DNA of 64,000 bases. Origin: a virus. Taxonomy: Duplodnaviria > Heunggongvirae > Uroviricota > Caudoviricetes. The DNA lies in IMG/VR virus record IMGVR_UViG_3300050821_002544. One strand, 5' to 3'. The notes beneath the pieces are model-generated. The model was not told the origin of the DNA. It was given only the letters and a program-made list of their open reading frames with translations, and ran no database searches. Position numbers and translations under genes: made by a program. Positions 1 through 64,000 of the stretch are shown here, one piece after another (position 1 is the first letter of the stretch; every line of letters begins with the position of its first letter).

Positions 1-151
1 GACCCTGTTTATGAAGAATATGAGCAGATTGATAGAGCACATTCTCTTTCTTCGCCGCAACACCAATACGAGTTAGTGTTTCGCGGACCTTAAGGAAGTC
101 ATCAGGCTTGTTGAGTGTTACCTCGACGCCCACACCATTGAAGATTGTCAT
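1..151 (-). CDS. regA: Translational repressor RegA (N-terminal part; gene continues beyond window start)
   Basis: Minus-strand translation from the ATG at 151-149 gives MTIFNGVGVEVTLNKPDDFLKVRETLTRIGVAAKKENVLYQSAHILHKQG. This closely matches the T4 RegA N-terminus (...ITLKKPEDFLKVKETLTRMGIANNKDKVLYQSCHIL...). Position after gp62 fits T4 synteny. Confidence 0.8.
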   Translation of the reverse strand, partial: MTIFNGVGVEVTLNKPDDFLKVRETLTRIGVAAKKENVLYQSAHILHKQG

Positions 152-153
152 GA

Positions 154-531
154 TTATTCACCTGTATCTGTTCTCATTTTTATAAAGGTGATTTGTTCTT
201 CGGTAAGAAGTTTCATAGCCTCCATCGCTCTGCGATCCGAGTAACCATAATATGTCTTCACTGCATCTAAATCTTCTACCTTTATAGGTTTTGACCACTT
301 TATGAAAGCACGCTTTCTAGGTCTAACAGTATTTAGATAAAAATCTATCTGAGGCTTCTTGTCCAATTGACTATATAGATTCATTTCATTCGCATAGAAT
401 AAAGAATCCTGGTGCATGGATAATGCACGATTTACCATGAAAGGTAAGTAGGCTTTTTGAGCTTCGGGATCTTCAAAGGTCTTGGCTTTATTCCACAGAA
501 TGCCGCCTATAATATCTTTAAAAAGATCCAA
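154..531 (-). CDS. 62: Clamp-loader small subunit gp62
   Basis: 125 aa. Has MDLFKD..., FMVNRALS, YANEMNL and PRKRAFIKWSK motifs resembling T4 gp62 as I recall it. Lies directly downstream of gp44. Stop TAA at 156-154 is 2 nt from the regA ATG. Confidence 0.7.
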   Translation of the reverse strand: MDLFKDIIGGILWNKAKTFEDPEAQKAYLPFMVNRALSMHQDSLFYANEMNLYSQLDKKPQIDFYLNTVRPRKRAFIKWSKPIKVEDLDAVKTYYGYSDRRAMEAMKLLTEEQITFIKMRTDTGE

Positions 532-754
532 GAATCCACTCCCCTACTTCGCCTTTATCTGATTTTTTTATTAGATAAGCTTTAATAAAATATTCAGCAG
601 CAGGTTTATCAATAAACTTTTGAACATGATTTGGTTCTACATCAGTATTCCAATGTTTGTAGGCAACCTGATGTTCTGTATCAAAACATTCTATATGCCA
701 ACATTCTTCATTAATCGATCTTACTGCTCTATATTGCATCATTTTTAAATTCAC
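518..754 (-). CDS. Hypothetical protein (78 aa) inserted between gp44 and gp62
   Basis: Complete ORF overlapping the ends of both neighbours. Cys/His-containing; no recognisable motif. Confidence 0.35.
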   Translation of the reverse strand: MNLKMMQYRAVRSINEECWHIECFDTEHQVAYKHWNTDVEPNHVQKFIDKPAAEYFIKAYLIKKSDKGEVGEWILGSF

Positions 755-1676
755 ATTCTACCATTAATTCTGTTAAGAATGCCATCATATTGATTTCTTG
801 ATCGACTACAAACGCTGCTTGATACTGATATCTACCCATTAGTACTACAGCAGGTGGAATTGATTTTGGTTGAAATATTCCTACCATACCATCATAGATA
901 TCACGCATAATCTTACTAGAATCTGCATCAGAATTCTCACCCACCCACTTACGGACAGATTTAAAGTCCTTCATTCTAAGATGTCCTACTAATTCAGTAA
1001 TCTGTACATTACTTAGTTGTGTAAGAATGCCTACATCAATTTCACCAGAAGTAGAATAATGTTGAAGTTCTCCTAGAATACGGCGATAGTCAGGAAAGAA
1101 TTTCATAATGAGTTCTATGAGAACTGGTCTTTTATATGCTATCTTTTCTGTAGAAAGAATGTGTTCTATACGGGCAAGAAACAACGTTGCCATCTTTGCC
1201 TTGTCAGCACCATTCAATTTAAAATTGATGACCGGACAACGAGAATGTATTGCTTCCGCAATACGATTAATAAAATTACAGGTAAAGATAAATGAGCAAT
1301 TGTCTGCTACTTCTTCTATAACGCCACGTAAGCCTAACTGAGTCGCACTAGATAGATTATCTGCTTCATCTACGATGACAACCTTACGACCACCTGTGAG
1401 GCTTACAGACGTTGCAAATCCATGAATTTCAACACGTAGAGTATCAATACCAGACTTAAGAGAACCGTTAATTAGAATATAATCTGCACCAATCTGCTCA
1501 CACATTGCAATTGCAACAGTAGTCTTACCAATTCCAGAAGTGCCAGTAAGAATAAGGTTTGGAATCTTTTCAGCTTTTACGTAATCTAAAAATGGCTTCT
1601 TAAGATGTTCAGGTAGAATACATTCGGTAATAGTTCTTGGACGATATTTCTCAACCCAAAGAAATTTATCATTCAT
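729..1676 (-). CDS. 44: Clamp-loader large subunit gp44 (AAA+ ATPase)
   Basis: Walker A LILTGTSGIGKTT and DEAD-like VVIVDEADNL. N-terminal FLWVEKYRP is the conserved clamp-loader start, so the start is placed at MNDKF (ATG 1676-1674) rather than the ORF-track start at 1712. The ATGAATGA arrangement overlaps the upstream stop. Confidence 0.9.
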   Translation of the reverse strand: MNDKFLWVEKYRPRTITECILPEHLKKPFLDYVKAEKIPNLILTGTSGIGKTTVAIAMCEQIGADYILINGSLKSGIDTLRVEIHGFATSVSLTGGRKVVIVDEADNLSSATQLGLRGVIEEVADNCSFIFTCNFINRIAEAIHSRCPVINFKLNGADKAKMATLFLARIEHILSTEKIAYKRPVLIELIMKFFPDYRRILGELQHYSTSGEIDVGILTQLSNVQITELVGHLRMKDFKSVRKWVGENSDADSSKIMRDIYDGMVGIFQPKSIPPAVVLMGRYQYQAAFVVDQEINMMAFLTELMVECEFKNDAI

Positions 1677-2037
1677 GTGTATGCTCAAACTCCGCAGAAG
1701 GACCAGTATCAATTACCAGCTTATCACCAACAACATTCAGTTGTTTCTCAAACAAGATAGTTCCACCATTATCTCTAACGTTACCATCCTTATACTTTGT
1801 CCAGAAGTTGACTCGTAGATTGTTATTCTTACCAGGATATTTCTTATTCTGTTCTTCAATATGTTGAACAAGCTTATCAATACCCGGATCTACCAACAAT
1901 TCTGTTAGATAAGTCTTTTGCGCACTCATTCTACCTTCAAGAAGAAATGGCTCACCAACCGGTGCTTCTCTTGCAGAGGGAAATATAGGAAGTGCCTGAA
2001 ACTCTTCCACCTTAAACGTATGCTTATTAAAATTCAT
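1669..2037 (-). CDS. Hypothetical protein (122 aa) between gp45 and gp44
   Basis: Complete ORF with a 1-nt overlap to gp45 at 2037 and stop coupling to the gp44 start. No T4 counterpart at this position. Confidence 0.45.
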   Translation of the reverse strand: MNFNKHTFKVEEFQALPIFPSAREAPVGEPFLLEGRMSAQKTYLTELLVDPGIDKLVQHIEEQNKKYPGKNNNLRVNFWTKYKDGNVRDNGGTILFEKQLNVVGDKLVIDTGPSAEFEHTHE

Positions 2038-2738
2038 TACTTTCCTTCAAACTTAGAAGTCTTCTCAAGAGAGATCCAATAAAGAATCTTCTTATCTTTA
2101 TGAATAAACTTAGAAATACCGTTTCTAGAAATGAATACATCATATGCACCAGAAAGAATCTTCAGATTCTCAATCTTCAAGACGGCAGTAAATTCCAATG
2201 TATTAACACCAGCAATAGTTACAGATGCATCGTCTACAATAAGACCTTTAACATCTAATGCGGCTAATTCTAACGGACGAGAATCTGTCTTTGGATCATA
2301 TTCTCCAGAACGGATAATAATCTCAGGACACTTAAGAATAGATGCTACCGAAAAAATCCAATTATGGATTTCTGGTGTGAGAACAAAATTCACATCAAAT
2401 GTTGATATATTGATTGTCTTACCGACACGATCATGACCAAAAATCAAATTGATTGCCGTAAATCGTTGTCGGATTTTACCAAGTCCTGAGAAAGTAAGAA
2501 ATTCCTTTTCTATCTTAATTTCAGGAGTCACGCCTTTTGTCATCGACAAAAGACCAAGAGTTTTATTTAGATCATAGATTCCAAATTCTGACTCAAACTC
2601 TTCATCAATCTGTGCTTCTGCCATAATGGCACGATTATTAGAAAGTGTTCTTAATACTTTCCCTGGCTTGACAATAAGCCCTTGATTGATCGTGGAGAAA
2701 TTCTTTAGAATTTCTACCGTACTTTCACTTAATTTCAT
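2037..2738 (-). CDS. 45: Sliding clamp gp45
   Basis: MKLSESTVEILKNFSTINQGLIVKPG resembles the T4 gp45 N-terminus MKLSKDTTALLKNFATINSGIMLKSG. 233 aa. Synteny 45-44-62-regA is preserved. Confidence 0.88.
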   Translation of the reverse strand: MKLSESTVEILKNFSTINQGLIVKPGKVLRTLSNNRAIMAEAQIDEEFESEFGIYDLNKTLGLLSMTKGVTPEIKIEKEFLTFSGLGKIRQRFTAINLIFGHDRVGKTINISTFDVNFVLTPEIHNWIFSVASILKCPEIIIRSGEYDPKTDSRPLELAALDVKGLIVDDASVTIAGVNTLEFTAVLKIENLKILSGAYDVFISRNGISKFIHKDKKILYWISLEKTSKFEGK

Positions 2739-2753
2739 AGTATAACCTCAGTA

Positions 2754-3407
2754 TTAGAGGCTTACAGTATACGCCTTACTTCTATAAGAGTCAACCAGTT
2801 TGTCAACCTTAATTTCTAGCTCAGCAAGAGTACCTTCATTTGTAATACATTCTGTAATCAAATCGTGACCGCACCAGTCCCATTCCGAAACATGAACATT
2901 ATCATATGGTTCTACATCCATGGATTCATGACGAGGTAGATCAAGTTGATTATTAGTAGCACATGCACGATCATACCACAGTGGTTCATGACCACGTTTG
3001 ATACGAACTACTACTCCACCGAGTTTATGAATAAACTCAATTTCGTTCTTAAAACGAACATCTGTTATTACATAATCTTTAGATAGATCAAGTCTTCGCT
3101 CAAGAGCGTATAACCAGATATCTTTATGGAATACATTGCGTCCTGCTTCTGTTCCCATTAACTGTAATGCTCTACGAGGCGTCATAGAACCAATACGTTT
3201 TGTCCAAAATGGTTCTTCCTGATCCCTTGCAAGACGAGACCAGGCTTCTGATCCCTCTAACATTTCACGATCCCATCCAAAGATAGTTGCAACACAATCC
3301 TTAAGAGGATTTGCATATGCATCTTTCTTAAAACCATACTTATTTACAAGTATATCACCCACAGTTCCTTTACCAGAACCAATAAACCCAACCATACCAA
3401 TTAGCAT
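2754..3407 (-). CDS. Deoxynucleoside-monophosphate kinase-like P-loop kinase
   Basis: P-loop GFIGSGKGTVGDIL, and RRALQLMGTEAGRNVF / DVRFKNEIEF motifs typical of the phage dNMP-kinase family. Confidence 0.6.
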   Translation of the reverse strand: MLIGMVGFIGSGKGTVGDILVNKYGFKKDAYANPLKDCVATIFGWDREMLEGSEAWSRLARDQEEPFWTKRIGSMTPRRALQLMGTEAGRNVFHKDIWLYALERRLDLSKDYVITDVRFKNEIEFIHKLGGVVVRIKRGHEPLWYDRACATNNQLDLPRHESMDVEPYDNVHVSEWDWCGHDLITECITNEGTLAELEIKVDKLVDSYRSKAYTVSL

Positions 3408-3410
3408 AAT

Positions 3411-3626
3411 TTAATCAACTCTCACTATCTGTAATGCTTCCAATTTAGAAAAATCAGGAATCATATTACCATTATAAATCAATCGCCATGTACCATCTTT
3501 CATTTGGTCAAAATGAATCATATTAGAATTTGTCTTAATGGCAGTTGCCTTAGACAATATTAATTCCTGATCCAGACCAACAAGCTTAATAGATCGCTTA
3601 ACCATTCTGTCTTTCAATAACTTCAA
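3411..3626 (-). CDS. Hypothetical protein (71 aa)
   Basis: Small minus-strand ORF in a tightly packed array. Confidence 0.4.
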   Translation of the reverse strand: MKLLKDRMVKRSIKLVGLDQELILSKATAIKTNSNMIHFDQMKDGTWRLIYNGNMIPDFSKLEALQIVRVD

Positions 3627-3816
3627 GTTTCATAGTGCTAGTAACATACACAATCTTGCTTTCTCCACCACGAAGTAAACCCTGACTTAATTTATGAATA
3701 GACGATACTAAAGGATTACCACCTTTTTCTTGAGGATGATATGAATCCTCTGATATAATCTCAACTACCGCATTTTGCCTAGTATCTTCATTCTTGATAG
3801 AAATATGAATCGTCAT
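3598..3816 (-). CDS. Hypothetical protein (72 aa)
   Basis: Small minus-strand ORF, overlaps neighbours by a few codons. Confidence 0.4.
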   Translation of the reverse strand: MTIHISIKNEDTRQNAVVEIISEDSYHPQEKGGNPLVSSIHKLSQGLLRGGESKIVYVTSTMKLEVIERQNG

Positions 3817-3817
3817 A

Positions 3818-4675
3818 TTATAACGCTCCTACGTATTGTGCTACTGCATTCATATCACCATGGAATGCATATGTTCCAACATGATGAGTCTTCATCCATG
3901 GACATAGATAAATCTTTCCACCCATATTTCTCCATTGCTGGCAGAAGAAATAATCTTCTGATAGATAACGATCAGAGCCACCAACCTGCTTATCTGTCCC
4001 ATCTTCTAATGTAATTGTTCTTGCACGATCTACAATACAATCAAAATATGCATGAATATAACGAGTTCCATCAAAATTCGCTTGACCTACATGGTCTGGT
4101 TTATATGAATAATGAGGATATTGTGTTGCCCACTTAGGGAATACTTCTCTCTTAATCATCATGAAACCAGTTCCTAGTTCCATTACTTCTAGTGGCTCAC
4201 CCACTGCAAACTGACCAGTTCCAGCAACTGCATTGAATACATAATCACCAGTAACTTTCTCTAATTCTGCTGGAGTAATATCTGGCTTGCGCTTTAATGC
4301 CTCAATAACAGAACCCCATTTAATAGATTTCTTAGGATATGGTGCACCTATGACTTCCTTATCCAATGCAAGCATTGCAATAACGTCACGAGGATCGAAA
4401 TGGATATCTGCATCAAGAAACAAAAGATGCGTCATCGGAGAACGCAAAAACTCATCGCAAAGATAATTTCTTGCACGAGTTATTAGAGATTCATTAAAGA
4501 TGAATGAGAAACGGCATTCAATACCGTATTGAGCGCAAATACCTTGAAGGTCAAGGCAGGACTTCATATACATTCCGTTACAGCTACCCCCATACATTGG
4601 GGTCGCCACAAAAAGTTTGCGTTTTCTTAATTCTTCTACAGAAATTTCCAATTGCATTTTATAATCCTCATTCAA
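3818..4675 (-). CDS. Putative GT-A fold glycosyltransferase
   Basis: 285 aa. N-terminal FVATPMYGG resembles the GT2-type start; a DxD motif sits in LLFLDADIHFDP. Confidence 0.5.
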   Translation of the reverse strand: MNEDYKMQLEISVEELRKRKLFVATPMYGGSCNGMYMKSCLDLQGICAQYGIECRFSFIFNESLITRARNYLCDEFLRSPMTHLLFLDADIHFDPRDVIAMLALDKEVIGAPYPKKSIKWGSVIEALKRKPDITPAELEKVTGDYVFNAVAGTGQFAVGEPLEVMELGTGFMMIKREVFPKWATQYPHYSYKPDHVGQANFDGTRYIHAYFDCIVDRARTITLEDGTDKQVGGSDRYLSEDYFFCQQWRNMGGKIYLCPWMKTHHVGTYAFHGDMNAVAQYVGAL

Positions 4676-4706
4676 TCTAATATAGGGAAGGGTCGTTTTA
4701 TATAGT

Positions 4707-4745
4707 CATCCTCATAGGATAGAAGCACAAAAGGGAAGAGGAATT
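4707..4745 (-). terminator. Hairpin terminator downstream of the HTH gene
   Basis: Imperfect dyad aagggaagagg...ttccctcttccct followed by a T-rich tract on the minus strand. Confidence 0.4.
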
Positions 4746-4785
4746 TTATTCCCTCTTCCCTCTTATTTCTTACTTTATAGTAAGA

Positions 4786-5076
4786 TTATGCCGCACGCTT
4801 AGAAAGCGACTTCACAGCGATAGCTGTGCGACCGGCATTCAGATTGCGTAGGAAACGCTCGCTAGGAGTACCTAGACGATAAAAGCTGATCTTACGACCA
4901 TCTTCTAGAGTCTTAGTATTCGTATAGATGGAGAAACCATCCTGACGCAACTCGTTAATACGAGCAGACACATTCACAATACCGAAACGTGCCTGTGCTT
5001 GCGCGACAGTCAACGTGTTGTATACTGGGTTGAAAAAATAGTTCAACAACTTTGATCTTACAGACAACTTACTCAT
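4786..5076 (-). CDS. Putative HTH DNA-binding protein (96 aa), GC-elevated gene
   Basis: Helix-turn-helix-like LTVAQAQARFGIVNVSARINELRQDG. The gene is about 50% GC against a window background of about 35%. Confidence 0.5.
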   Translation of the reverse strand: MSKLSVRSKLLNYFFNPVYNTLTVAQAQARFGIVNVSARINELRQDGFSIYTNTKTLEDGRKISFYRLGTPSERFLRNLNAGRTAIAVKSLSKRAA

Positions 5077-5180
5077 TTAAAAACCTCAAATTAAACACTG
5101 CTATTCAAATCATCTTTGGGATGCAGCACTTCCCACTTGAGATACCAGTATACAGTACTGTTCTTTAATTGTCAAGTAAA

Positions 5181-6788
5181 TCAAACTATTGGACGATAAT
5201 CCTGATTAATCCCCGAATTATGGTCAGCCTTTGCCTTATTAGCACCTACCAGAAGATCAAGAAATTGACCTTCATTTTTTTCAGCAAATGAGCTAATAGC
5301 ATTATTACTAATGCGGCTTTCCTTGCCATGACTCGATACAACATAATCACTTGTAACTTCATCATATGTCACAGAAACGATAGTATTATACTTTGTAGAG
5401 ACTTCGAACAAAGTTTTAGGACTTGCAAATTTTGGCAATTGCGCTGGTGACGGAACTTTTGCCTTTGTGGCAAAACGGTTCGAATCAGGCTTTACTGCCG
5501 CAGGAATATTAAAAGTAGAATTATTTGATGAAGATGGAGCAACCGCATTAATTGAGGGAGGACCACCGGCTACAGGCGTAGTAGTTGCCTTTGTCTTTGC
5601 CGATGCATTCTTAAGAATGGTAGCAAAATCATCAGGAGATTGAGATGTAGATGATACCGTTGCAGCAACATTTATCCCATCATCGAATTTATTGTACAAA
5701 TCAAGAAAACTACGTTTTGTTTCTGTATCAAAACGATTCAAACACAATTCTACGGCAATCTGACGATCTTCAAAAATCGAATATGCCTTAGTAATATGTG
5801 TAAGACGACGAGTAGAAATGATTTCATCAATTCCACCATCTGCAAAAAGCTTACGAATGTTTCCAGCCCAATCAATCAGAATATCGATAAACGGAGCATC
5901 ATCAATAGACAAACTATTAAACAATCGTGCAAGAATATTACGTTCTGCTTTTGCATCCGGATATTCCTGTTCGACAGTAATTGCAAAACGCTCAAGGAAC
6001 GCTTCATTCAATGTATTAGTTCCAATAAAACGACCGTCTTCGCTACCCTTTCCTTTAGTGTTAGCAGTCGCCATAATATTAAAACCCTCAACCGGATGAA
6101 CAACTTCGCCCGTTCTCTTATTGAAGTATGGCTTGCCCTCTAGAATGGGTTGTAAGCAAAGGAGACGTTCAGTGCCAAGGTCAGTTTCATCAAGCAATAG
6201 AATTGCACCCCTACGCATTGCGGTGATAACCGGACCCTCACGCGGGACCGTATTACCATCCACCAAATCACTAGAACCAATTAGATCAAATTCATCCGTA
6301 TCTTTTGTAATATTCACACGGATATATTCACGCCCAATATTGGCACAAACCTGTTCTACCATCAATGTCTTACCATTGCCAGAAAGACCAGTAATATAGA
6401 CAGGATAAAAAATCTTCGATTCTATGATCTTCTTTAGTTTATTATAAAAACCGAATGGAACATATAGCGGGTCTTTTTCAGGAATAAGACTACCTTCAAT
6501 ATTCGAAGCAAGTACTTTTTGTACTGCCTCAGAAATAGGGGTTACGGTTGCCAATGTATCATCCTTTTGAGAAACTGTATCTTCATCTGCCGCGACGCGG
6601 TATTTACCAAATCCCTCTTCGAATTTTTTGGTAAAAATGAATTTAGGATACGGAAGCTTATTTGCTTTCACGTATTCATTAATCTGACGTTTAGAAACTA
6701 CCGAAATTTGATAAAATTCAGCAATACCATTACAGAACTCGGCTTGCTCAGAAGTCAGTTCTATACCTTTAATCTTCACTTTATTCAT
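5181..6788 (-). CDS. cobS: MoxR/CobS-like AAA+ (AAA_5) ATPase with Ser/Thr/Pro-rich C-terminal extension
   Basis: Walker A ITGLSGNGKTLMV and Walker B ILLLDETDLG. The first ATG of the ORF-track ORF (6797) overlaps the -10 TATAAT, so the start is placed at MNKVKIKG (6788), 7 nt after the -10. Confidence 0.75.
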   Translation of the reverse strand: MNKVKIKGIELTSEQAEFCNGIAEFYQISVVSKRQINEYVKANKLPYPKFIFTKKFEEGFGKYRVAADEDTVSQKDDTLATVTPISEAVQKVLASNIEGSLIPEKDPLYVPFGFYNKLKKIIESKIFYPVYITGLSGNGKTLMVEQVCANIGREYIRVNITKDTDEFDLIGSSDLVDGNTVPREGPVITAMRRGAILLLDETDLGTERLLCLQPILEGKPYFNKRTGEVVHPVEGFNIMATANTKGKGSEDGRFIGTNTLNEAFLERFAITVEQEYPDAKAERNILARLFNSLSIDDAPFIDILIDWAGNIRKLFADGGIDEIISTRRLTHITKAYSIFEDRQIAVELCLNRFDTETKRSFLDLYNKFDDGINVAATVSSTSQSPDDFATILKNASAKTKATTTPVAGGPPSINAVAPSSSNNSTFNIPAAVKPDSNRFATKAKVPSPAQLPKFASPKTLFEVSTKYNTIVSVTYDEVTSDYVVSSHGKESRISNNAISSFAEKNEGQFLDLLVGANKAKADHNSGINQDYRPIV

Positions 6789-6795
6789 ACCTGAC

Positions 6796-6801
6796 ATTAT
6801 A
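6796..6801 (-). promoter_or_regulatory. -10 box TATAAT of cobS promoter (TGTATAAT, leaderless arrangement)
   Basis: Minus-strand gctgTATAATgtcaggtATG. Confidence 0.5.
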
Positions 6802-6842
6802 CAGCATTTCGTTTAGAAGTATAGTATAATATACTTAATAGT

Positions 6843-6870
6843 ATCAATGACTTACATTAAGTACTTGATT
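6843..6870 (-). repeat. PeSL-like stem-loop element copy 1
   Basis: atcaatgacttacattaagtacttgatt; matches the consensus AATCAATGACTTACGCTAA-N5-TGATT. Confidence 0.6.
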
Positions 6871-9286
6871 AGACTGCAATTTCAGATGCAAAGCTTGTTA
6901 CCATCGCACGCTTAGAAGCCTTCTTTCTTTGAATTGCTGCGAATGCCTCACTAATCTGCGCATTAGTTTCTGCTTTACTAAAATCCTTAAATGATATGTC
7001 TTTAATAGACCCAGAAGCAGTCTCAACATAATAATATGAATCATATCCAAGTTTTACAATCTTGAAAAATCCATTCTTATCGATAGATTCATCTATCTGT
7101 GCCATTTTCTCATTAGAGAGATTTTCTTTCTTTGCATAACCTTGCAAGGTACGCTTTTCACCAACAAAGAAACCAATATGAAGACATTCGGTAGTAAGAC
7201 GAATAAGACGAGTCAATGCTGCTTGTACCTGATTGCCAGGACCATTTTCGACCATCACACGAACCTTAGTAATAGGATCAACAAAGCCAATATTGTACTT
7301 ATTACTATTATCCAAATCCATATGCCTATACATATCCGGATATTTAATACTCATACCACCTTCACCATCGGTAAGATAGATTACATTAATAATCTCAGCA
7401 CGAGTCTTTTCCTTAAATGCCTTAATAATCGATCTAGAAGCAATCACAGTCTCAATAAACGGTGTTCCACTAAGATTCATATTACCATTGTGCATACCCA
7501 TACGATAATCATTGAGCAAAAGCTTTTCATTAGGTGTAATAGAATTACTATCTTGTGTCATTGCAAAAACAATCATCATCGCTGCCGCACGATTAAAATT
7601 ACGTGGTGATAAGTCAGAATTAATTAGAGACTTAAGATGAAAAGTCTTACTATTAGGCAAAAATGCAGTAGGTGTCTTTGCTGTAAATTTTTGCTGAGTA
7701 TATTTTGTATCATTCATGTACGTTACAGAAGAATCAGAAAAACCATACACTTCAAAAGGTATACCAACCTTCTTACAAAACATTGCGAGAACAATAGCCT
7801 GTTCCATAGTATTGCGAATTACATCTACCATGGAGATAGACATATCTACAAACATAATCATACCATGGTCTTTGCCTTTCGGCGTATGAACCATCTTACG
7901 AAAAATGTTATTATTAAACTTATATTGCGAAATCTTACGCATATCAAGTTCACCAGTCTTTGACTCAAGCTGACGCGAATATTGATGCGCATTCTTACGC
8001 ATTTCAAATTCTTTTACAAGCAAAGAAATATACTTAATATTTTGCTTATGAAAATTTGCAAGGATTTCCTTTGAAACTAGATCATAATCAACTTTTGAAA
8101 GTGAATCGCGCATAGATTTACGCATAGCAGCTTCAAAAAAATCTACAATAGTTGCATTGGGGATTATAGTCTTCTTGAGGTCACATTCCGGGATATCAAG
8201 AAAAATATAGGGTCGCGCTACCTTATCAATTAACTGTTCTTCATTTTCTCGAAAAGATCGATCCGTGAGAGATTCAGGATCAGGCATTCCTACATCGTAG
8301 GAACCTTCACGACCTACTTGAGAATTGTTCTGATCTTCAAGGTCTTCGCCTTCTTCATCTTCTCCACCAGAATTACCACCGTTCCTATCGTCAGAATCAT
8401 CAGAATCGCTATCGCTTCCACTATCATCAGAATCACCGGAATCGTCGCCATCATCACTATCAACGTCGCTGCTATCCCCATTAGAATCAGAGGAATCATC
8501 GGTATTGTCATTGTCATCAGAAGTATTATCAGAGTCATCAGAACCATCTGAACTGTCCGATTCGTCATTATCATCTTCATCAGTTTTTTCATTTTTCTCA
8601 CTCTTTTTAGATTGGGTTTTATCAGTCTTTTCAGATTTTTCAGATTTTTCTTTAGATTTCTTTGGCTTGCCAGATATAAAATTCTGCATATCTTGCTGAT
8701 TATTAATCTTGTCTTCTTCTTTTTCTTTTACATAATCCCAAATTTTTTGGGTTATTTTTACTACCTCTTCCCATGTTTCGACATTTTCTAGTTCTTTGAC
8801 TAGTACACGTTCTTCATCATTAAATCTAATGGCAACACTAGAACCGCATTTAAATGCGAGATTAATACGATCAAGTAAATTAAGGGGCGAAAAATCATTA
8901 CCAAATTTCTTCACACCAAAGAAATCTCGGTTCAATAAAGTCTTATAACCTGCAATGAATGGTTTACGAATACCCGGAAAACGACGCTTTACTAATTTTT
9001 CTATGCGAGCGTCTTCACAAACATTAAGAAAACCTTGAAATTTAGCGCCCTTCTCTTTTGCTACAGATTCCCATTTTTCACTAGGAGTGTAAAGAGCATG
9101 ACCTATTTCATGTCCCATCAAAAGGTCATAAAGATCGCCTGTCATATCCTGCCAAATAGGGCACGTAAGAATACGTGTCTTCACATTAAAGGATGCAGTC
9201 TTAACAGGCAAATGTAGGACAGTAATGTTTTCCGCTGCTAAGAGCTTAGCAAGCAGAGATTTGCTCTCTGTAAGATTTGTTGACAT
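6869..9286 (-). CDS. cobT: CobT-like protein: N-terminal HExxH region, acidic D/S low-complexity linker, C-terminal VWA domain
   Basis: 805 aa. LLMGHEIGHALYT is an HExxH motif. A roughly 90-aa Asp/Ser/Glu-rich tract follows. MIDAS-like DxSxS in MIMFVDMSISMVD. Adjacent to the AAA_5 ATPase, the usual MoxR-VWA pairing. Confidence 0.65.
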   Translation of the reverse strand: MSTNLTESKSLLAKLLAAENITVLHLPVKTASFNVKTRILTCPIWQDMTGDLYDLLMGHEIGHALYTPSEKWESVAKEKGAKFQGFLNVCEDARIEKLVKRRFPGIRKPFIAGYKTLLNRDFFGVKKFGNDFSPLNLLDRINLAFKCGSSVAIRFNDEERVLVKELENVETWEEVVKITQKIWDYVKEKEEDKINNQQDMQNFISGKPKKSKEKSEKSEKTDKTQSKKSEKNEKTDEDDNDESDSSDGSDDSDNTSDDNDNTDDSSDSNGDSSDVDSDDGDDSGDSDDSGSDSDSDDSDDRNGGNSGGEDEEGEDLEDQNNSQVGREGSYDVGMPDPESLTDRSFRENEEQLIDKVARPYIFLDIPECDLKKTIIPNATIVDFFEAAMRKSMRDSLSKVDYDLVSKEILANFHKQNIKYISLLVKEFEMRKNAHQYSRQLESKTGELDMRKISQYKFNNNIFRKMVHTPKGKDHGMIMFVDMSISMVDVIRNTMEQAIVLAMFCKKVGIPFEVYGFSDSSVTYMNDTKYTQQKFTAKTPTAFLPNSKTFHLKSLINSDLSPRNFNRAAAMMIVFAMTQDSNSITPNEKLLLNDYRMGMHNGNMNLSGTPFIETVIASRSIIKAFKEKTRAEIINVIYLTDGEGGMSIKYPDMYRHMDLDNSNKYNIGFVDPITKVRVMVENGPGNQVQAALTRLIRLTTECLHIGFFVGEKRTLQGYAKKENLSNEKMAQIDESIDKNGFFKIVKLGYDSYYYVETASGSIKDISFKDFSKAETNAQISEAFAAIQRKKASKRAMVTSFASEIAV

Positions 9287-9293
9287 AGCGAGT

Positions 9294-9321
9294 ATTATAC
9301 GCTAATCAAAAAATATAGCAA
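9294..9321 (-). promoter_or_regulatory. Early sigma70-like promoter TTGCTA-N16-TATAAT for the cobT-like gene
   Basis: Minus-strand TTGCTAtattttttgattagcgTATAATactcgctATG. The ATG is 7 nt after the -10, predicting a leaderless mRNA. Confidence 0.6.
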
Positions 9322-9339
9322 TTAGAATAATCCTAATAA

Positions 9340-9366
9340 AATTAATGACTTACGCTAAATGATTGT
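9340..9366 (-). repeat. PeSL-like stem-loop element copy 2
   Basis: aattaatgacttacgctaaatgattg. Confidence 0.6.
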
Positions 9367-10056
9367 ATTTGCAGTAAATTTAAGAAATTGACCAGGATCA
9401 GCAACATTACTATCTGGTGTCATTTTCTTTCTTGCGTCTAGTGCTACTTTTTCCATTGCCTTACGAATAATTTCTTGTTTCTCTTGTTCTATTTTTTGTC
9501 TATTAAGAATCTTAATGTTCTTATAGACTTTCTTCTTCTGACGTTCAAGAATCATTTTAGGAACTTTTGATGTATAAACGATACCTTCCATATGATCGTA
9601 TTCATGGAGTATGATGCGCGCCGATAGACCAGAAAAAGTCTGTTCCTTAAATTCTCCATTCATATCCTGATATTTTATCTTAACAGATTCAGGACGCCTA
9701 ATAGGTAGAAACAAACCAGGAAACGTAAGACAACCTTCTTCAAATCCTGTCTCGCCAGTAGTTTCTAGAATCTCGGGATTAAAAAAGGCATAGCCGACAC
9801 CCTCTGAACCCATGACGAATACTCGCAAAGGAATACCACATTGATTAGCAGCAAGCCCAATACCATTACGTGCCTTCATAGTCTCAATCAATGATACTGC
9901 TAATTCACGTGCCAGAACAGGCGTGCGCGGCTGAAAAGTATCTACAAATCTAAACTCTTCTGTCTTCTGAGTTAGTATAGGATCAAATTTATCTACAAGA
10001 GGATAAATCTCATAACTATACATCTCACCATTTACATACTTAAGCAGCTTTCCCAT
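9355..10056 (-). CDS. def: Peptide deformylase with about 60-aa Lys/Glu-rich C-terminal extension
   Basis: Motifs GIGLAANQCG, EGCLTFPG and HEYDHMEG are the three PDF signature motifs. 233 aa. Confidence 0.88.
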   Translation of the reverse strand: MGKLLKYVNGEMYSYEIYPLVDKFDPILTQKTEEFRFVDTFQPRTPVLARELAVSLIETMKARNGIGLAANQCGIPLRVFVMGSEGVGYAFFNPEILETTGETGFEEGCLTFPGLFLPIRRPESVKIKYQDMNGEFKEQTFSGLSARIILHEYDHMEGIVYTSKVPKMILERQKKKVYKNIKILNRQKIEQEKQEIIRKAMEKVALDARKKMTPDSNVADPGQFLKFTANTII

Positions 10057-10333
10057 AATCTAATCCTCTTCTATTCACAACGTCTCTTTCCTTATCATAA
10101 TCTGTGTCTACCTTATCAAAATCTTCTGATTCTGCTGGTAACTTATCAAATACCCATTTGGATACTTCATCATCACCAACATAGGCAATGATTTCCTTAA
10201 TATATTCATATCCTAGTTGCTTAACACCAGTCCCTACAATTTTACTTGTTACATCCTTTCCAAATAATTGCTTTGTCGTCTTCCACCAAATTTCAACATC
10301 CGTATCGCTCTGAAAATCGGTTACATTGGACAT
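10040..10333 (-). CDS. Hypothetical acidic protein (97 aa)
   Basis: Complete ORF between gp46 and def. Confidence 0.45.
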   Translation of the reverse strand: MSNVTDFQSDTDVEIWWKTTKQLFGKDVTSKIVGTGVKQLGYEYIKEIIAYVGDDEVSKWVFDKLPAESEDFDKVDTDYDKERDVVNRRGLDYGKAA

Positions 10334-10341
10334 TTCGACTC

Positions 10342-12057
10342 CTAAGTTGAAATTCGAGAAAAATTATTGACCTTCTCAAATCTGATTACAGACCTAAATT
10401 TGTCAACCAAAATGTCACCCTTATGACTAATTACAAATACATTAGCTTCACTTCCTAGACTCTGAAGTAGCTTCATAAATTCTTCTGTTCCTGTATTATC
10501 TAGGGAACTATCAAACACCTCATCAAGAATAAGCAGATTAGTATCCATACTATTCTTCATCTTAGCAATAGAACGCCATGTGAACAATAATGCAAGATCA
10601 ATACGCATCTTCTCACCCTCAGAAAAGTTCTGATATGAAAATGTATCTCTATGACGAGATTTGATAGTCTCGTTGAATTCTTCATCAATCTCAAAGTTCA
10701 CAAAGAAGTCCATCGCTGCCAAGTATTTATTGATTAGCTTATTGATTACCGGCAGATATTGTCTGATAATCTTAGTCTTAATACCATTATCTTTAAGAAG
10801 TGTGAAAGCGACATCAAGATACTTTCGATCATCGACAATCTTCTTACGAATCTCAGATAATGATTCTAAGTCTTTTACAAGGTCTTCTGATACTTTAAGC
10901 ATATCATTAGATAACACTTTCTTATTTGCCAATTCGTTAATTTCATTTTGTAGTTTAGACATATATTGTTGAATCTGAACCACAGAAGCATTAATACGAG
11001 TCAATTCCGATTGATGTGAATGTATCTTTTTCTGTATTGCTTCTATATCAGAAAGTGTCTCGTATATCTTATTGGTTTGTTTGGCAATCTTATCTAGACC
11101 ATCCTTAAACTCTCGTATTTCTGTATTGGCACCTTCTATTGCAAATTTCTTAAAATTTGCATCAATATCCTGCATACATGTTGGACAATTATCATGATCT
11201 GTATAAAAATTATAATGCTTTGCAGCAACTTTTAATTTTTGTTCTATTTTAGATTCTAATGAATGGAGAGTTGTGATCTTTTCCTTAAGTATTTTTTCAT
11301 CTGATACTTTAGTCATCAAACCGTCTATATGTTTCTGGACCAAAGAAGCATTCAGAACCAATGTATTAACGTAAGTCTCATTGGTCTTATATTCGATAGT
11401 TTTCTTCTCTATCTGCTCTCCAGAATTCTTCCTGGCTTCTTCAACATACTTCTTTTGTAGTTCAATTTTCGATAGAGTTGAATCTAGCTTAATTTTAGTA
11501 TCATGGATATCATTCTTAATTTGATTAAGCTTACTCTTCACGATAGTATTCATAGAAGAGAAGATTCGGATATCCAATAGGTCTTCTATGACACCACGAC
11601 GATCCGCCGCCTCTAGCTGCATGAATGGAATGAAAGAACTACTTCCTAGAATTACAATCTGAGTGAATGCTCGATAGTTAAACTTAAGGATATTGGTTTC
11701 TAGATATGCCTGATAGTCTGTAGCACGTGCATCCTGCTTCTGTATCTCACCATCAATATAGATATTGAACACAGCGGGTTTAATACCACGTTCTATCTTA
11801 TATTCTTTATTTCCTATACGGAAATCTAATTCTACCAGGCATTCTTTCTCATTGATAGAGTTTACTAGTTCTGGTTTATTAATACCTCTAAATGACTTTC
11901 CAAATAGAGCAAACGTGAGGGCATCTAACAATGTAGATTTACCGGCACCATTGACACCCACGATCAAAGTATTTGGAGTCTTATCTAATAAAACATTAGT
12001 CCAAATATTACCGGTAGAGAGAAAATTCTTAAATCTAATCTTACGAAAGTATATCAT
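10342..12057 (-). CDS. 46: Recombination endonuclease subunit gp46 (SbcC/Rad50-like ATPase)
   Basis: N-terminal FRKIRFKNFLS...VGVNGAGKSTLLDALTFALFGK is a Rad50-type Walker A. C-terminal LLILDEVFDS. 571 aa. Confidence 0.9.
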   Translation of the reverse strand: MIYFRKIRFKNFLSTGNIWTNVLLDKTPNTLIVGVNGAGKSTLLDALTFALFGKSFRGINKPELVNSINEKECLVELDFRIGNKEYKIERGIKPAVFNIYIDGEIQKQDARATDYQAYLETNILKFNYRAFTQIVILGSSSFIPFMQLEAADRRGVIEDLLDIRIFSSMNTIVKSKLNQIKNDIHDTKIKLDSTLSKIELQKKYVEEARKNSGEQIEKKTIEYKTNETYVNTLVLNASLVQKHIDGLMTKVSDEKILKEKITTLHSLESKIEQKLKVAAKHYNFYTDHDNCPTCMQDIDANFKKFAIEGANTEIREFKDGLDKIAKQTNKIYETLSDIEAIQKKIHSHQSELTRINASVVQIQQYMSKLQNEINELANKKVLSNDMLKVSEDLVKDLESLSEIRKKIVDDRKYLDVAFTLLKDNGIKTKIIRQYLPVINKLINKYLAAMDFFVNFEIDEEFNETIKSRHRDTFSYQNFSEGEKMRIDLALLFTWRSIAKMKNSMDTNLLILDEVFDSSLDNTGTEEFMKLLQSLGSEANVFVISHKGDILVDKFRSVIRFEKVNNFSRIST

Positions 12058-13118
12058 CTGTTCTCTTGGGAGATTGCTTCATTATATATCTCATGCAGAA
12101 TATTTTTCATCTTAATTTTATCTAATCCTAATTCTGTGGAATCTACAAACTTATCTAAAATATCTGTAGTAGAATCTGCCTGATTAATAATATCACCTTC
12201 TATCAGTTCATTATAGTCAGTGAAATCTTCTACGATAGTAATATCCAATGGTTGAGACTTATATAAACCATCCATGAAACGATCAAACAATACAGGATTA
12301 TTCTTGCAGGCAACGATAGTCTTTACGATCACACCATTATATGGAGAAAAATCTTTCTCCATCACAGACTCAAGAGTTTCTATACTATCATCATAAACAA
12401 CTTTGTGAAACATCTTATATGGATTCTCTATGAATTCTATATCAAGAGTTTTTGTATCAAATATATGAAAGCCGCGCTTATCTCCATAATCTGCCCATGT
12501 CATTTCATAGGTGTTTCCTAGATAGGAAATATGACCGTCAGAAGAACGATGATGAAAATGACCTGTATATACTGTTTCAAATTTCGAGAAATTCTCTCGT
12601 GCCATTCCAGTTGTGCAGATGTTTCCTCGGTCCATTTCGAAGCCCGCAATTTCAAGATGACCCATAGCCACGGTAGCAGGAGTATTAGCGATAAAAGACT
12701 TTGTTGACTCATAGTTACTTGCATTGATCCATGGAATAAATGCAATATCTATCCCGCCACGTTGCAATGTCTGACATTCGGATATTACATTCAAATGAGA
12801 ATGATTAGAAAATAGTTCTCTAATAGCATTTACTTCATTTGTATTACGATAAGGTACATCATGGTTTCCCACGATTACATCCACATATGTATTATGTGGA
12901 ATGCGCTCTATGAATCTTGTTCTTAGAGAATGTAGAGTCTGAAAATTAATAAACTTACGACGATCTACTACATCACCCAAATGAATAATATGATCGATAT
13001 TATGATTTTCAATATATGGAAAGAAAACACCTTCCCAGAATTTAAAGAAAAACTCATTAAAAGCGGGGGAATCATTTCTTCCGCCGAAATGCGTGTCAGT
13101 GATTAAGGCAATTTTCAA
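12054..13118 (-). CDS. 47: Recombination endonuclease subunit gp47 (Mre11/SbcD-like phosphoesterase)
   Basis: MKIALITDTHFGGRND, LGDVVDRR and GNHD calcineurin-like motifs. ATGA overlap with gp46. Confidence 0.9.
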   Translation of the reverse strand: MKIALITDTHFGGRNDSPAFNEFFFKFWEGVFFPYIENHNIDHIIHLGDVVDRRKFINFQTLHSLRTRFIERIPHNTYVDVIVGNHDVPYRNTNEVNAIRELFSNHSHLNVISECQTLQRGGIDIAFIPWINASNYESTKSFIANTPATVAMGHLEIAGFEMDRGNICTTGMARENFSKFETVYTGHFHHRSSDGHISYLGNTYEMTWADYGDKRGFHIFDTKTLDIEFIENPYKMFHKVVYDDSIETLESVMEKDFSPYNGVIVKTIVACKNNPVLFDRFMDGLYKSQPLDITIVEDFTDYNELIEGDIINQADSTTDILDKFVDSTELGLDKIKMKNILHEIYNEAISQENR

Positions 13119-13483
13119 ACTTTATACTCCACAACCCAAACACCGGTATTCTTGCAAATCTTCATCATATCAGAAGTTCCTCTTCCACCAGGAAAAGCAC
13201 AAAGTCTATCAATACCTGACATTAGCATTTGTCTGTTTCTTGCAGGACCAGCAGAATTACCGTAGCGATCCCAATCGGCATGGAATACTTTCATTGCCAC
13301 ATTATTATAGACGCCCCATGCTTCTGCTTGTTCATCGGCACCTCTAGCACCACCAACAATTAAAAATATTTTGGCACCCACAGTTTCTATACTATGCTTT
13401 ACATTATATAACACATCGAAAACCAACTGAGAATTCTCATGGTTTCTACCACCAGTCACGGCAATGCGCAAGTATTCTTTCAC
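13115..13483 (-). CDS. DUF2493/SLOG-like Rossmann-fold protein
   Basis: 122 aa. IAVTGGRN...LIVGGARGADEQAEAWG is the GxxGAD motif of the SLOG/DprA-like superfamily. Confidence 0.5.
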   Translation of the reverse strand: MKEYLRIAVTGGRNHENSQLVFDVLYNVKHSIETVGAKIFLIVGGARGADEQAEAWGVYNNVAMKVFHADWDRYGNSAGPARNRQMLMSGIDRLCAFPGGRGTSDMMKICKNTGVWVVEYKV

Positions 13484-13947
13484 TTCTTCAAATACTCTAT
13501 AGCCGAATTAAGATAATCAATATTATCACAAAATTGTCCAAGACCTATATTACATCTTGAACATAGTAAACCTCTAACATGTCCGGTTATATGACAATGG
13601 TCAACAGCTAACATTCTATATGTTATACACGATTGTTTGCAAATAGCACATACACCATTTTGTTGCTCAAACATTTCATTATATTGTTCTACAGTAATAC
13701 CAAATAAAGTTTTGAGTTTAGTATTTCTTACTTTATCTGGATTTTTAATTACATAATCTTTTGTTTTTTGATTCCACGCTTTCCTACCAATTTTTAAAAT
13801 AATAGTATTAGTTCTTTCTTTAGCACATTCTACACAATGAGAACCCCTTACATACCTCTCTGCTAGATGAGCATACTTACATGGTTTTCCAGTATAATAT
13901 CGGTCCTTATTCAAGGACATTGCATGTTTTCTTACTATTATTTTCAT
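13480..13947 (-). CDS. Endonuclease VII-family (HNH-like) nuclease
   Basis: C-terminal LAVDHCHITGHVRGLLCSRCNIGLG matches the Endonuclease_7 signature (DHDHxTGxVRGLLCxxCNxxLG). Confidence 0.7.
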   Translation of the reverse strand: MKIIVRKHAMSLNKDRYYTGKPCKYAHLAERYVRGSHCVECAKERTNTIILKIGRKAWNQKTKDYVIKNPDKVRNTKLKTLFGITVEQYNEMFEQQNGVCAICKQSCITYRMLAVDHCHITGHVRGLLCSRCNIGLGQFCDNIDYLNSAIEYLKK

Positions 13948-13971
13948 CGATCTATTATACAGGTTAATAGA

Positions 13972-14523
13972 TCATACGTCAAGTGTAGGTGGTTGATCTT
14001 CCAAGAAGATATCCAACTTGACTTTCTTGTCCTTCTTCTTACGTTCCTTTGCCTCTTCGAATCTACCTATGAAATCCGATATATTCTCATATAATTCAAA
14101 CTGTGCCGTAGTACCATCATCGTTCTCATGCTGTTCCATATCTCCCAAGACTCCATGATGTTCCGTCGCCTTATACTTGGCATATAATTGCTTCTTTTCC
14201 TTAAGAATACGTCTAAGAAATGCATAATAGATAATCTGAGTAAAATATGCAAATGGATTCTTTGATTTCTTTGGATCAAAATTATCAAAATACATAATAC
14301 AGTTTTCTATACCATCACCTATCATATCCTCCTTCCATGTAAATCCATTGAAGTTAGGTTTATGAGCAAGATTTTCTGCAATCAAAAGAAGACACTTTCC
14401 TACATAATCAGGAATTACCGGTTTTGGTTTTCCTTCTCTCTTTGCCTCTTTTACATCTTTCTTATATTGGATAATTGCCTTTAACAAATCTCCATTGTTG
14501 ACATAATGCGATGCTTTCGCCAT
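13972..14523 (-). CDS. 55: Late sigma factor gp55
   Basis: MAKASHYVNNGDLLKAIIQYKKDV resembles the T4 gp55 N-terminus, and NPFAYFTQIIYYAFLRRILKEKK resembles the corresponding T4 segment. 183 aa. Confidence 0.88.
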   Translation of the reverse strand: MAKASHYVNNGDLLKAIIQYKKDVKEAKREGKPKPVIPDYVGKCLLLIAENLAHKPNFNGFTWKEDMIGDGIENCIMYFDNFDPKKSKNPFAYFTQIIYYAFLRRILKEKKQLYAKYKATEHHGVLGDMEQHENDDGTTAQFELYENISDFIGRFEEAKERKKKDKKVKLDIFLEDQPPTLDV

Positions 14524-14660
14524 AATATAATTCCTCTTTCATATTGCTGCATTGCAGCGTAACTATTTGCTTAAATCTACTTGACTTTTACTATAAAAAC
14601 CATTAACATAGGTGTGTAGGCTTTGATGTGGATCTACGGAAGATACTTTTAGATACCTTA

Positions 14661-15071
14661 TTATTCTTTAAGAACCGTAGGGCGGAAACTAACAACATTG
14701 CTACCTTTATTCTGTTCTAGTTCAGAAAGCTTCTGTGCCGTAGAACTTGTGACTACTGGTTTTGTAGCAAATGCAATTTCTACGATCCCGTCATAATAAT
14801 CTTTAATCTCTGGTTCTATCTCATTAACAAGAATCAGATTCTCTGTCTTTAGATCGGCAGTGTTGCCTATGGCAATTCCTTGTGGAATCCATGGATAGAG
14901 AACTAATGTCTGACGATTCTCTTCTAGTTCAATATTATTGAGAATCAACATAGGATTTTTGATAGTGATTTTTCTAGGAGAAGTTTTGAGTACTTCTGCA
15001 ATTAGATCATCTCCTGTCAATAGACGAATGAAACAAACCTTATTACTTTTTACTACTGCTTCTTCTGTCAT
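14661..15071 (-). CDS. Hypothetical protein (136 aa)
   Basis: Complete ORF between gp55 and uvsW. Confidence 0.45.
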   Translation of the reverse strand: MTEEAVVKSNKVCFIRLLTGDDLIAEVLKTSPRKITIKNPMLILNNIELEENRQTLVLYPWIPQGIAIGNTADLKTENLILVNEIEPEIKDYYDGIVEIAFATKPVVTSSTAQKLSELEQNKGSNVVSFRPTVLKE

Positions 15072-15080
15072 ACGATTCTC

Positions 15081-16580
15081 CTATTTTAATTCTATTGAAT
15101 AATTAGATATTTTAAATTCTTCTGATTTGTATATTTTTACACGAGCAGCAAAATGCTTGAGTGTAAAATTAATAAAATCATCAATTCTAAGATCGTCTGC
15201 TATATCGTATAATGTCATTGTGGATTTGGATTCGCTTAGTCTGAGTCCTCTTCCTATTGACTGTAGTACTCGTACCTTTGATTTCGAAGGAGATGCGAAT
15301 ATAATATTATGTAGGTTACGTATATTGACACCAGTAGAAAAGACTCCATAGGATGCCACAATAATAGCATCGGTTTCCTTTTCTACAATTTCACGAACAG
15401 CCTCGCGTTCTTCTGTTTCTGTTGCACCATGAATATAGAATACTTTTCTATTTTTTGCAACCTTTGAATTTATTAATTGAAATAGTTTCTCTCCATGAGC
15501 TTCTACTCGCTGAAATAAAAGTAAAGAATTGCCTTTTAAAGATACAGCAAGATTACCTACGAATTTATTGCGTGGTTCTGATCCTATCAGATATGATATT
15601 TCTTTCTGGTAGGCTTCGATGGACCATTTGCTAACGATATGACATATTTCTTTTGGATGTTTAAGTATAAGACATTTGATCGAAAGTTCAGCCGCTTGTT
15701 TTTCATCTATCATTCTCTTTGTTGTTGTTAGTTTAGAATTTGGACCAAATAGTCCCTCAATGACCAATTTATGAACCTTCCATGAATCTAGTGTTCCGGT
15801 AGTTCCTATACGATACTTAGCATTCACCATCTTACACATCATTTTCTTCAAGGATTCTGCCTTGAATCCATGTGCCTCATCGCCAAATACAAAATCAAAT
15901 TTAGTAAAGAAACTATTATCTTTGATTTCATTCAGAGATTGCCATGTGGATATTGTGAGAGGTTTATCATTATGTCTCTCATAACCAGAATATATACGAT
16001 GGACATTTCCTGATACATCCCATGTGTCATGTGCATAATCATCAAAGTCAGATTTCATCTGTTCTACTAGAGAAGTAGTAGGAACTATTATTAAACCCTT
16101 CTTACATTCTTTTTCTAATAGATGGCGCATTATCACATAGATCATATAACTCTTACCAGATGCAGTAGGAGAAAGCATGAGCATGCGCTTGTAACGGATC
16201 GCCTTGGCAATCCCTACTAGCTGATAGTCTCTAGGAGTCAATGGCTTGCCCTGTGACCAGACATCTAGTCTCTTGACTAGCTCGGTAGTCTCTTCTATTG
16301 AAAAGGCGTTCAGGAGCCCTATACGTGGCTCTACGTTGATTGTATAGTTGCGTTCGGTTGCGAATGTTATTAAGTAACGTATAAGACCGGCATAGAGTTG
16401 ACGTGTGATCTTATGATAAAGACGTATCTTACCATCCCATTTCTTTGCTTTATAAGCAGGACTCCATTGATAGCCAGGAGAATAGAATGTAAAGAATTGA
16501 GATAATTCTTCCATGATGTGATCTTCACATAGGACTTTTACATATACCTCACTGACATATTCAACGAATATATCTGTCAC
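15081..16580 (-). CDS. uvsW: UvsW-like DNA helicase (SF2, DEAH)
   Basis: Walker A LSPTASGKSYM, DEAH box FGDEAHGF. 499 aa. Immediately downstream of uvsY, as in T4-like phages. Confidence 0.85.
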   Translation of the reverse strand: MTDIFVEYVSEVYVKVLCEDHIMEELSQFFTFYSPGYQWSPAYKAKKWDGKIRLYHKITRQLYAGLIRYLITFATERNYTINVEPRIGLLNAFSIEETTELVKRLDVWSQGKPLTPRDYQLVGIAKAIRYKRMLMLSPTASGKSYMIYVIMRHLLEKECKKGLIIVPTTSLVEQMKSDFDDYAHDTWDVSGNVHRIYSGYERHNDKPLTISTWQSLNEIKDNSFFTKFDFVFGDEAHGFKAESLKKMMCKMVNAKYRIGTTGTLDSWKVHKLVIEGLFGPNSKLTTTKRMIDEKQAAELSIKCLILKHPKEICHIVSKWSIEAYQKEISYLIGSEPRNKFVGNLAVSLKGNSLLLFQRVEAHGEKLFQLINSKVAKNRKVFYIHGATETEEREAVREIVEKETDAIIVASYGVFSTGVNIRNLHNIIFASPSKSKVRVLQSIGRGLRLSESKSTMTLYDIADDLRIDDFINFTLKHFAARVKIYKSEEFKISNYSIELK

Positions 16581-16581
16581 T

Positions 16582-17034
16582 TTATGTGCCTAACTTATAC
16601 TTTGCATAATCAAGATATGCTTTTATAGAAATAGAACGATCATGAACCTGATAACATACTAATTGACAGAAGTTCATTGCATCCTCATGGACACCAATTT
16701 CTTCTTCTATTTTTGCAAGGTCTTTATCGGCAGAAAGATGCGTATCTAGATCACTCTTACTCTTAAGCTTGTATGGAAATGGTTCCCATCCGGTAGTATC
16801 GATATCTTTCTTATTATTAAGATTACCCTGATAGTAATCCGTCTTCAATCTGAGCATTTCTGCCTTTCTTGCTCTTGCCTTTCGTAATGCCTGAGAATGA
16901 ATAACAAGCTGAGAAGCATATTTTGAATGAAGATTAGGAAGCTTGAGTAGATCGTTTTCTGGATCAGTCTTGTTTGGTTTTGCGTCTTCTTCCCATGATA
17001 TAATAAGATTCGCAAGAGAAATAGGAGCTAACAT
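16582..17034 (-). CDS. uvsY: Recombination mediator UvsY
   Basis: KYASQLVIHSQALRKARARKAEMLRLKTDYYQG and LSADKDLAKI resemble T4 UvsY segments as I recall them. 150 aa. Confidence 0.8.
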   Translation of the reverse strand: MLAPISLANLIISWEEDAKPNKTDPENDLLKLPNLHSKYASQLVIHSQALRKARARKAEMLRLKTDYYQGNLNNKKDIDTTGWEPFPYKLKSKSDLDTHLSADKDLAKIEEEIGVHEDAMNFCQLVCYQVHDRSISIKAYLDYAKYKLGT

Positions 17035-17103
17035 TTTTAGATCACCATATACATTAATTATAGAATCCCTATTCTACCACAATATAGTACTATTGTAAAG
17101 TGA

Positions 17104-17631
17104 TTACATGCGATTTATATCATAGTTTGTAAACATGAATGATGCAGTACCGGTAAGAATATTGGTTGCAGGAAGTGATGTATCAAATTCTATACTAGAA
17201 ACACTGATAGGGAATACATCAATAAATCGAACTTCTACGATAGGATTATTCTTATTAGTAAGGATAGTAAGAGTAGCATCTGAATATTGTGGCGTACTTC
17301 CTACCTGCTGTAGTTTCTGCTGTAATGTTAGATTCTTATATTGATCGAAATTCTCAGGAAATGTTATTCCCTTGATCCAATCCTGAATAGTAGTCCAGGC
17401 ATATAATGGTTCATCTATTAAGAATGTAATAGTAAGAGGTTCATAGATCATCTTATCCCCAGGAACAGGACGATCTATGAACGGATTTTGTTGAGTTGCA
17501 TTACCAGAATTGATACCAGGAATGTTTGCCTTCGTACAAAAATATGTAACAAACGGTAGACGATCAAATGCTAACGCAAACTTAGATGCCTGCGCAAGAT
17601 TGGTATTATTAGGTGTCAATGATAATGACAT
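17104..17631 (-). CDS. Putative tail completion / sheath stabiliser (gp3-like, by position and size)
   Basis: 175 aa. Located between the gp23-side structural genes and uvsY, where T4-like cyanophages place gp3. No strong motif. Confidence 0.35.
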   Translation of the reverse strand: MSLSLTPNNTNLAQASKFALAFDRLPFVTYFCTKANIPGINSGNATQQNPFIDRPVPGDKMIYEPLTITFLIDEPLYAWTTIQDWIKGITFPENFDQYKNLTLQQKLQQVGSTPQYSDATLTILTNKNNPIVEVRFIDVFPISVSSIEFDTSLPATNILTGTASFMFTNYDINRM

Positions 17632-17662
17632 ATTATGTTAACTTAACCTATTAAGAATTATG

Positions 17663-17992
17663 TTAAGCTACGTTTCCTGCTGTGCCAGTCTTTGGAGGTA
17701 ACATTGAAAATGCATTCGCAGTAACAGTGGTAGTTCTCATAGGTTGATTCTTCTTAGGCTGTACTGGACCATTATACTTGAACACATGACCCTTATATTC
17801 TACTACAGGATTCTTGTCTAGTTTTGCATCTTCTGTAAGAATCTGTTGACGAGTTCCTACAAGATATAATCTACGACCGGCTTCATCGAAGAATTGAGTT
17901 TTGAATGCATCAGTAGGAAGATACCATTCTTCAATCTGATTGATTCCGGTTGGACCTTCATTTCCAATATATTTTACTGCTACTAGTGACAT
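17663..17992 (-). CDS. Hypothetical protein (109 aa)
   Basis: Complete ORF in the structural region. Confidence 0.4.
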   Translation of the reverse strand: MSLVAVKYIGNEGPTGINQIEEWYLPTDAFKTQFFDEAGRRLYLVGTRQQILTEDAKLDKNPVVEYKGHVFKYNGPVQPKKNQPMRTTTVTANAFSMLPPKTGTAGNVA

Positions 17993-18002
17993 AATTAATT
18001 CC

Positions 18003-18689
18003 TTATTTTAGGTTAAAAATACCTGGACCAAATGCATCAGAAAAAATTCCTTCAACAATTTGACTTTCAATTAAATTTTGTTGGGTAAATTCTGGTGATC
18101 TAGATGTTGTACTTGCTTTTGTTATAAAATCAAAATTATTTATATAATAGTTAGGTACCTTACGTTTCATAGCATTATATGCATAAATCCAAAGATCACC
18201 AACGAATATCTTAAGAGTTATTGGTATAGGACAAAATGCTTTTTTATGAAAAAACATCAACATACCATAATCACGAGGATACTTAATATTGGGTTCTAAT
18301 GCAACTGTTAATTCGATTTTTTTATCTAAAATTGACCCCATTTCTCCAATATAACAATTTGGACCTATTCCAAATATACCATTATCCGGTATTATGTATT
18401 CATTTATTTGTTCAAAGATATTTGTATGAAAAATTGTATCATCACTTAAAAAACAAATCTTATCAAATTTCGATTGACTAACACCATACGTCCACGCCGG
18501 ATTTACAAAAATATTAGGACCGCTGTATATAGTTCTAATTTTTGGGTGTTTTAGAACTCTAGTTTTAGATGGATCGTTGTTTATTAATAGTAATTCACCT
18601 ATTAGCGGATTATCTAGTATTTTTTGTCTTCCTATCATAATATCTAGAGCATGAGAACGCCACATTGTGGGACAAATTACACTAAACAT
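18003..18689 (-). CDS. GT2-like glycosyltransferase, paralog A
   Basis: VICPTMWRS...LLINNDPSKT...NIFVNPAWTYGVSQSKFDKICFLSDD. Paralogous to 55639-56247 (VIIPTMWRS...FLINNDAAKT...NIYVNPAFNIGVKHSHFDHIVLLQDD). DD(DxD-like) motif present. Confidence 0.55.
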   Translation of the reverse strand: MFSVICPTMWRSHALDIMIGRQKILDNPLIGELLLINNDPSKTRVLKHPKIRTIYSGPNIFVNPAWTYGVSQSKFDKICFLSDDTIFHTNIFEQINEYIIPDNGIFGIGPNCYIGEMGSILDKKIELTVALEPNIKYPRDYGMLMFFHKKAFCPIPITLKIFVGDLWIYAYNAMKRKVPNYYINNFDFITKASTTSRSPEFTQQNLIESQIVEGIFSDAFGPGIFNLK

Positions 18690-19513
18690 TATGAAAGATA
18701 TTCTATTAAACCAACATAAACATTTGATGTGCCACCCGATCTATTATCCCAAAAATAAGCTCCATACCACGTGTTGGCTTCTCCACTACCAGGACCGCCA
18801 GATGAATCATAATGGTTAACTTGTATGGTATGAGACACACTAAGATAATTATCTACTTCTGTATTCATTGTACCATAACCCCAAATAAAATGATTATTTG
18901 CTGGACCAAATATATCTAATAAATTGGTGGTTGTGTTACTTGTATTTGTTGAGCAAATTGCTATATTTGCATTGGTTCCTGTACTTATTACAGTGACTAG
19001 TATTTCTCCGATTATATAGGGTGGAGCTACTTGAGGACTAGGAGCTACGGAATAAGGTCCGGTTGGATAACCCGGATAACCATTATATTGCGCGCCACTA
19101 TTATTAGCTTCCCAAGCTAACATATCAGCATATGCATTAGATTGAGTTATAATATTATTATTACCAAATAATACTGAATCACTAATATTACCATTCGCGC
19201 CAACATGTATACTTAGATCGTATGAAGGCAGGTTCAATTGTCCAACTTGAATTGATAATGTTATTCTAACTATATCACCAACAGATAAAGTATTGGCACC
19301 TAAAAATAAAGGTGGACCTATCAAAGATGCTGTATTTCCAATATGGGTAATACCACCATTTGATGTAGAAGAATATGATGTTATATTAGGTAAATCATTA
19401 GCTACTAATGTTCTGAATGCTGGTTGTCCAGTAGAACCATCAGGAGATGCCAATACTAAATTCTTAGTTTGATCTGCGAAAATTGTCATAGAATACCTAT
19501 TAAAAACAGGCAA
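18689..19513 (-). CDS. Virion structural protein (274 aa; Asn/Ser/Thr/Gly-rich)
   Basis: Composition is fibre/decoration-like. In the structural cluster, 1-nt overlap with the glycosyltransferase gene. Confidence 0.5.
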   Translation of the reverse strand: MPVFNRYSMTIFADQTKNLVLASPDGSTGQPAFRTLVANDLPNITSYSSTSNGGITHIGNTASLIGPPLFLGANTLSVGDIVRITLSIQVGQLNLPSYDLSIHVGANGNISDSVLFGNNNIITQSNAYADMLAWEANNSGAQYNGYPGYPTGPYSVAPSPQVAPPYIIGEILVTVISTGTNANIAICSTNTSNTTTNLLDIFGPANNHFIWGYGTMNTEVDNYLSVSHTIQVNHYDSSGGPGSGEANTWYGAYFWDNRSGGTSNVYVGLIEYLS

Positions 19514-19560
19514 TATTGCCTATATGTATTTAGGTGAATCCCACGTCTTAGGTGGGATTC
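19501..19560 (-). terminator. Compound hairpin terminator (gaatcccacCTAAGACgtgggattc plus ggcaatattgcc-TTTTT)
   Basis: 25-nt perfect hairpin with the same 7-nt loop as the gp23 terminator, then a second palindrome followed by a T-run on the minus strand. Confidence 0.55.
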
Positions 19561-19568
19561 TTATAATA

Positions 19569-20075
19569 TTATGAAGCTTCTGTAATTGTACAAGTTTCAA
19601 ATATAACACTAGCATTTTGACCAGAACCAGCTAGTGCATACACAGAAATGTTTGCTGCATTTGCAGTCATGGCTGCATTTACTGCACCATTTGAACCCAA
19701 TACAGCAGAAGTGCCTAGAGCACCTTGCGGATGCATTACTAATCCACTGAATACAGCATTTCCACCAACACCAGTATTGCCACGTAGAGTAATAGCAGCA
19801 TCAAATGCAAATTGACCGGCTTGTGCAGGTGGTGGTGGATATATTACAGTAGATGTTACTAATGGATCAGCAGATGTGCCATTAGAACCAGCATATACGT
19901 TAATAAGAATTGATGGAGGGTATGTTGAACTTCCAAATACGCCAGGGGCAACAAACCCGCCAGCAGCTACACGATATACAGAACCATTAGCATTTGAATT
20001 TGCTACAACCTTTGATGAAAAAACAAGAATCTGAGAGTTGCTATTTGCAACGACTTCTGAGGTTAAACCTGGCAT
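19569..20075 (-). CDS. Virion structural protein (168 aa; Gly/Ala/Ser-rich)
   Basis: Bracketed by two near-identical terminator hairpins, immediately downstream of gp23. Confidence 0.5.
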   Translation of the reverse strand: MPGLTSEVVANSNSQILVFSSKVVANSNANGSVYRVAAGGFVAPGVFGSSTYPPSILINVYAGSNGTSADPLVTSTVIYPPPPAQAGQFAFDAAITLRGNTGVGGNAVFSGLVMHPQGALGTSAVLGSNGAVNAAMTANAANISVYALAGSGQNASVIFETCTITEAS

Positions 20076-20163
20076 GTGAATTATCTCCTATTAATTTGAA
20101 TTAGTCCATTATTATCACAATTCAAATAATGTTCGATATCTTCTATTTAGGTATATTTGTCCT

Positions 20164-20194
20164 ACAAAGAAAAAGCCCACGTCTTAGGTGGGCT
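20164..20194 (-). terminator. Rho-independent terminator after gp23
   Basis: Minus-strand agcccacCTAAGACgtgggcTTTTTCTTTG. Confidence 0.75.
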
Positions 20195-20228
20195 CCGTTC
20201 AGTTTTTATAGACTGAATCTTCTTCTAT

Positions 20229-21587
20229 TTACTTCAAGTTGCTTACAATAAACTTGCGGTACCAGACATTGGTGTTAACAACCAAGTTACCTAGACCCTG
20301 AGTTAGACCCTGTGCGAATGGGTTTGCTACCAATCCATAACGAGTCTTGAAGCCAATCTTTGGCTGGAAGGTGTTAGGATCAATTGCACGTACCATCTGT
20401 AGAGGAACGTAAGGGCAGTAGAACAAACCTGCGTCGTATGCAATGTTACCCTTGTAACCGACTACTGCGTAGTCTGCACCAGAAACAGAATATGGATCTA
20501 CATAAACCTTCAAGCGACCGAATAGGGTACCTGCAAAGGTGTTACCTGTATCGTCAACATTTAGGTTTGTGTTGTTGGTTAGGGCAGACTGATAATCCAA
20601 CATACCAGACATTGCTAGCGCAGATGCCACGTCAGTTGAACAAATCAGAATGTTACCCTTACCACGACGAGTGTCTTTACCGATCTTGTTAGCTTCACGC
20701 TCAATTGCGTAAATTAGACCCTTGTAGTTTTCTACCTGCCAACGACCAGCAGCATCTACACCTGTTGCCAAGTTGTAAACACCGGCTACGTTTGCATACT
20801 GTACACCAGGAACAGCAGTTGCGTAGATAGTACGGATAACTTCACGATTGATTTCTGCCAAAATTTCGGTAGAAAGAATGTTAGAAAGTTCGGTTTCTGC
20901 ATCTAGACCATGAACAGCCTTCAAATCCTGTGCAAGTTCTAGAGTGTACTCTGCCTTTAGGGCGCGAGTGTTAGCAGTAACAGTTACCTTTTCGATTGCG
21001 AAACCCATTGCTCCGAATGCAGTTGCTCCACCCAAGTCTTCTGCGATTGTGGTTGGGAAACCATAACCAGTATTAGCTAGAGAGAAGTAAGATGAATTAG
21101 AAGTACCTGGATTTACATTCGCAGTATCGAATGGTGTGAAAGTACCATTACCTGAGAATGCATCATTTGCTTCATTATACAATGCTTCGGCAGTTGCTGC
21201 TAAGTTGGTTGTACCATTTGGAGCATACTTAGAACGCATTGCGAAGATCAAACCTGTTGGACCAGTCATTGGCTGGACACCACATACATCGTATGCGATT
21301 AGGTTTGGAAGAGAACGACGAACCAAGCTGATAAGGATAGGATCGAAACCGGCAACTGGACCACCAGCGGCTGCTCCACCACCATAACCACCAGTTCCTA
21401 CTGCGTTAGCAGGTAGGGTTTCTGTTAGGAAACCTTGGGTTGATTCTGCGTCAGAGCGACCTGCACGTTCTTGATTTTCAAGAAGAACAGATGTGACCCA
21501 ACGACGATATGGATCAGAAATTGCTGCAACACCTTCGGCTGCAATCACTGGATTCCACTTCTTTAATACGGCTTCTTTAATATACAT
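20229..21587 (-). CDS. 23: Major capsid protein gp23
   Basis: LPNLIAYDVCGVQPMTGPTGLIFAMRSKY resembles the conserved gp23 segment. 452 aa. SD AGGAG upstream. Confidence 0.9.
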   Translation of the reverse strand: MYIKEAVLKKWNPVIAAEGVAAISDPYRRWVTSVLLENQERAGRSDAESTQGFLTETLPANAVGTGGYGGGAAAGGPVAGFDPILISLVRRSLPNLIAYDVCGVQPMTGPTGLIFAMRSKYAPNGTTNLAATAEALYNEANDAFSGNGTFTPFDTANVNPGTSNSSYFSLANTGYGFPTTIAEDLGGATAFGAMGFAIEKVTVTANTRALKAEYTLELAQDLKAVHGLDAETELSNILSTEILAEINREVIRTIYATAVPGVQYANVAGVYNLATGVDAAGRWQVENYKGLIYAIEREANKIGKDTRRGKGNILICSTDVASALAMSGMLDYQSALTNNTNLNVDDTGNTFAGTLFGRLKVYVDPYSVSGADYAVVGYKGNIAYDAGLFYCPYVPLQMVRAIDPNTFQPKIGFKTRYGLVANPFAQGLTQGLGNLVVNTNVWYRKFIVSNLK

Positions 21588-21612
21588 TTAAAATTGCTCC
21601 TAGAGGATTATT

Positions 21613-21621
21613 ACTATTTAG
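21613..21621 (-). promoter_or_regulatory. Late promoter-like CTAAATAGT upstream of gp23
   Basis: Minus-strand actAAATAgtaataatcctctAGGAGcaattttaATG. Confidence 0.45.
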
Positions 21622-21624
21622 TAA

Positions 21625-22824
21625 TTAATAAGTTTGAGTTCTGTTAACAGCTTTTACATATGCTGCCATTGAAGCTGGAATTTCTTCCGTTACTTCACCA
21701 GGAGTTTCTTCTGTCAATTGAATGATAGAAGGTTGTTCCTGCTTGACCGTAGATTTTGTTCCGGCAGTGAAGTAACTCTCACGAATTGTCTTCAACTTGC
21801 TGGTGTATTCACCTTCTGTGGTAAACTCAACTCCCTCTGTGAGAGTCTTTAGCTTTACAGCTTGCGTGTCGGTCAGACCTTCGCTCACCGTTGCCAAAAT
21901 TTCGAACTTCTTGCTCTCACCCAACTTCTTTGAAAGTTCGGCATTAGCATTAAGCGCTTCGTTGACTTGATTAGTCAATTCAGCAATTTCTTGTGCTTGA
22001 GATTCTACTACGTCTACCTTCTCGGCAGGGACATCAACATAGTGTTCTGCAAATAGATTCTTTAGACCGCTCATGAAATCTTCTACGATTTCAGAACGTA
22101 GACCAGACTCAATAGCAACCTGATTTTCCTTGACCCAATTTTCTACGGTGTAGTTTAGGTAAGTATCGACTTGTTCTTCCATTGCTACCTGTGCATCTGC
22201 AAGGGTTTCTTCGGCAGCTTCTAGAATTTCTGCTTCTAGTGCTTCTGCAACCATTACTGCACGAGCAACTACAGCAGCTTCGAAAATTGCTGCCGCTTTT
22301 GTCTTAAATTCTTCTGTTAGAGTTTCACCAGAAAATAGAGCATCCATATCTTCTGTTACAGAGTAAGACTTCATTACTTCTACGGCATGATCCCAACGCT
22401 CTGCGCGGGCTGCTTCGATTTCTTCTTCTGTTAGCTCAGTCTCTTCTGTGGTAGGATGTGCATATGAACCATGCTCGGCGGCATGCGCACCATCATGTTC
22501 TTCTGGAGAAGATTTCTCTCCTGCCTTTTCTGTTCCTGGCTGCTTGCCACGGACAGTTTCCAAATCTTGCATAGGTGCCTTAGAATCAGAATCTGGCTTT
22601 GTACCTGGAGGCGTAGATTGTGGACGTGCGGCAGCAATTTTTTCACCAGTCTTTTCACCGGCTGGATTATCATAAGTAGCACCACCAAGATCAACAACAT
22701 TCTGTTGTCCTGCTAGTCCCTCTGTACCACGATCCGCAGCAAGATTGTGCATTGGCTCTTTTGGTGTAGATGTGCGAGACTTATTAAGTACATCCGCTGC
22801 TGCTTCAAGTAATGTGCGTGCCAT
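21625..22824 (-). CDS. 22: Prohead scaffolding core protein gp22 (acidic, Ala/Glu-rich)
   Basis: 399 aa, strongly acidic, with a helical-looking composition. Between gp21 and gp23 as in T4. Confidence 0.7.
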   Translation of the reverse strand: MARTLLEAAADVLNKSRTSTPKEPMHNLAADRGTEGLAGQQNVVDLGGATYDNPAGEKTGEKIAAARPQSTPPGTKPDSDSKAPMQDLETVRGKQPGTEKAGEKSSPEEHDGAHAAEHGSYAHPTTEETELTEEEIEAARAERWDHAVEVMKSYSVTEDMDALFSGETLTEEFKTKAAAIFEAAVVARAVMVAEALEAEILEAAEETLADAQVAMEEQVDTYLNYTVENWVKENQVAIESGLRSEIVEDFMSGLKNLFAEHYVDVPAEKVDVVESQAQEIAELTNQVNEALNANAELSKKLGESKKFEILATVSEGLTDTQAVKLKTLTEGVEFTTEGEYTSKLKTIRESYFTAGTKSTVKQEQPSIIQLTEETPGEVTEEIPASMAAYVKAVNRTQTY

Positions 22825-22880
22825 TGATAAAACTCCTATACGATGAATCTATTTATAAAACTAAGTTCTTTAGTATGACT

Positions 22881-23528
22881 TTATAGTAACTTAAGAAATT
22901 TCTCAAAACTTTGTAATACTACTTCTTCTAATTCTTTGCGAGATGCCTTCATTACATTAGTCTGGATTTCCGCAATATTTGCTTCTTTTATGATACCATT
23001 ATCCCATACCCATTCTTTACTTTCCATGATACTTTGTACTAATGCATCTGGTGCAGAAGGATCGGCAACAATATCACCGGCAGTAGCAAGGAAAAAATCA
23101 TCCTGTACCATCTGCGCTTCTTTGATTGCTTTTAGAGAACCTAGACCACGAGAAGAAACACCTAATTGACCACCACAATTGATAAGTCCACGGACAATCT
23201 TTCCATGACCTTCTTCGGTAATAATCGCCTTTCCAATGAAATTATTACCATCTTCTTTTAAGGAAATAATACGATGTGAAACACGATCAAGATTGATAGA
23301 TGGTGTATCAGGATGACCCAATTCACCCCATCCACGACCTGTGTTTACAGATTCTTTTACATAGCGTGCAACTTCACGTTGTAGTAAATGCTTAGGATAG
23401 ACACGATGATTTCTATTCTCGATTTCAGATTGTAGAAAGATACCTTCGATATAGAGATTCTTCTTGCCATCGGCAGTAGCTTCCTCTAGATACTTTACAT
23501 CTTCTGTGAGTTCTCTAAGTAACTTCAT
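22881..23528 (-). CDS. 21: Prohead core protease gp21
   Basis: LYIEGIFLQSEIENRNHRVYPKHLL resembles T4 gp21 LYIEGIFMQAEVVNRNKRLYPKRIL. GVSSRGLGSL is conserved. Confidence 0.9.
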   Translation of the reverse strand: MKLLRELTEDVKYLEEATADGKKNLYIEGIFLQSEIENRNHRVYPKHLLQREVARYVKESVNTGRGWGELGHPDTPSINLDRVSHRIISLKEDGNNFIGKAIITEEGHGKIVRGLINCGGQLGVSSRGLGSLKAIKEAQMVQDDFFLATAGDIVADPSAPDALVQSIMESKEWVWDNGIIKEANIAEIQTNVMKASRKELEEVVLQSFEKFLKLL

Positions 23529-23529
23529 T

Positions 23530-23859
23530 TTATCTTCCGCCTCTTAAACCTGCCAATTTACGTAATGAACGTTTGCGCTTCATCAATGCACGAGCTAATT
23601 TAGCACGTCTCTTAATTTTACCTTTTCTTGCACCACGCTTGCGATGTAGTTTCTCTTGCGCACTCATGCGGACAAGTTTTCCACCACGAAGAGTATAACC
23701 TTTTACGCCAGATTTCTTGACGTTACGCTGTACCTTACCATTACGAATTCTAACGCGAATCCTTTTGATTCTAGGTCCAGCTTCCGCCAGATATTCCTCA
23801 AAAGTCTTCATATAATTATTAGTATCCAACCTGCGTATTTGCCCAGGCACCAGCACCAC
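23530..23859 (-). CDS. Highly basic Arg/Lys-rich small protein (candidate internal/core protein)
   Basis: C-terminal 70 aa are about 45% K/R. Immediately upstream of gp21 in the transcript. Start may be the internal MKTF. Confidence 0.5.
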   Translation of the reverse strand: MVLVPGQIRRLDTNNYMKTFEEYLAEAGPRIKRIRVRIRNGKVQRNVKKSGVKGYTLRGGKLVRMSAQEKLHRKRGARKGKIKRRAKLARALMKRKRSLRKLAGLRGGR

Positions 23860-24283
23860 GAGAAGGACTTGCCCAATACGTTCCTTGGAATTCTTTTACG
23901 AAAGTAAGTACCAAAGTGAATGCATCAGCAGAACCTAAACTTTGTTGAAGAAGATTGATATCACCTGTTGGTGTATTTGCAGAGTTAGGAATATACTGAT
24001 TGAAAATACCATCATTAAAACGACCCATTGTGATAGCTTTAGAATTAGCATTTACAGAACTTACATATTCAATAGCAAGAAAACCGTTGTTCATAGAACT
24101 AGTATATGTTGCTGCCGTTAGAGATAGAATACAAGGAAGAGAAGTGTTTGCACCCCTCAATGTATTTGCAGTAACAATAACGCTATTTGCATTAGTTGCA
24201 GCATTGTAAAATCCAATGACTTTTACAGTGACATAATGATCCTGGTCATCTAGAACTAATACTTCTGGTACATTAACTGCCAT
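23819..24283 (-). CDS. Hypothetical head-cluster protein (154 aa)
   Basis: Complete ORF among head morphogenesis genes. Confidence 0.45.
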   Translation of the reverse strand: MAVNVPEVLVLDDQDHYVTVKVIGFYNAATNANSVIVTANTLRGANTSLPCILSLTAATYTSSMNNGFLAIEYVSSVNANSKAITMGRFNDGIFNQYIPNSANTPTGDINLLQQSLGSADAFTLVLTFVKEFQGTYWASPSRGAGAWANTQVGY

Positions 24284-24294
24284 ATATTTCTACC

Positions 24295-25017
24295 TTATTT
24301 CAAATTTTGTGCTGCAAAGTCAGCAACCTTAGTTAAACCTTCTGCACTATTCATATGCTTTTCAATAGTTGCCTTATTTTGCGGAGTCATCATGGTATGT
24401 AGTTTGACCAAATGTGCTGCCTGCGCAGCAGATAATTTATGTCTAGAACCGTTACCAAATACGACTTCTCCATCAGTCTTAGTCTTTGCAATATGATGAA
24501 TCTTATGAATCGTTGCTTCTTCTACAGTTTCAGGATATACATATTCCTCAAAATCTTCATCGATAGTACGTAAGAACTTATTATAACGATGTGTTGCCTG
24601 ACCCACATTATTATTCAGATAATGTTCGGCAGCAGCATGTAAATGTGAATGTGCCTGCTTACCGTATCTCTGAACAATATGCTCTTTAATCTTCGCAAGA
24701 TCAGGATGATCCGTGTGCTTAGAACCCGCTTTATAATGAAGCTTTAGAGCATTCGTATAGTCGCCAAACATATCATCATGTTCTGTCTCTACTAATCTTT
24801 CAAATTCTTCTGAGACTCCAGCAACTTCTGGTTCCATCGTAGAAGAATAAGGAACCGAAATATCGATTCCCAATTTATCGTTATGATATAGTGCAACCTT
24901 CTTTCCTGATGGAAATTGACGGATTGCTTTACGCTTTAATACAAGAATAGTAGGAGGATCTCTTTCCTTTACTGATTCTTGTATTTTGACGTTCTTGATT
25001 TCACTTAATGTCTTCAT
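24295..25017 (-). CDS. Histidine-rich protein (240 aa)
   Basis: Multiple His clusters (HSHLHAAAEHY, IHKIHHIAK, LHTMMT...KHMNS). In the head-gene cluster. Confidence 0.5.
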   Translation of the reverse strand: MKTLSEIKNVKIQESVKERDPPTILVLKRKAIRQFPSGKKVALYHNDKLGIDISVPYSSTMEPEVAGVSEEFERLVETEHDDMFGDYTNALKLHYKAGSKHTDHPDLAKIKEHIVQRYGKQAHSHLHAAAEHYLNNNVGQATHRYNKFLRTIDEDFEEYVYPETVEEATIHKIHHIAKTKTDGEVVFGNGSRHKLSAAQAAHLVKLHTMMTPQNKATIEKHMNSAEGLTKVADFAAQNLK

Positions 25018-25916
25018 TATTTACCGTGATGCCACTTCTTTGCATTCTGAGCGAATGTTGCACGCTTTGCAAATACTCCACCTTTTGCTTTTTCCTTAGC
25101 AATATCCTTACCGGTAATTTTTGCATCAGGAGACTTACCAAGATCCTTGTGCATCTGTCCCTTCTTTACAGGACCGATTGGACCTTTCTCTGCCATGTAT
25201 TCTTCGTTATTCAAAGAACCGACATGTTCAACATGAACTTTGTTAGGATGCTTTACATCACGACTCACATGAAATTTATGAGTCTTATGTGCAGAATCAC
25301 CAGCTAGGTTTTGTGCCATACTATATTTGTGATGTACAATATAGATTGCTTTATCCTTAGATTCTTTGCTCTTAGGATTAAAAGGTGTGTAGCCTGCACG
25401 ATGTATATGATAATGTTTAGTTTCGTAATGATTACCATCTAATGAGCCAACACCATTCATTCCAGCATGTGTTCCAACATGAACATCATGAACAGTATGT
25501 GCCATATGTTCCATGCTGCCAGGTAGTACTACTGCTTCATCCAAGTTTTGAGTAAGACCTTGGAACTCAAACTTAAAAGAGTTTTGAGTTTCTTCTTTGA
25601 CTGCTGGAGAACCACCTTCATCGGCTAGCCCGCTTCCTGGTTCCATTGTCTTACGATCCTGTTTAGGACCAGAAGATAGTTTTGGTTCTGGAGCAGATGC
25701 CTTACCTTTTCCACCTGGAGCAGGCTTCTTCCATACTTGAGAAACACCACCAGAAGTACCACCTTCTTCTGATACAGTTTCTGCATTGAAGAAATTTGAG
25801 GCAACTTCAATCTTCAAGCCTTCTAGTACTTGAACAACCTTCTCTGCAAGCTTCTCTTCTACGAGTGCCTTGAATGCTAGGGCATCCTTATTTTGTGCAT
25901 GTGTTACAAAAGACAT
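25017..25916 (-). CDS. Histidine-rich protein (299 aa), Gly/Lys/Pro-rich N-terminal half
   Basis: HMAHTVHDVHVGTHAG, KHYHIHRAG, IVHHKYS, HKTHKFHVSRDVKHPNKVHVEHVG, KKWHHGK. Confidence 0.5.
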   Translation of the reverse strand: MSFVTHAQNKDALAFKALVEEKLAEKVVQVLEGLKIEVASNFFNAETVSEEGGTSGGVSQVWKKPAPGGKGKASAPEPKLSSGPKQDRKTMEPGSGLADEGGSPAVKEETQNSFKFEFQGLTQNLDEAVVLPGSMEHMAHTVHDVHVGTHAGMNGVGSLDGNHYETKHYHIHRAGYTPFNPKSKESKDKAIYIVHHKYSMAQNLAGDSAHKTHKFHVSRDVKHPNKVHVEHVGSLNNEEYMAEKGPIGPVKKGQMHKDLGKSPDAKITGKDIAKEKAKGGVFAKRATFAQNAKKWHHGK

Positions 25917-25951
25917 TTTTATATCCTCTAATTGGGTGGTTATTGTACTAT

Positions 25952-26353
25952 TTAGGAAGTTAAGGCTTTAGCTATTCTAGGTTTATAAGGTTTCAATTTT
26001 CCTCTCTTTTTACCCATTCTAGTTAATGACATTTTTAACTTTGTTTCTGCTGAATGTCGTCTATTTGACATTTTTCGTCTTGTTTCTTCTGAACGTTTCA
26101 TACCGGTATGTGATAAAGCATTCTTTCTTTTTGATTCTTCCGATCTAGGTCTATGAAGAATTTTGGTTATAGCTTCCTCTTTTCCTATTTGTCCACTTAA
26201 TGTTAAGTAGGCAATTTCATCCTGCCAATTTCTATACATCATCCATAATTGTTTATGAGCTTCTGCATGTTCTTCAATTGTTAATTCCACAAGATTAGAT
26301 GGATCATTAGGACCATTCATATGCTTTGGTATTATATGATGTTTGTGTAACAT
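25952..26353 (-). CDS. HNH homing endonuclease-like protein with basic C-terminal tail
   Basis: HHIIPKHMNGPNDPSNLVELTIEEHAEAH is an HNH motif. Inserted between gp20 and the head genes. ATGA overlap with gp20. Confidence 0.7.
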   Translation of the reverse strand: MLHKHHIIPKHMNGPNDPSNLVELTIEEHAEAHKQLWMMYRNWQDEIAYLTLSGQIGKEEAITKILHRPRSEESKRKNALSHTGMKRSEETRRKMSNRRHSAETKLKMSLTRMGKKRGKLKPYKPRIAKALTS

Positions 26354-28038
26354 TATGGTTTCTTAGGCTTTGGTTTTCCGGCAGGTTTACTACTATCACC
26401 AAATGCCTGTTGTGCTCTCTGATTTAGTTCTTCTGGATTTGCAGCAGGAGTCGGAGCAGGAGCGCCTGGTGCCGCAGGACTTCCGGCAGGTGATGCCATA
26501 GGATCGGCTGGTGGTCCTGCCATCTTCTCAGCATCCTTTGCCATTTCCTCATTTTCCTTATCCATTTCTTCTTCCATATCTTCGATTTCTTTCTCATCGA
26601 ACATCAGTACTTTCTCTTGTACCCAACGCTTTGAGAAGAATCTACCAATATATGGATCCACAATCATAAGCAAATTAACACGGTTTGTTAATAGTTCTGC
26701 TTCTTTCAATTCTGTAAAGTTATTGTCCTTGATGAAATTGTAATGAATGTCCATCTTGAACTCATTCCATTCATCTAGGGTACAGATACCTTTTAAAGAT
26801 AATTGGCGAGCAAGTAGTTCATCGAATAGGATAGAGAATCTTGCACGTAGTTTATCTACGAATTTATCGAATTTTAATTCATCTCTGGTGATTTCAGAAG
26901 AACGACCTAAAGAAAATCCTTGATTATTTTCTAGACGAGAAGCTGGCACGCCAAGTGCTTTATACAGTTTCTTTTCCATGTATAATACATCTTCCATCTG
27001 TCCTAGATTCTGACCGGCAGGAAGTGTAGTAATTTCTGTATTCTTGCCTTCTCCACGACGAGGCATCCAAAAATCTTCTAACATAGACATATGACGTGTC
27101 TGATCTTTAATTTCTCCAGTACCTGCATCATATACAAGCTTATTACGGAACTTGTTCATCATGTCTTTCAGGTATTGCTCTGCCTTCATCTTTGGAAGGT
27201 TTCCAACATCTACATAGAATACTCTGCGTTCAGGGGCGCGAGAAACACGGTAGATAACAGTTGCATCTTCAAGGAATCGCAATTGATTCATAGGACGGAT
27301 TGCCTTATGAAGATAACTCAATACAGTTGATTTTGCAGGATCGAACAAACCAGAAGTAAGATGGATTACAGAATCTTCTGATAGCTTTACGCCACCGGCA
27401 AATGATCCTACAATCTGTGGTGATTGTATAGAACTATTGACTACCTTTTCATTATAAAGATAGAAGGTATCAATACGATCAATAACCTCAACACCTTGAG
27501 CATTCTTAACTTTTGTAATATTACGGATTTTACGGATTCTACGTGGATCGACATATATCAATGTCTTGATACCATCGCGCGGATTGTCTTTATCAATGAC
27601 TACGTTATAATAGGTACGACCATCTACATACCAACGACGGAAAATATCGCCGCCAAAATTATTGAAGTCTAGAAGACGAAGACATTCATCAAATTCGTCT
27701 CTGATCTTTTTCTTAATAGAATCTGGTTGCTTGAGGTCTTCTAGTTCAATACGAACAATTTTACCCTCGTCATCATGAACGATAGCTTCGTTTACAATAT
27801 CTTCTATTGCAGATTCCATTTCTGGCTGCATAGACATAGTACGATATTTGGTAATAAGATCGACTTCGGTTCTATAGGTACCATCCAAGTCCACATAGAC
27901 GCCATAGTGTGCGCCTGTTTGGATGTTAATAGCACCATCTTCGAGATTAGGAGTAATAGGACTTTCTGGAATAGAATCATCTTCGTCTGCACGAGTGATT
28001 TTAAAACCAAATAATCTGAAACTATTCTGTTCTGCCAT
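26353..28038 (-). CDS. 20: Portal vertex protein gp20 with Pro/Ala-rich C-terminal tail
   Basis: DLITKYRTMSMQPEMESAIEDIVNEAIVHDDEGKIV resembles T4 gp20 [32 protein letters not shown]. 561 aa. Confidence 0.88.
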   Translation of the reverse strand: MAEQNSFRLFGFKITRADEDDSIPESPITPNLEDGAINIQTGAHYGVYVDLDGTYRTEVDLITKYRTMSMQPEMESAIEDIVNEAIVHDDEGKIVRIELEDLKQPDSIKKKIRDEFDECLRLLDFNNFGGDIFRRWYVDGRTYYNVVIDKDNPRDGIKTLIYVDPRRIRKIRNITKVKNAQGVEVIDRIDTFYLYNEKVVNSSIQSPQIVGSFAGGVKLSEDSVIHLTSGLFDPAKSTVLSYLHKAIRPMNQLRFLEDATVIYRVSRAPERRVFYVDVGNLPKMKAEQYLKDMMNKFRNKLVYDAGTGEIKDQTRHMSMLEDFWMPRRGEGKNTEITTLPAGQNLGQMEDVLYMEKKLYKALGVPASRLENNQGFSLGRSSEITRDELKFDKFVDKLRARFSILFDELLARQLSLKGICTLDEWNEFKMDIHYNFIKDNNFTELKEAELLTNRVNLLMIVDPYIGRFFSKRWVQEKVLMFDEKEIEDMEEEMDKENEEMAKDAEKMAGPPADPMASPAGSPAAPGAPAPTPAANPEELNQRAQQAFGDSSKPAGKPKPKKP

Positions 28039-28062
28039 TAGTTAAATCCTCATATTATAAAT

Positions 28063-28086
28063 GGAGAGGCAGATTCCTACCTCTCC
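28063..28086 (-). terminator. Hairpin between gp19 and gp20 (possible attenuator)
   Basis: ggagaggcagattcctacctctcc is a 7-bp GC-rich stem. No strong T-run. Confidence 0.35.
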
Positions 28087-28094
28087 AAGTTCAA

Positions 28095-28661
28095 TTAACC
28101 AACAGAGACAGTATTGACAGGAAATGTGGGATCGAACCAATACTGGTAAGCCAACGTAACAGCATATTCCTGTATCGTATCATTAGCACCCCAATCTAGA
28201 TCAAGTGGGGCAACATCTACAGGAAACATACCAACTAGATTGATTTGTTTAATAATATCACCAGTCTTTGAGTACTGAGTTACTACTGCATCAGAACCAT
28301 ATCCGCCGTCTACTACGGTAGCAGCAGGATCACGGACATTACCAATTGGATCATTGATACCATTAACCCACTGTTCGAATGCATTGCGCACAGAATAGTC
28401 TTCATCGTTAATGACTTGTATTGTCCAATCTGCAAATGTTCTGTTACCTGCAAGCTTTACTTCACGACCAAAGTAGAATAATGGTGCGATACCGATTGTA
28501 GAGCCAGGCAGTTGAGATGCCTTTACAAGAAGAGTACTCTTTTGCGCAGCCGTTCCTCCAACCTGAACAAAGGAAGGAAATTGTAGTTGAACATCAAAAA
28601 GATTAGGACGAGCACCATCACCAATCAAGTTAGTTCTAAAAGTTGTTACATCAAATGCCAT
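28095..28661 (-). CDS. 19: Tail tube protein gp19
   Basis: ARPNLFDVQL, AGNRTFADWTIQVINDEDY and LDLDWGANDTIQEYAVTLAYQYW resemble T4 gp19 motifs. Confidence 0.9.
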   Translation of the reverse strand: MAFDVTTFRTNLIGDGARPNLFDVQLQFPSFVQVGGTAAQKSTLLVKASQLPGSTIGIAPLFYFGREVKLAGNRTFADWTIQVINDEDYSVRNAFEQWVNGINDPIGNVRDPAATVVDGGYGSDAVVTQYSKTGDIIKQINLVGMFPVDVAPLDLDWGANDTIQEYAVTLAYQYWFDPTFPVNTVSVG

Positions 28662-28680
28662 ATGTATCTCCGTTATATCC

Positions 28681-28688
28681 TATTTATA
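28681..28688 (-). promoter_or_regulatory. T4-type late promoter TATAAATA upstream of gp19
   Basis: Minus-strand gcTATAAATAggatataacGGAGAtacatATG. Confidence 0.65.
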
Positions 28689-28690
28689 GC

Positions 28691-30409
28691 TTAGAACTGA
28701 CCAACAATTTCGTTAAAGCTTACGCTAGTACGGACTGCTACAAAGTTCAATTGAATGAAGTTGATACTACGAGCAGGCTTGATGTAGATATCGCCAACAA
28801 ACTGATTTGCATCAATGATGTCACCAGTGTTATTAGTAGTATCGCATACAACCTTGAAATCTGTAATACCACGACGACCTTGTACAGTACGTAGGAATGG
28901 AGTTACTAGATTTACAAATTGAGCACGAGTAAATGTATCATTGAATTCGAACAAACTTGCACGTGCTGCCTTAGAGATTGCTTTTTCAAGAACAATAAAC
29001 AATCTACGTACATTGATACGATCAAATGCAGATGCAAAGTTCAAGAATGTCTTGTCGCCAAACAATAGCGTACCTTCACCTGGGAAACTTACTACTGGAT
29101 TGACACCAGCCTTGTAAAGAGTATCACGATCAGTCTGACCAGGATTGAATGCTAGTTTTACAACATTCTTAATAACACCACGTTGTAGACCGGCAGGACT
29201 CCACCATGGATCACGTAGATTATCAGTCTGAGCACATAGACCAGCAATATCGCCATTCAATGGAATCCAACGATATAGATCATTATACTTATCATACTGA
29301 TACTTCCAACCAGAATCGAATACTGCGTAAGAAGAACGAGTAATAGAACCACTATTAACATAGTTTGCAATAGAGGCAGATTGACCAGTTACATCCTGTG
29401 CATTTGCCAATGGTGGAGAACAGAATGCCACACAATCTGCGCGCACCGCAGCAACAGAACCAATAGCATAACTTTGAATGATAGAATCTGCTGCACCCGT
29501 CATCAATAGAGATATATCTACTTGTTCTGTATTAATGAACAATGACAAAGCGGTTTCTGTATTTGCATCTGTAACAATACCATCGTTTCCACCACCAAGA
29601 CTAGACACACTTGGAGAAGGATCATTAGTGAAGGTAGGAAGAGAAGCTACCGTTGCTCCCCAACCTGCAATATTTGCAGAAGGAACACCTGTGTTGTAAA
29701 CATAACGTGATTGCTGCCATAGAACTTCATGGTAATAGTTACTAGAACCAGTAGGAGTCAATGCATCTCTAATACGAGAAAGACCCTGATATGTTTCTAG
29801 AATAGTATTTGCCTGACCTGTAAACACGCCATCCTGATCGACAACAATAACATGGATTTCATCTCCAGTCACCGCACCATTAGATACAGTAGATACATAT
29901 GGAGAAGTACCAGGAGCACGATCAAATACACTTGCAAAAGTGTATAGAGGATCAGAAGTGTTGCTTGAATTTGCAGTCCATACGGCAGCATTTGCCCATA
30001 CGATAACTTGTAAAGAATTTCCTACGTTACCAGGATAACGTGCAGTAAATGGATTTCCTGCAACCTGAAAGTTATATGCATTGTTGAAGAAATCATCTTC
30101 ATTGTTAATAACCATACCGGCAGCATTTGCTGTTGCATTCTTAGTATTAGTTCCGGCAGCACGTGCAATCTGTAGATTATTAGAATAAGCTAAGAAATTT
30201 GCGCCTGTGAAGAACGATGAAGCGGTGTTATTATCTGGATCAAGGAACTTATTATTCAGATCAACTTCTGATACTACCTGGGTAATCTTTAACGCTGGAC
30301 CCCATTGAAAAGTTCCGGCAAGAGCACCAGTAGATACTGACACCGCTGGAATTCCAGTGGTTAGATCGATTTCACTTGTATTGACGCCGGGAGATACTTG
30401 AAATGCCAT
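28691..30409 (-). CDS. 18: Tail sheath protein gp18
   Basis: N-terminal ...VSVSTGALAGTFQWGPALKITQV resembles T4 gp18 ...TGTAALAGKFQWGPAFQI. 572 aa. Confidence 0.9.
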   Translation of the reverse strand: MAFQVSPGVNTSEIDLTTGIPAVSVSTGALAGTFQWGPALKITQVVSEVDLNNKFLDPDNNTASSFFTGANFLAYSNNLQIARAAGTNTKNATANAAGMVINNEDDFFNNAYNFQVAGNPFTARYPGNVGNSLQVIVWANAAVWTANSSNTSDPLYTFASVFDRAPGTSPYVSTVSNGAVTGDEIHVIVVDQDGVFTGQANTILETYQGLSRIRDALTPTGSSNYYHEVLWQQSRYVYNTGVPSANIAGWGATVASLPTFTNDPSPSVSSLGGGNDGIVTDANTETALSLFINTEQVDISLLMTGAADSIIQSYAIGSVAAVRADCVAFCSPPLANAQDVTGQSASIANYVNSGSITRSSYAVFDSGWKYQYDKYNDLYRWIPLNGDIAGLCAQTDNLRDPWWSPAGLQRGVIKNVVKLAFNPGQTDRDTLYKAGVNPVVSFPGEGTLLFGDKTFLNFASAFDRINVRRLFIVLEKAISKAARASLFEFNDTFTRAQFVNLVTPFLRTVQGRRGITDFKVVCDTTNNTGDIIDANQFVGDIYIKPARSINFIQLNFVAVRTSVSFNEIVGQF

Positions 30410-30448
30410 AGGATGTTCTCCAAAGGAACTATTAGAACGATAATAGAA

Positions 30449-30456
30449 CTATTTAG
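30449..30456 (-). promoter_or_regulatory. Late promoter-like CTAAATAG upstream of gp18
   Basis: Minus-strand cCTAAATAGttctattatcg...ATG; same motif as upstream of gp23. Confidence 0.45.
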
Positions 30457-30489
30457 GGAATATCATTTTTGCCTTAATTTATCGTAGAC

Positions 30490-30517
30490 AACAAAAAACC
30501 GCCACTTGGGCGGTTTG
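30490..30517 (-). terminator. Rho-independent terminator upstream of gp18
   Basis: Minus-strand aaaccgccCAAGTggcggTTTTTTGTTG. Confidence 0.7.
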
Positions 30518-30538
30518 CTTGTAAACTTGATTTGAAGA

Positions 30539-30841
30539 TTAATCTTTAGGTTTATCTTCTTTCTTTTTCTGCCTTTCAGCATCATATACTGTCTGAATTT
30601 TTATACCTCTTAGAAGACCTCTTTTGGCTTCCTCAAGTACGCGGATAGCATTCTCAACTTTCTTAATTCCTGCTTCATCTGCGTTAAAATACCAGCATAT
30701 CATTCTATTACAATCCGTAATATTGATATTCATATCAATATTATGGGTATCGTCTACTACCTTATACATGATAGTAGAACCGCAATCGGCAGGATCAATA
30801 AACATCCCACCTTGAGCAATTAATTTATTCTTCTTACCCAT
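30539..30841 (-). CDS. Hypothetical protein (100 aa)
   Basis: Complete ORF. Confidence 0.45.
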   Translation of the reverse strand: MGKKNKLIAQGGMFIDPADCGSTIMYKVVDDTHNIDMNINITDCNRMICWYFNADEAGIKKVENAIRVLEEAKRGLLRGIKIQTVYDAERQKKKEDKPKD

Positions 30842-31166
30842 TTATAATTCTCACTTCTTCTATTTTCACATAGATCAATGATTGGAAACGTGAGAACACA
30901 TAATAACCATCTTCTATTCTAATATATTCTTTGGCGGTGAATAGATGATCTACATATGCTATTTGCATATCCCACTTATAACTTCCTGTACCCATATTAG
31001 GACGACAGAATATAAATTTGATTCCTGCTGGAATAACATAACTCTTCTTTTGTTCTGACATAGAAGTTATATACTTTTCATACGGAAGGAAACCTAAAGT
31101 ATCCTCAATAATATGCTTTATAAAATGAGGACTCATCGCTTTAGACCAATCTGCGGATTGTGCCAT
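30834..31166 (-). CDS. Hypothetical protein (110 aa)
   Basis: Complete ORF. Confidence 0.45.
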   Translation of the reverse strand: MAQSADWSKAMSPHFIKHIIEDTLGFLPYEKYITSMSEQKKSYVIPAGIKFIFCRPNMGTGSYKWDMQIAYVDHLFTAKEYIRIEDGYYVFSRFQSLIYVKIEEVRIING

Positions 31167-31177
31167 ATCATGTTCTC

Positions 31178-31438
31178 TTATATAAAAGTAATATCAAAAT
31201 CTTGATCGTGAAATTTCTTCAGCCATCGAAACTTAGTGCCGGTAGGGTCTACTAGAGGCACTATAAGTAGCCACGGACCGGGATCGTCATTGAAGAGTAC
31301 TGAATCAGCCTCACGTTCCACTTGCCATTGTGCGCCTAGCTCACGTACCCTATTCTTACCCTTTTGAGTCTTTCCCTTTAAGGAAACGATTTGCCTATTC
31401 ATTCTCAAGATTATACTCTTATATAACTTTAATGTCAA
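31178..31438 (-). CDS. Hypothetical protein (86 aa)
   Basis: Complete ORF. Confidence 0.4.
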   Translation of the reverse strand: MTLKLYKSIILRMNRQIVSLKGKTQKGKNRVRELGAQWQVEREADSVLFNDDPGPWLLIVPLVDPTGTKFRWLKKFHDQDFDITFI

Positions 31439-31454
31439 ATCAGAAACGCAAATA

Positions 31455-31490
31455 AAAACAGCGACTTATGGAAGTCGCTGTTATTTATCA
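31455..31490 (-). terminator. Rho-independent terminator after the SPFH gene
   Basis: Minus-strand aacagcgacttCCATaagtcgctgTTTTTATTTG. Confidence 0.65.
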
Positions 31491-31510
31491 AACTTTATTA
31501 GGTTTGGAAA

Positions 31511-32473
31511 TTACTTGCTATTTGACGGCACCTGTAGGAAAGGAATAGGCGCACCAGCATAGATTGCTTGAGGCAATTTACCATCCCAACGTTTTGCTTG
31601 TTCCATCTGAACCTCGATTCTACGCAATTCTAATACATCCTTAGATTTTGTAAGGGCGTCATTTTGAACTTGCAATGCCTGTGCCTGTGCTTGTGCTTCC
31701 TTCAAGGTCGCATATGCTTGACCATCTGCCTTTGCTTTTTGTGCATTAGCTTCTGCCGTGGCAATTTCAACTTTTTGTTGTTGTGTTGCAGCGACTGTCA
31801 ATTGCTGTTTCTCAGCAGTCTGTAATAGCTGATCCTGTTGGACTTTTTCATTAATAGTCTTCTGATATGCCGGATCATATTCAAATTTAGTCATATCCAC
31901 CTGAATAACTTGAGCACCATATACAGCTAACTTAGCAGAAAGCAAGTTACGAACTTCATTAGAAACTTCCTGACGCTTATTGAGCAAATCAGGAGCAGTG
32001 AACTTTGCAGTCACAGCCTTGAATGTTTCATGTGTGGCAGAATCGACATATGAAGACAAATCACCATCATGAGAATACTTCTCATACACTTCGGCAACCT
32101 TATTTGGTTCAATACTATATCGAACAACCAAACTCGTCATTACAGGCTGTTGATCCGCAGTACCACCAACAGCATTTTCAATCTTTGCCGTTTCGGCGCG
32201 AATATTGAAACTCTGTAGATGTTCCCATGGCGGAAGCAATACCCAACCTTCTTGTTCAATACCAATGATCTTACCACCACGAGTCACAACTCCGCGTGTT
32301 CCTGTCTGTACAGTATTAACGGGATATGCCCATATTACGAAAAATAAAACTGTTAAGCCAATTGCCGCATCACGTACAATAGCATTAATATTTGGTTCAT
32401 TGCGCGAACCCAAGTCATTACCGCTTCTATCCTTAAGAATTTTCTTATTAATATATCTATCACTAAAACTCAT
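31511..32473 (-). CDS. SPFH/band-7 (prohibitin/stomatin-like) membrane protein with Gln/Ala-rich coiled-coil tail
   Basis: N-terminal TM helix (LTVLFFVIWAYPV), SPFH-like core (VVTRGGKIIGIEQEG...), C-terminal AQ-rich coiled coil. 320 aa. Confidence 0.65.
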   Translation of the reverse strand: MSFSDRYINKKILKDRSGNDLGSRNEPNINAIVRDAAIGLTVLFFVIWAYPVNTVQTGTRGVVTRGGKIIGIEQEGWVLLPPWEHLQSFNIRAETAKIENAVGGTADQQPVMTSLVVRYSIEPNKVAEVYEKYSHDGDLSSYVDSATHETFKAVTAKFTAPDLLNKRQEVSNEVRNLLSAKLAVYGAQVIQVDMTKFEYDPAYQKTINEKVQQDQLLQTAEKQQLTVAATQQQKVEIATAEANAQKAKADGQAYATLKEAQAQAQALQVQNDALTKSKDVLELRRIEVQMEQAKRWDGKLPQAIYAGAPIPFLQVPSNSK

Positions 32474-32502
32474 ATAAACCTCATATAATTAAACAACACA
32501 AA

Positions 32503-32736
32503 TCAACTCTTTACCCTATAATCCCACGACCAAAAACCCGTTTCATCCCTATAACCACCATTCCATGTCCCTTTTCTTTCTACCCACTCAAGCCATCTAC
32601 AATCACCCGATGCTATTCTTTTAGGAAGAAGCGTGAAATATTCGTGCCAATTTCGGAGTCTAGCTATTTCAATGTTATATTGAGCTATTGCTCTTCTTCT
32701 TTTTTCTTCGGGAGTTCTTCCACAGTTGAATTTCAT
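32503..32736 (-). CDS. Hypothetical protein (77 aa)
   Basis: Small ORF, Trp/Arg-rich. Confidence 0.35.
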   Translation of the reverse strand: MKFNCGRTPEEKRRRAIAQYNIEIARLRNWHEYFTLLPKRIASGDCRWLEWVERKGTWNGGYRDETGFWSWDYRVKS

Positions 32737-32758
32737 TTTATTCCTTCAATCAATTTTA

Positions 32759-32956
32759 CTACAATAGGTTTTCACCCTGTATTTTTGCTTCTTCTAGAAG
32801 CACGTAATCTCTAGAATCATGCGAGCAACCGACATCATTTACACATGCTTGTAATGCTGCAACATCCTGACTAGAACCATTGCATATTAAGTATGCAGTA
32901 TCCTTCGCAGAACAACCAGATAGGATTGCACAAACAATCATAACTTTAAAAATCAT
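32759..32956 (-). CDS. Putative small lipoprotein (65 aa)
   Basis: Signal peptide plus lipobox MIFKVMIVCAILSGCSAKD. Confidence 0.45.
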   Translation of the reverse strand: MIFKVMIVCAILSGCSAKDTAYLICNGSSQDVAALQACVNDVGCSHDSRDYVLLEEAKIQGENLL

Positions 32957-33251
32957 ACGTTACCTTATCTCTATAAGGCGACCATGGACATTGATCCCAA
33001 TTACCAATATCCTTACAATCTTGATTACCAGGAATAAGCTTAAGAGAAGGTTCATTCACTGCAACCGGAGTACCATCTGCAAGGTTTACTTCCCATGCAT
33101 TGGGTACATATCGCTTATCGTATGTTTGATACATACCAATATATTGAACAATTGTTCCTACTTTTCCAGGTGTCGTATCACCATCATACTGCCATGGCTG
33201 ACCATTATTAATGATTTCAACCATATCGCCTTTCTTAAATTTTGTAGACAT
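32946..33251 (-). CDS. Hypothetical protein (101 aa)
   Basis: Complete ORF. Confidence 0.4.
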   Translation of the reverse strand: MSTKFKKGDMVEIINNGQPWQYDGDTTPGKVGTIVQYIGMYQTYDKRYVPNAWEVNLADGTPVAVNEPSLKLIPGNQDCKDIGNWDQCPWSPYRDKVTYDF

Positions 33252-33434
33252 TTACTTCTCTTCATCCATCCAAAGAATAGTTATTTCAAACGTTCCTCTA
33301 TGAAAACCATATTCATCTTTAGGAATATTCGAATAATTTATCGAATCTGATACATCAGATTCTACATCTATAATTGATTCACCAGAATATGTTTTTGACA
33401 TTACAACCAATGGTCTTGACTTACTATCAATCAT
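33252..33434 (-). CDS. Hypothetical protein (60 aa)
   Basis: Small ORF. Confidence 0.3.
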   Translation of the reverse strand: MIDSKSRPLVVMSKTYSGESIIDVESDVSDSINYSNIPKDEYGFHRGTFEITILWMDEEK

Positions 33435-33606
33435 GGATTGTCTGTTATTGGTTGATTTGCATAATCTCTTGCGCCTAACATATAATATGTTTTAGCAAGA
33501 AGCCTTGAAGATTCTAACATTGCTGCATTCATAGGCGCAATACCGGCTCTCTCAGCATATTCGTTCATTTTCTTGACGGACTGTTCCCATCGTACTTCAA
33601 ATAGTA

Positions 33607-33801
33607 TCATGGAGATTTCATCGGCGTACAGATAAAGTTAGTTGCACCCACCTTTTGTTTGGCTTCCCAAATCTTACCGGCAGTGTTACACTCGGCTTCT
33701 GTATTGAAGACTACATGATGTATTCCTACACCATTATAGACAAGAGTAATAATAAGAATCCACGACATTATTTTACCTTTACTCGCGCACCATTGCGCCA
33801 T
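33607..33801 (-). CDS. Small membrane protein (64 aa)
   Basis: One predicted TM helix (WILIITLVYNGVGI). Confidence 0.35.
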   Translation of the reverse strand: MAQWCASKGKIMSWILIITLVYNGVGIHHVVFNTEAECNTAGKIWEAKQKVGATNFICTPMKSP

Positions 33802-33965
33802 ACGTATTGTGGTTTATCGATTGTAATATCAGGGACTTCGATAAAAAGTTGATCCTTAGTCATAATGCCGAGTGCAGCATATCCTGTCATTCGAATGATA
33901 ATATCATTATTTGCATCGTTTGCACGTTTTGCGTAATACAATGCTATTGGTGAGGCAATCTTCAT
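33768..33965 (-). CDS. Hypothetical protein (65 aa)
   Basis: Small ORF. Confidence 0.3.
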   Translation of the reverse strand: MKIASPIALYYAKRANDANNDIIIRMTGYAALGIMTKDQLFIEVPDITIDKPQYVWRNGARVKVK

Positions 33966-34184
33966 TTAATCCGCCTGTGGAATTAGGAACATAGGAAGAC
34001 CTTCGGCGCGTTCTGCACGTTCGGCAAGTTCACGAATTTTTTGCTGTTCGGCAGGCGTGAGATTTCGAATCTCGGTATCAGACAAGTACATAGGGTTTAT
34101 TCCATTTGCCAATATTGATAGAGATATACCAGCCGACATCGAAATAATCAGACTGAATATCTGAGCGATCATGATTACCAACAT
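33966..34184 (-). CDS. Hypothetical protein (start probably internal, about 34091)
   Basis: The C-terminal part (LTPAEQQKIRELAERAERAEG) looks coding. The N-terminus overlaps the next gene in another frame. Confidence 0.3.
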   Translation of the reverse strand: MLVIMIAQIFSLIISMSAGISLSILANGINPMYLSDTEIRNLTPAEQQKIRELAERAERAEGLPMFLIPQAD

Positions 34185-34488
34185 TCATTGCCGTAATTAC
34201 TTTGCTAAGAAATTCTTTGGCTTTGCCAGAATAATGCTCATGATACCAATACGGATTGATACATAGCGAATCTTTCGCATGTTCGCGCATGTGCGGCTCA
34301 CGGCACATATTGCGCTTTGCTTCGACTTCATTGAAGTTCTTAATAAAGTCTATGGGACTAGACTTAATATTCAGAACAAGAGTCGAGTGATTGTTAACAC
34401 TCAAGGAAGCTTTAACTTTGTAAGTCTTACAAATAGCTTTGATAGTGACCGCAAGTTGAGCCTTGCGCTGCTGATTCATGTATGCCAT
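34078..34488 (-). CDS. Hypothetical protein (136 aa)
   Basis: Complete ORF. Preceded by the TTGCTT-N16-TATAAT promoter with the ATG 9 nt after the -10. Confidence 0.5.
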   Translation of the reverse strand: MAYMNQQRKAQLAVTIKAICKTYKVKASLSVNNHSTLVLNIKSSPIDFIKNFNEVEAKRNMCREPHMREHAKDSLCINPYWYHEHYSGKAKEFLSKVITAMNVGNHDRSDIQSDYFDVGWYISINIGKWNKPYVLV

Positions 34489-34497
34489 ATGCTGAGT

Positions 34498-34525
34498 ATT
34501 ATACGGGAAACCAGGAATTAAGCAA
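34498..34525 (-). promoter_or_regulatory. Early promoter TTGCTT-N16-TATAAT
   Basis: Minus-strand cTTGCTTaattcctggtttcccgTATAATactcagcatATG. Confidence 0.6.
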
Positions 34526-34543
34526 GAGTTAAATTATTAAGTA

Positions 34544-34572
34544 AATCAATGACTTACGTCAAGTGCCTGATT
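34544..34572 (-). repeat. PeSL-like stem-loop element copy 3
   Basis: aatcaatgacttacgtcaagtgcctgatt. Confidence 0.6.
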
Positions 34573-34737
34573 ATTAAGGAATTGCACCAGAACCTTTTCC
34601 GGTAAATGGGATAGCACGTACATATAACCCTTATGGTATTCGTCCGTATTAGGAGCTATTAGACCGGTGTTGCGAGCATTCTCGCACATCCCACAAGGGC
34701 AGTCTTTGGACGGCGCAAATCGGCTTAGAATCGTCAC
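34546..34737 (-). CDS. Hypothetical Cys-containing protein (63 aa)
   Basis: Small ORF; its 3' end overlaps element copy 3. Confidence 0.3.
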   Translation of the reverse strand: MTILSRFAPSKDCPCGMCENARNTGLIAPNTDEYHKGYMYVLSHLPEKVLVQFLNNQALDVSH

Positions 34738-34925
34738 GTTATGTTAACTCGATATTTCTTAAGAATATTACAGACTTCCGTGATAGAAACCATATGTTGC
34801 TGTGCAGCAAGTTCTATGGCTAATGCGGCATCGCACCAATCTGTAATATGATCCTTAAACGTCTTAATAACACTCTTCTCTAGATCAGTCCTAGAGAAGA
34901 TGTTAATAACGTTACTTACTGGCAC
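34734..34925 (-). CDS. Hypothetical protein (63 aa)
   Basis: Small ORF, ATGA overlap. Confidence 0.35.
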   Translation of the reverse strand: MPVSNVINIFSRTDLEKSVIKTFKDHITDWCDAALAIELAAQQHMVSITEVCNILKKYRVNIT

Positions 34926-35130
34926 TGAACCAACTTTTTAGTATTCTATTGGTTTCAGAAGCACGCAATTGCTTGAAAGTAACATCGATGATATCAGGAA
35001 TAAATGCATATTTTGCAAAATATTCTGATACAGACTTACCACCAGAAATCTGGTCAAAATCATTTATTCTTTCATTGGATTCCATAATCCACATACCTAA
35101 TTTTTTAATTGCTATTTCGTAGTATGACAT
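34912..35130 (-). CDS. Hypothetical protein (72 aa)
   Basis: Small ORF. Confidence 0.35.
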   Translation of the reverse strand: MSYYEIAIKKLGMWIMESNERINDFDQISGGKSVSEYFAKYAFIPDIIDVTFKQLRASETNRILKSWFSASK

Positions 35131-35394
35131 TTAATATTGCTCAAAATGTGACCAATCACGTTTTGGGATAGGAACAATTTCAGGAGGTTGTTTTATTTTA
35201 TTACATTTACTGCATTTTGCATATGTATTGCCCCACCCATCATCCGCGCACAACGCAATTCCATTCCATTTGTGATTGCACACAAATATATATTTAAACC
35301 ATTTAAACACGCACACCCTTTGCTTGAAGATTTGCAATATCCGTTTCGCAGATTGCGATCTTTCGCGCAAATTCCTCTGGTGAGGTATCCTCAT
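35131..35394 (-). CDS. Hypothetical Cys-rich (zinc-finger-like) protein
   Basis: CVF...CNHKWNG...CADDGWGNTYAKCSKCNK. Overlaps 35303-35500 in another frame, so only one of the two (or a shorter form) is likely real. Confidence 0.3.
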   Translation of the reverse strand: MRIPHQRNLRERSQSAKRILQIFKQRVCVFKWFKYIFVCNHKWNGIALCADDGWGNTYAKCSKCNKIKQPPEIVPIPKRDWSHFEQY

Positions 35395-35500
35395 GCCCAG
35401 GCATAGATTTTGCCGCGTTCCATTGTTTTAGATTCCAAGTCCTGCGCACAAGAGCGCTGGCTTGACGACTGGCAATACGTTTACGTGAGTTCTTAATCAT
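35303..35500 (-). CDS. Hypothetical basic protein (65 aa)
   Basis: Small ORF; frame conflict with 35131-35394. Confidence 0.3.
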   Translation of the reverse strand: MIKNSRKRIASRQASALVRRTWNLKQWNAAKSMPGHEDTSPEEFARKIAICETDIANLQAKGVRV

Positions 35501-35964
35501 AGAAGTTCCTTTAATTCCAAATACATCGAATGATACTTTGATAGACGTTTGATTTCTTTTTCACCAACATCTTTCAATCTGCGAATATCGCTATTGTGCC
35601 GTAAGTCTGCTAATTTGACTCTTGTGGCATCTTTGTTTCCACGCAATTGCATCATATAGACTTCTTGCGAGAAATTCTCTTTAACCTTTGTCATGGCAAC
35701 AATGCCTAATACAATGCGATCCGTGAAACCTAGAGAAAGTAAGTATTCTGCGGTAACATCAGTATCTTCAATAAGATCATGACCTAGCGCAATACACTGT
35801 AACTCTTCATCATCAGTCTTTGTGTAATACATGACCTTAAGACAATGAAGAATATACGGTTGACCACCCTTATCATATACACCATCAAATTTGTTGACAG
35901 CAAGAGTGAGCATCTTGTTTAGAAGTTCACCTTTCTTATAACTATTTCTATCTTTCATCATCAT
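35497..35964 (-). CDS. HD-domain phosphohydrolase, SpoT/Mesh1-like (putative (p)ppGpp hydrolase)
   Basis: YILHCLKV...ALGHDLIEDT matches the RelA/SpoT hydrolase H...HDxxEDT signature. 155 aa. Confidence 0.6.
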   Translation of the reverse strand: MMMKDRNSYKKGELLNKMLTLAVNKFDGVYDKGGQPYILHCLKVMYYTKTDDEELQCIALGHDLIEDTDVTAEYLLSLGFTDRIVLGIVAMTKVKENFSQEVYMMQLRGNKDATRVKLADLRHNSDIRRLKDVGEKEIKRLSKYHSMYLELKELL

Positions 35965-36551
35965 CTTTCCAAATTAGCAGCAGTTTGGCGGAATCGAACC
36001 ACCATTTACTATTAGTCAACCTTAGATCAGTACTGTGTTAACACCTAGCTAATACCTATATCGTCCTCTCACAAAGGGTTATCTATAGTTCCCTAAGTTA
36101 CCCAACTAAAACCGCATAAACAAAACGGATAACATGCTCTTTACATCAGCATCCCAATCTTAGGGACCGTGGATTTCACCACGCACTTTTATCCTAAACA
36201 AAACTGACTAGACTAATTAAGTGTCTTTTAGCTAACGGTTTACTTTCGCTAGTCTAGTCAAAATCTTGCCAGTTACGTCTCTGGCGTCTTTCCTACGAAT
36301 GTAGGCAAAGACCGTAAATTTGTTGGGTGAGACAGCACCCTTAACTGACCGGTAATTTGACACTTAAGTCTGGTTGGCACTACCCGCCATTCCACCATGC
36401 ACCGGATTCAGTCATGGTTTAGGAGATTATACACAACGCGCTACGAACTCTCTTTACTGCACTCCCGCAGTGGTTCGGGTTACGCTTTCTCTAATTCATG
36501 GGAGTAGTATACGCTAGTTTGAGAATATTACAAGTTAATAAAATTTAATAG

Positions 36552-36580
36552 AATCAATCACTTAGCGTAACCGGTTGATT
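36552..36580 (+). repeat. PeSL-like element copy 4 (variant CTTAGCGTAA core)
   Basis: aatcaatcacttagcgtaaccggttgatt, upstream of the plus-strand gene. Confidence 0.5.
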
Positions 36581-36601
36581 TGTATGAATATCTAGATCAG
36601 C

Positions 36602-36608
36602 CTAAATA
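36602..36608 (+). promoter_or_regulatory. Late promoter-like CTAAATA upstream of the plus-strand gene
   Basis: cCTAAATAtagaattacacaacAGGGGacaaaatcATG; same CTAAATA core as upstream of gp18 and gp23. Confidence 0.35.
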
Positions 36609-36635
36609 TAGAATTACACAACAGGGGACAAAATC

Positions 36636-37358
36636 ATGGCAAGTAATACAAATGTTACCATTCCAGTAACCGGAGGCGTTCTTACTCTTAACGTTTCTTC
36701 TCTTATGTCTGTGCTATTCGCAGGTGCAACATTCACACCTACTGTAGTTGCTACTCCACCATCCAATACAACTCCTGTGGTTAATACCACACCAGTATCT
36801 AACACAACCAATACAACTCCAGTAGTTTCTGGTTCACCATTTTGGATTTATAATCATGGTGTATTTGCATGGGGTGGTGATTACTCATATCCAGGACCAA
36901 ATACTGTTATTAACTATGCATCTCATGATGTCAAAGCAGCAGACGGAAGCGCAAATGCTGTTATTAAGGTATTTTTGGGCGGTCAGTGGGGTGCATGGCA
37001 ACCATATGCCAATAATTGGGATCAGAACGTTTCCTCATGGAACTATCTAACATTCAAGTTGATGCCAACCGTTGCCAATCAGGTATGGGGAACATTCTGC
37101 TTGAAGGTAGGCGACGTTAATTTGACGCCAGCACCAGGAACTACGGCTAGTGGACCAGATGATATTTCTAAGTATGGTCCTGCAACTGCCGTTGTTGGTC
37201 AGTGGAATACTTACAAGATTCCTCGTACTGCATTCATGACTGATTATGCAACCGGATCACCTGTTGTTCTTACCGATATCTATAAGTTTGATATTCAGGA
37301 TAAAACTGGTGCAGCCAATAACACATTCTATGTCGATCAGGTAGCCTGGACTAACTAA
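36636..37358 (+). CDS. Putative carbohydrate-binding beta-sandwich protein with Thr/Pro-rich linker (only plus-strand gene)
   Basis: 240 aa. TPPSNTTPVVNTTPVSNTTNTTPVV linker. Aromatic-rich C-terminal domain ending NNTFYVDQVAWTN (CBM-like). GC higher than the window average. SD AGGGG. Confidence 0.5.
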   Translation: MASNTNVTIPVTGGVLTLNVSSLMSVLFAGATFTPTVVATPPSNTTPVVNTTPVSNTTNTTPVVSGSPFWIYNHGVFAWGGDYSYPGPNTVINYASHDVKAADGSANAVIKVFLGGQWGAWQPYANNWDQNVSSWNYLTFKLMPTVANQVWGTFCLKVGDVNLTPAPGTTASGPDDISKYGPATAVVGQWNTYKIPRTAFMTDYATGSPVVLTDIYKFDIQDKTGAANNTFYVDQVAWTN

Positions 37359-37365
37359 CAGAAGA

Positions 37366-37432
37366 TAACCGTTATAGCTATCTAGAACTAAGATATCCCT
37401 TCCATAGTTCTAGAGAATCCATAACGGTATTT
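37366..37432. terminator. Bidirectional terminator between convergent genes
   Basis: Long dyad taaccgttatagctatctagaacta...tagttctagagaatccataacggta followed by TTTCTTTTTGTTTCT. Confidence 0.65.
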
Positions 37433-37880
37433 CTTTTTGTTTCTAACGATTTTATTTGAGCAAGTAGACCAGGAGACGGAACTTGCTTTTGCTTCTTTAA
37501 ATCAGAAACAATCTTATATGACTCATTAAGAGTTACAACGATTTCTTCTAATCGCTCTTGTAATGAATCTACGTGAAAATTCTCAGGGTTTCACTTTAGA
37601 ATATTTCTTTGATAAGTTCTGTTGAAGCATCTTCTTCATTGCTTGTCTATTATGAGATTCCATCTTACGGGAATATTCTTCTGGACTAATTTTGCCTGTA
37701 GTCAGAAGATGATGAAGATCACGATGCTTGTTGTCTTTTAGTCCATTCATAGGAATTATTTATATGCGCGTTTCTTACAGACAATACAGCGCATCCCATC
37801 ACGACTTCCTAGTCCATGGAAATGATGGTCATCAAGAATATAACAATACCAGAATTTGGTCAGGAATTTCCTAAGACGTT

Positions 37881-38246
37881 TCATTTTGGAAACGCTTTTG
37901 GTCTTTTTCTAAAGGTAAAGGTAGCCGGATATGATTCATTATAACCCGGTTTATCATAAGTCACAGTCCAGCCTGCTTTTCTATAGATATCTTCTATATC
38001 CAACCAACCTCTTACAAAGATATTATTTGGATCTTCTGAGGAAATAAGGCTCTCTAATGCCTTTTCTGCATCAGATTGCAAAATAACACATGTCCCATTG
38101 ACAATATTTTTGGCAATAAGTTCATTCCACGTCTTAATGACGTTATCGGGTAATAGATTTTTCTTTAACTCTATTACTTCTTCTGGTGTAATTGGTTTGA
38201 CTTTATTTTCCATTATACTGCTTCCTTTAACTGCCATGCATGGCAA
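37881..38246 (-). CDS. Hypothetical protein (121 aa)
   Basis: Complete ORF. Confidence 0.4.
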   Translation of the reverse strand: MPCMAVKGSSIMENKVKPITPEEVIELKKNLLPDNVIKTWNELIAKNIVNGTCVILQSDAEKALESLISSEDPNNIFVRGWLDIEDIYRKAGWTVTYDKPGYNESYPATFTFRKRPKAFPK

Positions 38247-38602
38247 ACTGCCGCACTATCATCATAGTTATAGTTTGCACCATGTACCGAATGATTATCC
38301 ATCATTCTGCCATTATGGATGATAGCGCAATGCGCTTGTATTCCACGCCCATTTGCGCGATCTAGAACAGCAACCCATATGCCTCTCTTATTCCATTTAT
38401 TAAGATTTAGTTTTCGTTGATATGTTTTCTTTTCTATTACTTTAAAATCTCTGTTTAAGAGTTTTTCAATAATTTCTACAGGAACAGCATTATATGGTAC
38501 TCCTGCATCCATTATCATATGGCATACAATTTCATATGATAAACGATATACCATAGAAAGAGCAAAAGGAACACATGATAGTGTATCGGGCTCAATTTCC
38601 AT
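38213..38602 (-). CDS. Hypothetical protein with Cys/His pair (possible papain-fold peptidase)
   Basis: LSCVPFALSMV...GIQAHCAIIHNG; the arrangement resembles C39-type catalytic Cys and His, though the similarity is weak. Confidence 0.3.
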   Translation of the reverse strand: MEIEPDTLSCVPFALSMVYRLSYEIVCHMIMDAGVPYNAVPVEIIEKLLNRDFKVIEKKTYQRKLNLNKWNKRGIWVAVLDRANGRGIQAHCAIIHNGRMMDNHSVHGANYNYDDSAAVCHAWQLKEAV

Positions 38603-39013
38603 ATTATGGATGCCCCAACATCATAGTAATAAGATTATGTCTTCCGTCTACTAGAACAGAAAGAATAATAACAAGACTTACGCCTGCTATTGCAATTGTT
38701 AAGAGAAGACCAAAGAAATTGACAATTGATTTAATCATTTTCTATGTGTTCTATGTGTTCTATTGCGAGTGCCAGTGCAGTAATGCCGATCACAGCAAGC
38801 AGCATATAAATTACAAACGTACATCCTGTACCAACCAACAAAAGGATGTAGAGAGTTTTCATGGTCTATGTCGTCTTACGCCCAAAGTCTTAGACTCGTA
38901 ACAATCGTTATACCCTCGGATATATCCAAGATCCCATCCACGCGATTGTCCAAATCTATGTCCAAGAATGAACACAAGAATGATAACAATCGCAATGATG
39001 CCATATGCTACTA

Positions 39014-39400
39014 TCAAGCTGCACCAGTCCATTTACAGTTACCGTAATTCGGCTCAAGGATATTGCCGCGAACAAAATTCAGGGCAGGCGCTTTCCATGA
39101 CGCACACTTGAGAATATCGCCGACCTTAAGAGAAAGCTTTACGCCTTTCTTAGTCGGAACATTCACGATGCAATCTTGCATTACAATGAAGCAATGTGAA
39201 CTGCGCGATGAACCCGACATGTGCCAGATGCGAAGAAATTTTTGACCTTTCTTAATCTTGTCCGTAGCAAGATCATAGCGGGGAGTAGAATTGGCACTAC
39301 CATTGTTCCATGGCGTAGACCAATCATTACCATAATCCTTGCGCATGGCATCCATATAAGCGACAAGGGCTAAATCAAGATCGTGTGTTTCGTATTTCAT
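39014..39400 (-). CDS. Hypothetical protein (128 aa)
   Basis: Complete ORF with the TTGCTC-N16-TATAAT promoter and ATG 7 nt after the -10. Confidence 0.5.
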   Translation of the reverse strand: MKYETHDLDLALVAYMDAMRKDYGNDWSTPWNNGSANSTPRYDLATDKIKKGQKFLRIWHMSGSSRSSHCFIVMQDCIVNVPTKKGVKLSLKVGDILKCASWKAPALNFVRGNILEPNYGNCKWTGAA

Positions 39401-39407
39401 GATGAGT

Positions 39408-39435
39408 ATTATACTGGAATCTACAGAAAGAGCAA
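39408..39435 (-). promoter_or_regulatory. Early promoter TTGCTC-N16-TATAAT
   Basis: Minus-strand cTTGCTCtttctgtagattccagTATAATactcatcATG. Confidence 0.6.
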
Positions 39436-39453
39436 GGAATATATTCCTATTAG

Positions 39454-39482
39454 AATCAACAACTTACGCCAAGTTCTTGATT
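39454..39482 (-). repeat. PeSL-like stem-loop element copy 5
   Basis: aatcaacaacttacgccaagttcttgatt. Confidence 0.55.
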
Positions 39483-39562
39483 TCATTGAAATTCAATCTT
39501 CGTGTCTACTTCCGCAGATATAAAGAAGACCTATTCCTAAAATAAGACCGATTGCAATCCAA

Positions 39563-39802
39563 TCAAACAAGTTCAGGTTTGACATATACTAAATCCTGTG
39601 CTGCGACCCATGTGCGGAATTTATCGGCATCTTGTACATTATCAAAAGTTATAGTAGTGTATCCAAATGCCTGAAATACATCCCACTTCTTATTTGGATT
39701 ATTATAAGAATCTCCAAAATGTTCTCTAAGCCACAAATAAGCTTCAAATTGTCTGGAATACCAGGAACGATCTAGTGTGATTTCATTAGGAATTTCTTTC
39801 AT
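39563..39802 (-). CDS. Hypothetical protein (79 aa)
   Basis: Small ORF. Confidence 0.4.
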   Translation of the reverse strand: MKEIPNEITLDRSWYSRQFEAYLWLREHFGDSYNNPNKKWDVFQAFGYTTITFDNVQDADKFRTWVAAQDLVYVKPELV

Positions 39803-40137
39803 ATTAGACTTTGACGATAAGGGATCGTTTTAACATCTTCTTGATCTAAGATAGAAATAGATATTTTATCGTTGTTGAGTTTTTCATACGAAGCGTAGAT
39901 GCCTGCCGTATATCCTGACATGCCGTATGCTTTATCATGACAATAATAAACACTACCGGTAGTGTTATAAAACTCATAACCGGTTTCAGTCTTTGCAACC
40001 GAAGTAATACTAGAACTCATACGCCAGGAATCACCCCCGGCATATCCACCGTACCAACTTCCTAGTACTTTAAAGATAGATTTATCCAGAGATTTAATCT
40101 CCACAACTACCCATTTATCCGGATTATATGTATTCAT
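39799..40137 (-). CDS. Hypothetical protein (112 aa)
   Basis: Complete ORF, ATGA overlaps on both sides. Confidence 0.45.
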   Translation of the reverse strand: MNTYNPDKWVVVEIKSLDKSIFKVLGSWYGGYAGGDSWRMSSSITSVAKTETGYEFYNTTGSVYYCHDKAYGMSGYTAGIYASYEKLNNDKISISILDQEDVKTIPYRQSLI

Positions 40138-40454
40138 GCAAATGCTTCGAATGGAAGCTTCTCAGATTCTATCCCCAAATAGGCAATAGATTTAGGATCA
40201 AAAACAATAGAATCGCCGGTTTCTAACGTAATCATTAGATAAGAGAAATTCTTGATTTTCTTGAAACATTCTAGTTTCTGTTCTACTTCATCTTTTGATG
40301 CTTCAACAAAAGCGCTGCATACCTTTTCGCCGGTATACTTGAGGCAGACTACTGTGCGATATTTCATATAATAGAAAATGCCCCTACGCCGTAGGGGCAT
40401 CAGCCTATTTTTGGTCTTAGGCGACTTGCTTGCCATCCTGCACCAGAGTGACAA
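40134..40454 (-). CDS. Hypothetical protein (106 aa)
   Basis: Complete ORF. Confidence 0.4.
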   Translation of the reverse strand: MSLWCRMASKSPKTKNRLMPLRRRGIFYYMKYRTVVCLKYTGEKVCSAFVEASKDEVEQKLECFKKIKNFSYLMITLETGDSIVFDPKSIAYLGIESEKLPFEAFA

Positions 40455-40764
40455 CCTTAGACGCCTTGCGCGCCGCTGCCTTCTTAGCCTTCGGAGAAAG
40501 CTTTACTGCCTTCGCAGCGTTGACCTTAGCAACCAGCTTGGCAACGCGCGCCTGCGCCTTTTCGAGCTTCGCCGCATCCTTCACGGCACGTGCCGCAACC
40601 TTCTCAGACTTCGCCTTTGCCTTTTCTGCCTTCGCAGTTGCCTTAGCAGCCTTCATGCTCTCGCGTTCCACCTTGACCGATGCAGCAAGAGTCTTCACAG
40701 TCTCACGAGCAGTCTTCGAAGCGAGACGAGCGGCAACGAGTGCCAGTTGAGTTTCAGTTTTCAT
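40417..40764 (-). CDS. Ala/Lys-rich histone H1-like protein (KAxKA repeats), GC-rich gene
   Basis: 115 aa, about 30% Ala and 20% Lys with repeated AKA/KAK units. Local GC is about 55%, against about 35% background. Confidence 0.55.
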   Translation of the reverse strand: MKTETQLALVAARLASKTARETVKTLAASVKVERESMKAAKATAKAEKAKAKSEKVAARAVKDAAKLEKAQARVAKLVAKVNAAKAVKLSPKAKKAAARKASKVVTLVQDGKQVA

Positions 40765-40826
40765 AATTCAATAATACCTTTAAATGAGAGATTCAGTTTC
40801 GGTGAAGTACTTTTGTCTTTCACCAT
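40761..40826 (-). CDS. Leaderless 21-codon mini-ORF coupled (ATGA) to the Ala/Lys-rich gene
   Basis: The ATG is 7 nt after TATAAT (agagTATAATactctacATGgtgaaagac...). The stop TGA overlaps the ATG of the downstream gene. Confidence 0.35.
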   Translation of the reverse strand: MVKDKSTSPKLNLSFKGIIEL

Positions 40827-40833
40827 GTAGAGT

Positions 40834-40861
40834 ATTATACTCTAATCTATGTTTTATGCAA
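40834..40861 (-). promoter_or_regulatory. Early promoter TTGCAT-N16-TATAAT
   Basis: Minus-strand cTTGCATaaaacatagattagagTATAATactctacATG. Confidence 0.55.
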
Positions 40862-40879
40862 GTTATTAATTCTCTGTAG

Positions 40880-40908
40880 AATCAACGACTTACGCTAACC
40901 TGTTGATT
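40880..40908 (-). repeat. PeSL-like stem-loop element copy 6
   Basis: aatcaacgacttacgctaacctgttgatt. Confidence 0.6.
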
Positions 40909-41219
40909 TTGTTCAGTTTGCGCTTCTATTGCCGCAATGTACTCACGGTGTTTAATAACGAATTGATTGTTAAGAGACTTTAAGACAGCTTCTTGCACTG
41001 CAATACGCTGAAATAAATCATTACATTCTTCATGCAATTGACCGACAGTTTTCATACTCTAATACTCCATATCCACATAACGCCACGGCATGGTATTATC
41101 GATTCTATATTCTAATACACAGTTTTCGATATAATGTTCACTACGCCGAACCTGTACGGCACGTCGGCAAAGGTCTTTATCTTCCATTTCATGCGGAAGC
41201 AATATCCGCCAGCGAAGCA

Positions 41220-41435
41220 TCATAATACTCTCGTAATCAACATGCCGATATAACCCAGAAATGCACAGAATAATGTACCTGCTAATATCAAGAAAAAATT
41301 CTTTCTAGGAACATGATTCTGTGCAGTGTACACGCTACCGACATTCCTAGTGGATACGCCGATAATAATACAGATAATAAGAATGCCGCCTATTACCCAT
41401 GGTATAATAGAGGCATCATGCGCGTTATGATACAC
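41220..41435 (-). CDS. Small membrane protein (71 aa, 2 TM)
   Basis: Hydrophobic segments IIPWVIGGILIICIIIGV and LILAGTLFCAFLGYIGMLI. Confidence 0.4.
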   Translation of the reverse strand: MYHNAHDASIIPWVIGGILIICIIIGVSTRNVGSVYTAQNHVPRKNFFLILAGTLFCAFLGYIGMLITRVL

Positions 41436-41630
41436 TTAAAGTATTTCCCATTCCTGACCTTCCTGCACACAGACATCTTGCAACTGTCCAATCAGGACAT
41501 TCATGCGTCTTTGTGCAACATCGATCAATCGCGCATTGTCGATAGGACGCTGCGACAGAATAAAGATACTACGCTTGTAGTTCAAAATCTGTGCTTCAAG
41601 TTCATTGAAGCGCTGTTCTAATGTGAGCAT
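41436..41630 (-). CDS. Hypothetical protein (64 aa)
   Basis: Small ORF. Confidence 0.35.
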   Translation of the reverse strand: MLTLEQRFNELEAQILNYKRSIFILSQRPIDNARLIDVAQRRMNVLIGQLQDVCVQEGQEWEIL

Positions 41631-41737
41631 ATTTAACTCTTAAGGGGAATCTTGCCAAGGGCAAACATTATCAGACTTCCGAACATGACACATGTCCAAG
41701 AAACACCAAGAAAAACACCGACAAAAAACATTTGTGT

Positions 41738-41893
41738 TTAATACCTGACCAGTTCAGCGGTTTTTACGAAGAAGGTAGGATAGACATTCTGTACTATCTT
41801 CTTTGCCATTTCAACGTCATCGGCACGTACTGCGACAGGCATTGTATAGCCTATAGGAGACTTGATTTCTACTTTGTAGATACTTTGTTTCAT
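41738..41893 (-). CDS. Small hypothetical protein (51 aa) not in the ORF track
   Basis: MKQSIYKVEIKSPIGYTMPVAV..., preceded by TTGCTA-N16-TATAAT with the ATG 7 nt after the -10. Confidence 0.4.
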   Translation of the reverse strand: MKQSIYKVEIKSPIGYTMPVAVRADDVEMAKKIVQNVYPTFFVKTAELVRY

Positions 41894-41900
41894 GTTGAGT

Positions 41901-41928
41901 ATTATACGCTATTTGCTAAAACTAGCAA
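41901..41928 (-). promoter_or_regulatory. Early promoter TTGCTA-N16-TATAAT
   Basis: Minus-strand cTTGCTAgttttagcaaatagcgTATAATactcaacATG. Confidence 0.6.
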
Positions 41929-41946
41929 GGAATCAATTTACTTATA

Positions 41947-41975
41947 AATCAATGACTTAGCGTAAGTGCCTGATT
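41947..41975 (-). repeat. PeSL-like stem-loop element copy 7
   Basis: aatcaatgacttagcgtaagtgcctgatt. Confidence 0.6.
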
Positions 41976-41976
41976 C

Positions 41977-42453
41977 TTATAGAGTTCTAGAAGGAGTGAT
42001 TCCACGATATTGCGCATTCTTATCAAGAGTCGCCAATATAGAAGAATTATCCAATACTATCATATGGTTAGAGTTGACCACTAACACATAAGAAGGAACC
42101 TTCAAATGTGCCGCAATAACAGCATCATCAAAAGAGAAGTTTCCGGCAGTTTTCTCAGTGCCAGGATGACTATGGTAAATGCCTGATATTGCACAAGATT
42201 TTGGAATTCCACCCCTCAAAGAGAAATGGTGTTGATCCTTGTCGGTCTGTGCCTCCGTATAACGGATACCATCGGTGCAAGTAAGGATAAGTCCACCATA
42301 CTCAAAAGTCTTAGACTCCTCTCTAATGCCTTCTAATGCGGTCCTAGCAGCGCTATCGACAGACTCGAAAGAATCGACGGAAAGTGTCAAAGGTTGCGAT
42401 GCAGCAAAGGCAGAACTTGCAACGAGAGAAAGTGCTAAAAATGTCTTATTCAT
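41977..42453 (-). CDS. Secreted protein with signal peptide and HSHPG motif
   Basis: Start moved to MNKTFLALSLVASSAFAA (42453), 9 nt after the promoter -10. The ORF-track start at 42498 lies upstream of that promoter. Confidence 0.5.
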   Translation of the reverse strand: MNKTFLALSLVASSAFAASQPLTLSVDSFESVDSAARTALEGIREESKTFEYGGLILTCTDGIRYTEAQTDKDQHHFSLRGGIPKSCAISGIYHSHPGTEKTAGNFSFDDAVIAAHLKVPSYVLVVNSNHMIVLDNSSILATLDKNAQYRGITPSRTL

Positions 42454-42462
42454 AATAAGAGT

Positions 42463-42490
42463 ATTATACACTGTGCAGTGAATATAGCAA
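42463..42490 (-). promoter_or_regulatory. Early promoter TTGCTA-N16-TATAAT
   Basis: Minus-strand cTTGCTAtattcactgcacagtgTATAATactcttattATG. Confidence 0.6.
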
Positions 42491-42508
42491 GAAAACAAAA
42501 TATAATAA

Positions 42509-42537
42509 AATCAATGACTTACGCTAACCCATTGATT
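42509..42537 (-). repeat. PeSL-like stem-loop element copy 8
   Basis: aatcaatgacttacgctaacccattgatt. Confidence 0.6.
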
Positions 42538-42671
42538 CTATTGAAACCAATGAAAATGATTTGCAATCTGAGATAAAAGAAATAATGCAATGATGCAGAT
42601 TCCTAGGTATCTCTTGGGTAGTCTTTTCTTAAAGAACATCCATAAGACAGAAAATCCTGCCTGTGCAAGAA

Positions 42672-42980
42672 TCAGGAGCCAGAATAGGCATTCACGCCAC
42701 ATCGCGGGCATAAAGGATCTACCTTTGTTTCAGGACAGGTACAGGGTTTTAGTACATTTGTCTCTATGGAAACAAATTTACTTTCTTGTTTTGATGCATT
42801 CCAACAGGCGCGGAAATCACGTCGATGATTAATACATGACATGTTCTTTTCACAATACCATTTAAACCATTGGTCAAAAGTCATAGTATCTTGTTTGCAA
42901 GTGCAAGGTTTATCCCTTGGCGACCCTCCGATCCCATATGCGTCGCATGATACCAAATGCGTAGAAACAAAGTTTATCAT
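42672..42980 (-). CDS. Cys-rich hypothetical protein (102 aa)
   Basis: 11 Cys, including CTC...CPRC motifs. Confidence 0.4.
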   Translation of the reverse strand: MINFVSTHLVSCDAYGIGGSPRDKPCTCKQDTMTFDQWFKWYCEKNMSCINHRRDFRACWNASKQESKFVSIETNVLKPCTCPETKVDPLCPRCGVNAYSGS

Positions 42981-43174
42981 AGTCTACAATCTCTATAACC
43001 TGTCAGCAAGATTCTTACGGCAATATTAATAGAATTTTCACATACCGTATAATCTCTAGGAGATTCTGTATCTTCTCCTACCGGAATATGATACCATGCT
43101 GGCGGATCGATAATCCGCGCAAGAGCAACAACGTCGTCTCGCCTATAATCGTTTGGATTATGGTTAGTAGTCAT
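42977..43174 (-). CDS. Hypothetical protein (65 aa)
   Basis: Small ORF. Confidence 0.35.
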   Translation of the reverse strand: MTTNHNPNDYRRDDVVALARIIDPPAWYHIPVGEDTESPRDYTVCENSINIAVRILLTGYRDCRL

Positions 43175-43370
43175 TGGCTTCGCCTATATCGTCCCATGCG
43201 CCAGGACCGGAGTCAATATATCGTCCGTACTGTTCTTCGCGGGATGCGTTCTGCTTGAACTTGCGACGCTCAGAGCGATTGATATAAATTCGAGTCTTCT
43301 TGACCGAGTTCATAGGAGTGCAGCAAGGGCACTTGATCCCACCAGGACCGATTTTCTTATGTGCTTTCAT
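43164..43370 (-). CDS. Zinc-ribbon protein (68 aa)
   Basis: IKCPCCTPMNSVKK. Confidence 0.4.
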   Translation of the reverse strand: MKAHKKIGPGGIKCPCCTPMNSVKKTRIYINRSERRKFKQNASREEQYGRYIDSGPGAWDDIGEANDY

Positions 43371-43516
43371 CTTCTTTTACTACGCGAACATTAATATATG
43401 TGTCAGGCAATTCTTTCATTGCTTCCGCAACTTCATCTGCCTTCTCTTGTGAGATATAGCCAGCCGATTCACAGAGATATATGTTACCCTTATGATGAAT
43501 CAAATCGTAGATTACT

Positions 43517-43783
43517 TTATACATGTTCTAATTTTTCCTTAATTGCACAAACTGCTTTCTGTGAAGCTTCCCATCTGTAGAATGCTACACTTTGCTGCTT
43601 ACAGGCAAAATTCAATAGTTGATTCTGATAGCGAAGTTCTGCCGCAAGCTTATCACAAAGCTTTTCCATATCGGCTAGTTGCTGCTCACGTGCCTTGCGC
43701 AGTCTTTCTAGTTCTGATAGTTGCTGTTCATTAGCCACTGTACTTGATTCCCATTGCCGCATAGAGTATATAACACTCTTCAT
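43517..43783 (-). CDS. Coiled-coil protein (88 aa)
   Basis: Heptad-like EQQLSELERLRKAREQQLADMEKL. Confidence 0.4.
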   Translation of the reverse strand: MKSVIYSMRQWESSTVANEQQLSELERLRKAREQQLADMEKLCDKLAAELRYQNQLLNFACKQQSVAFYRWEASQKAVCAIKEKLEHV

Positions 43784-43904
43784 CGCTCAATTCCCATCGG
43801 GAACTTGCAATGTCACATGCTGCCCATACGTCATGCTTGTGCTTGCCTTCCATTAGCGCCATCGCAGTCGAAATCGCTTCTGCTACAATTTCGTTATTAG
43901 ACAT
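43731..43904 (-). CDS. Hypothetical protein (start at internal MSNNEIV)
   Basis: The ORF-track N-terminus overlaps the upstream gene; the trimmed version gives an 8-nt overlap. Confidence 0.35.
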   Translation of the reverse strand: MSNNEIVAEAISTAMALMEGKHKHDVWAACDIASSRWELSDEECYILYAAMGIKYSG

Positions 43905-44091
43905 TGTGATGATCCAGAATATCCGTGATGGTTTCGGCAAACATGTCCTTGCCCCAGGCAACGGCGAGTTCGATGTAAAACTGATTTTGAAAATCATCCA
44001 ACGGCTCGCGCCGGAACTGAAAAATTTGCATTCGGCAAGTCTCACGAATCTCGTTCAAGATCGCAAAAAGCTGTTCGTTAGTATGTTCCAT
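43897..44091 (-). CDS. Hypothetical protein (64 aa)
   Basis: Clean composition (MEHTNEQLFAILNEIRETCRMQIF...). Confidence 0.4.
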   Translation of the reverse strand: MEHTNEQLFAILNEIRETCRMQIFQFRREPLDDFQNQFYIELAVAWGKDMFAETITDILDHHNV

Positions 44092-44094
44092 ATA

Positions 44095-44289
44095 TTATGA
44101 TGCTTTCCGCAAGTACTTGATTTGCTCAGTAGTCGGCTGGTCTATATTGTCCCATTTCACAGTGACAAGTATCTCAGAATTGACTTCTATGATCGTTCCG
44201 TTTGGAACATCATTATACATCGGCGCAACCCGATAACCAACCTTTGCTAACTTCTTCATCATATGGTGCCCATTATACACTACTTTCAT
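44095..44289 (-). CDS. Hypothetical protein (64 aa)
   Basis: Small ORF. Confidence 0.4.
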   Translation of the reverse strand: MKVVYNGHHMMKKLAKVGYRVAPMYNDVPNGTIIEVNSEILVTVKWDNIDQPTTEQIKYLRKAS

Positions 44290-44317
44290 TAAAAGACAAG
44301 AAGAATACTCTTAAGAA

Positions 44318-44346
44318 AATCAATGACTTACAACAACTCTATGATT
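44318..44346 (-). repeat. PeSL-like element copy 9 (degenerate right half)
   Basis: aatcaatgacttacaacaactctatgatt. Confidence 0.45.
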
Positions 44347-44530
44347 TCATTAGTCCTATTAGGTTAGCTTCTTCGTAGAATCTTCGTTGTGCTAGCTTCA
44401 CTGTCGAAACGTCCTCATAACGCTTATCATACGGCATATGATCGTCATAGACAGGAATTGATGGTGCATGTTGACACTCTTCACAGCCGACGCCTTGACA
44501 GTTCTCGCAGTATACAATAAAATCAGCCAT
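44339..44530 (-). CDS. Cys-rich zinc-binding protein (63 aa)
   Basis: CENCQGVGCEEC. Confidence 0.4.
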   Translation of the reverse strand: MADFIVYCENCQGVGCEECQHAPSIPVYDDHMPYDKRYEDVSTVKLAQRRFYEEANLIGLMKS

Positions 44531-44660
44531 CTTCGTCTTCTCCTAAATCTTCTCCTGCAATGTACTTATATTCAAACCAAGAAATACCTGCAAGTACAAT
44601 AATCGACAATATGAAAAATCCTATGATGCCTAAGATCAACCAGCCTATAGTTTTAAGCAT
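44523..44660 (-). CDS. Small membrane protein (start trimmed to MLKTIGW)
   Basis: TM helix LILGIIGFFILSIIVLAGI. The N-terminus of the ORF-track ORF overlaps the next gene. Confidence 0.35.
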   Translation of the reverse strand: MLKTIGWLILGIIGFFILSIIVLAGISWFEYKYIAGEDLGEDEDG

Positions 44661-44874
44661 GTACAGGAACCAATTTATACTCTGTAACACGATATTCCTT
44701 ATCTCGGTTATATACGAAGTCTTTGTTACTATTAATGACATTACACAGAGCATCGGCTTCTTCTTTTGACATGTTCATACGCCATGCTTCATCTCGTTTC
44801 CATTCGAATTGGATCTTCATACCGTTCCCGACTATCTGTGTCCAGCGAGATTCTATTAGAAATAGATTATTCAT
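44653..44874 (-). CDS. Hypothetical protein (73 aa)
   Basis: Small ORF. Confidence 0.4.
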   Translation of the reverse strand: MNNLFLIESRWTQIVGNGMKIQFEWKRDEAWRMNMSKEEADALCNVINSNKDFVYNRDKEYRVTEYKLVPVHA

Positions 44875-45136
44875 ACCAGACTTCTATGCGATAGGCTTCT
44901 GGATACATGACAGAAAGCCTATTATTAAGCTTTGTCATTTCTCGCTTACGTTTGCCTGTGTTGATGCTTCCCATGACACTCTTTGTCTTCACCCATATAG
45001 TACCATGTATAGGATAATTAGGATCAGGCAATGCCGATCCTTTGACGGTATAGTGGAGCGCTTCCCGTTCTCCGCTAGGGCGGTGCTGGAGTGCAGCATA
45101 GTGCGTTCTAGTCGCCTTTACGATATCAGTATACAT
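44867..45136 (-). CDS. Hypothetical protein (89 aa)
   Basis: Small ORF. Confidence 0.4.
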   Translation of the reverse strand: MYTDIVKATRTHYAALQHRPSGEREALHYTVKGSALPDPNYPIHGTIWVKTKSVMGSINTGKRKREMTKLNNRLSVMYPEAYRIEVWYE

Positions 45137-45320
45137 GTTCTACCTGCATAGTTGCGAGATTCACGACTTCATACCAATCGACACCAATGCCACTCTTGAG
45201 AAGTTTCTTTCCGGCATTGTCGGCTTTCTTAAGAGTATCATACGATCCTCTATAGTCGTTCCATGCGGCAGGATAGTATGTATCGCCTGCAAGAACGATA
45301 TACTGTTTTACTTTTACCAT
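45126..45320 (-). CDS. Hypothetical protein (64 aa)
   Basis: Small ORF. Confidence 0.35.
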   Translation of the reverse strand: MVKVKQYIVLAGDTYYPAAWNDYRGSYDTLKKADNAGKKLLKSGIGVDWYEVVNLATMQVEHVY

Positions 45321-45327
45321 TACTGCG

Positions 45328-45657
45328 TTACCATGATATCTTAATACTTCCTACGTCAAAGGGTTTGAGAGCAATATCGACAGTGAATGTGCTATCATGC
45401 CAAAAATCTTCTGTTAGTTCAATGTCGGCATCTGAGAAATTATCGGCAACTTCTCCACTCTGAAACCACCATGTTCTACCGTTATATGTCGCAATAGTAG
45501 AAACTCCATAGCGATGCGCATAGTCCTTACTCATCTGTCCGACTTTGGTCTTATTGCCATCATCCCATACGACAGTAGTATAATCAGAGTTTTCTGACAA
45601 TACGTACATGTTGCGCTTGATTAGCGCCTCACGAATCTTTTCTAATTGTTCGTTCAT
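45328..45657 (-). CDS. Hypothetical protein (109 aa)
   Basis: Complete ORF. Confidence 0.4.
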   Translation of the reverse strand: MNEQLEKIREALIKRNMYVLSENSDYTTVVWDDGNKTKVGQMSKDYAHRYGVSTIATYNGRTWWFQSGEVADNFSDADIELTEDFWHDSTFTVDIALKPFDVGSIKISW

Positions 45658-45908
45658 AGATTCGCTTTTCTGATGTACTCTAAGTCATCATAGGAAAACC
45701 AAATATTTATCCAACCGTCTTTAATTTCGGTGTGGGTGCGAATCGTCGTATGCCATAGAAGACTGCGAATTTTGTGCTCAATCATCCGCATGGTTTGATG
45801 GTTGACGGGAAGACCCACAAATTCCTCTAATTCAGCATGAGTAATACCAGCGCTGGCGTGAGGGTCATCCGTACCGCGAATTTTGTCGTCAACATTTATC
45901 CCGCTCAT
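45654..45908 (-). CDS. Hypothetical protein (84 aa)
   Basis: Small ORF, ATGA overlap. Confidence 0.4.
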   Translation of the reverse strand: MSGINVDDKIRGTDDPHASAGITHAELEEFVGLPVNHQTMRMIEHKIRSLLWHTTIRTHTEIKDGWINIWFSYDDLEYIRKANL

Positions 45909-45933
45909 GATTTTCCCTCTCTGCTGGTAGCAT

Positions 45934-46134
45934 TCATACTTGAACTGCTTCTACTGCTTCGACTTCATTGATGACTAGTCCATTGCGAGTATTTTTCGAA
46001 TACTGTAGATCGTATCCGGTAAGCCTACTTCCTGTATGCTTGAATGTAAATTCCTTGACATTCTTGACAGTGACAGTCTTGCCACTCTTCATATGGAAAA
46101 GAACTATAAACCTGGGTTTAAAGATATTAAACAT
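45934..46134 (-). CDS. Hypothetical protein (66 aa)
   Basis: Small ORF. Confidence 0.35.
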   Translation of the reverse strand: MFNIFKPRFIVLFHMKSGKTVTVKNVKEFTFKHTGSRLTGYDLQYSKNTRNGLVINEVEAVEAVQV

Positions 46135-46315
46135 TGTTATTCCTACTACGACGAATTAACTTTGGTTCTGGTTTATGAAGTTCCCAAATTTCACCACATT
46201 TGTTGCATTCTGCCCATGCATTGGAGTTTTCTGTCTTCTTTTGAAAGACGCCACCACATGAACATTTCTGTCCGTGTTTCTTACCAAAAATGGTTTTCTT
46301 GTTCATATTAAACAT
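46127..46315 (-). CDS. Zinc-ribbon protein (62 aa)
   Basis: CSCGG...CNKCGE. Confidence 0.4.
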   Translation of the reverse strand: MFNMNKKTIFGKKHGQKCSCGGVFQKKTENSNAWAECNKCGEIWELHKPEPKLIRRSRNNNV

Positions 46316-46317
46316 TT

Positions 46318-46500
46318 CTAGTGTCTTCCTGATTCGACCGTATAGCGCTCATACGCTTCTTTCACGCAGTACTCTAGAGTTGCGGCAATGAGAACTTCGT
46401 CGGTATTGGCATCGCGTACATGAGCATAAAGGATATGTTCACGCTTCCCTGATCCTTTACGAACATCCGTAATATAGACCACTTGCTTAAGAGCATTCAT
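46318..46500 (-). CDS. Hypothetical protein (60 aa)
   Basis: Small ORF. Confidence 0.35.
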   Translation of the reverse strand: MNALKQVVYITDVRKGSGKREHILYAHVRDANTDEVLIAATLEYCVKEAYERYTVESGRH

Positions 46501-46501
46501 A

Positions 46502-46762
46502 TTAGACTACCGTACTCATCTTGAAAATCAGTGCCTTGTCCATGATCGTCACTCGGTCTGCACCAGTGACATTAATCAAAAAATCATACACTGCGACAGT
46601 CGCATCTACGCGGACACAGTAGTTATGAAGATCGATGCTCGCAATGCCGATCAATTTCAATCCCTCACGTGTGAGGAATTTCTGTACGGCAAGCATCTGA
46701 TTAAGCTCCGTGCCGGTAATGTTGACTTGATTCGTCTTGCGATACTGGTTTAGTGTTTTCAT
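46502..46762 (-). CDS. Hypothetical protein (start trimmed to MKTLNQ)
   Basis: The first ATG overlaps the -10 TAGAAT; the second ATG is 7 nt after the -10. Confidence 0.4.
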   Translation of the reverse strand: MKTLNQYRKTNQVNITGTELNQMLAVQKFLTREGLKLIGIASIDLHNYCVRVDATVAVYDFLINVTGADRVTIMDKALIFKMSTVV

Positions 46763-46769
46763 GTTAAGC

Positions 46770-46797
46770 ATTCTACGCTCTTTTGAGAATAATGCAA
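46770..46797 (-). promoter_or_regulatory. Early promoter TTGCAT-N16-TAGAAT
   Basis: Minus-strand cTTGCATtattctcaaaagagcgTAGAATgcttaacATG. Confidence 0.5.
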
Positions 46798-46818
46798 GTT
46801 TTTAATGCTGTGTGAAAA

Positions 46819-46869
46819 CAAGTACTTAGCGTAAGTGATTGATTCTATTAAGATTACGCTAAGTACTTG
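46819..46869. repeat. Perfect 16-bp inverted repeat built from two head-to-head PeSL-like cores
   Basis: caagtacttagcgtaa-N19-ttacgctaagtacttg. Confidence 0.6.
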
Positions 46870-46875
46870 ATATTA

Positions 46876-47325
46876 TTAAGAAACTTTCTTATATAGATTT
46901 ACGCGGTTTTTACGATCTCCTTTAATTGGGATAATTGTAAACATCCTGTCCTTTTTTGATGCTCCACCATTTAGATGTCCGCCACAGATAGCATATGCAT
47001 GATCGTATGCACGATCATAAGGTAAACCTTTAAAACCTTTTGGCGCATCAATTGTGAGAAAATTATCGCCAGACATTTCTCTAACTTGAGTACGTTCTGG
47101 CTTATTTTCATCAGGTAGTCTAATTTCTGTTTCAGCCAAAACCTCATTGGATTTTACAGAAATTGTTGGCATTGATACTAAATTCAACCTATCATTTTTC
47201 TCTTTTTCTTCTCTCCTAATATTATCTCTAATTTTTGAATGAGCAAGAATAATTGAATCAACAAGAAAGGATTGAATCCTAACTTTCATTTTTGTAAACA
47301 TCTTCAAAACACCTTCATCAAACAA
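46876..47325 (-). CDS. Hypothetical protein (149 aa) with GLPYDRAYDHAYAICGGHLNGG motif
   Basis: Complete ORF; conserved-looking His/Asp-rich C-terminal segment; function unknown. Confidence 0.45.
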   Translation of the reverse strand: MFDEGVLKMFTKMKVRIQSFLVDSIILAHSKIRDNIRREEKEKNDRLNLVSMPTISVKSNEVLAETEIRLPDENKPERTQVREMSGDNFLTIDAPKGFKGLPYDRAYDHAYAICGGHLNGGASKKDRMFTIIPIKGDRKNRVNLYKKVS

Positions 47326-47443
47326 TTCGATACATTCGAATTTTCATTTGATGAGAACCATTATACAGGAGGATTCTCATAAGTGCAATTTTGAATTTAG
47401 ACCCTATATCGAGAAAAGTGCGGCGTTCCAGTATTAAAGATTC

Positions 47444-47456
47444 TAAGTCATTGATT
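47444..47456 (+). repeat. Partial PeSL-like core (TAAGTCATTGATT)
   Basis: Reverse-orientation partial copy in an ORF-poor stretch. Confidence 0.35.
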
Positions 47457-47541
47457 CGTAAGGCTGTAATTGTCCACAGTAGTAAAGTAAACAGGTGAGT
47501 TCTAAGGTTTGTGCAACACAACAAAATAACTAATCTTAATA

Positions 47542-47568
47542 GATTCAATGACTTATCGTTAGATTTGT
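47542..47568 (-). repeat. PeSL-like element copy 11 (degenerate)
   Basis: gattcaatgacttatcgttagatttgtt. Confidence 0.45.
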
Positions 47569-47649
47569 TCTAAGGTGAGTAGATAGGTGTAATAAAGTGA
47601 CATTGAGTTAACATAATATTTAATATGTTAAATTCCTTAATAGTAAGGA

Positions 47650-47667
47650 AATCAATGACTTATAGCC
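47650..47667 (-). repeat. PeSL-like element copy 12 (left half)
   Basis: aatcaatgacttatagcc. Confidence 0.4.
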
Positions 47668-47837
47668 TTAGATATCCCATTGTGGAACTTTGGTTTGCTT
47701 TTCTGTTTTGAGTGCTTCTATTAGCAACTCTATCAGTTGTCGATTCCATAGACAACCACGGCAGAGCGTAGGACTTCCTGATTTTGCCCTGCATGTATCA
47801 CATTCCATGAATGTATCATTGCTTCTAAGGTTCTTCA

Positions 47838-48044
47838 TCATAAAAACACAGAGACTATTAAGGAAATAGTCTTGCTAAGTGAAAGAAAATATTCATGTGC
47901 CGTATTCAGGTCAGAACATGTAGTCTGATAATATCGATATCCGGTTCCGTCTGTAATATAAACATCAGCACGTAATCTAGTGAGATATCTCACTTTATCT
48001 TTAATAACAAATCTATATTGTTCGTCGGCAACATCAATATTCAT
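47838..48044 (-). CDS. Hypothetical protein (68 aa)
   Basis: Small ORF. Confidence 0.35.
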   Translation of the reverse strand: MNIDVADEQYRFVIKDKVRYLTRLRADVYITDGTGYRYYQTTCSDLNTAHEYFLSLSKTISLIVSVFL

Positions 48045-48145
48045 AGAATTTCTTTTTTAGCCGTATGGTCCGTGAGTCATCACGCCTGCAATGATAGCAA
48101 TTATCAATAGTGCCCATGATATAAAAAGCCATGGAATGCGTTTCA

Positions 48146-48343
48146 TTACTTGAATACGCCAGTGATTTCTAGATTATAATCATTCCAGTCTTCTATCATC
48201 GCAAGCTTATCATAATCCTTCATATTTCTTGCTATCGTCAATGCCTCTTCTAGGGTTGCAGCATCTACTGTAATATGGAAACTACCAGATGTAATCGCTA
48301 GCTGTACAATATACTGTGTTTTCTTAACTGTTGCCATCTTCAA
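48146..48343 (-). CDS. Hypothetical protein (65 aa)
   Basis: Small ORF. Confidence 0.4.
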   Translation of the reverse strand: MKMATVKKTQYIVQLAITSGSFHITVDAATLEEALTIARNMKDYDKLAMIEDWNDYNLEITGVFK

Positions 48344-48588
48344 ATATACTCACTAAAAATAATATAAACCAAACTACTATCGTACCATAGAAAATGCAAC
48401 GCATTATCGATAGGTCTGACACACTCTACTATTCAGATGAAAATGAAATCAGATAGTATAATACACAAAGCATATAGGCTATCGAAAAACTACCAAATAC
48501 TATTCCAAATCCTGATAGTGTCATATTACACCCCATAGTTTCCAACATAGCCATAATACGCCCACTGCTAATATTATATCATAGTAAT

Positions 48589-48774
48589 TCATAATAGTAA
48601 AGGAAGCTGATTCTGAATCATCGCGTCTACATCATTACTAGAATTAGAAATGTAATTATTAAGAATATCTACTTTACGTGCAATACTATTAAGAATCACA
48701 ATATTCGCACTCTCTACAGGTAAAGTTTCTAATGGCGGTTTCTTATTAGAAACTTGTTTCTTTTTCGCTGCCAT
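48589..48774 (-). CDS. Hypothetical protein (61 aa)
   Basis: Small ORF. Confidence 0.35.
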   Translation of the reverse strand: MAAKKKQVSNKKPPLETLPVESANIVILNSIARKVDILNNYISNSSNDVDAMIQNQLPLLL

Positions 48775-48791
48775 ACTAATGATGACCTGTA

Positions 48792-48811
48792 GATGATGAT
48801 GATGATGATGT
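48792..48811. repeat. (GAT)n trinucleotide microsatellite
   Basis: gatgatgatgatgatgatg, intergenic. Confidence 0.7.
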
Positions 48812-48894
48812 TTTTGTGAGAATTATTAGAATGAGATTAAAAGATATTTAGGATGTAGGGAAATGCCCTAATTTGTAGGACATTTTAATCAACT

Positions 48895-49584
48895 TTAATC
48901 TCTTATCATACGTGCTCTGTCTGCGTCGCTCATTGCAATCTTATGGTCTTTTCCCTTGAATTTCTTACGTAGATGTAGAGGTAGTCTACCTGTCTCAAAT
49001 CCAGTAATAATGTCTTCATCGGCAGGCAATTGCATCTCTTCACCTGTAGTCTTATTATGAATCCATACTAGATTGCTAGCATCTTCTACCAATTGCTTAT
49101 CTAATCGTGCCTCTTCTGGTGTAATGGCGAGAACCTGCGGCATTGCCTCTTGAATTGCATTTTGAGTAATCTTAACTGCATTCTGATTACCTTCCATGCT
49201 CTTTGCAATGGCATCTTTATGCTCTTCACTTTTTGGTTTGCCGATTAACGCCTCACTGATCTTCTTGTTAGTCTCGGGTCGTGGCATGTTGAGACAACGA
49301 GGATCGGCTAGTGTCGCAGGAGTAAGTATCTGGTCTAGTCTATGTACACAATCATTGTAGTCACCCGATGTATACATTGTCTCTGTAACTAACCTCTGTA
49401 TTCCATACTGTCGTGCCTTGGCAGCAAGCTTAGGTCCGTTGCCAATATAGCCTAATGCCTGTCCATCCTGTCCCCACTGAGAGTTTTCTGTGCGATGTAT
49501 TCCAAAGAATGCACTGCCATCAGGTGCCGATGTTTTAAATAGATAATAGTAATATAATCCTTGTGCCATGTTCCTATACTCCAA
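48895..49584 (-). CDS. GIY-YIG (Seg-like) homing endonuclease with NUMOD3-type DNA-binding motif
   Basis: N-terminal QGLYYYYLFKTSAPDGSAFFGIHRT is GIY-YIG-like. ISEALIGKPKSEEHKDAIAKS is a NUMOD3 motif. 229 aa. Confidence 0.65.
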   Translation of the reverse strand: MEYRNMAQGLYYYYLFKTSAPDGSAFFGIHRTENSQWGQDGQALGYIGNGPKLAAKARQYGIQRLVTETMYTSGDYNDCVHRLDQILTPATLADPRCLNMPRPETNKKISEALIGKPKSEEHKDAIAKSMEGNQNAVKITQNAIQEAMPQVLAITPEEARLDKQLVEDASNLVWIHNKTTGEEMQLPADEDIITGFETGRLPLHLRKKFKGKDHKIAMSDADRARMIRD

Positions 49585-49639
49585 TAGAGAGAATAATGTA
49601 ATTCATAACAGTATATAGCACAATACGCATAACCTACTG

Positions 49640-49882
49640 TTATCCTAAATCTCTTACATATCCGCCCTCATATTCCCATTGTTCATATTGCATATATTCG
49701 TATTTGATGTCTGAATACGTGATTGTGAATATATTCTCCATTCCTCTTGTCGGATCACCTATGTTATTCATTGGTTGCACATCACATATAGAATGGGCAA
49801 GATAATTCATATAATTGGCACGAAATAGATCATATCTATCCGAATCATCAGGATATATTATAATTCTTTTGTTGGTTGCCAT
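49640..49882 (-). CDS. Hypothetical protein (80 aa)
   Basis: Small ORF. Confidence 0.4.
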   Translation of the reverse strand: MATNKRIIIYPDDSDRYDLFRANYMNYLAHSICDVQPMNNIGDPTRGMENIFTITYSDIKYEYMQYEQWEYEGGYVRDLG

Positions 49883-50085
49883 GGCATTTTCATTGGTACA
49901 ATAGATACAGAATAGAATGGATTAGTCTTTAGATTACCTACTATGATATCCTTATACTTAGTATAGCAACTATTACAAATATAACCTCTAAAGGGTTTCT
50001 TAGTTGCATATGTATTGGTAACGTACCTATACGGATGCTTTGCATATGATTTCTTAGAATCAGTCTTACAATCATGACATATCAT
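49858..50085 (-). CDS. Zinc-ribbon protein with C-terminal PWQP motif (paralog 1 of 3)
   Basis: CHDC...CNSC and a C-terminal MPWQPTKEL. Confidence 0.45.
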   Translation of the reverse strand: MICHDCKTDSKKSYAKHPYRYVTNTYATKKPFRGYICNSCYTKYKDIIVGNLKTNPFYSVSIVPMKMPWQPTKEL

Positions 50086-50339
50086 TTATTAGATGGTTTC
50101 CATGGAATGAATTGAGTATTCTTTTTAGAAGGATTAGTAGTATCGGTACCACCCGAGAACATAGAAGATCGCCAGCCTACTACTTTTGAAGCTGCGAGAC
50201 TCGAACCCATTTTCTTTCTGGCACATGGCATGCAATACTTTATAAGTTCACCACCAATCATATAGAAATAAATGGTTTTGACCATTTGTGATATCTTACA
50301 ATTTCCGCATTTGAATACTATATCTTTATTGGTTTCCAT
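50082..50339 (-). CDS. Zinc-ribbon protein with C-terminal PWKP motif (paralog 2 of 3)
   Basis: CGNC...CMPC and a C-terminal FIPWKPSNK. Confidence 0.45.
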   Translation of the reverse strand: METNKDIVFKCGNCKISQMVKTIYFYMIGGELIKYCMPCARKKMGSSLAASKVVGWRSSMFSGGTDTTNPSKKNTQFIPWKPSNK

Positions 50340-50644
50340 GGTACGAAATCTTTTGGTTTTGCATGAGAATCATAGGGAATATGTTTAGGAATATGATTTG
50401 ATATTGATTGTGGACCACGTTTTGCATTATATTTCTTTGCCTTTTCGACACCATATACGGCAATTGCGCAGGTAATACAAAAGGCAGATTGAGAAATTTG
50501 AAATTGTACAGATTCTTTAAAATAAATAAAGATTGTCTTAATAGATGAAGGAACAAAGCATTTATCGCAGCATAATATTCTGGTAGTTGGTGGTGCTGCT
50601 TCTGCTTTTGAAACGGGATTGTATTGCATAGGAATACGTTTCAT
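50318..50644 (-). CDS. Zinc-ribbon protein with C-terminal PWKP motif (paralog 3 of 3)
   Basis: CCDKC...CITC and a C-terminal FVPWKPIKI. Confidence 0.45.
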   Translation of the reverse strand: MKRIPMQYNPVSKAEAAPPTTRILCCDKCFVPSSIKTIFIYFKESVQFQISQSAFCITCAIAVYGVEKAKKYNAKRGPQSISNHIPKHIPYDSHAKPKDFVPWKPIKI

Positions 50645-50913
50645 AAATTCTGTCTATATAGAACATACCATAGATTAGCAATTGCTGCGCCAATTACCAA
50701 TCCTACAAATAGCTTTAAAGAATATGATATCAAAAAATACATTACCATTACCATGATGCTCAAAGCCAATAGTATTAATAATAATTGAGCAAATGCATTA
50801 AGTCCAGCACGTTTATCGATATTCATAATATTAATTATCCTTGCCATATACAATACGATAGGCATTTGCACAGATAATACCTTTTTCTTTAAGAGTATTA
50901 TCTGGCATTCCAT
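50641..50913 (-). CDS. Small membrane protein (90 aa, 2 TM)
   Basis: Hydrophobic segments. Confidence 0.4.
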   Translation of the reverse strand: MECQIILLKKKVLSVQMPIVLYMARIINIMNIDKRAGLNAFAQLLLILLALSIMVMVMYFLISYSLKLFVGLVIGAAIANLWYVLYRQNL

Positions 50914-50978
50914 TTGCCTTTAGATGCGCAATCACTCTCAATACACGTTCGAACTTATCTAGTTCTATTCTATCGTGT

Positions 50979-51248
50979 CTATTCAGTAGTTTTCTTGATT
51001 TTATTGCCATATCGTGATGCTCTTAAATATTCAGGCGATGCCCATTCTGATTCTATTCCCTTTAATGAAGAAGGACCAATTCTCACTGCATCTCTGGGCA
51101 ATTCAGATTTCTTAATAATACGTACCATCATATTGTTATTGGAAGGTATTAGATTGAGAGCAGTTGCTATCGATCTATACAATACGAATATAGTAACCGG
51201 CTTATGTTCTGATCCGACTACATCATAGAATGAATCATTCCTATTCAT
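50979..51248 (-). CDS. Hypothetical protein (start trimmed to MNRNDSF)
   Basis: The ORF-track N-terminus overlaps the upstream zinc-ribbon gene. Confidence 0.3.
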   Translation of the reverse strand: MNRNDSFYDVVGSEHKPVTIFVLYRSIATALNLIPSNNNMMVRIIKKSELPRDAVRIGPSSLKGIESEWASPEYLRASRYGNKIKKTTE

Positions 51249-51429
51249 TTGGATATCCATACATGAGATGTTTACAATTAGGGCATGTAAATTCATACAT
51301 TGCACCTTCACGTTGATCGCCTCGGATGTAGTTTCCCTCTTCTTTTGTGCATTCGGCAGTTAATCCACAACGTGTGCAATCGACAATCATTGGTAAATTT
51401 TGTGGTTTACCTTGCTTAATGATTTTCAT
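51241..51429 (-). CDS. Zinc-ribbon protein (62 aa)
   Basis: CTRCG...CPNCK. Confidence 0.45.
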   Translation of the reverse strand: MKIIKQGKPQNLPMIVDCTRCGLTAECTKEEGNYIRGDQREGAMYEFTCPNCKHLMYGYPNE

Positions 51430-51659
51430 AGCTTATAGAACCCTGTTACTATTAACAATCGTTGTGGATATTTAATAGGAACCTTAGAGCCACCAACATA
51501 GATTTTATCATCTTCAATGCGAGTTACTTCTACTATTTCAATAGACACTGCATATCCTGATTTAACGCCACGTGCAACAATATCACCGACAGCATATGAT
51601 TTGCCTTGCATATCTACAAGGTCGGTGCCCATCCATTTACCGGGAACTAATATTTTCAT
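51426..51659 (-). CDS. Hypothetical protein (77 aa)
   Basis: Small ORF. Confidence 0.4.
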   Translation of the reverse strand: MKILVPGKWMGTDLVDMQGKSYAVGDIVARGVKSGYAVSIEIVEVTRIEDDKIYVGGSKVPIKYPQRLLIVTGFYKL

Positions 51660-51879
51660 TATTTCTCCTATCGCGTCTATCGTACATATCGTATACTAAC
51701 CAGCCCCAATAGCCAAGTACTATTATTGCCATAACGGTAAAGAAATATTTGGCTGGTATGTAGATTGCTGATAAAGCAATTATCGTAACAAATAATATTG
51801 CAACAACCATTACACCAATAGTCTTCCACAATGCTCTATAATTAATCATAACCACTCCGGAGAATACGCCTTCATCCAT
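51637..51879 (-). CDS. Small membrane protein (80 aa)
   Basis: Two hydrophobic helices. Confidence 0.4.
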   Translation of the reverse strand: MDEGVFSGVVMINYRALWKTIGVMVVAILFVTIIALSAIYIPAKYFFTVMAIIVLGYWGWLVYDMYDRRDRRNNENISSR

Positions 51880-52109
51880 TTAATAGTTTGTTCTATTTCA
51901 AAATCAGAGAAATTCATTGACATCTGATCCCATATCTGATCTTCATCTAGTGCATGGAACCAATCTGTTATTGGTAATCCTTGAATCTTTCGTAATGTAT
52001 CGAAATCAAATACAGTATTACCATTATCTCCACGGACATATAGTTGATGTGGATCGCCACCACCTACATAACCACAACGAGGATTGATTACTACTTCGAA
52101 TCTAATCAT
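51846..52109 (-). CDS. Hypothetical protein (start trimmed to MIRFEV)
   Basis: Avoids a 112-nt overlap with the upstream zinc-ribbon gene. Confidence 0.35.
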   Translation of the reverse strand: MIRFEVVINPRCGYVGGGDPHQLYVRGDNGNTVFDFDTLRKIQGLPITDWFHALDEDQIWDQMSMNFSDFEIEQTIKWMKAYSPEWL

Positions 52110-52309
52110 GTTAGTATATTCACAGAATGGAAACATTGAGGACAATTGACTCTGATTCCTATATCGATAGGCATTCCTGCCTCTACCAATATCTTTGTAC
52201 CTTCCCATTCCTGGCATATGAAATCACAGCCACAGCATTTACAATGTCCTACATGCTCCAATGAATAGGATGGCACATTATTGGATGTTCCAAATTTAAT
52301 AATTCTCAT
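52106..52309 (-). CDS. Zinc-ribbon protein (67 aa)
   Basis: CKCCGC...CPQC. Confidence 0.45.
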   Translation of the reverse strand: MRIIKFGTSNNVPSYSLEHVGHCKCCGCDFICQEWEGTKILVEAGMPIDIGIRVNCPQCFHSVNILT

Positions 52310-52497
52310 TTAGTAATATTTCCTATGAATGCAATTCCAAAGTATATGAATCCTATCAGGTATAGAGATACCCACATGATCCATTTTCCCATTTGTGATG
52401 TTTCCACATAATAGTCCTGATATTTAAAAAATACAAGTATACTGTATAGTGAATATAAAGCAAACAGTGAATCTACAATAGTTCGGAATATATGCAT
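52306..52497 (-). CDS. Small membrane protein (63 aa)
   Basis: Two TM helices. Confidence 0.4.
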   Translation of the reverse strand: MHIFRTIVDSLFALYSLYSILVFFKYQDYYVETSQMGKWIMWVSLYLIGFIYFGIAFIGNITK

Positions 52498-52504
52498 ACA
52501 AAAA

Positions 52505-52987
52505 CTATGTGAAATTAATCAATGAACAAGTCTTTTCTTTCCAATTCTTATACATTATCTTCATTGCAGAAGGTGGTTTTTGTGTTCTATTTGAAATCAA
52601 TTTACTAACACCTTCTGTGATGCCAAATATGGTTATTACACACATTCCGCATGCCCATATAACCATACCTGCGGCAGCAATAGGAGGAATCTTAATTCCA
52701 TGATTGAATAGCCATAAGAATGAGTATGCCAATCCACCAATCAATGGTGTTCCTATTACAATAGCAACAATACCAATGAGTATACATTTAATTATACCAG
52801 CAATGAATGCGCGAGTGTACTCACAGATATCATAACGAATAGGATCAGAAATCCATCTTGCATTAGTACCCTCACCTTCCCAATGTCCATTACGCTCTGC
52901 TTCACGTCTCTTATGTTCAAAATATAATGTAGTATACGCAACAAAACGCGCATGCCATGAATCACGACTAAAATTTATCTTTTTCAA
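52505..52987 (-). CDS. Integral membrane protein (160 aa, about 3 TM)
   Basis: IAGIIKCILIGIVAIVIGTPLIGGLAYSFLWLF and AAAGMVIWACGMCVITIF. Confidence 0.45.
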   Translation of the reverse strand: MKKINFSRDSWHARFVAYTTLYFEHKRREAERNGHWEGEGTNARWISDPIRYDICEYTRAFIAGIIKCILIGIVAIVIGTPLIGGLAYSFLWLFNHGIKIPPIAAAGMVIWACGMCVITIFGITEGVSKLISNRTQKPPSAMKIMYKNWKEKTCSLINFT

Positions 52988-53153
52988 TTTCCAATTCCTT
53001 AATTACCAAATCACCATTGTACCAAACATGAAATATACATTCTTCACCAGGTTTCAATGTCTTACCATATCCACCACGATTAGTGACAAGTATATTATGT
53101 GGTGGTTCACCGTAGATCGTAGGATGATTCTTAATTGTTACGAGGGTAGTCAT
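52968..53153 (-). CDS. Hypothetical protein (61 aa)
   Basis: Small ORF. Confidence 0.35.
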   Translation of the reverse strand: MTTLVTIKNHPTIYGEPPHNILVTNRGGYGKTLKPGEECIFHVWYNGDLVIKELEIEKDKF

Positions 53154-53407
53154 TATATAATCCTCTTGTCCATATTCCCATGAGCACCGCTCCTAACAGG
53201 AAACCTAATACGAATGTAATTGTGGGTATCATATGCTTATTGATATGGAAGACACGCGAAATGATCTTTCATGCCACCACCATAATTCTGTGTTGCTTCC
53301 CATATCTTACCAGCTTGTACACATGCAGCGAGATTGATATACTTATCGACACGTAATGGTTGTGCCGTAGATGCATACAACCATACTATTAGAATATATT
53401 CCATATG

Positions 53408-53731
53408 CTATACAATATCCTTCACAACCATCGTATTGAAATCTGCTAGCTTCACCCAAAAACGAATAGATTTCTTGCCTATCTTTGTTCTGAGTGTAAC
53501 AGAATCAAATTCACTAGCACCCTTGCGGATATAAATCCTGTCTACTTTTAAGACTGTACCAATAGGTATTACCATATCAAATGTCTTAATCGGTTCACCA
53601 TATCGATATGGTTGAGAATTGAGGTTCATTAATTCCATCATATTACTATTTCTGTATTCATCATACAGTTTAAACATCCATGGTTCGGATAGTTCTAACT
53701 CTGTGCCTAATGGAGGAATAAACAGTTTCAT
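53408..53731 (-). CDS. Hypothetical protein (107 aa)
   Basis: Complete ORF. Confidence 0.4.
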   Translation of the reverse strand: MKLFIPPLGTELELSEPWMFKLYDEYRNSNMMELMNLNSQPYRYGEPIKTFDMVIPIGTVLKVDRIYIRKGASEFDSVTLRTKIGKKSIRFWVKLADFNTMVVKDIV

Positions 53732-54039
53732 GGTGAAATTATCTTCTTGGCTTTCTTGTATAGAGCAACCATAATCTTATTTGGATTATCAACAATCTCG
53801 CCCTCCCATACATAATCCAATTCAAAGTCTTTTACAAATTCTAATAGGCATTGATGCATCGCTTCATGCTCACATAGTTTAATATCATTGTTATCCGGCT
53901 GATTCAATCTAACAGGATATCTCCAATCAGGAACCTGAATCTTATCATATTTGTTGTAATTCGGATGGTGTTTGATATGGTCATCTCTTTCATCAAAAGG
54001 TACCAGACTCAAACAATCAGGACACGTCCACATATTCAT
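53728..54039 (-). CDS. Hypothetical Cys/His-containing protein (103 aa)
   Basis: CPDC...HIKHH...CEHEAMHQC. Confidence 0.4.
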   Translation of the reverse strand: MNMWTCPDCLSLVPFDERDDHIKHHPNYNKYDKIQVPDWRYPVRLNQPDNNDIKLCEHEAMHQCLLEFVKDFELDYVWEGEIVDNPNKIMVALYKKAKKIISP

Positions 54040-54344
54040 TCTAAATGAGTTCCAATGTTAGGAAATAGTATTTGCTTGCATGTTCTATTATCATGGTCAT
54101 TGCGACCATAACTATAGGGAACAGAATCCATCCATTCTTTAGGAATGTCACAATCAGACATTACTGGATCGGCTAGACAATTATCAGGATAACCATCAAG
54201 ATTATCATATTCAAATTTCAATGCTACATCACATGCAGCATCTTCATCTTCTGCCATTACCATGATTACACGCTCAATAGTCACAGCATATAATTTCTTA
54301 TTACTCAAAATCGTAATTCCAACCAGAGCGCCTGAACAATTCAT
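54036..54344 (-). CDS. Hypothetical protein (102 aa)
   Basis: Complete ORF. Confidence 0.4.
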   Translation of the reverse strand: MNCSGALVGITILSNKKLYAVTIERVIMVMAEDEDAACDVALKFEYDNLDGYPDNCLADPVMSDCDIPKEWMDSVPYSYGRNDHDNRTCKQILFPNIGTHLE

Positions 54345-54405
54345 ATAAACTATTAATGTTTCTCATATGCCCACCATTATATCACAGACATTCTTAATAG
54401 TAAAG

Positions 54406-54780
54406 CTATTTGATAATAAAGTGTCTTTCTAGCTTATTTTCCTTGATATATGTCTTATAGTCCATGAATTGATTGGCGACACATGAGGCTAAGAGGATGC
54501 ATAGCAATACACATTCTCTTGGTGTTATATCTTCGGTAGGTTCCAGCTTACCTATATCATTGAAATTGATACGCACTGGCATGAGAACAGGACCAACAAC
54601 GAATGCAGAGTTAGAGTTCATAATGAGTCTATCAATACTGAGTGTTGCAGCATCGATATTACTAGACTCCTGAGTAATCAATTTACCTGCAAACATTACC
54701 TTATCTTTGATATCCATATGAAATTCCTCTAGGTGTAAAACGGTATATATTCTTATTATGTATTTGCAAATGGACCACAA
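54406..54780 (-). CDS. Hypothetical protein (124 aa)
   Basis: Complete ORF. Confidence 0.4.
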   Translation of the reverse strand: MWSICKYIIRIYTVLHLEEFHMDIKDKVMFAGKLITQESSNIDAATLSIDRLIMNSNSAFVVGPVLMPVRINFNDIGKLEPTEDITPRECVLLCILLASCVANQFMDYKTYIKENKLERHFIIK

Positions 54781-54944
54781 TAATCAGAATGTAATCGTCT
54801 GAACATATAGGATTGAGTATACTGTCCACAATGACAACATCTTACTTCTGGAGGCATTGCATTGATCGGAGGAATCTGATGATTACAACATACAGCATCC
54901 TTCTTTACAGGACACCTATGATCGTTATTGAATTTATCAGTCAT
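54756..54944 (-). CDS. Cys-rich protein (62 aa)
   Basis: CPVKKDAVCCNH...CCHCGQ. Confidence 0.35.
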   Translation of the reverse strand: MTDKFNNDHRCPVKKDAVCCNHQIPPINAMPPEVRCCHCGQYTQSYMFRRLHSDYCGPFANT

Positions 54945-55234
54945 TAGCCATATTTCCTTGCAAAATCTTTATCTGATGTGCAGAGATACACAATAGCTTC
55001 TATAAATGCAATAAATGCCGGGATAAGTGTCCAACAAAATAGAAGATACACAATTCCCTGTCCAATACGTCCCAAATAAAATTTATGTATACCTATGCCG
55101 CCTAAGAATAATGCAAGCATCGCAGCTAATATTCTATTATGTGAGGGTGCAAATTGCACACCTTGAAATCCACATTGAGTACATGCTTTAGCACTCTCAT
55201 GCAACATATGTCCACATGCATAACAATTAATCAT
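54944..55234 (-). CDS. Zinc-ribbon plus TM2-domain membrane protein
   Basis: CYACG...CTQCG, then AAMLALFLGGIGIHKFYLGRIGQGIVYLLF, a TM2-domain-like pair of helices. Confidence 0.5.
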   Translation of the reverse strand: MINCYACGHMLHESAKACTQCGFQGVQFAPSHNRILAAMLALFLGGIGIHKFYLGRIGQGIVYLLFCWTLIPAFIAFIEAIVYLCTSDKDFARKYG

Positions 55235-55235
55235 T

Positions 55236-55511
55236 TCAACATTCCTTCATATAATTGAGCTTTGCGCTCGGATTCAATTCTGACAATTCTTTGGCTAACC
55301 TCATGGCATTAGCAGATTCTTTAAATGATTCATAGATCACTCCATCTAAGAATACTCCCCACATCAGACATTTAGGCTTAAACCTGAATACCGGCAGGAC
55401 TGTAATGTATTTCATATTTTGGACATGGCTACTGCAAATAAGAAGAATATTTAATAAAATCCACATCAAAGCCGACACACCGAGTGTAAAGGAAACTTTC
55501 CTTAATGTCAA
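55236..55511 (-). CDS. Hypothetical protein with N-terminal TM helix (91 aa)
   Basis: Small ORF. Confidence 0.35.
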   Translation of the reverse strand: MTLRKVSFTLGVSALMWILLNILLICSSHVQNMKYITVLPVFRFKPKCLMWGVFLDGVIYESFKESANAMRLAKELSELNPSAKLNYMKEC

Positions 55512-55638
55512 GTATTCTGTTGCATTGCAGCAAATATATCATCTATTCGTGATAGAATCTCTTTACGCTTTTCTTTTTCTTTTTTGAATATCCCATCAAA
55601 TTGTGCATGACCACTAGTTGCAGATGGCTTGGATGTCA

Positions 55639-56247
55639 TCAATAAAAGATTATGAATAAAGAGCGAACGTAATCCTTTTTAATATGCACATTGTTGATCC
55701 ATTCTTCACCATAATGAATTAGTAGTTCTTCATCAATTGGTATCCAATTGGATTTATGGAATATCATCATCATACACCAACCATAAGGTAAATCATCTTT
55801 TTCACACAATTTGTCTAATTTAGGAAGGGCATCAAAATATATTAATTTTATATCTTTTGCAGGTATTATTTTAAGAGTTTCTGCTGCTTGTGTCATAATA
55901 TTTAAAGGATTAATACCTATCAGTCCTGTTTGTGGTGTAATATAATCATGAATAATTGTTAAGACTGTTGGATCGAATAGTATATCATCTTGCAATAGCA
56001 CAATATGATCGAAATGTGAATGTTTTACACCAATATTAAATGCAGGATTCACATATATGTTCTGTCGTGGTGTATACATCTTAACTTTCTTTAAGAATTG
56101 AGATGTATTCATATACCAGCCAGGGGTTTTAGCCGCATCGTTATTGATTAAAAAAATCTCTCCCACCGATGGACAGATATCCAAAAGTGGAAGAGAATGT
56201 TGTAGCTCATTACTGCGCCACATTGTAGGTATGATTACTGTGTACAT
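55639..56247 (-). CDS. GT2-like glycosyltransferase, paralog B
   Basis: Paralog of 18003-18689 (VIIPTMWRS...FLINNDAAKT...LLQDDILFDP). Immediately upstream (in transcription) of nothing structural but adjacent to gp17. Confidence 0.55.
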   Translation of the reverse strand: MYTVIIPTMWRSNELQHSLPLLDICPSVGEIFLINNDAAKTPGWYMNTSQFLKKVKMYTPRQNIYVNPAFNIGVKHSHFDHIVLLQDDILFDPTVLTIIHDYITPQTGLIGINPLNIMTQAAETLKIIPAKDIKLIYFDALPKLDKLCEKDDLPYGWCMMMIFHKSNWIPIDEELLIHYGEEWINNVHIKKDYVRSLFIIFY

Positions 56248-56289
56248 AATATAAATGTGAATTAAATTTCTTTATTAATTATACCAGTA

Positions 56290-58002
56290 CTAGTAAAAAT
56301 ATCCATTTTTATCAGGATAACCACTCCACCTATCATCTATCATATCCTCATCTTTTTGTACAACAGTCCATATTTGATCGCCCATCTTGATTGTATTATC
56401 TAATGGATTTGCAGTTATGTGTAATGCCATTGGTGGCATCTGTTCTTCTATATCTGCCATCTGTTGGTCATATAGTTTCTTGCGCATATCCTGATCGATC
56501 AAGTCTTTGAACGATTGCTGTGTAGTCAACCATGCTGCCAATACTAGACACATTACTAAATCATCATTACAATCATCATCGGCAGCATATGTGCCATTGG
56601 TACGTATTACGAATGTGGTCAATTCACTGATTACTTCAAAGTCCTGAATAATCATCTGATTGCTCTCTATTAGAGTTTTCAGTGCATTACATCCCTGACG
56701 CTTTGTTTTCTTTGTAGTCTTCAAGCCAGGAGTCATTCCACCCTTGAATGTGAGTCCCTGATTACCTTTCACATCCTCGGTGTAGAATATATTAGGATAA
56801 TCTAGATCACTAGTCAATATTTGTAATACTAATGCACCAATATCGTTATTCTCTGCTAATATGAATGCAATATTGTAATACTTACCAATACCTGCAAGTA
56901 CATTAGGATATGCCTGTGCAGATATAGAATTATCTCTATACACAGCAACCAGCTTGTATGGCGATAATGATACATCAAATACACATGCAGCCGAATAATC
57001 TAATTCCTTGCCATGGCTACTATCTGCCAATACAATATATTGGTGTCCTTCTATTGGTTCCTCATAGATTTTCATCTTATTATCAAGGATTTCTTTCTGT
57101 GCATTGGTGAATACTAGATTGCGCAATGCAGCAGATGATATGAGTGTGCCTGCGCTTCCAAGGAATTCTACTTCTTGCTCCTGTAGGAACTTCTCTTCAC
57201 CCAATGTATTCTTCTGATCGTCTGCCCATTTCTTATTACGTCCTGGAACCTTATCCCATGTAATAGTCAATGGAATAAACTCAGACTTACCACTACCTTT
57301 TCTTGCATTCTCTGCATCCTGGAATAGCTTATAGAACATATTCATTCCACGTGGTGTAGAGCATATGATTAGCTTTGCAGTCTTACCAGATGACAATGTA
57401 GGATATACAGATGTGAAGAAGTCAATTGCAGTATGATTAGGAACGTGAGCAAACTCATCAAGGAATAGCAATGAGATTGTGAATCCTCTGATTGCATTAG
57501 AACTGGTTGCTGCCGATATGATACGAGACTTATTCTCTAATTCAAATGATCGTTTGTTCCACTCAATCACGCCTTGTTGTAACCATAGAGGAACATTCAT
57601 ATACATTTCTTGTACACGCGATAGAATTTCAGTAGCAATAGTTTCCTTATTTGCAAGGATAGCAAGAGTTTTAGTAGAATTAAACAATACAAACCATAAT
57701 AGATATGCAGCAGAGGTTGCAGTCTTTCCGCTCTGTCTAGCAGCACGCACAATCACACGTGTATTATTATGAAATGCACGTACCATCTTACGTTGATACT
57801 TGTATAGTTTAAATGGAATAACACCATGATCGATAGAAACAATGTTCACATAGTTTTCTATGAAATACATCGGATCATGCAGACACTTAGAATACTCTAC
57901 AATCTGATCCTTGGTCATATTGATAAGCTGACCAACTTTCTTCAATTTAGGATTACCGGCGAATGTTAACGGAGTATCCTCTGTATCCTGATCGTTAATC
58001 AT
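56290..58002 (-). CDS. 17: Terminase large subunit gp17
   Basis: Walker A VRAARQSGKTATSA. 570 aa. Overlaps the putative gp16 by 8 nt. Confidence 0.88.
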   Translation of the reverse strand: MINDQDTEDTPLTFAGNPKLKKVGQLINMTKDQIVEYSKCLHDPMYFIENYVNIVSIDHGVIPFKLYKYQRKMVRAFHNNTRVIVRAARQSGKTATSAAYLLWFVLFNSTKTLAILANKETIATEILSRVQEMYMNVPLWLQQGVIEWNKRSFELENKSRIISAATSSNAIRGFTISLLFLDEFAHVPNHTAIDFFTSVYPTLSSGKTAKLIICSTPRGMNMFYKLFQDAENARKGSGKSEFIPLTITWDKVPGRNKKWADDQKNTLGEEKFLQEQEVEFLGSAGTLISSAALRNLVFTNAQKEILDNKMKIYEEPIEGHQYIVLADSSHGKELDYSAACVFDVSLSPYKLVAVYRDNSISAQAYPNVLAGIGKYYNIAFILAENNDIGALVLQILTSDLDYPNIFYTEDVKGNQGLTFKGGMTPGLKTTKKTKRQGCNALKTLIESNQMIIQDFEVISELTTFVIRTNGTYAADDDCNDDLVMCLVLAAWLTTQQSFKDLIDQDMRKKLYDQQMADIEEQMPPMALHITANPLDNTIKMGDQIWTVVQKDEDMIDDRWSGYPDKNGYFY

Positions 58003-58465
58003 CTAATTCATCACTTTCGGTTGTTTGATTCTTTTGAGTAGATCGCATCATTTCTAATAATTGTGTCGTAGTCCCAGAAAATACTGCTTTATCAATATAC
58101 ACATTTCCCGTCATTTGTCCAGAAGAAACATTACCACTCAATTTCTGTTTATCTTGATGTATCTTTAATAGCTTATCCACATTATCTGATTGAATCTTGA
58201 GTAATTGTCCTAATACTTCGAATGCACGAGGATGCTGAGATTCTGTGGCAAGATTCAATGCCATATCTACTGCTTCTGATCCCTTTTGGATGATTTCAAT
58301 AGCATTGGTACGAGCATAATCCGCATCGGTCGCTATTTGGTTATTGGACGCAATAGGAGCCGGTATGAGAGGCTTTGATTCTCGTGGTGTTGGTAGGCTA
58401 GGGGTTGGCGCTCCCAAGGCTTCTGCAAGCGCTGCATCGGCATTAGATGATGTATACTTTTTCAT
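57995..58465 (-). CDS. 16: Putative terminase small subunit gp16
   Basis: 156 aa, immediately upstream of and overlapping gp17. Size and position match T4 gp16; no strong motif. Confidence 0.5.
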   Translation of the reverse strand: MKKYTSSNADAALAEALGAPTPSLPTPRESKPLIPAPIASNNQIATDADYARTNAIEIIQKGSEAVDMALNLATESQHPRAFEVLGQLLKIQSDNVDKLLKIHQDKQKLSGNVSSGQMTGNVYIDKAVFSGTTTQLLEMMRSTQKNQTTESDELDD

Positions 58466-58476
58466 AATAGTATTAT

Positions 58477-59226
58477 TTATCCACCAACGGTACCGTATAT
58501 GAATCCATCTAGCGATGCATACACTAGATTACCGGTTGCAATTGGGAAATCGGCAATGATTTGCATTGCACCATTGGCACAAACGTTCCAGGTTACATAT
58601 GCAGACGTATTCGTTCCAAGAATCGTATCATTTGCAGCAGGAGCAATGAAAAGAGATGCATTGGCAGGAGTAGGTAAACCATTAGCAATGTTCACATTCA
58701 AAGCAGAAGAAAAAGATAGATTTGCTGCTGGTTTCAATACGCCACGAATATGAACAATACCAAATGGGTCTTTCCAGAAGCTAGGTGGATTATAGTTAGT
58801 TAATGCTGCATATGAGGCATTGAGTGTAGCATTGGTCCATACAGGAATGAATGAAATACTATTTACTGTGATATTTGCACATGTGATATTTTTTGTAACA
58901 GATAGATTACCGGTAAATGTATTTTGTGTGACTAATAGATTTCCTGTATTTGCAATATTGGCAGTAACATTCAATGAACCGGCAATATTAACAGCACCAT
59001 TATGTGTGAATGTTGTAGTATTGACAACTACAGAAGTTTGCGCAATATTAAATATAATATTACCATTGGATGTAATACCAATAGCATTGGTTGTGATTAG
59101 GAATAGACCGGCATTAGTCTGTGCACCAAATGTATATGCAGGAGCAGTAACAGTTCCATTTGCTTCTAGTATTTGTCCTGTTACATTCAGTGTACCACCA
59201 ACATTGCTTGCTAATAAAATTGCCAT
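58477..59226 (-). CDS. Fibre-like structural protein (249 aa; Asn/Thr-rich, about 14 N-x-S/T sequons)
   Basis: Repetitive NVT/NIT/NLS composition typical of beta-helical fibres. Confidence 0.5.
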   Translation of the reverse strand: MAILLASNVGGTLNVTGQILEANGTVTAPAYTFGAQTNAGLFLITTNAIGITSNGNIIFNIAQTSVVVNTTTFTHNGAVNIAGSLNVTANIANTGNLLVTQNTFTGNLSVTKNITCANITVNSISFIPVWTNATLNASYAALTNYNPPSFWKDPFGIVHIRGVLKPAANLSFSSALNVNIANGLPTPANASLFIAPAANDTILGTNTSAYVTWNVCANGAMQIIADFPIATGNLVYASLDGFIYGTVGG

Positions 59227-59234
59227 AATATTCC

Positions 59235-60266
59235 TTAATAAGTAGTGATTACCACGATTAATCCACCACCGCCATTTCCACCATTACCACCTTGAGTAGC
59301 CGCAGACGCTCCACCACCACCACCGCCAGAACCTAATCCACCCTGACCACCGTTTCCACCATTACCGGTAAAGTTTCCACCACCACCACCAGCAGAAGAA
59401 CCAACATCATAGAATGATGAATTAGCACCATTACTACCAGGATTTGCACCTAAACCACCGCCACCAGGAGTTGTAAGACAAGTATATGTTGCGCAACCAG
59501 GACCACCGGCAAAACCAGCAGTTGCACTGACCGCACCACCCGCGCCGCCACCGACTCCACCACCACTACCTATATTACCGCTACCTGTTCCACCTGCGCC
59601 GGTACCATTAGGACAGCCTCCACCACCAGAACCTGCATTTGGTCCATTGGCATTATTACCGTTACCACCAGTACCACCGGCACCCGCGCCATTACCGCCT
59701 ACAATTCCACCTGTAGCACTGCCATTACCACCATTGACACCATATGCTGCACCCGCGCCGCCACCAGAAGTAGTATTAGAACCACCACCACCACCTGCAC
59801 CACCAGCATTTGCAGTTACCCATGGAGTAGTTCCGAATGTTGATATGGTTCCTGGACTACCAGATGTTCCTGCTCCAGTACCGGCACTTCTACCTGCTCC
59901 ACCGGCACCACCAATACCAACATTAGCATTTTCTGTTGCATTCAATGTTGCAGTAGGAATCTGAACATCTTTCTTAAATCCACCACCACCGCCACCGCCA
60001 CCAGAAGCAGTAGTACCTGATGCCACGTTGGCACCACCACCACCACCACCACCAGCACCAATAATAATAATTCTTGTAGAAACAGGACTGCCAGGAGGCT
60101 TAGTCCATACACCATTGGATGTGAATATTTGCACATTTGCAATCGGGTTGACAGTTAATAAAGTCGTAGCAATAAGAGTATTGGTAACATTAAGATTTGC
60201 TGTTATTAATGTATTTCCTCCTACTGTTAGTGGACCACCTATTTCTAATTGTGTTGGTTGTGTCAT
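59235..60266 (-). CDS. Glycine-rich structural protein (343 aa)
   Basis: Long poly-Gly/GGxG tracts (IIIGAGGGGGGGANVASG...). N-terminal fibre-like region. Confidence 0.5.
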   Translation of the reverse strand: MTQPTQLEIGGPLTVGGNTLITANLNVTNTLIATTLLTVNPIANVQIFTSNGVWTKPPGSPVSTRIIIIGAGGGGGGGANVASGTTASGGGGGGGGFKKDVQIPTATLNATENANVGIGGAGGAGRSAGTGAGTSGSPGTISTFGTTPWVTANAGGAGGGGGSNTTSGGGAGAAYGVNGGNGSATGGIVGGNGAGAGGTGGNGNNANGPNAGSGGGGCPNGTGAGGTGSGNIGSGGGVGGGAGGAVSATAGFAGGPGCATYTCLTTPGGGGLGANPGSNGANSSFYDVGSSAGGGGGNFTGNGGNGGQGGLGSGGGGGGASAATQGGNGGNGGGGLIVVITTY

Positions 60267-61189
60267 TATTGGATACTCCCTTGTTCGTTAAATTGTGCAG
60301 CGTATATATTGTTACTACTATCTATTCGTGCTGTTGCACCTATACTAGATGTTTCTATAAAAGAATTAGCATACCATACGCCAGATGATATTGCATTTGC
60401 TTTGACACTCGCTATTTCAATCATACCCAAAGTCATGAATGTACCATTTGCATTTATTCTACCGATAATCAGTGGAGTATTGGAAGATGGTATACCTTGT
60501 ACTATTACAGAAACTACAGCAATATCTGCCGCCGCGCTGCCTTGTTGATTCCAACGTGCTGTATAGGTTCCGGCAGTAGTAATAGTCTGCGATGCAAATG
60601 CCGCTAGATTACCACCAGAACCAAAATTCCAACATGCCGCAATATTAACTAATGGAGAAACAGGAGTTGGTTGATCTGTCTCTACCGAACCAGATGTATT
60701 CAATGCTAGAGAATACATAATGCATGGTAGGTTAGCAGTAACAACTACAATAGGACCAGAATTAATATTATTAGAACCAGATGCTAATCCATTCTGTGTA
60801 TTACCAGAGAAACCTACTAATGAAGTTCCATTGGCATTACCCACATCTATAATTAAACATGCCTGAAAATCTTCTACGTCACCACCGATGGTAAATTGAC
60901 ATATTACATTAGTAGTACCGCCAGGACTATTATTAGATAACCCTGCATATAGAGTCGCAGCACCACCCGAAGGATTAGTATTCTGTTCTGCACTCAATTG
61001 ATAATTATTTGCCTTGTTATCATTAATAATTACATCTGCATGTATACCAGCAGCATCAGATAATGTTGCAAATGCAATAATAGTATTTCCAACACCTACT
61101 GTATTGACAAATGTTGCCTGAGTATTATGTGCCTGAACGGCACCAGGACCATTCTGAATAACATATTGAGCAGTAATAGGATTTGCCAT
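60266..61189 (-). CDS. Fibre/receptor-binding-like structural protein (307 aa)
   Basis: Asn/Gly/Ser/Thr-rich composition, in the fibre gene array. Confidence 0.45.
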   Translation of the reverse strand: MANPITAQYVIQNGPGAVQAHNTQATFVNTVGVGNTIIAFATLSDAAGIHADVIINDNKANNYQLSAEQNTNPSGGAATLYAGLSNNSPGGTTNVICQFTIGGDVEDFQACLIIDVGNANGTSLVGFSGNTQNGLASGSNNINSGPIVVVTANLPCIMYSLALNTSGSVETDQPTPVSPLVNIAACWNFGSGGNLAAFASQTITTAGTYTARWNQQGSAAADIAVVSVIVQGIPSSNTPLIIGRINANGTFMTLGMIEIASVKANAISSGVWYANSFIETSSIGATARIDSSNNIYAAQFNEQGSIQ

Positions 61190-61190
61190 A

Positions 61191-62471
61191 TTAGTTCGCG
61201 TATACCATAAAATCTAATGCAGTTGCAGTAGCATTATATGATATTGAAAATCTTGAATTAGAATTAGAGTTTGCCTGACCACCACCGAATAGTAATTGAT
61301 TACCATTTGCCACACGCACATTAGAATCAATACTAGTCAAATTAGCGGCAGTATTGAATGATAGATTAGTGGCACCACCAAATGCACCGTTGTTGTTATA
61401 TTGAATCTGACCATTGGCACCGCCAGGTGTGCCGCCTCCACCAGCAGGAACCTGAGTATCAAAGGTAATCGTTGTATTGCCTGGAGTTGTATTAGTTGAA
61501 CCAACAATAGAAAGATTGGATGTATTGGCAGACACAATATTTACATTCTGTGAATTACCTATAGCACTGCCATTCACAAATATATTGACATTATATGCTG
61601 CCGTAGCAGTAGTATTCATAGTGGCAAATGTGGAATTTACAGTACCAAATGTAGTATTAGTAGTACCAAATGTGGTATTAATAGTACCAAAGTTGGCATT
61701 CATTGTACCTAATGATGTATTAATAGCAGGGATACCTAATGCTGTTCCATTGGCATTCCATGAAACATTGGATTGTGTTGTACCATTGGCAACAACAGAT
61801 ACATTCATAGTTGCTGTATTGTTCCAGTTTATATTACTAGATGCTAATACTATTGTTCCATTGGCATAAGTAGATACTTGAGTCGATGCTAGATTAGCAA
61901 CTGCATAGGCAAGATTGGCTTGTGTATAGGCAGCATTAGCCTGACCATATGCAGTTGCTAATCCTGTTCCACCAATAACATTTCTAATTTCAACAAGATC
62001 ATTTAGATTGCTATTTGCTGTCAACGTGACAGTTACATTACCACTGATATTATAATCTACTATTGGTTCTTGAACAGCACCGTTAATAATAACAAATACA
62101 TTATTTGGATCAGAAATATTTGATGTTGCTGTAAATATAGATTGATTTACAGTAGCAGTAAATCTGTCACTCAATAGGGTTGTAGGCGTTCCATTTGGTC
62201 CAGGAGTAGGTGGAGTACGCATATCGATAGTAATGGTCACATTACCAGGATTTGTATTTGATGTTCCTGTAATGCTAATATTGGATGTATTGCCAGATAC
62301 AAAGTTAATATTAGGTGAATTAGCAACAATTGTGCCTGCTACAAATACACCACCATTAGCTAATAATGATACTGCATTGACATTAGTCAGGTTTCTATTA
62401 GAATCAATAATAATAGTATTAGCAATATCAATGCCATTCTTGACAGAGAATGTCTTATTTGTTGTACCCAC
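61191..62471 (-). CDS. Fibre-like structural protein with internal duplication (426 aa)
   Basis: Internal repeat NINFVSGNTSNISITGTSNTNPGNVTITID vs NVNIVSANTSNLSIVGSTNTTPGNTTITFD. Shares a segment with the next ORF. Confidence 0.5.
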   Translation of the reverse strand: MGTTNKTFSVKNGIDIANTIIIDSNRNLTNVNAVSLLANGGVFVAGTIVANSPNINFVSGNTSNISITGTSNTNPGNVTITIDMRTPPTPGPNGTPTTLLSDRFTATVNQSIFTATSNISDPNNVFVIINGAVQEPIVDYNISGNVTVTLTANSNLNDLVEIRNVIGGTGLATAYGQANAAYTQANLAYAVANLASTQVSTYANGTIVLASSNINWNNTATMNVSVVANGTTQSNVSWNANGTALGIPAINTSLGTMNANFGTINTTFGTTNTTFGTVNSTFATMNTTATAAYNVNIFVNGSAIGNSQNVNIVSANTSNLSIVGSTNTTPGNTTITFDTQVPAGGGGTPGGANGQIQYNNNGAFGGATNLSFNTAANLTSIDSNVRVANGNQLLFGGGQANSNSNSRFSISYNATATALDFMVYAN

Positions 62472-62509
62472 GGTTCACTTATCCCCGATAGTCTATTTGA
62501 ATATTTAGG

Positions 62510-64000
62510 TTAGATATTCAATGAGTATCTTGTAGTGTTAATTACTGTGGATGTTGCATTGTTTGCAGTAAACAATAACTGTACATTACCGGCAGCAATT
62601 GCTGCCGTCAAAGATCCAACAGGACCATTAGTTAGAATAGTAGAATATTCATCCAAGTATACATTTGTACCATCATTGACAACCAATATTTTCGTAATAT
62701 AGAATGATGATTTACAATTTGCCTGAATTAGATATTCGGCAGTACCGAATGCAGTAGCAGAGAAATTATCTAACGCAGTCTGAGATACTGTAGCAACTGT
62801 CTGTTGTACTGTATTGATAGAAAACACACCAACATTAATAGCACCGCTAACACCAACATTACCGGTAAATATATTACCAAATACACCATTTTGAGAAACG
62901 AGAATATTACCGGTATTAGAAATATTACCAGATACATTCAGACTCGTTAGATTCAATGTTGCATTGACAGTAGGTGTAACATTAACACCATTAGTACCAT
63001 TTGCTGTGACTGTGATAACTATAGATGCACTGTTTAGGAATACTAAGTTAGGTGTGGCAGCAAGAACCGATCCAGCATTAGAATAAACATTGACAGAACT
63101 TCCGGAAGGTAATGCTGCCGTGTTTACAACAAAAGATACATTGGTCTGATTTGTACCATTTGCTGATGCAGTCACATTGACTGTTGAAGTATTATTAAAG
63201 TTTAAATTACCAGCAGCAAGTGTAAGTGTTCCATTGGCAAATACAGCAACCGTATTGGCAGCAGCATTTGCAGCAGCATAAGAAGATCCGATCCATGATG
63301 CTACATTAATAGCACCTAGAGTAATTTGCTGAGCGATGACATTCGCATTAAGTGTCGCAACGTTTGTCTGTGCTGTATTAATGGTTGCGGGATATGCATT
63401 CATTAGTGCATAGCCTTCGAACAAATGCCATGTTTCGTCAGCAGCATGACGGATCAAACCGGAGTACACATTTGCCTGTGCAGTATTCTTAGAAAGTGTT
63501 GCAAAACCAGAATCGATAGAATCTGCAAAATTATTGGATGCAAGCATGATGTACTGATCGTTAGTTTGTACAGAAGATGCATTCAATGTAATAGTAGTAC
63601 CATTGACAATCAGATTACCGGCAACGGTTAACTGTCCATTAATCTGACCAGCAGCAGCAGTTAATAGAGTTGTTGCAGTTAGATTGGCAGCAGAGATATT
63701 TCCACCAGTAGTATTCTGAGTAATTGTTAGATTACCGACTGCAATATTACTTGCAACATTCAATGTTGTAACATTAGCTAATGTAGATACAGATAGATTA
63801 CCAGTAGAAGTATTCTGAGTAACCGCAAGATTACCTGTGCTGGTATTCTGAGTAGATGTAATAGCACCTGTTGTAAACGTAACAGCATTCAAAGATGCAA
63901 TATTAGCTAATGTAGATACAGATAAATTACCGGTAATAGTATTCTGAGTAACTGCAAGATTACCGGTAAAGCTATTTTGTGTGACTAGTAAATTACCTGC
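62510..64000 (-). CDS. Large fibre-like structural protein, N-terminally truncated by the window end
   Basis: The reading frame stays open upstream of the ORF-track start (that start is TTG) to position 64000. Repeated TGNLAVTQNTxTGNLSVSTLAN units. Confidence 0.5.
   Translation of the reverse strand, partial: AGNLLVTQNSFTGNLAVTQNTITGNLSVSTLANIASLNAVTFTTGAITSTQNTSTGNLAVTQNTSTGNLSVSTLANVTTLNVASNIAVGNLTITQNTTGGNISAANLTATTLLTAAAGQINGQLTVAGNLIVNGTTITLNASSVQTNDQYIMLASNNFADSIDSGFATLSKNTAQANVYSGLIRHAADETWHLFEGYALMNAYPATINTAQTNVATLNANVIAQQITLGAINVASWIGSSYAAANAAANTVAVFANGTLTLAAGNLNFNNTSTVNVTASANGTNQTNVSFVVNTAALPSGSSVNVYSNAGSVLAATPNLVFLNSASIVITVTANGTNGVNVTPTVNATLNLTSLNVSGNISNTGNILVSQNGVFGNIFTGNVGVSGAINVGVFSINTVQQTVATVSQTALDNFSATAFGTAEYLIQANCKSSFYITKILVVNDGTNVYLDEYSTILTNGPVGSLTAAIAAGNVQLLFTANNATSTVINTTRYSLNI

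What the first reader, a model, noticed from the sequence alone, without database searches (positions are those of the whole stretch)
3818..63892. Three GT-A glycosyltransferases (two paralogs) together with extremely sequon-dense Asn/Thr-rich fibre proteins
Three GT-A-like enzymes are encoded:
- paralog A (18003-18689) sits inside the structural module next to two structural proteins;
- paralog B (55639-56247) sits directly beside terminase and the fibre-gene array;
- a third GT-A-like enzyme lies at 3818-4675.

The fibre-like proteins (58477-59226, 60266-61189, 61191-62471, 62510-64000, 18689-19513) are packed with N-x-S/T sequons. The 249-aa protein alone has about 14.

This raises the hypothesis that the virion fibres are glycosylated by phage-encoded enzymes, which is rare for bacteriophages. 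Alternatively the glycosyltransferases modify host surface glycans or DNA.
Basis: partly seen in the sequence, partly recalled or inferred. Interest (0 to 1): 0.55.

Follow-up and report, generated by a model that had tools for sequence, protein, structure and literature searches.

The report
Phage glycosyltransferases linked to fibre genes
An uncultured T4-like marine phage carries three real sugar-adding enzymes that, in related phages, are fused into one giant enzyme encoded next to fibre genes, which suggests but does not prove that these phages coat their fibres with sugars; the "N-x-S/T sequon" argument first offered for this does not hold.

Summary
The three genes are genuine GT-A-fold glycosyltransferases. 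GT-A (18003-18689) and GT-B (55639-56247) are old paralogs (34% identity) of a distinct GT2-like family. GT3 (3818-4657) belongs to a very abundant separate family (phrog_1574).

The sequon argument fails. N-x-S/T exceeds shuffles in only three fibre proteins, and the reversed motif S/T-x-N is equally enriched. This is a period-2 beta-strand pattern in Asn/Thr-rich proteins. No N-glycosylation enzyme type is present.

Comparative genomics gives independent support for a GT-fibre link:
- In 48 of 80 related IMG/VR loci (26 lineages), an A/B-type and a GT3-type domain are fused in a multi-domain ORF (22 of them at least 1300 aa): GT-B fold, GT2, A/B-type, GT3-type, FkbM methyltransferase.
- That ORF lies directly downstream of Gly-rich lectin-domain or collagen-repeat proteins, near neck genes gp13-15.
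- GT-A's slot between the major capsid gene and gp3 is conserved, always beside a small uncharged S/N/G-rich protein.

Best reading (about 0.4): a dispersed glycan-assembly set that O-glycosylates virion surface proteins. DNA glycosylation and host-envelope modification remain live rivals. GT-B carries a 1-nt frameshift that removes its conserved C-terminus.

The parts
3818..4657 (-). GT3: GT-A-fold glycosyltransferase of the phrog_1574 family (279 aa from ATG 4657; the TTG at 4675 is probably not the start)
   Evidence: PHROG E=2.6e-57. More than 8000 homologs, the top ones 66-85% identical. AF2 pLDDT 77. Foldseek hits to LH3, COLGALT1 and A64R; BFVD TM 0.7 to uncultured Caudovirales GT-A proteins. 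Invariant D82-x-D84 and E234-D235-Y236. Sits between an HTH_39 gene and dNMP kinase in the replication module.
18003..18689 (-). GT-A: GT2-like GT-A-fold glycosyltransferase (228 aa), paralog of GT-B
   Evidence: AF2 pLDDT 90.4. Foldseek hits to WrtF, TarP, TarS and ppGalNAc-T at E~1e-8. D83-D84 motif. The slot gp23-orf-GT-gp3 is conserved in L013, L017, L050 and L052.
18689..19489 (-). F274/266: Asn/Ser/Gly-rich protein of unknown function. Its stop overlaps the GT-A start (TAATG).
   Evidence: Overlap read directly. No Pfam, PHROG, PDB or GenBank-phage match. Absent from the relatives that keep the GT in this slot.
19569..20075 (-). orf168: small, nearly charge-free S/N/A/G-rich protein conserved immediately upstream of the GT in the gp23-gp3 slot. 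Candidate acceptor or partner.
   Evidence: 47% identity to the 153-aa ORFs of L013, L050 and L052, and 30% to L017. No family match.
17663..17992 (-). orf109: unknown ORF between GT-A and the gp3-like gene
   Evidence: No family match. Not present in L013-type relatives.
55639..56247 (-). GT-B: paralog of GT-A (202 aa as an ORF), 42 nt downstream of the large terminase
   Evidence: BLASTP to GT-A 34% identity, E=2e-28. Weak Pfam Glycos_transf_2, E=0.0066. The homolog in L004 is also directly after the terminase.
55508..55680 (-). Frameshifted conserved C-terminus of GT-B. The A5 run at 55676-55680 is the shift site.
   Evidence: The -1 frame encodes ...LLLMTSKPSATSGHAQF..., matching the family C-terminus. 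Adding one A gives a 246-aa protein that aligns end to end with P0002 and P0003.
58477..59226 (-). F249: Asn/Thr-rich fibre-like protein that shares repeat modules with F497
   Evidence: 13 sequons against 6.1 expected, but 14 reversed motifs. Shared segments with F497, E=2e-7. No family match.
59235..60266 (-). F343: Gly-rich (up to 50% Gly) uncharged protein
   Evidence: Composition. Sequons not enriched, z=0.8. No sequence homology to the Gly-rich neighbours of the giant GT.
60266..61189 (-). F307: Asn/Ser/Thr-rich protein
   Evidence: Sequons below expectation, z=-1.0. Only a weak PKD hit.
61191..62471 (-). F426: Asn/Thr-rich fibre-like protein
   Evidence: 29 sequons against 16.7 expected, 22 reversed. 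A 72-aa domain is shared with the 345-aa ORF directly downstream of the giant GT in L027, L033 and L044 (E=4e-6).
62510..64000 (-). F497+: tail-fibre-like protein, open at the window end
   Evidence: The C-terminal ~85 aa are 36.6% identical (E=3e-8) to the annotated tail-fibre-like protein of Synechococcus phage S-SM2. Five GN[LI]x[VI][ST]xN repeats.

Best explanation
The window comes from an uncultured T4-like marine myovirus. It encodes a dispersed set of soluble, cytoplasmic glycan-building enzymes: GT3, GT-A and GT-B in the window, plus a further GT2 and a CmcI-like sugar methyltransferase just beyond the window start. I propose that they act one after another, each adding a sugar from a nucleotide-sugar donor, to build a short and probably O-methylated oligosaccharide on one shared acceptor. 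The most likely acceptor is one or more uncharged, Ser/Thr/Asn/Gly-rich virion surface proteins: the fibre array upstream of the terminase, and F274 and orf168 beside GT-A. The linkage is more likely O-linked to Ser/Thr than N-linked at N-x-S/T.

Shown here: the fold and motifs of the enzymes, the paralogy, the fusion of the two families in related phages, and the neighbourhood of that fusion.

Inferred: that the window's separate genes work together, that the acceptor is a virion protein, and the type of linkage.
For: 1. GT-A fold and DxD motifs are present in both families.
2. Fusion: 48 of 80 IMG/VR loci carry a multi-domain GT ORF of at least 600 aa that includes an A/B-type domain; 22 of these are at least 1300 aa.
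   - The A/B-type domain is 36-38% identical to GT-A (E to 5e-41).
   - It is followed directly by a GT3-family domain (hhalign probability 98.0%, E=1.7e-13, 197 columns; control against A/B 1%).
   - These are flanked by Glycos_transf_1, Glycos_transf_2 and an FkbM methyltransferase.
   - The fusion also appears in an independent protein library and in BFVD.
3. Neighbourhood: the fusions fall into 26 groups (A/B-domain identity 38-100%, median 57%).
   - In 12 of 23 groups with a visible upstream gene, that gene is a large G/N/T/S-rich protein with a Laminin_G_3 lectin domain or collagen repeats (PF01391, E=2e-67).
   - gp15 and gp13/gp14 are nearby.
   - A protein sharing a domain with window F426 follows the fusion in three loci.
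4. The gp23-orf168-GT-gp3 arrangement is conserved in four other loci although the GT itself is only 38% identical, against 86% for gp23.
5. The F274 stop overlaps the GT-A start.
6. The fibre genes, the terminase genes and GT-B form one tightly packed co-directional block.
7. The enzymes are acidic and have no hydrophobic segments.
8. The same phage encodes a further GT2 and a CmcI-like methyltransferase.
9. Precedent: mycobacteriophage virion glycosylation (Freeman et al. 2023, as cited in PMC12619734 and PMC10877033).
Against: - There is no biochemical evidence.
- The GT3-type domain in the fusions is only 23-24% identical to window GT3, so the link is at family level and not between orthologs.
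- GT3 sits in the replication module behind a sigma-70-like promoter. About 20 loci place A/B-type genes between DNA polymerase and UvsX.
- Window F343 shows no homology to the Gly-rich neighbours of the fusion.
- F274 is absent from relatives that keep the GT.
- gp23 has no C-terminal extension of the kind glycosylated in mycobacteriophages.
- GT-B is frameshifted and may be inactive.
- The 80 loci are those most similar to GT-A out of 476, not a random sample.
- The fold hits do not discriminate between targets.
Confidence: 0.4

Rival explanations
1. Host-envelope or other non-virion glycoconjugate modification. The enzymes remodel host surface polysaccharide (LPS, O-antigen, capsule or S-layer glycans) during infection, for example to block superinfection or alter recognition. 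This is the usual assumption for glycosyltransferases of T4-like cyanophages.
For: - It is the standard interpretation in the cyanophage literature (PMC12801897).
- The best PDB matches of GT-A include polysaccharide-modifying enzymes: WrtF, the prophage wall-teichoic-acid transferase TarP, TarS and RmlT.
- Some family members sit in sugar-metabolism clusters with epimerases, a hexapeptide acyltransferase and a HAD/nucleotidyltransferase.
- A transmembrane coiled-coil protein recurs next to A/B-type genes in 18 loci.
Against: - The enzymes are soluble and acidic, and no flippase, polymerase or lipid-carrier transferase lies nearby.
- Placement in late structural blocks and next to fibre and neck genes is not expected for a host-surface function.
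- Sugar-nucleotide genes would be needed for any target.
Confidence: 0.22
2. DNA glycosylation. One or more of the enzymes, GT3 above all, transfer sugars to a modified base in phage DNA to evade restriction, as in T-even phages and the metagenomic GT-A DNA glycosyltransferases.
For: - GT3 lies between the DNA polymerase/CobS-like genes and dNMP kinase/clamp genes. This placement is conserved in the Ochrobactrum phage vB_OspM_OC.
- A near-consensus sigma-70-like promoter precedes the HTH39-GT3 pair.
- One to three tandem A/B-type genes sit between DNA polymerase and UvsX/gp41 in about 20 loci.
- DNA-modifying phage GT-A enzymes also hit TarP and PBCV-1 A64R and carry R...DxD...EDY-type motifs.
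Against: - No thymidylate-synthase-like hydroxymethylase, 5mYOX/TET or C5-methyltransferase was found among the ORFs scanned in the window or the 8.6 kb beyond it. Such genes usually cluster with DNA glycosyltransferases.
- Both families are acidic, median pI 5.9 and 5.2.
- A four-GT-plus-methyltransferase fusion next to fibre genes is not the pattern described for DNA pathways.
- The rest of the genome is unseen, so this absence is not conclusive.
Confidence: 0.2
3. No common pathway. The three genes are unrelated auxiliary glycosyltransferases with different targets. The proximity of GT-A and GT-B to fibre-like genes in this window is a by-product of insertion into variable regions between core genes. 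GT-B may be a decaying pseudogene.
For: - The three genes are 14-37 kb apart.
- GT-B is frameshifted.
- Family members occur in at least four different genomic contexts.
- F274 and orf109 are not conserved with the GT.
Against: - The recurrent fusion of the two families in 26 lineages and the conserved orf168-GT pair argue for functional coupling.
- The same frameshifted GT-B appears in another assembly, and the gene is otherwise intact.
Confidence: 0.13

Closest known systems
Mycobacteriophage virion glycosylation (Freeman et al. 2023, Cell Host Microbe; known here only through citing papers)
   Same: Phage-encoded glycosyltransferases proposed to decorate the phage's own virion proteins in the host cytoplasm. 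It is the only documented case in tailed phages.
   Different: - There the glycans sit on C-terminal extensions of capsid and tail-tube subunits. Here gp23 has no extension, and the candidate acceptors are fibre-like or small uncharged proteins.
- The phage group (T4-like marine myovirus) and the enzyme families are different.
- Nothing has been shown experimentally here.
Chlorovirus PBCV-1 A064R and giant-virus fibril/collagen glycosylation enzymes (PLOD-like GT domains, mimivirus L230/R699)
   Same: - Virus-encoded GT-A enzymes that glycosylate virion proteins.
- GT3 gives weak fold matches to A64R (E~1e-3), LH3, COLGALT1 and R699, and to Megavirus procollagen-lysine dioxygenase and PLOD-like GT domains.
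- The related giant phage protein combines several GT domains with a methyltransferase. From my own knowledge, A064R does the same on a smaller scale.
- The giant protein sits next to collagen-repeat proteins.
   Different: - TM-scores are low (0.3-0.44).
- The same PDB entries are also top hits for DNA-modifying phage GT-A enzymes.
- The window phage has separate genes, not a fusion.
- No lysyl or prolyl hydroxylase was seen in the window.
Phage DNA glycosyltransferases of GT-A fold (Pyle et al., bioRxiv 10.1101/2023.12.21.572611)
   Same: GT-A fold, TarP-like structural matches, frequent placement near DNA polymerase and helicase genes, and several GTs acting in series.
   Different: No associated hydroxymethylase, TET or C5-methyltransferase was found in the sequence available. 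The proteins are acidic. The fusion form sits next to fibre and neck genes.
Cell-wall/LPS modification genes of large T4-like cyanophages (P-SSM2, S-SCSM1, S-SCSM2R)
   Same: - Same broad phage group.
- A GT3-type gene is S-SCSM2R ORF96, listed among that phage's 'cell wall synthesis and modification' genes.
   Different: - That assignment is by annotation only.
- In S-SCSM2R and Sf-FS3 the gene lies beside a 2OG-Fe(II) oxygenase or prolyl-4-hydroxylase, a few genes upstream of the baseplate module. This fits protein modification at least as well.

Membership tests
GT-A-fold nucleotide-sugar glycosyltransferase (GT2-like) | Single Rossmann-like alpha/beta/alpha GT-A fold | tested here: met
   GT-A model pLDDT 90.4, Foldseek E~1e-8 and TM~0.6 to many GT2/GT27 structures. 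GT3 model pLDDT 77, E 3e-5 to GT-A domains and TM 0.7 to viral GT-A models. GT-B by 34% identity to GT-A.
GT-A-fold nucleotide-sugar glycosyltransferase (GT2-like) | DxD-type metal/nucleotide-binding motif conserved across the family | tested here: met
   A/B family: D84 invariant and D83 at least 90% conserved in 49 sequences. GT3 family: D82 and D84 invariant in 26 sequences.
GT-A-fold nucleotide-sugar glycosyltransferase (GT2-like) | Curated Pfam/NCBIfam model above its gathering threshold | tested here: not met
   Glycos_transf_2 16.8 bits against a cut-off of 23.3 (GT-B). No hit for GT-A. Anp1 22.8 bits against 28.8 (GT3). No NCBIfam hits. Some homologs do pass PF00535.
N-linked protein glycosylation at N-x-S/T (PglB-type OST or cytoplasmic NGT/HMW1C, GT41) | A sequon-reading enzyme: a multi-pass membrane STT3/PglB homolog, or a GT-B-fold GT41 enzyme | tested here: not met
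   The three enzymes are GT-A fold and have no hydrophobic segments. No such protein appears among the window ORFs scanned. The rest of the genome was not seen.
N-linked protein glycosylation at N-x-S/T (PglB-type OST or cytoplasmic NGT/HMW1C, GT41) | Directional enrichment of N-x-S/T (or D/E-x-N-x-S/T) in the proposed acceptors | tested here: not met
   Forward 69 against 41.3 expected and reverse 68 against 41.5 at spacing 2. D/E-x-N-x-S/T occurs 0-1 times per protein. Three of six proteins are not enriched at all.
Mycobacteriophage-type virion O-glycosylation | Phage-encoded glycosyltransferases present | tested here: met
   Three in the window, plus a GT2 and a methyltransferase on the same contig.
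Mycobacteriophage-type virion O-glycosylation | Glycan-bearing C-terminal extension on the capsid or tail-tube subunit | tested here: not met
   gp23 (452 aa) ends in a normal conserved C-terminus and is 86% identical to a relative of the same length. The tail tube was not examined in detail.
Mycobacteriophage-type virion O-glycosylation | Glycans detected on virion proteins | not testable with these tools
   Needs glycoproteomics or glycoprotein staining of virions.
Phage DNA glycosylation pathway | Enzyme creating the acceptor hydroxyl on a base (dCMP/dUMP hydroxymethylase, or C5-MT plus 5mYOX/TET) in the genome, usually nearby | tested here: inconclusive
   None among the annotated ORFs of the 64-kb window or the 8.6 kb beyond it. 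Many small ORFs and the rest of the genome (at least 138 kb) were not examined.
Phage DNA glycosylation pathway | Modified, glycosylated nucleosides in virion DNA | not testable with these tools
   Needs nucleoside LC-MS.
Multi-domain viral GT-GT-methyltransferase enzymes (A064R-like architecture) | Several GT domains and a methyltransferase in one polypeptide | tested here: not met
   The window genes are separate. The architecture is met in related phages only: for example L034:3925-7983, 1352 aa, with Glycos_transf_1, Glycos_transf_2, A/B-type, GT3-type and FkbM domains.

The most novel reading that the evidence does not exclude
T4-like aquatic phages, including very abundant marine lineages, glycosylate their own fibres or other surface proteins with an O-methylated oligosaccharide. 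The glycan is built by a conserved four-glycosyltransferase-plus-methyltransferase set. That set exists either as one ~1350-aa assembly-line protein encoded beside the fibre genes, or, as in this window, as separate genes scattered through the genome. This would make virion glycosylation a widespread property of environmental myoviruses, with consequences for adsorption, stickiness to marine particles or mucus, and grazing or immune recognition.
Probability: 0.35. Interest if true: 0.8.

Novelty: new variant of a known kind. Interest (0 to 1): 0.55.

Why it matters
Virion glycosylation by phage-encoded enzymes has been demonstrated only in mycobacteriophages. Glycosyltransferases of aquatic phages are routinely labelled 'DNA protection' or 'host surface modification' without any test.

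The analysis gives a concrete and testable link between two uncharacterised enzyme families and fibre genes:
- One family has more than 8000 close relatives in metagenomes.
- The other has 770 cluster representatives at E <= 1e-30.
- The two families are fused in one protein in 26 lineages, encoded beside fibre genes.

If the link is correct, a large share of marine and freshwater myoviruses carry sugar-coated fibres. That would bear on host recognition, particle attachment and virus decay in the ocean. If it is wrong and the target is DNA, these families would instead mark an unrecognised DNA hypermodification in abundant marine phages. Either outcome is informative, and the same two assays decide between them.

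Tried and rejected
- **Sequon selection.** Rejected by the reversed-motif and all-spacings controls.
- **'dpG-synthase-like' annotation of a GT3 relative.** Followed up and judged to be an automatic GT2 domain label with no functional information. This reading rests on my own recollection of the CDD DPG_synthase domain; the one paper found was not read.
- **Pfam, PHROGs and NCBIfam on the fibre-like proteins, F274, orf168 and orf109.** No hits. PDB sequence searches also gave nothing.
- **tblastn of GT-B, F249, F426 and F274 against GenBank phages.** No match.
- **Homology of F343 to the Gly-rich neighbours of the giant GT.** None found by BLAST or phmmer; only the composition is alike.
- **T4-type late promoters.** TATAAATA occurs only before gp19 and gp22, and even gp23 lacks it, so the motif cannot time the GT genes.
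- **Source names for homologs.** None informative.
- **Literature on the phiM12/phiM9 group.** No mention of DNA modification or glycosylation.
- **Freeman et al. 2023.** Full text not held.
- **AFDB50 fold search.** Unavailable, so similarity to the base-J glucosyltransferase could not be tested.
- **Other recurrent partners of the GT family** (TM coiled-coil protein, other GT-like clusters, NUC, NUDIX). Not encoded in the window.

Full report
**What the window is.** Nearly all genes lie on the minus strand. PHROG and Pfam annotation identifies a T4-like myovirus. Read along the minus strand, the gene order is:

- fibre-like ORFs (64000 down to 58477)
- small terminase (57995-58465) and large terminase (56290-58002)
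- GT-B (55639-56247)
- about 22 kb of small ORFs
- an SPFH protein
- sheath, tube, portal, prohead protease, scaffold and major capsid protein gp23 (20229-21587)
- orf168, F274, GT-A (18003-18689), orf109
- gp3-like, UvsY, UvsW, gp55, gp47, gp46
- peptide deformylase, DNA polymerase, a CobS-like AAA protein, an HTH_39 protein
- GT3 (3818-4657)
- dNMP kinase, sliding clamp, clamp loader

No close relative exists among GenBank phages; the best DNA match is 73% over part of gp23 to Synechococcus phage S-SCSM1. The same phage is present in ENA, JGI and Logan assemblies.

**Are the three genes glycosyltransferases?** Yes. Pfam alone is below threshold for all three.

- *A/B family.* A 49-sequence alignment gave an AlphaFold model of GT-A with pLDDT 90.4 and pTM 0.90. 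The model matches GT2-type GT-A enzymes at E about 1e-8 and TM about 0.6. These include WrtF, the prophage wall-teichoic-acid transferase TarP, TarS, B4GALNT1, RmlT and ppGalNAc-T2. GT-A and GT-B are 34% identical (E=2e-28). The family keeps an xDD motif: D84 is invariant and D83 is at least 90% conserved.
- *GT3.* The model is less confident (pLDDT 77). It still matches GT-A domains: LH3 and COLGALT1 at E about 3e-5, and PBCV-1 A64R at about 1e-3. It reaches TM 0.7 against predicted GT-A proteins of uncultured Caudovirales. D82-x-D84 and E234-D235-Y236 are invariant.
- *Physical properties.* Both families are acidic (median pI 5.9 and 5.2) and lack hydrophobic segments, so these are soluble cytoplasmic enzymes.
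- *Family sizes.* GT3 (phrog_1574) has more than 8000 close homologs. The A/B family has 770 representatives of 50%-identity clusters at E <= 1e-30, and none in GenBank phages.

- Three proteins (F249, F426, F460/497) exceed composition-matched shuffles (z about 3). F343, F307 and F274 do not.
- In the three enriched proteins, N followed by S/T at spacing 2 occurs 69 times against 41.3 expected (z=5.4). S/T followed by N at spacing 2 occurs 68 times against 41.5 (z=5.0). Spacing 4 is also enriched and odd spacings are depleted.
- That symmetric, even-spacing pattern is what alternating residues on beta-strands give. It fits the GN[LI]x[VI][ST]xN repeats in F249 and F497.
- Fibre-like proteins carry 4.1 sequons and 4.3 reversed motifs per 100 aa. 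Other proteins of the window carry 0.7 and 0.7.
- The extended bacterial sequon is nearly absent.
- From established knowledge, sequon-directed N-glycosylation in bacteria needs PglB or a GT41 NGT. Neither fold is seen here.

**Are the 'fibres' fibres?** Only partly shown.

- The C-terminal 85 residues of the last ORF match the annotated tail-fibre-like protein of Synechococcus phage S-SM2 (36.6% identity, E=3e-8).
- The ORFs share modules with each other.
- They sit where T4-like phages keep neck and fibre genes, and they are extremely poor in charged residues.
- No other homology was found.

**The comparative result.** I fetched 80 IMG/VR loci encoding relatives of the A/B family, out of 476 confirmed, and clustered their neighbours. 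Four contexts recur:

1. *The same slot as window GT-A.* The arrangement gp23, small ORF, GT, gp3, UvsY occurs in L013, L017, L050 and L052. The small ORF is homologous to orf168 (47% and 30% identity). gp23 is 86% identical while the GT is only 38% identical. F274 and orf109 are absent there.
2. *A replication context.* The order is DNA polymerase, then one to three tandem GTs, then a transmembrane coiled-coil protein, UvsX and gp41. This occurs in about 20 loci.
3. *Sugar-metabolism clusters.*
4. *Multi-domain ORFs.* In 48 loci the A/B-type domain is part of an ORF of at least 600 aa; 22 of these are at least 1300 aa.

The giant ORF L034:3925-7983 (1352 aa) contains five parts:

- Glycos_transf_1 (residues 191-342)
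- Glycos_transf_2 (446-581)
- the A/B-type domain (691-900; 36-38% identical to GT-A)
- a further GT-A domain (about 914-1125)
- an FkbM methyltransferase (1177-1333)

The fourth domain belongs to the GT3 family. hhalign of 21 such regions against the GT3 alignment gives 98.0% probability and E=1.7e-13 over 197 columns. The control against the A/B alignment gives 1%. The same fusion appears among representatives from an independent library and in BFVD. No cultured phage carries it.

The fusions fall into 26 groups with A/B-domain identity of 38-100% (median 57%). In 12 of the 23 groups with a visible upstream gene, that gene is a large protein rich in G, N, T and S. It carries either a ConA-like lectin domain or collagen triple-helix repeats. 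In several more groups such a protein lies two genes away. gp15, gp13 and gp14 are adjacent. In three loci, a protein sharing a 72-aa domain with window F426 follows the fusion.

**Interpretation.** A fusion of two families in many lineages is classical evidence that they act in one pathway. Four GT domains plus a sugar-type methyltransferase suggest stepwise assembly of a methylated oligosaccharide.

The window phage has the same kinds of parts as separate genes. These are GT3, GT-A and GT-B in the window. A GT2 and a CmcI-like methyltransferase lie a few kb beyond the window start.

Several features point to virion surface proteins as the acceptor:

- the position of the fusion beside fibre, collagen-like and neck genes
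- the conserved orf168-GT pair right after the capsid gene
- the stop-start overlap of F274 and GT-A
- the tight fibre-terminase-GT-B block

I hold this at about 0.4.

**Limits of that inference.**

- The link between window GT3 and the fused domain is at family level only (23-24% identity).
- GT3 itself sits in the replication module behind a sigma-70-like promoter.
- Context 2 places A/B-type genes among replication genes.
- Pyle et al. show that DNA-modifying phage GT-A enzymes give the same structural matches, TarP and PBCV-1 A64R. Fold similarity therefore cannot decide the target.
- Against a DNA target, no base-hydroxymethylating enzyme was seen in the 72 kb available, and the enzymes are acidic. 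Most of the genome, however, is unseen.
- Host-surface modification is the default reading in the cyanophage literature and cannot be excluded.

**Comparison with what is known.** The closest functional analogue is mycobacteriophage virion glycosylation, known here only through citing papers. Its hallmark is glycans on C-terminal extensions of capsid and tail tube, which is not seen here.

Architecturally, the giant fusion resembles the multi-domain GT-methyltransferase enzymes of giant viruses that glycosylate capsids or fibrils. GT3's weak matches to A64R, LH3, COLGALT1 and PLOD-like domains point the same way.

In cultured Synechococcus phages the GT3-type gene lies next to a 2OG-Fe(II) oxygenase or prolyl-4-hydroxylase, just upstream of the baseplate genes. 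This is suggestive, not proof.

**Verdict.** The sequon rationale is rejected. The underlying idea, that phage enzymes glycosylate fibre-like virion proteins, survives on different and better evidence but remains unproven. If true, it is a new variant of a known kind. Interest 0.55.

Noticed in passing
window 55508-55680 (minus strand), A-run at 55676-55680: GT-B is interrupted by a 1-nt frameshift at ATT AAA AAG G. The conserved family C-terminus continues in the -1 frame. Adding one A restores a 246-aa protein that aligns end to end with homologs and ends 4 nt into the next ORF. An independent assembly (P0001) has the same truncated end. The cause could be a real truncation, a homopolymer error shared by assemblies, or -1 frameshifting or transcriptional slippage on the Lys codons.
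   Followed up: partly
L034:3925-7983 and 47 other IMG/VR loci (for example L025, L028, L047, L081): A multi-domain protein occurs in uncultured T4-like phages (at least 600 aa in 48 loci, about 1350 aa in 22). Its domains are Glycos_transf_1, Glycos_transf_2, A/B-type GT, GT3-type GT and FkbM methyltransferase. It sits beside Gly-rich lectin-domain or collagen-repeat proteins and gp13-15. No cultured phage in GenBank carries it.
   Followed up: yes
cluster-2 Gly-rich proteins next to the giant GT (for example L064:235-2268, L081:69-3878): Unlike the window's fibres, these 21 proteins show a modest directional excess of N-x-S/T. Forward is 321 against 272 expected (z=3.3); the reversed motif is 259 against 272 (z=-1.0). 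The proteins are related to one another, so the z-score is inflated. Unexplained.
   Followed up: no
L001:19474-20822 (same phage, about 6-7.5 kb beyond window coordinate 1): A further Glycos_transf_2 gene (248 aa) and an overlapping CmcI/rhamnosyl-O-methyltransferase-like gene (205 aa). They follow a VWA-like protein with an S/T/A-rich tail. Homologs of both sit with A/B-type GTs next to DNA polymerase in other phages (L022, L058, L067, L072).
   Followed up: partly
window 3818-6797 and L007 (Ochrobactrum phage vB_OspM_OC): GT3 is syntenic with CobS/CobT-like AAA/VWA genes, peptide deformylase and the clamp genes across distant T4-like phages (marine, Ochrobactrum). In the window the CobS-like protein is a 538-aa AAA_5 protein with a CbbQ_C-like tail.
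   Followed up: no
L095 (S-SCSM2R ORF96-98) and L096 (Sf-FS3 gp73-76): In cultured Synechococcus myoviruses the GT3-type gene lies within two to three genes of a 2OG-Fe(II) oxygenase or prolyl-4-hydroxylase, and a few genes upstream of gp25/gp6. This pairing recalls hydroxylase-plus-glycosyltransferase modification of collagen-like proteins.
   Followed up: no
window 20172-20196 (minus strand): A strong intrinsic-terminator-like hairpin (9-bp stem, 5 G-C pairs, T-run) lies immediately after gp23. It separates the capsid gene from the orf168-F274-GT-A-orf109-gp3 string.
   Followed up: no
window, whole: ATAAATA occurs 8 times on the coding strand and once on the other. Full TATAAATA sits 20-26 nt upstream of gp19 and gp22 only, and the octamer is under-represented overall (4 found against about 10 expected).
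   Followed up: partly
window 31511-32473, 41977-42498, 9355-10056: Accessory genes: an SPFH/Band-7 protein just upstream of the sheath gene, a JAB/DUF4329 protein among the small ORFs, and a peptide deformylase between gp46 and the DNA polymerase.
   Followed up: no
loci L020, L037, L041, L048, L055, L061, L063, L065 and others: A/B-type GT genes are often present as two or three tandem paralogs directly after DNA polymerase B. A conserved N-terminal-transmembrane coiled-coil protein of about 324 aa usually follows. Fused tandem copies also exist (for example P0244, 469 aa).
   Followed up: no

Follow-up and report, generated by a model that had tools for sequence, protein, structure and literature searches.

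We analyzed a 64,000-nucleotide stretch of DNA (referred to as the window) from an uncultured phage with a T4-like gene content, including major capsid, portal, sheath, terminase, and gp46/47-like proteins and late promoters of the form TATAAATA. Downstream of these promoters, the late genes carry AGGAG or GGAG leaders, as had been predicted earlier. On the minus strand, we found ten full copies of a cassette of ∼85 nt that align without gaps, in addition to one divergent copy and three solitary boxes (Table 1). From 5' to 3', the order is the stop codon of the preceding gene, AATCAAnnACTTA, 3 nt, TAAGTCATTGATT, 18 nt of A/T-rich sequence, TTGnnn, 16 nt, (G)TATAAT(ACTC), 6 to 9 nt, and an ATG, with the inverted repeat beginning immediately 3' of the stop codon. 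The right boxes of the full copies start at positions 6842, 9340, 34544, 36552, 39454, 40880, 41947, 42509, 44318, and 46816. Most cassettes are located at 31 to 47 kb amid small open reading frames (ORFs), and none is found in the structural block at 14.5 to 31 kb. The original prediction had listed at least 13 palindromes; ten of them are indeed full copies, while those at 47444, 47542, and 47650 are solitary boxes, probably left over from degraded cassettes. Two of the full copies do not open an ordinary protein gene: the one at 36552 precedes a non-coding stretch and the one at 40880 an ORF of only 21 amino acids, an arrangement with the following 115-aa ORF that is also present in L086. 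The divergent copy and the box-less promoter of the 155-aa gene, which has the same ATG geometry, did not appear in that prediction.

Table 1. Cassettes and related features of the window
Feature	Positions	Strand	Details
Cassette of cobS-like AAA ATPase gene (gene start 6788)	6786..6870	-	Boxes 6858-6870 and 6842-6854; weak -35 TATACT; -10 TATAAT at 6796-6801; ATG 7 nt further
Cassette of cobT-like 805-aa gene	9284..9368	-	Right box TAAGTCATTAATT; TTGCTA-16-TATAATACTC-GCT-ATG; left arm degenerate, no hairpin predicted
Box-less promoter of 155-aa gene	13945..13982	-	TTGACG-17-TATAAT-6-ATG; leaderless geometry
Divergent cassette of 74-aa ORF	31400..31482	-	11-bp hairpin AACAGCGACTT/AAGTCGCTGTT, then TTTATTT; TTGACA-17-TATAAT-7-ATG
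Cassette of 136-aa gene (phrog_10415)	34486..34572	-	ATG 9 nt past -10
Candidate non-coding transcript from 36552 cassette	35965..36499	-	First ∼190 nt kept in L072
Cassette with -10 TATACT	36497..36580	-	Followed by ATGAATTAG (two codons) and ∼540 nt non-coding
Cassette of 128-aa gene (DUF7717)	39398..39482	-	L084 orthologue keeps box, promoter, and 6-nt gap to ATG
Cassette with ATG of 21-aa ORF	40824..40908	-	ORF stop overlaps ATG of 115-aa ORF (ATGA)
Cassette of 51-aa ORF	41891..41975	-	
Cassette of 158-aa protein with N-terminal signal peptide (MNKTFLALSLVASSAFA)	42451..42537	-	Best window hairpin, -12.4 kcal/mol
Cassette of 55-aa ORF	44260..44346	-	TTGTCT-16-TATAAT
Cassette of 86-aa gene	46760..46872	-	-10 TAGAAT; extra upstream box 46860-46872 (one and a half copies)
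Three solitary boxes	47444..47662	-	47650-62, 47542-54, 47444-56 (inverted); ORF-free 370-nt stretch

The enrichment of the motif that had been anticipated was found in the window, where allowing up to 3 mismatches gave 10 occurrences of the 19-mer AATCAATGACTTACGCTAA versus 0.09 expected and GAGTATTATA (the -10 element plus ACTC) has 6 exact matches versus 0.30 expected, each of them exactly 50 nt from its own box. A generic σ70 scan of 33 to 49 kb gave no enrichment (60 sites versus 55 expected), and against this background only the specific cassette is conspicuous. In all ten full copies, the gap between box and -35 is 18 nt and the spacer between -35 and -10 is 16 nt. The 18-nt stretch has an A+T content of 78%, compared to 62% for the whole window. 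The -35 hexamers are TTGCTA (three copies), TTGCAT (two copies), and TTGCTT, TTGCTC, TTGTAA, TTGTCT, and TATACT (one copy each); the -35 element and the promoter are not invariant, unlike in the earlier description.

The sequence TTGCT resembles the Mot box TGCTT, and five window copies carry TTGCTn at about the right distance, which would fit middle-mode (MotA-type) cassettes with a precedent in the PmSLs described for phage nt-1 (PMC4122927). We consider this very improbable, given that only TTG is conserved family-wide, with hexamers including TTGACA, TTGATA, TTGTAA, and TTGCAT, and that a search of the window's 80 small ORFs gave no AsiA domain. Moreover, the nearest relatives are Kyanoviridae-type phages, which are not known to encode MotA or AsiA.

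A search of IMG/VR for the exact cassette gave no match, and the relatives were retrieved with looser patterns. Anchor genes and cassettes of the window recur in L086 and L070, where most of the intervening genes are nevertheless different or reordered. No protein family is common to all box-bearing loci, the most frequent one being a small GIY-YIG protein (11 loci), and the box is absent from the stretches examined of Melnitz, Variovorax phage V45v66, and Pseudomonas phage PA5oct.

Start codons next to the -10 element

The short distance between the -10 element and the ATG was confirmed: in the full copies of the window it is 6 to 9 nt, too short for a leader or a Shine-Dalgarno sequence. The same distance was observed in 28 of 35 cassettes from the window and 10 relatives, placing the A of the ATG at position 7 to 10 after the -10; the remaining 7 lack the ATG. 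A natural variant with ATC in place of the ATG occurs in L070. The start codon is ATG in all 28 and directly follows a pyrimidine (C or T) in 27, and 8 of the 28 open ORFs shorter than 40 amino acids, some of which are cut by contig ends.

Judged from sequence, the ATG adjoining the -10 is the true gene start and has no Shine-Dalgarno sequence, because the signal peptide of the 158-aa protein begins at the cassette ATG, the N terminus of the cobT-like protein is collinear with that of L076, and the phrog_10415 alignment with the 136-aa protein begins at residue 1. For the latter protein, query coverage is at least 80% in 62 of the 63 phage records matched, and the match starts at residue 1 in all 30 matches listed. 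Its orthologues in L013, L019, and L023 have the same MAYM start, but there the promoter is followed by a ∼28-nt leader containing GGAG, and the L076 cassette orthologous to that of the cobT-like gene likewise has a 22-nt leader with GGAG. In L084, L086, and L090, orthologous genes retain the short -10/ATG geometry, among them the orthologues of the 86-aa gene in L086 and L090. With the geometry real and kept at these orthologues, part of the original claim of leaderless early transcripts stands, while leaderless transcription itself is something we infer; early mRNAs that are leaderless or have a leader of 0 to 3 nt are well supported by this inference.

Gene callers over-extend or mis-start cassette-driven genes. 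The two over-extended calls suspected earlier were confirmed, with called starts at 6797 and 46771 versus cassette starts at 6788 and 46762.

The cassette at 36552 is followed by a candidate non-coding RNA whose conservation in L072 starts exactly at CATGAATTAG, with only the sequence from CATG onward being conserved. ARAGORN and Rfam gave no match for this stretch, two pattern scans retrieved L072 alone apart from chance matches, and its predicted fold is no better than those of shuffled sequences.

An explanation without leaderless messages would be that the genes are translated mainly from longer read-through transcripts via the A/U-rich TATAAUACUC as a Shine-Dalgarno-independent landing site, with the promoter being secondary. 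Many small early ORFs of the window likewise lack a recognizable Shine-Dalgarno sequence, and the hairpins (see below) are too weak to block read-through, both of which would suit this explanation. Nevertheless, it appears quite unlikely to us: the -35 and -10 elements and their 16-nt spacing are conserved as a whole, the expected start falls exactly on a pyrimidine-purine step, orthologues elsewhere pair the same promoter with a normal leader, and conservation of the candidate non-coding RNA is confined to the sequence from CATG onward.

The inverted repeat and its 13-bp box

The inverted repeat had originally been described as a stem-loop similar to those of the promoter early stem-loop (PeSL) cassettes. 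The "stem-loop" of the typical cassettes is a poor RNA hairpin. Predicted folding energies in the window range from 0 to -12.4 kcal/mol and are mostly -5 to -6 kcal/mol, most z-scores are above -2, and for one copy no fold is predicted. In typical copies, the stem contains few G-C pairs and a central 2x2 mismatch and lacks a proper U-tract, and a terminator scan did not detect the typical hairpins of the window. A T-rich tail follows only 3 of 40 palindromes. Covariation was absent among 31 copies, where paired cells amounted to 81.9% versus 82.6% in shuffles. We also considered a bias of G-U over A-C mismatches as a sign of RNA pairing, but this was uninformative (17 versus 12 overall, and 2 G-U versus 9 A-C at positions 7 and 8). 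The combination of a G+C-containing stem and a directly following T-run, as expected of a terminator, is found only at 31457-31482, where both arms have changed together.

In other phages, the promoter-proximal arm is found by itself, as a single box whose spacing to the -35 is fixed, which counts against its description as one half of a stem-loop. The exact box without the left arm was found at ten promoters from eight other phage loci, and solitary boxes at the fixed -35 distance recur in unrelated contigs with a G+C content of 36 to 50%. The gap between box and -35 is 18 to 19 nt in 31 of 41 cases and 27 to 28 nt in 6 of 41, two distances that differ by one helical turn, whereas the distance between paired boxes varies from 0 to at least 19 nt.

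According to a classical PeSL model, the RNA stem-loop would terminate or attenuate upstream transcription, the promoter would restart it, and the conserved sequence of the arms would reflect no more than concerted evolution through recombination among the copies. This model draws on the position of the repeat directly behind the preceding stop codon, on the termination by RB49 stem-loops in a lacZ test (PMC2839356), on the good hairpin with a T-run at 31457-31482, and on the perfect palindromes of other phages, which fold at -13 to -27 kcal/mol and lend a hairpin function some probability. In addition, the 36552 and 46816 cassettes have promoter spacers with 14 of 16 positions in common (manual count), hinting at copy-to-copy exchange. 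Still, the weak folding in the window, the rarity of T-rich tails, the lack of covariation, and the single boxes at a fixed distance make it an unlikely account of the typical cassettes; concerted evolution within one genome is insufficient because single boxes recur in unrelated contigs.

In our reading, the 13-mer would thus be an upstream promoter element read by a protein rather than a stem. Within it, AATCAATGACTTA is an exact match to WATCAANNNNTTR, given as the consensus of integration host factor (IHF) (PMC9452768, PMC10380432). The window contains 25 such sites versus 7.65 expected, 17 of which are inside boxes, and the box varies most at positions 7 and 8, which are two of the N positions of the IHF consensus. 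Against IHF, the conservation of the box exceeds the needs of this protein, with A9 and C10 also kept and the box followed by a weak GGATT/GAATT motif, and the footprint of IHF bound to the proximal box would extend towards the -35. A search of the 80 small window ORFs gave no HU/IHF-type gene. The exact palindrome was also found at 10 loci of bacterial genomes, 9 of them from Proteobacteria; the marine host named in the original prediction was an assumption. Less firmly than the leaderless start, we suggest that a protein reads the box, the best candidate being the DNA-bending host protein IHF or one of similar specificity. Literature searches for the 13-mer string, for IHF and T4-like early promoters, and for leaderless messages in cyanophages found nothing.

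Proposed mechanism and relation to known systems

On balance, we lean towards a reading in which the cassettes would be the early-gene expression units of this uncultured T4-like myovirus. Each would contain a host σ70-type promoter (TTGnnn-16-TATAAT), from which RNA polymerase would start at the A of the ATG or 1 to 3 nt before it, because the ATG lies 6 to 9 nt past the -10 and nearly always follows a pyrimidine. Lacking a Shine-Dalgarno sequence, the resulting mRNA would enter translation as a leaderless message. The box TAAGTCATTGATT, 18 bp 5' of the -35 and centered near -60, would be bound by a protein that supports promoter activity or regulates it, with the inverted upstream copy serving as a second such box, while the weak two-box hairpin would at most attenuate read-through from the preceding gene. 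The cassettes may also provide sites for recombination, a role put forward for PeSLs, because ∼85 bp of shared sequence flanks unrelated small genes.

More tentatively, many uncultured phages of Proteobacteria might share an undescribed early module in which a 13-bp box, read by IHF or another factor, is phased to a σ70 promoter, with one T4-like clade adding a systematic loss of leaders. T4-like phages serve as the model for the timing of phage gene expression, with early genes believed to carry ordinary Shine-Dalgarno leaders. If the proposal is true, a large lytic phage can rely mainly on leaderless translation in its early phase, and early proteins would be made only from transcripts starting at their own promoter, interlocking transcription and translation and silencing read-through copies later in infection. 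A dozen early genes at the transcription start would also be informative on host ribosomes, and the 13-bp box would offer a testable handle on how early promoters are boosted or controlled in many uncultured phages. The habit of calling each promoter-side inverted repeat in phages a terminator would be put in question, and the mis-called starts of cassette genes are relevant to annotation.

PeSL cassettes are known from the T4-like phages RB49/phi1, T4/PST, and KVP40/nt-1 (PMC2839356, PMC4122927), and their stem-loops terminated transcription in RB49 (PMC2839356). The likeness noted originally holds insofar as many copies of an intergenic composite motif of ∼85 to 100 bp lie in plastic, ORFan-rich regions of a T4-like genome, each with a σ70-like promoter (-35 and -10 with a 16- to 18-nt spacer, at the sequence level), an A/T-rich stretch 5' of it, and an inverted repeat just beyond, and insofar as the neighboring genes differ between relatives. 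The 3' end of the cassette is the start codon in both, but here the start codon stands alone, without a Shine-Dalgarno sequence or leader. Its inverted repeat, weak and rich in A/T, is conserved in sequence rather than structure, and a single 13-mer is common to many otherwise unrelated phage contigs. The family is thus distinct from published PeSLs, as had been proposed. Similarly, the repeat resembles intrinsic (Rho-independent) terminators in its position directly after the stop codon but differs from them in the stem and tail features of its typical copies.

A TATAAT 6 to 9 nt before an ATG, with no Shine-Dalgarno sequence and ATG as the only start codon, is also the arrangement of leaderless genes of the lambda cI type and of genome-wide predictions based on a -10 near the ATG. 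The mRNA of lambda cI transcribed from PRM is an example of a leaderless message. Unlike in known cases, leaderless mRNAs are predicted here as the rule for a set of early genes and would be kept across a T4-like clade. As to the box, IHF stimulates phage early promoters such as Mu Pe and lambda PL, and the E. coli RIP/RIB elements are repeated palindromic elements that bind IHF. The candidate site shares with these the exact consensus match, the A/T richness on its promoter side, the repeated palindromic intergenic form, and a fixed helical phase 5' of a σ70 promoter. It differs in being conserved at positions that IHF leaves unspecified and, with its center near -60, in its shorter distance to the promoter compared to the classical sites.

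The cassette and its copies

The window derives from an uncultured T4-like myovirus, with genes for the major capsid protein, scaffold, portal, sheath, large terminase, a gp46/47-like nuclease and a helicase, and with four late promoters of the form TATAAATA, all four on the coding strand. Its portal is 55% identical to that of Methylophilales phage Melnitz and 52% identical to those of cyanomyophages; the phage collection searched had no near-identical DNA. The marine host named in the original prediction is an assumption. Using the 19-mer of the original prediction with up to 3 mismatches, we found 10 matches in the window against 0.09 expected, and the −10 element followed by ACTC (GAGTATTATA, plus strand) matches exactly at 6 sites where 0.30 would be expected, all of them exactly 50 nt from a box, the conserved 13-mer of the repeat. 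This confirms the existence of the repeat, ten copies of which align without gaps across ∼85 nt in the minus-strand reading. Three further sites predicted as palindromes turned out to be single boxes, whereas a divergent copy and a box-less promoter with the same ATG geometry had been overlooked. The copy at 46816 carries an extra half-copy, and two ORF calls were indeed over-extended. The promoter cannot be called invariant, because only TTG is constant in its −35; a MotA-type (middle) promoter is an unlikely reading for the same reason, since the upstream hexamer is conserved in TTG alone.

Layout of the cassette (minus-strand reading) and positions of features in the window
Feature	Position or sequence	Strand
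Cassette part 1	upstream gene's stop codon	
Cassette part 2, left box	AATCAAnnACTTA	
Cassette part 3	3 nt	
Cassette part 4, right box	TAAGTCATTGATT	
Cassette part 5	18 nt, 78% A+T	
Cassette part 6, −35	TTGnnn	
Cassette part 7	16 nt	
Cassette part 8, −10	(G)TATAAT, ACTC usually next	
Cassette part 9	6-9 nt	
Cassette part 10	ATG	
Full copies (right-box start)	6842, 9340, 34544, 36552, 39454, 40880, 41947, 42509, 44318, 46816	minus
Divergent copy	31400-31482	
Box-less promoter	13945-13982	
Single boxes	47444, 47542, 47650	
ORF-free region with single boxes	47300-47670	
ORF-free stretch behind 36552 cassette	35965-36499	minus
240-aa gene	36636-37358	plus
Late promoter of 55-aa gene	37750-37764	
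21-aa ORF of 40880 cassette	40764-40826	
cobS/cobT-like pair	5181-9286	

The three solitary boxes lie, together with one TGTATAAT, in 370 nt without an ORF, which may represent either degraded cassettes or a regulatory region of another kind.

The inverted repeat and its possible reader

The two boxes had been read as a stem-loop, but they make a poor one as RNA. Folding energies of the window copies lie between 0 and −12.4 kcal/mol, most of them at −5 to −6; a single copy folds clearly better than its shuffles, and a terminator scan of these copies detected none. In the 31 copies whose loop is 3 nt, both arms are one conserved box in opposite orientations; of the most variable positions, 7 lacks pairing in 22 copies and 8 in 20, overall arm pairing is 81.9% versus 82.6% with shuffled partners, and the covariation score shows no excess (0.094 versus 0.099 shuffled). 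Perfect palindromes of other phages do fold well, at −13 to −27 kcal/mol, with a T-rich tail after only 3 of 40. In a set of 41 promoters that do not belong to the window, the spacing between box and −35 is 18-19 nt at 31 and 27-28 nt at 6, values one helical turn apart, while the two boxes are separated by 0-19 nt. Exact palindromes have loops of 3-30 nt, a box stands without any left partner at ten promoters (eight loci of 36-50% G+C), and the pattern TAAGTCATTGATT-N30-50-TATAATAC is found in 29 IMG/VR stretches of 36-65% G+C. Given that the distance to the promoter is fixed, phased and orientation specific and the distance to the partner is free, this points to a promoter-linked DNA element and not a terminator. 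The stem-loop is better read as a conserved box pair, with the promoter-proximal box as its probable functional core.

Bacterial genomes contain the exact palindrome much less often (10 loci in 596 Gb, 9 proteobacterial) than a far smaller viral collection does (35 stretches), indicating that the element is phage-borne; the hosts are probably Proteobacteria. Read in reverse complement, the box (AATCAATGACTTA) agrees at every specified position with the IHF consensus WATCAANNNNTTR (PMC9452768, PMC10380432). The window has 25 sites with this consensus where 7.65 ± 2.6 would be expected, 17 of the 25 being cassette boxes, and positions 7 and 8, where both arms vary most, fall inside its N stretch. 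However, A9 and C10 of the box are conserved too, a weak GGATT/GAATT motif lies downstream of it, IHF bound at the proximal box would have a footprint extending to the −35 region, and no HU/IHF gene was found among the window's 80 small ORFs. We therefore consider it fairly probable that the box is an upstream element read by a protein, for which IHF is a rather doubtful candidate. A Pfam scan of the same 80 ORFs gave single matches to winged-helix HTH_39, Aca2/YdiL-like, HNH and NUMOD3 homing-endonuclease motifs.

Start codons and leader length

Judged by sequence, the cassette ATG is the real start codon. The 42453 gene product has an N-terminal signal peptide, and that of the 34488 gene matches phrog_10415 from its residue 1 onward, is at least 80% covered in 62 of 63 matching phage records, and has all 30 hits among the matches listed beginning at residue 1. 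Its orthologues in three other phage loci (L013, L019 and L023) share the identical start (MAYM/MAYV) behind TTGACC or TTGACT-17-TATAAT promoters with a ∼28-nt leader containing GGAG. The cobT-like protein is likewise collinear from its N terminus with the orthologue in L076, whose cassette has a 22-nt leader including GGAG. Thus, one promoter cassette and protein start occurs with a leader elsewhere and without one in the window.

Across 35 cassettes from the window and ten relatives in public assemblies, the ATG follows the −10 by 6-9 nt in 28, by 7 nt in 20 of these; the start is ATG in all 28, and the preceding base is C or T in 27. Orthologous genes keep this geometry (the 128-aa gene in L084, the 86-aa gene in L086 and L090). 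RNA polymerase favors purine starts that lie 7-8 nt past the −10 and follow a pyrimidine, so that the predicted leader is 0-3 nt. The leaderless early mRNAs originally proposed are largely supported by this geometry and the orthologue starts, with transcript starts as predictions. The ATG of the 36552 cassette opens a two-codon ORF, that of the 40880 cassette a 21-aa ORF that overlaps, through its stop codon, the start of a 115-aa ORF (ATGA; 17 aa, then 119 aa in L086), and seven cassettes in relatives have ATC, ATA or no ATG. In view of these exceptions, the ATG is in part a property of the cassette. In the window and in L086 alike, the arrangement of the 40880 type begins with a GGTGAA...TTCACC hairpin.

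Late genes have the predicted Shine-Dalgarno leaders (AGGAG or GGAG). One T4-type TATAAATA late promoter lies just 6 nt upstream of the ATG of a 55-aa gene, the orthologue of which has a 32-nt leader in L086; in this phage, then, early promoters are not the only ones with short or absent leaders.

Behind the 36552 cassette lie ∼540 nt without an ORF, the first ∼190 nt of which are conserved in L072 (1-400), there too behind a cassette. Conservation begins at CATGAATTAG, with none upstream, which fits a predicted transcription start at CATGAATTAG. A sequence resembling a tRNA T-arm, GGTGGTTCGATTCCGCC, lies near where the stretch ends; neither ARAGORN nor Rfam gave a match, and the stretch folds no better than its shuffles do. 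A phage RNA not described before may be encoded here; in related marine phages, early promoters precede tmRNA genes (PMC9004378). Divergent from this cassette is the window's sole convincing plus-strand gene, whose 240-aa product has a Thr/Pro-rich N-terminal region and no family match.

Related loci and known early promoters

A stand-alone protein of 105-115 aa, GIY-YIG-like from reading its motifs, occurs at 11 box-bearing loci (L001, L008, L011, L014, L016, L026, L028, L043, L050, L051 and L052). At least 8 of them have the −10 of a box-bearing promoter 6 nt ahead of this gene's start, which extends the leaderless geometry beyond the window's clade. Pairs of cobS-like (AAA/MoxR) and cobT-like (VWA) genes adjoin box-bearing promoters in the window and in many phage contigs that differ otherwise (L004, L005, L007, L010, L011, L013, L016, L036 and L076); in L076 the two cassette positions are those of the window.

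The literature, incompletely covered, yielded no description of the 13-mer, of IHF at T4-like early promoters or of leaderless T4-like early genes. Promoter-early stem-loops (PeSLs) of T4-like phages comprise a σ70-like promoter, an A/T-rich upstream stretch, a terminating stem-loop and a 3′-end Shine-Dalgarno with start codon; they occupy plastic ORFan regions and are implicated in gene shuffling (PMC2839356, PMC4122927). The window has anchor genes and cassettes in common with L086 and L070, most intervening genes being different or reordered, which would be compatible with gene shuffling via the cassettes, as would the extra half-copy at 46816. The proposed likeness to PeSLs is largely supported: the window cassettes share the promoter, the A/T-rich stretch and the location but lack the Shine-Dalgarno, and beside the terminating stem-loop stand their weak hairpins, the blank terminator scan and the hairpin of the divergent copy, a credible terminator.

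Follow-up and report, generated by a model that had tools for sequence, protein, structure and literature searches.

The internal proteins of phage T4 (IPI, IPII and IPIII) follow a logic of targeting, cleavage, retention and ejection, and both the motif L/I-X-E of the prohead protease gp21 and the 10-residue capsid targeting sequence (CTS) have been described for this phage (PMC9026906). Their genes are scattered outside the head cluster, each carries a single cargo, and histidine makes up about 1% of their residues. The IPs are mutually unrelated, so that homology to an IP is not strictly a defining property. The prohead core protein gp67 of T4 (PIP; PF17634, phrog_1064) is encoded directly downstream of the portal gene and has only 80 aa, with an N-terminal amphipathic helix of about 45 residues, L/I-x-E motifs and a poly-Asp/Glu tail. 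Cyanophage-related T4-like phages are said to lack gp67 (PMC2984593). Synechococcus phage S-SSM4 has one gene between portal and protease, whose product likewise has a helix and an acidic tail; its profile match is weak. High histidine density is found in bacterial metal-storage and chaperone proteins and tails (Hpn, HypB, SlyD, UreE). Processing into several fragments is described for the giant phages phiKZ, 201phi2-1 and SPN3US, where head-internal proteins are cut by a T4-type prohead protease (PMC5694885, PMC7411985).

We analysed a stretch of 64,000 nucleotides from an uncultured T4-like virus (IMG/VR record IMGVR_UViG_3300050821_002544; hereafter the window), in which a first-pass annotation had pointed out two adjacent His-rich proteins at 24295-25916. 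This interval consists of exactly two overlapping ORFs, ORF299 (25017-25916) and ORF240 (24295-25017), the stop of the former overlapping the start of the latter in TAATG; they contain 7.0% and 7.5% His, and all six His-rich peptides quoted in that annotation are found in them. The two genes are encoded on the same strand as the late head genes, here the minus strand, and so are all the features given below; late-promoter-like sites (TATAAATA) occur upstream of gp19 and upstream of gp22. On one side, the gp20 portal gene (26353-28038; its homologues carry PF07230, the Portal_T4 family in relatives) is followed by an inserted HNH/NUMOD3 homing-endonuclease gene (25952-26353), which we do not regard as part of the ORF299/ORF240 system and which is missing from the portal-ORF299 position in the relatives L001, L009 and L012. 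On the other side lies the gp21 prohead protease (22881-23528; PF03420, E=4e-38; phrog_207, E=3e-75), presumably the enzyme that would process ORF299 and ORF240. These flanks had been correctly named, but two genes between ORF240 and gp21 had been omitted: ORF154 (23819-24283), conserved and His-poor, and ORF93 (23530-23811), very basic, which has a CTS-like start (MKTFEEYLAE) and then an Arg/Lys-rich tail. ORF93 has 93 aa when its start, called mechanically 16 codons too early, is placed as in its homologues (93-95 aa), and it is the sole match to the 10-residue CTS pattern in the six-frame translation of the window. Its profile aligns with T4 gp68 at E=0.007 and a probability of 5%, over the basic C-terminal tails only, and one member of its family matches phrog_3503 at E=0.18. 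Pfam and PHROG scans with full-length ORF299, ORF240, ORF154 and ORF93 gave nothing significant.

Modules and putative cleavage sites of ORF299 and ORF240

ORF299 (299 aa, pI 9.2) can be divided into a gp67-type core-targeting helix, a disordered linker, a His-rich module and a Lys-rich module. The helix corresponds to residues 2-44 (25785-25913). Residues 3-47 match positions 4-48 of the phrog_1064 (T4 gp67) profile weakly (E=9e-4), the clade profile aligns with T4 gp67 in hhalign at a probability of 89.6% (E=1.9e-6), columns 1-45 being collinear with 1-45, and AF2 predicts a helix over residues 7-44; pairwise BLASTP against T4 gp67 gave nothing, and Pfam GP67 (PF17634) did not match ORF299 even at E<=10. 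ORF299 shares with T4 gp67 the collinear helix, the L/I-x-E motifs and a gene position directly downstream of the portal. It differs in that the linker, a folded His module and the Lys-rich module stand in place of the acidic tail. The first-pass annotation had seen His-rich proteins standing in the place of gp67; this has to be corrected, for ORF299 itself is, by this weak match, the gp67 homologue of the clade over its N-terminal 45 residues, with cargo fused on and the tail of T4 replaced.

The linker (residues 45-110; 25587-25784), made of Gly, Pro, Lys and Ser, is predicted to be disordered (pLDDT <50 across most of residues 46-107), and its length differs between homologues. It is followed by L125-D126-E127 (25536-25544), a putative gp21 cleavage site of the L/I-X-E type (PMC9026906) directly N-terminal to the His module; every His module that we found has L-[DE]-E or I-x-E ahead of it. 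The His module itself (residues 132-235; 25212-25523) is predicted with a pLDDT of about 85-92 as one helix and a sheet of four to five strands, and its alignment contains six invariant and four near-invariant His. An HMM search for this module returned only nine matches among 1.84 billion representative proteins, seven of them from the same phage family or from more distant module-bearing proteins and two of them very long proteins aligned over short stretches only; no cellular relative appeared in this search, and the module had no match in Pfam, PDB (sequence-profile search) or BFVD. At the junction with the Lys-rich module stands M241-A242-E243 (25188-25196), a non-canonical version of the gp21 motif with Met at P3, where the homologues read V-I-E or I-A-E. 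The Lys-rich module (residues 247-297, IGPVKKGQMH...NAKKWHH; 25026-25178) is predicted by AF2 to be helical, lies in a fragment (244-299) with a pI of 10.4, and is also found free-standing, as proteins of 53-75 aa in phage and bacterial contigs. Foldseek with ORF299 against BFVD gave no match at E<=0.001; alignments of about 60 columns were obtained with two small uncharacterised proteins of phages, and these columns presumably belong to the Lys-rich module.

ORF240 is a conserved multi-domain protein with a CTS-like N-terminus, for which 41 homologues were found and 24 aligned. Residues 1-14 (MKTLSEIKNVKIQE; 24976-25017) resemble the propeptides of T4 IPII and IPIII and end in I-Q-E. The likeness to the T4 CTS is confined to about seven N-terminal residues, ORF240 beginning MKTLSEI where IPII and IPIII begin MKTYQEFIAE, and the motif arrives at I-Q-E14; 20 of the 24 aligned homologues have an [LIV]xE motif ending at each of columns 6 and 14. 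Then come the best-conserved part, a three-stranded beta domain ending in L-V-E77 (residues 15-77; 24787-24975), and a His-rich helical bundle ending in I-D-E154 (residues 78-154; 24556-24786; 10 His in 77 aa), which has a pLDDT of 85-92 and conserved H80, H94, H104 and H127, and which is missing from the distant homologue in L011. Residues 155-240 (24298-24555) comprise an acidic 13-residue peptide ending in V-E-E167, followed by a C-terminal domain that is basic (pI 9.9) and has 7 His. The conserved E14, E77, E154 and E167 lie in or beside low-confidence linkers of the AF2 model (10-17, 61-75 and 155-165). Two candidate homologies of ORF240 were rejected: that of the whole protein with T4 gp68 or IPIII (its body is without similarity, and the hhalign probability for IPIII is 0.15%), and that of its bundle with the His-rich helical module D of the relatives (hhalign probability 0.1%). 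The PDB sequence-profile search with ORF240 returned chance-level cGAS matches only.

Gene order and module exchange in an uncultured clade

The same arrangement recurs from gp20 to gp23 in contigs of 176, 112, 76 and 22 kb: gp20, a gp67N-type protein, an optional CTS protein, the ORF240 family, the ORF154 family, ORF93, gp21, gp22 and gp23. The gp67N-type gene stands right after the portal gene and before gp21 in the window (with the HNH insertion) and in L001, L003, L004, L009, L010 and L012, its product having only 91-98 aa in L009 and L012; in every long contig, genes of the ORF240 and ORF299 types are neighbours. The ORF240 profile matched just three loci in IMG/VR and seven in the JGI metagenomes, so sampling of the clade is sparse. 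Among isolates the closest are marine cyanomyoviruses, whose capsid protein is only 58-59% identical; tblastn of ORF299 and ORF240 and a search for near-identical DNA found neither a match nor a cultured relative in 50,697 phage records.

ORF240, ORF154 and ORF93 are kept across the clade. Among close relatives, with gp20 and gp23 84-92% identical to those of the window, some have the His and Lys-rich modules, some lack them and some have others in their place. The CTS proteins of the relatives begin MKTFKQHLTE, MITFKQFINE or MLTFKQYIKE, and the His, Lys-rich, S and D modules can follow a gp67N start as well as a CTS start, which fits the idea of cargo carried on interchangeable targeting signals. 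In the clade the same slots hold at least five His-rich modules that are unrelated to each other. The borders of the modules are marked: [LIV]-x-E lies within 9 residues at 41 of the 43 distinct junctions, against a background expectation of 16%. The P-value of this enrichment is overstated, because the motif is short and common and the 43 junctions are related by descent. One of the two exceptions is the M-A-E of ORF299 itself. The gp23 of this phage retains the T4 maturation site FLTE, which suggests that the specificity of the protease is unchanged.

We propose, with a probability of roughly 55%, that in an uncultured T4-like clade ORF299 and ORF240 are internal head proteins which are targeted to the core, processed by the protease and composed of cargo modules in series. 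By its N-terminal helix ORF299 would be fixed within the assembly core on the portal. ORF240 has its CTS-like start, followed by the beta domain, the His-rich bundle and the basic C-terminal domain. Once the shell is assembled, gp21 would cut after the Glu of [L/I/V]-x-E at the module borders and free the modules inside the head. Like T4 IPI-III, the basic and His-rich pieces would then remain with the DNA and probably accompany it into the host. The sequences show the enrichment of His and its conservation, the homology to gp67, the CTS-like starts, the constant place between the portal and protease genes, the exchange of modules and the excess of the motif at their junctions; packaging, cleavage by gp21, retention and ejection are inferred. 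The annotation's view of the two proteins as prohead-core or internal proteins is supported by inference, from the gp67-like start of ORF299, the CTS-like starts of ORF240 and ORF93 and the gp21 motifs at the borders.

Like the T4 IPs and Alt, the proteins of the clade can have a short M-K-T-[FYL]-x-[EQ]-[FYI] start that ends in L/I-x-E (IPI begins MKTFKEF) and is followed by unrelated, fast-changing cargo, and they would presumably follow the targeting, cleavage, retention and ejection scheme of the IPs too. Unlike the IPs, they are encoded between gp20 and gp21, they carry up to four or five modules split by cleavage motifs, they contain 5-12% His, and they can use the gp67 helix in place of the CTS, as ORF299 does; the cargo parts have no sequence similarity to the T4 IPs. 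The predicted multi-fragment processing recalls the inner-body and ejection proteins of the giant phages, which nevertheless belong to another phage lineage with another cleavage motif; no homology to them was detected, and to our knowledge they have not been reported to be rich in His. The annotation had also stated that no His-rich core or internal protein of the T4 type has been described, and a literature search, incomplete in coverage, agrees with it.

Conservation and possible roles of the histidines

ORF299 contains 21 His in 299 residues and ORF240 18 in 240, and neither contains any Cys. Against a background of 1.57% His in the remaining 48 minus-strand ORFs of 110 aa or more in the window, the binomial P of the excess is 2e-8 for ORF299 and 7e-8 for ORF240, and none of the 50 ORFs is richer in His than these two; the highest density is reached in the His module (17 His in 104 residues, P=8e-13). 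About half of the His of the two proteins are conserved in homologues: in ORF240, 9 of the 18 are at least 90% conserved over the 24 aligned sequences, and in the His module, aligned over 11 sequences, His accounts for 10 of the 25 conserved columns. Because these positions are conserved, drift does not account for the enrichment. This conservation, the number of homologues and the confident fold predictions led us to reject both an accident of composition and a spurious ORF.

Our preferred guess for the role of these residues is the coordination of transition metals by position-specific His of folded modules. Zn, Ni, Cu or Co would be bound by conserved His in the His module and in the ORF240 bundle, and the head would carry metal-loaded or metal-scavenging proteins released into the host, which is compatible with the internal head proteins proposed above. 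We hold this as a tentative possibility only. It draws on about 10 position-specific conserved His in some 90 residues of a confidently predicted fold devoid of Cys, on the large share of His among the conserved columns, and on the fact that some conserved His stand in register with core hydrophobics on the strands (H213/F215/V217; V229/H231), which would be unusual unless they are ligands; sequence and fold searches (Pfam, PDB, BFVD) returned no metal-binding family or fold. Hpn, HypB, SlyD and UreE have the same high His density without Cys, but mostly in low-complexity disordered tracts, whereas here the His occupy conserved positions of predicted folds; no homology of ORF299 or ORF240 to proteins of this type was found. 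Our next guess, which we consider unlikely, is a pH-dependent charge for DNA binding: the His fragments would be nearly uncharged at cytoplasmic pH and become polycations in the acidic micro-environment of dense DNA or in acidic habitats, condensing the genome and releasing it after injection. The calculated charges, which pass from -0.9 at pH 7.5 to +7.6 at pH 6 for the His module and from -0.6 to +5.0 for residues 78-154 of ORF240, agree with it, as do the permanently basic modules of the same genes (pI 10.4 and 9.9), the Arg/Lys-rich ORF93 and the recurrence of His-richness (5-10%) in several unrelated cargo modules of the relatives. However, a pure charge role does not need position-specific conservation in a folded domain, and about 1% His is enough in the internal proteins of T4.

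The two proteins could also do no more than build or size the prohead core in the manner of T4 gp67 and gp68, gp21 degrading them and the pieces leaving before DNA packaging, with no role in infection. This is the fate of most fragments of T4 gp67, gp68 and gp22 (PMC9026906), and the gp67 helix of ORF299 and the conservation of ORF240, ORF154 and ORF93 across the clade, like that of core components, are in keeping with it. We nevertheless judge it improbable, since the presence, absence and swapping of the His and Lys-rich modules in close relatives is a pattern of accessory cargo and not of an essential scaffold, and folded domains of 6-13 kDa are unlikely to pass the pores of the shell as short peptides do. 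Very unlikely, in our opinion, is that the proteins are late cytoplasmic ones (enzymes, chaperones or anti-defence factors) merely sitting in the head cluster; the His-rich bundle of ORF240 has a conserved H-D pair and might then be a hydrolase-like site. A bolder form of our proposal, to which we give rather little credence, is that selection has made His-richness a general feature of the exchangeable capsid cargo of the clade, metal-loaded or metal-scavenging His domains being packed alongside the DNA and injected. If true, the injected domains would alter the availability of metals in the host or supply a cofactor at the very start of infection, and a metal-handling ejected effector would be of a kind not known from any phage.

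The cargo His-richness is without precedent in T4 internal proteins and points to metal handling or to pH-dependent DNA binding. A gp67 homologue that can be detected in a clade whose nearest isolates are cyanomyoviruses bears on the statement that phages related to these lack gp67 (PMC2984593). If our proposal holds, the code of T4 made of CTS and gp21 cleavage would reach as far as a remote, uncultured branch of the T4-like phages, where both signals would combine into polyprotein-like strings of swappable cargo, some of them fused to gp67 itself. Head-packaged and probably injected proteins could then be recognised in metagenomic T4-like genomes from the sequence only, by a position between gp20 and gp21, a start of the gp67 or CTS type and modules bounded by [LIV]-x-E.

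Histidine-rich genes between portal and protease

The phage is T4-like, with a clamp loader, a sliding clamp, gp46/47-like proteins, UvsW and a T4-type terminase. Neither megablast of the region nor tblastn of both His-rich proteins gave a match in 50,697 phage records, and by sequence comparison the phage has no close cultured relative. Since, moreover, even the closest capsid proteins, from marine cyanomyoviruses, are only 58-59% identical, a marine habitat is only an assumption. The accessory genes include an AAA_5 ATPase (5181-6797), a peptide deformylase (9355-10056) and an SPFH/Band_7 protein (31511-32473, minus strand); the related contig L001 likewise has an SPFH/Band_7 gene, upstream of its tail genes.

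The interval 24295-25916 contains exactly two genes, ORF299 (25017-25916) and ORF240 (24295-25017), on the minus strand like gp18 (28691-30409), gp19 (28095-28661), gp20 (26353-28038), an HNH/NUMOD3 gene (25952-26353) between gp20 and ORF299, ORF154 (23819-24283), the basic gene ORF93 (23530-23811), gp21 (22881-23528), gp22 (21625-22824) and gp23 (20229-21587). The neighbourhood proposed in the first-pass annotation (portal gp20, HNH gene, His-rich pair, protease gp21) thus stands, except that ORF154 and ORF93, which it did not mention, also precede gp21. The stop of ORF299 overlaps the start of ORF240 (TAATG), and a GAGGA ribosome-binding site lies upstream of ORF299. Between gp19 and gp20 (28062-28087, minus strand) lies a G+C-rich hairpin of 11 bp and, after it, a T-rich tail. 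The T4-type late-promoter motif TATAAATA occurs just 5' of gp19 (28681-28688, minus) and of gp22 (22850-22857, minus); all four of its occurrences in the window fall on the coding strand, while their total count is below the chance expectation. Selfish elements are drawn to the portal region: the HNH/NUMOD3 gene is absent from relatives, and in L003 (2591-5960) there is an intein (PF14890) within the portal gene and an additional 210-aa ORF between gp19 and gp20.

All the histidine clusters quoted at first reading were found in the translations. ORF299 has 21 His in 299 residues (7.0%) and ORF240 has 18 in 240 (7.5%), against a background of 1.57% in the 48 other minus-strand ORFs of at least 110 aa (binomial P of 2e-8 and 7e-8, respectively); neither protein has any Cys. 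Within ORF299 the density peaks at residues 132-235, where 17 of the 104 positions are His (P=8e-13). In ORF240, nine of the 18 His are at least 90% conserved among 24 homologues, and His makes up 10 of the 25 conserved columns of the His module of ORF299. The histidine feature of both proteins is real.

A gp67-type helix and CTS-like starts

The alignment of the 24 homologues of ORF299 is a mosaic. HMMs built from the modules, together with AF2, assign residues 2-43 to a gp67-type N-terminal helix and about 46-107 to a disordered Gly/Pro/Lys linker. A short helix that closes with L125-D126-E127 precedes the His module (132-235; predicted as one helix with four or five strands, pLDDT 85-92), after which come M241-A242-E243 and a Lys-rich helical module (247-297; the fragment 244-299 has a pI of 10.4). 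A collinear match (E=9e-4) links the N-terminal helix to the PHROG family of T4 gp67, and its clade profile aligns with T4 gp67 over columns 1-45 with a probability of 89.6%, while the Pfam GP67 model and pairwise BLASTP did not detect it. These two alignments argue that ORF299 is a gp67 homologue in which cargo has replaced the acidic tail of T4 gp67. According to one review, gp67 and gp68 are missing from cyanomyoviruses; Synechococcus phage S-SSM4 has one 110-aa gene at the same position, encoding a helix and an acidic tail, with a weak profile match. In the more distant relative L011 (2508-4208; gp20 53% identical), a gp67-like helix, an acidic linker and an ORF93-type basic tail are fused in a single protein of 161 aa, and the ORF240 homologue is missing the His-rich bundle in its middle and contains just 3.2% His.

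The Lys-rich module also exists as free-standing proteins of 53-75 aa (L022, 3472-3651; L021, 4245-4424), one of them directly 3' of a LigD (NHEJ ligase) gene on a bacterial-looking contig and another on a different phage contig with an SU10-type portal gene. It may represent a family of small nucleic-acid-binding proteins that Pfam does not cover.

The well-conserved ORF240 family gave 41 matches, 24 of which were aligned (mean column identity 61%). In the AF2 model, residues 28-57 form a three-stranded domain, 71-152 a helical bundle (pLDDT about 90) and 162-238 a mixed C-terminal domain. Confidence is low in the segments 10-17, 61-75 and 155-165, and the ends of conserved [LIV]-x-E motifs (E14, E77, E154, E167) fall within or beside them. 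ORF240 begins with MKTLSEI and ORF93 with MKTFEEYLAE, followed by an Arg/Lys-rich tail; the T4 internal proteins IPII and IPIII begin with MKTYQEFIAE and IPI with MKTFKEF. The capsid targeting sequence (CTS) is the first 10 residues of IPIII, and gp21 cleaves after L/I-X-E (PMC9026906). When the 64-kb window was translated in all six frames, a 10-residue pattern drawn from CTS-type starts matched only once, at ORF93. The mechanical call of this gene (23530-23859, minus) is 109 aa long, with a GTG start overlapping the end of ORF154; the true start is likely the ATG at 23811, giving 93 aa with MKTFEEYLAE as in all homologues (93-95 aa). The sole other window match to a short 7-residue CTS-like pattern is an 86-aa ORF starting with MKTLNQY (46502-46762, minus), which could be a further head-targeted protein whose gene lies apart from the head cluster. 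ORF154, kept clade-wide at the same position, is His-poor (0-1%), lacks a CTS-like start and matches no family.

Module shuffling and the junction motif

The gp20-gp21 interval has a constant skeleton and variable cargo in contigs of 176, 112, 76 and 22 kb. The gp67-type helix stands alone (91-98 aa) in L009 and L012; it is followed by the His module in L001 and eight database proteins, by the His and Lys-rich modules in the window and P0002, and by a fossil internal CTS and the Lys-rich, S and D modules in L003. A CTS precedes His, S and D in L010, Lys-rich, S and D in L012 and P0019, S and D in L001 and L015, and the Lys-rich module in P0020. One and the same module can thus follow either type of targeting signal. 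What is directly observed here is the homology, the motifs, the synteny and the shuffling.

Module D, found in relatives and not in the window, is a second His-rich module (EHMSDAAHELVLHADNHAQLHH...AAAHWEAHHRDEL) with about 15 His in 96 aa, carried by L001 (6649-7353), P0003, P0007, P0012 and P0017-P0019; seven of nine copies match DUF1348 weakly (best E=0.0018). The 5-kb contig L002 (1-4991) is 97.6% identical to L001 over the final portion of the portal gene, the helix-plus-His gene and 70 nt more, then continues into genes for cobalamin biosynthesis (CobS, a CobC-like phosphatase, an aminotransferase and CbiA); most probably the assembly is chimeric, the alternative being a real recombinant. 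Genes split into at least two ORFs, namely gp23 in L003 (11086-12455) and several interval genes in L004 (5236-7472), probably reflect assembly frameshift errors, and gene boundaries there are untrustworthy.

An [LIV]-x-E lies at most 9 residues upstream in 41 of 43 distinct junction contexts, compared with 16% of random positions in the same proteins; these contexts are non-independent, but the motif recurs in four types of module with many different partners upstream. M-A-E243 of the window is one of the two exceptions. As the phage gp23 keeps the FLTE maturation site of T4, the protease specificity is probably that of T4.

Role of histidine and proposed packaging

When 1.84 billion representative proteins were searched with an HMM of the His module, only 9 matched. 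No cellular relative can be identified among them; seven belong to the same phage family or to more distant module-bearing proteins, and two are short stretches of very long proteins. The predicted models of both proteins match no known fold, and sequence and fold searches detected no metal-binding family. Metal coordination by the His module, as the first-pass annotation proposed, is a tentative reading that we consider rather unlikely. In its favour, about ten position-specific His sit in a predicted folded 90-residue domain without Cys, and some conserved His are modelled in register with core hydrophobic residues. Less probable still is that the histidines serve as pH-switchable counter-ions, a role in keeping with the computed charge of the module, which goes from -0.9 at pH 7.5 to +7.6 at pH 6. 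Also in favour of this second reading, several unrelated His-rich modules (5-10% His) occupy the same slots in relatives, which suggests that His-richness is a bulk property.

In the literature searched, His-rich core or internal proteins are not reported for T4-like phages, in agreement with the novelty claimed at first reading. We infer that these proteins are packaged, cleaved and ejected. Proteins of the ORF299 and ORF240 type would be synthesized late, alongside the head genes, and the gp67 helix or a CTS would bring them into the core on the portal; gp21 would then cut them into modules of 6-13 kDa and small propeptides, and the basic and His-rich modules would stay with the DNA, like T4 internal proteins. 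The working would be that of the T4 CTS/internal-protein system, here partly anchored on what appears to be a true gp67 homologue. Unlike in T4, the genes lie inside the head gene cluster, the design is multi-module and polyprotein-like, the composition differs (T4 internal proteins have about 1% His), and gp67 would serve as a carrier.
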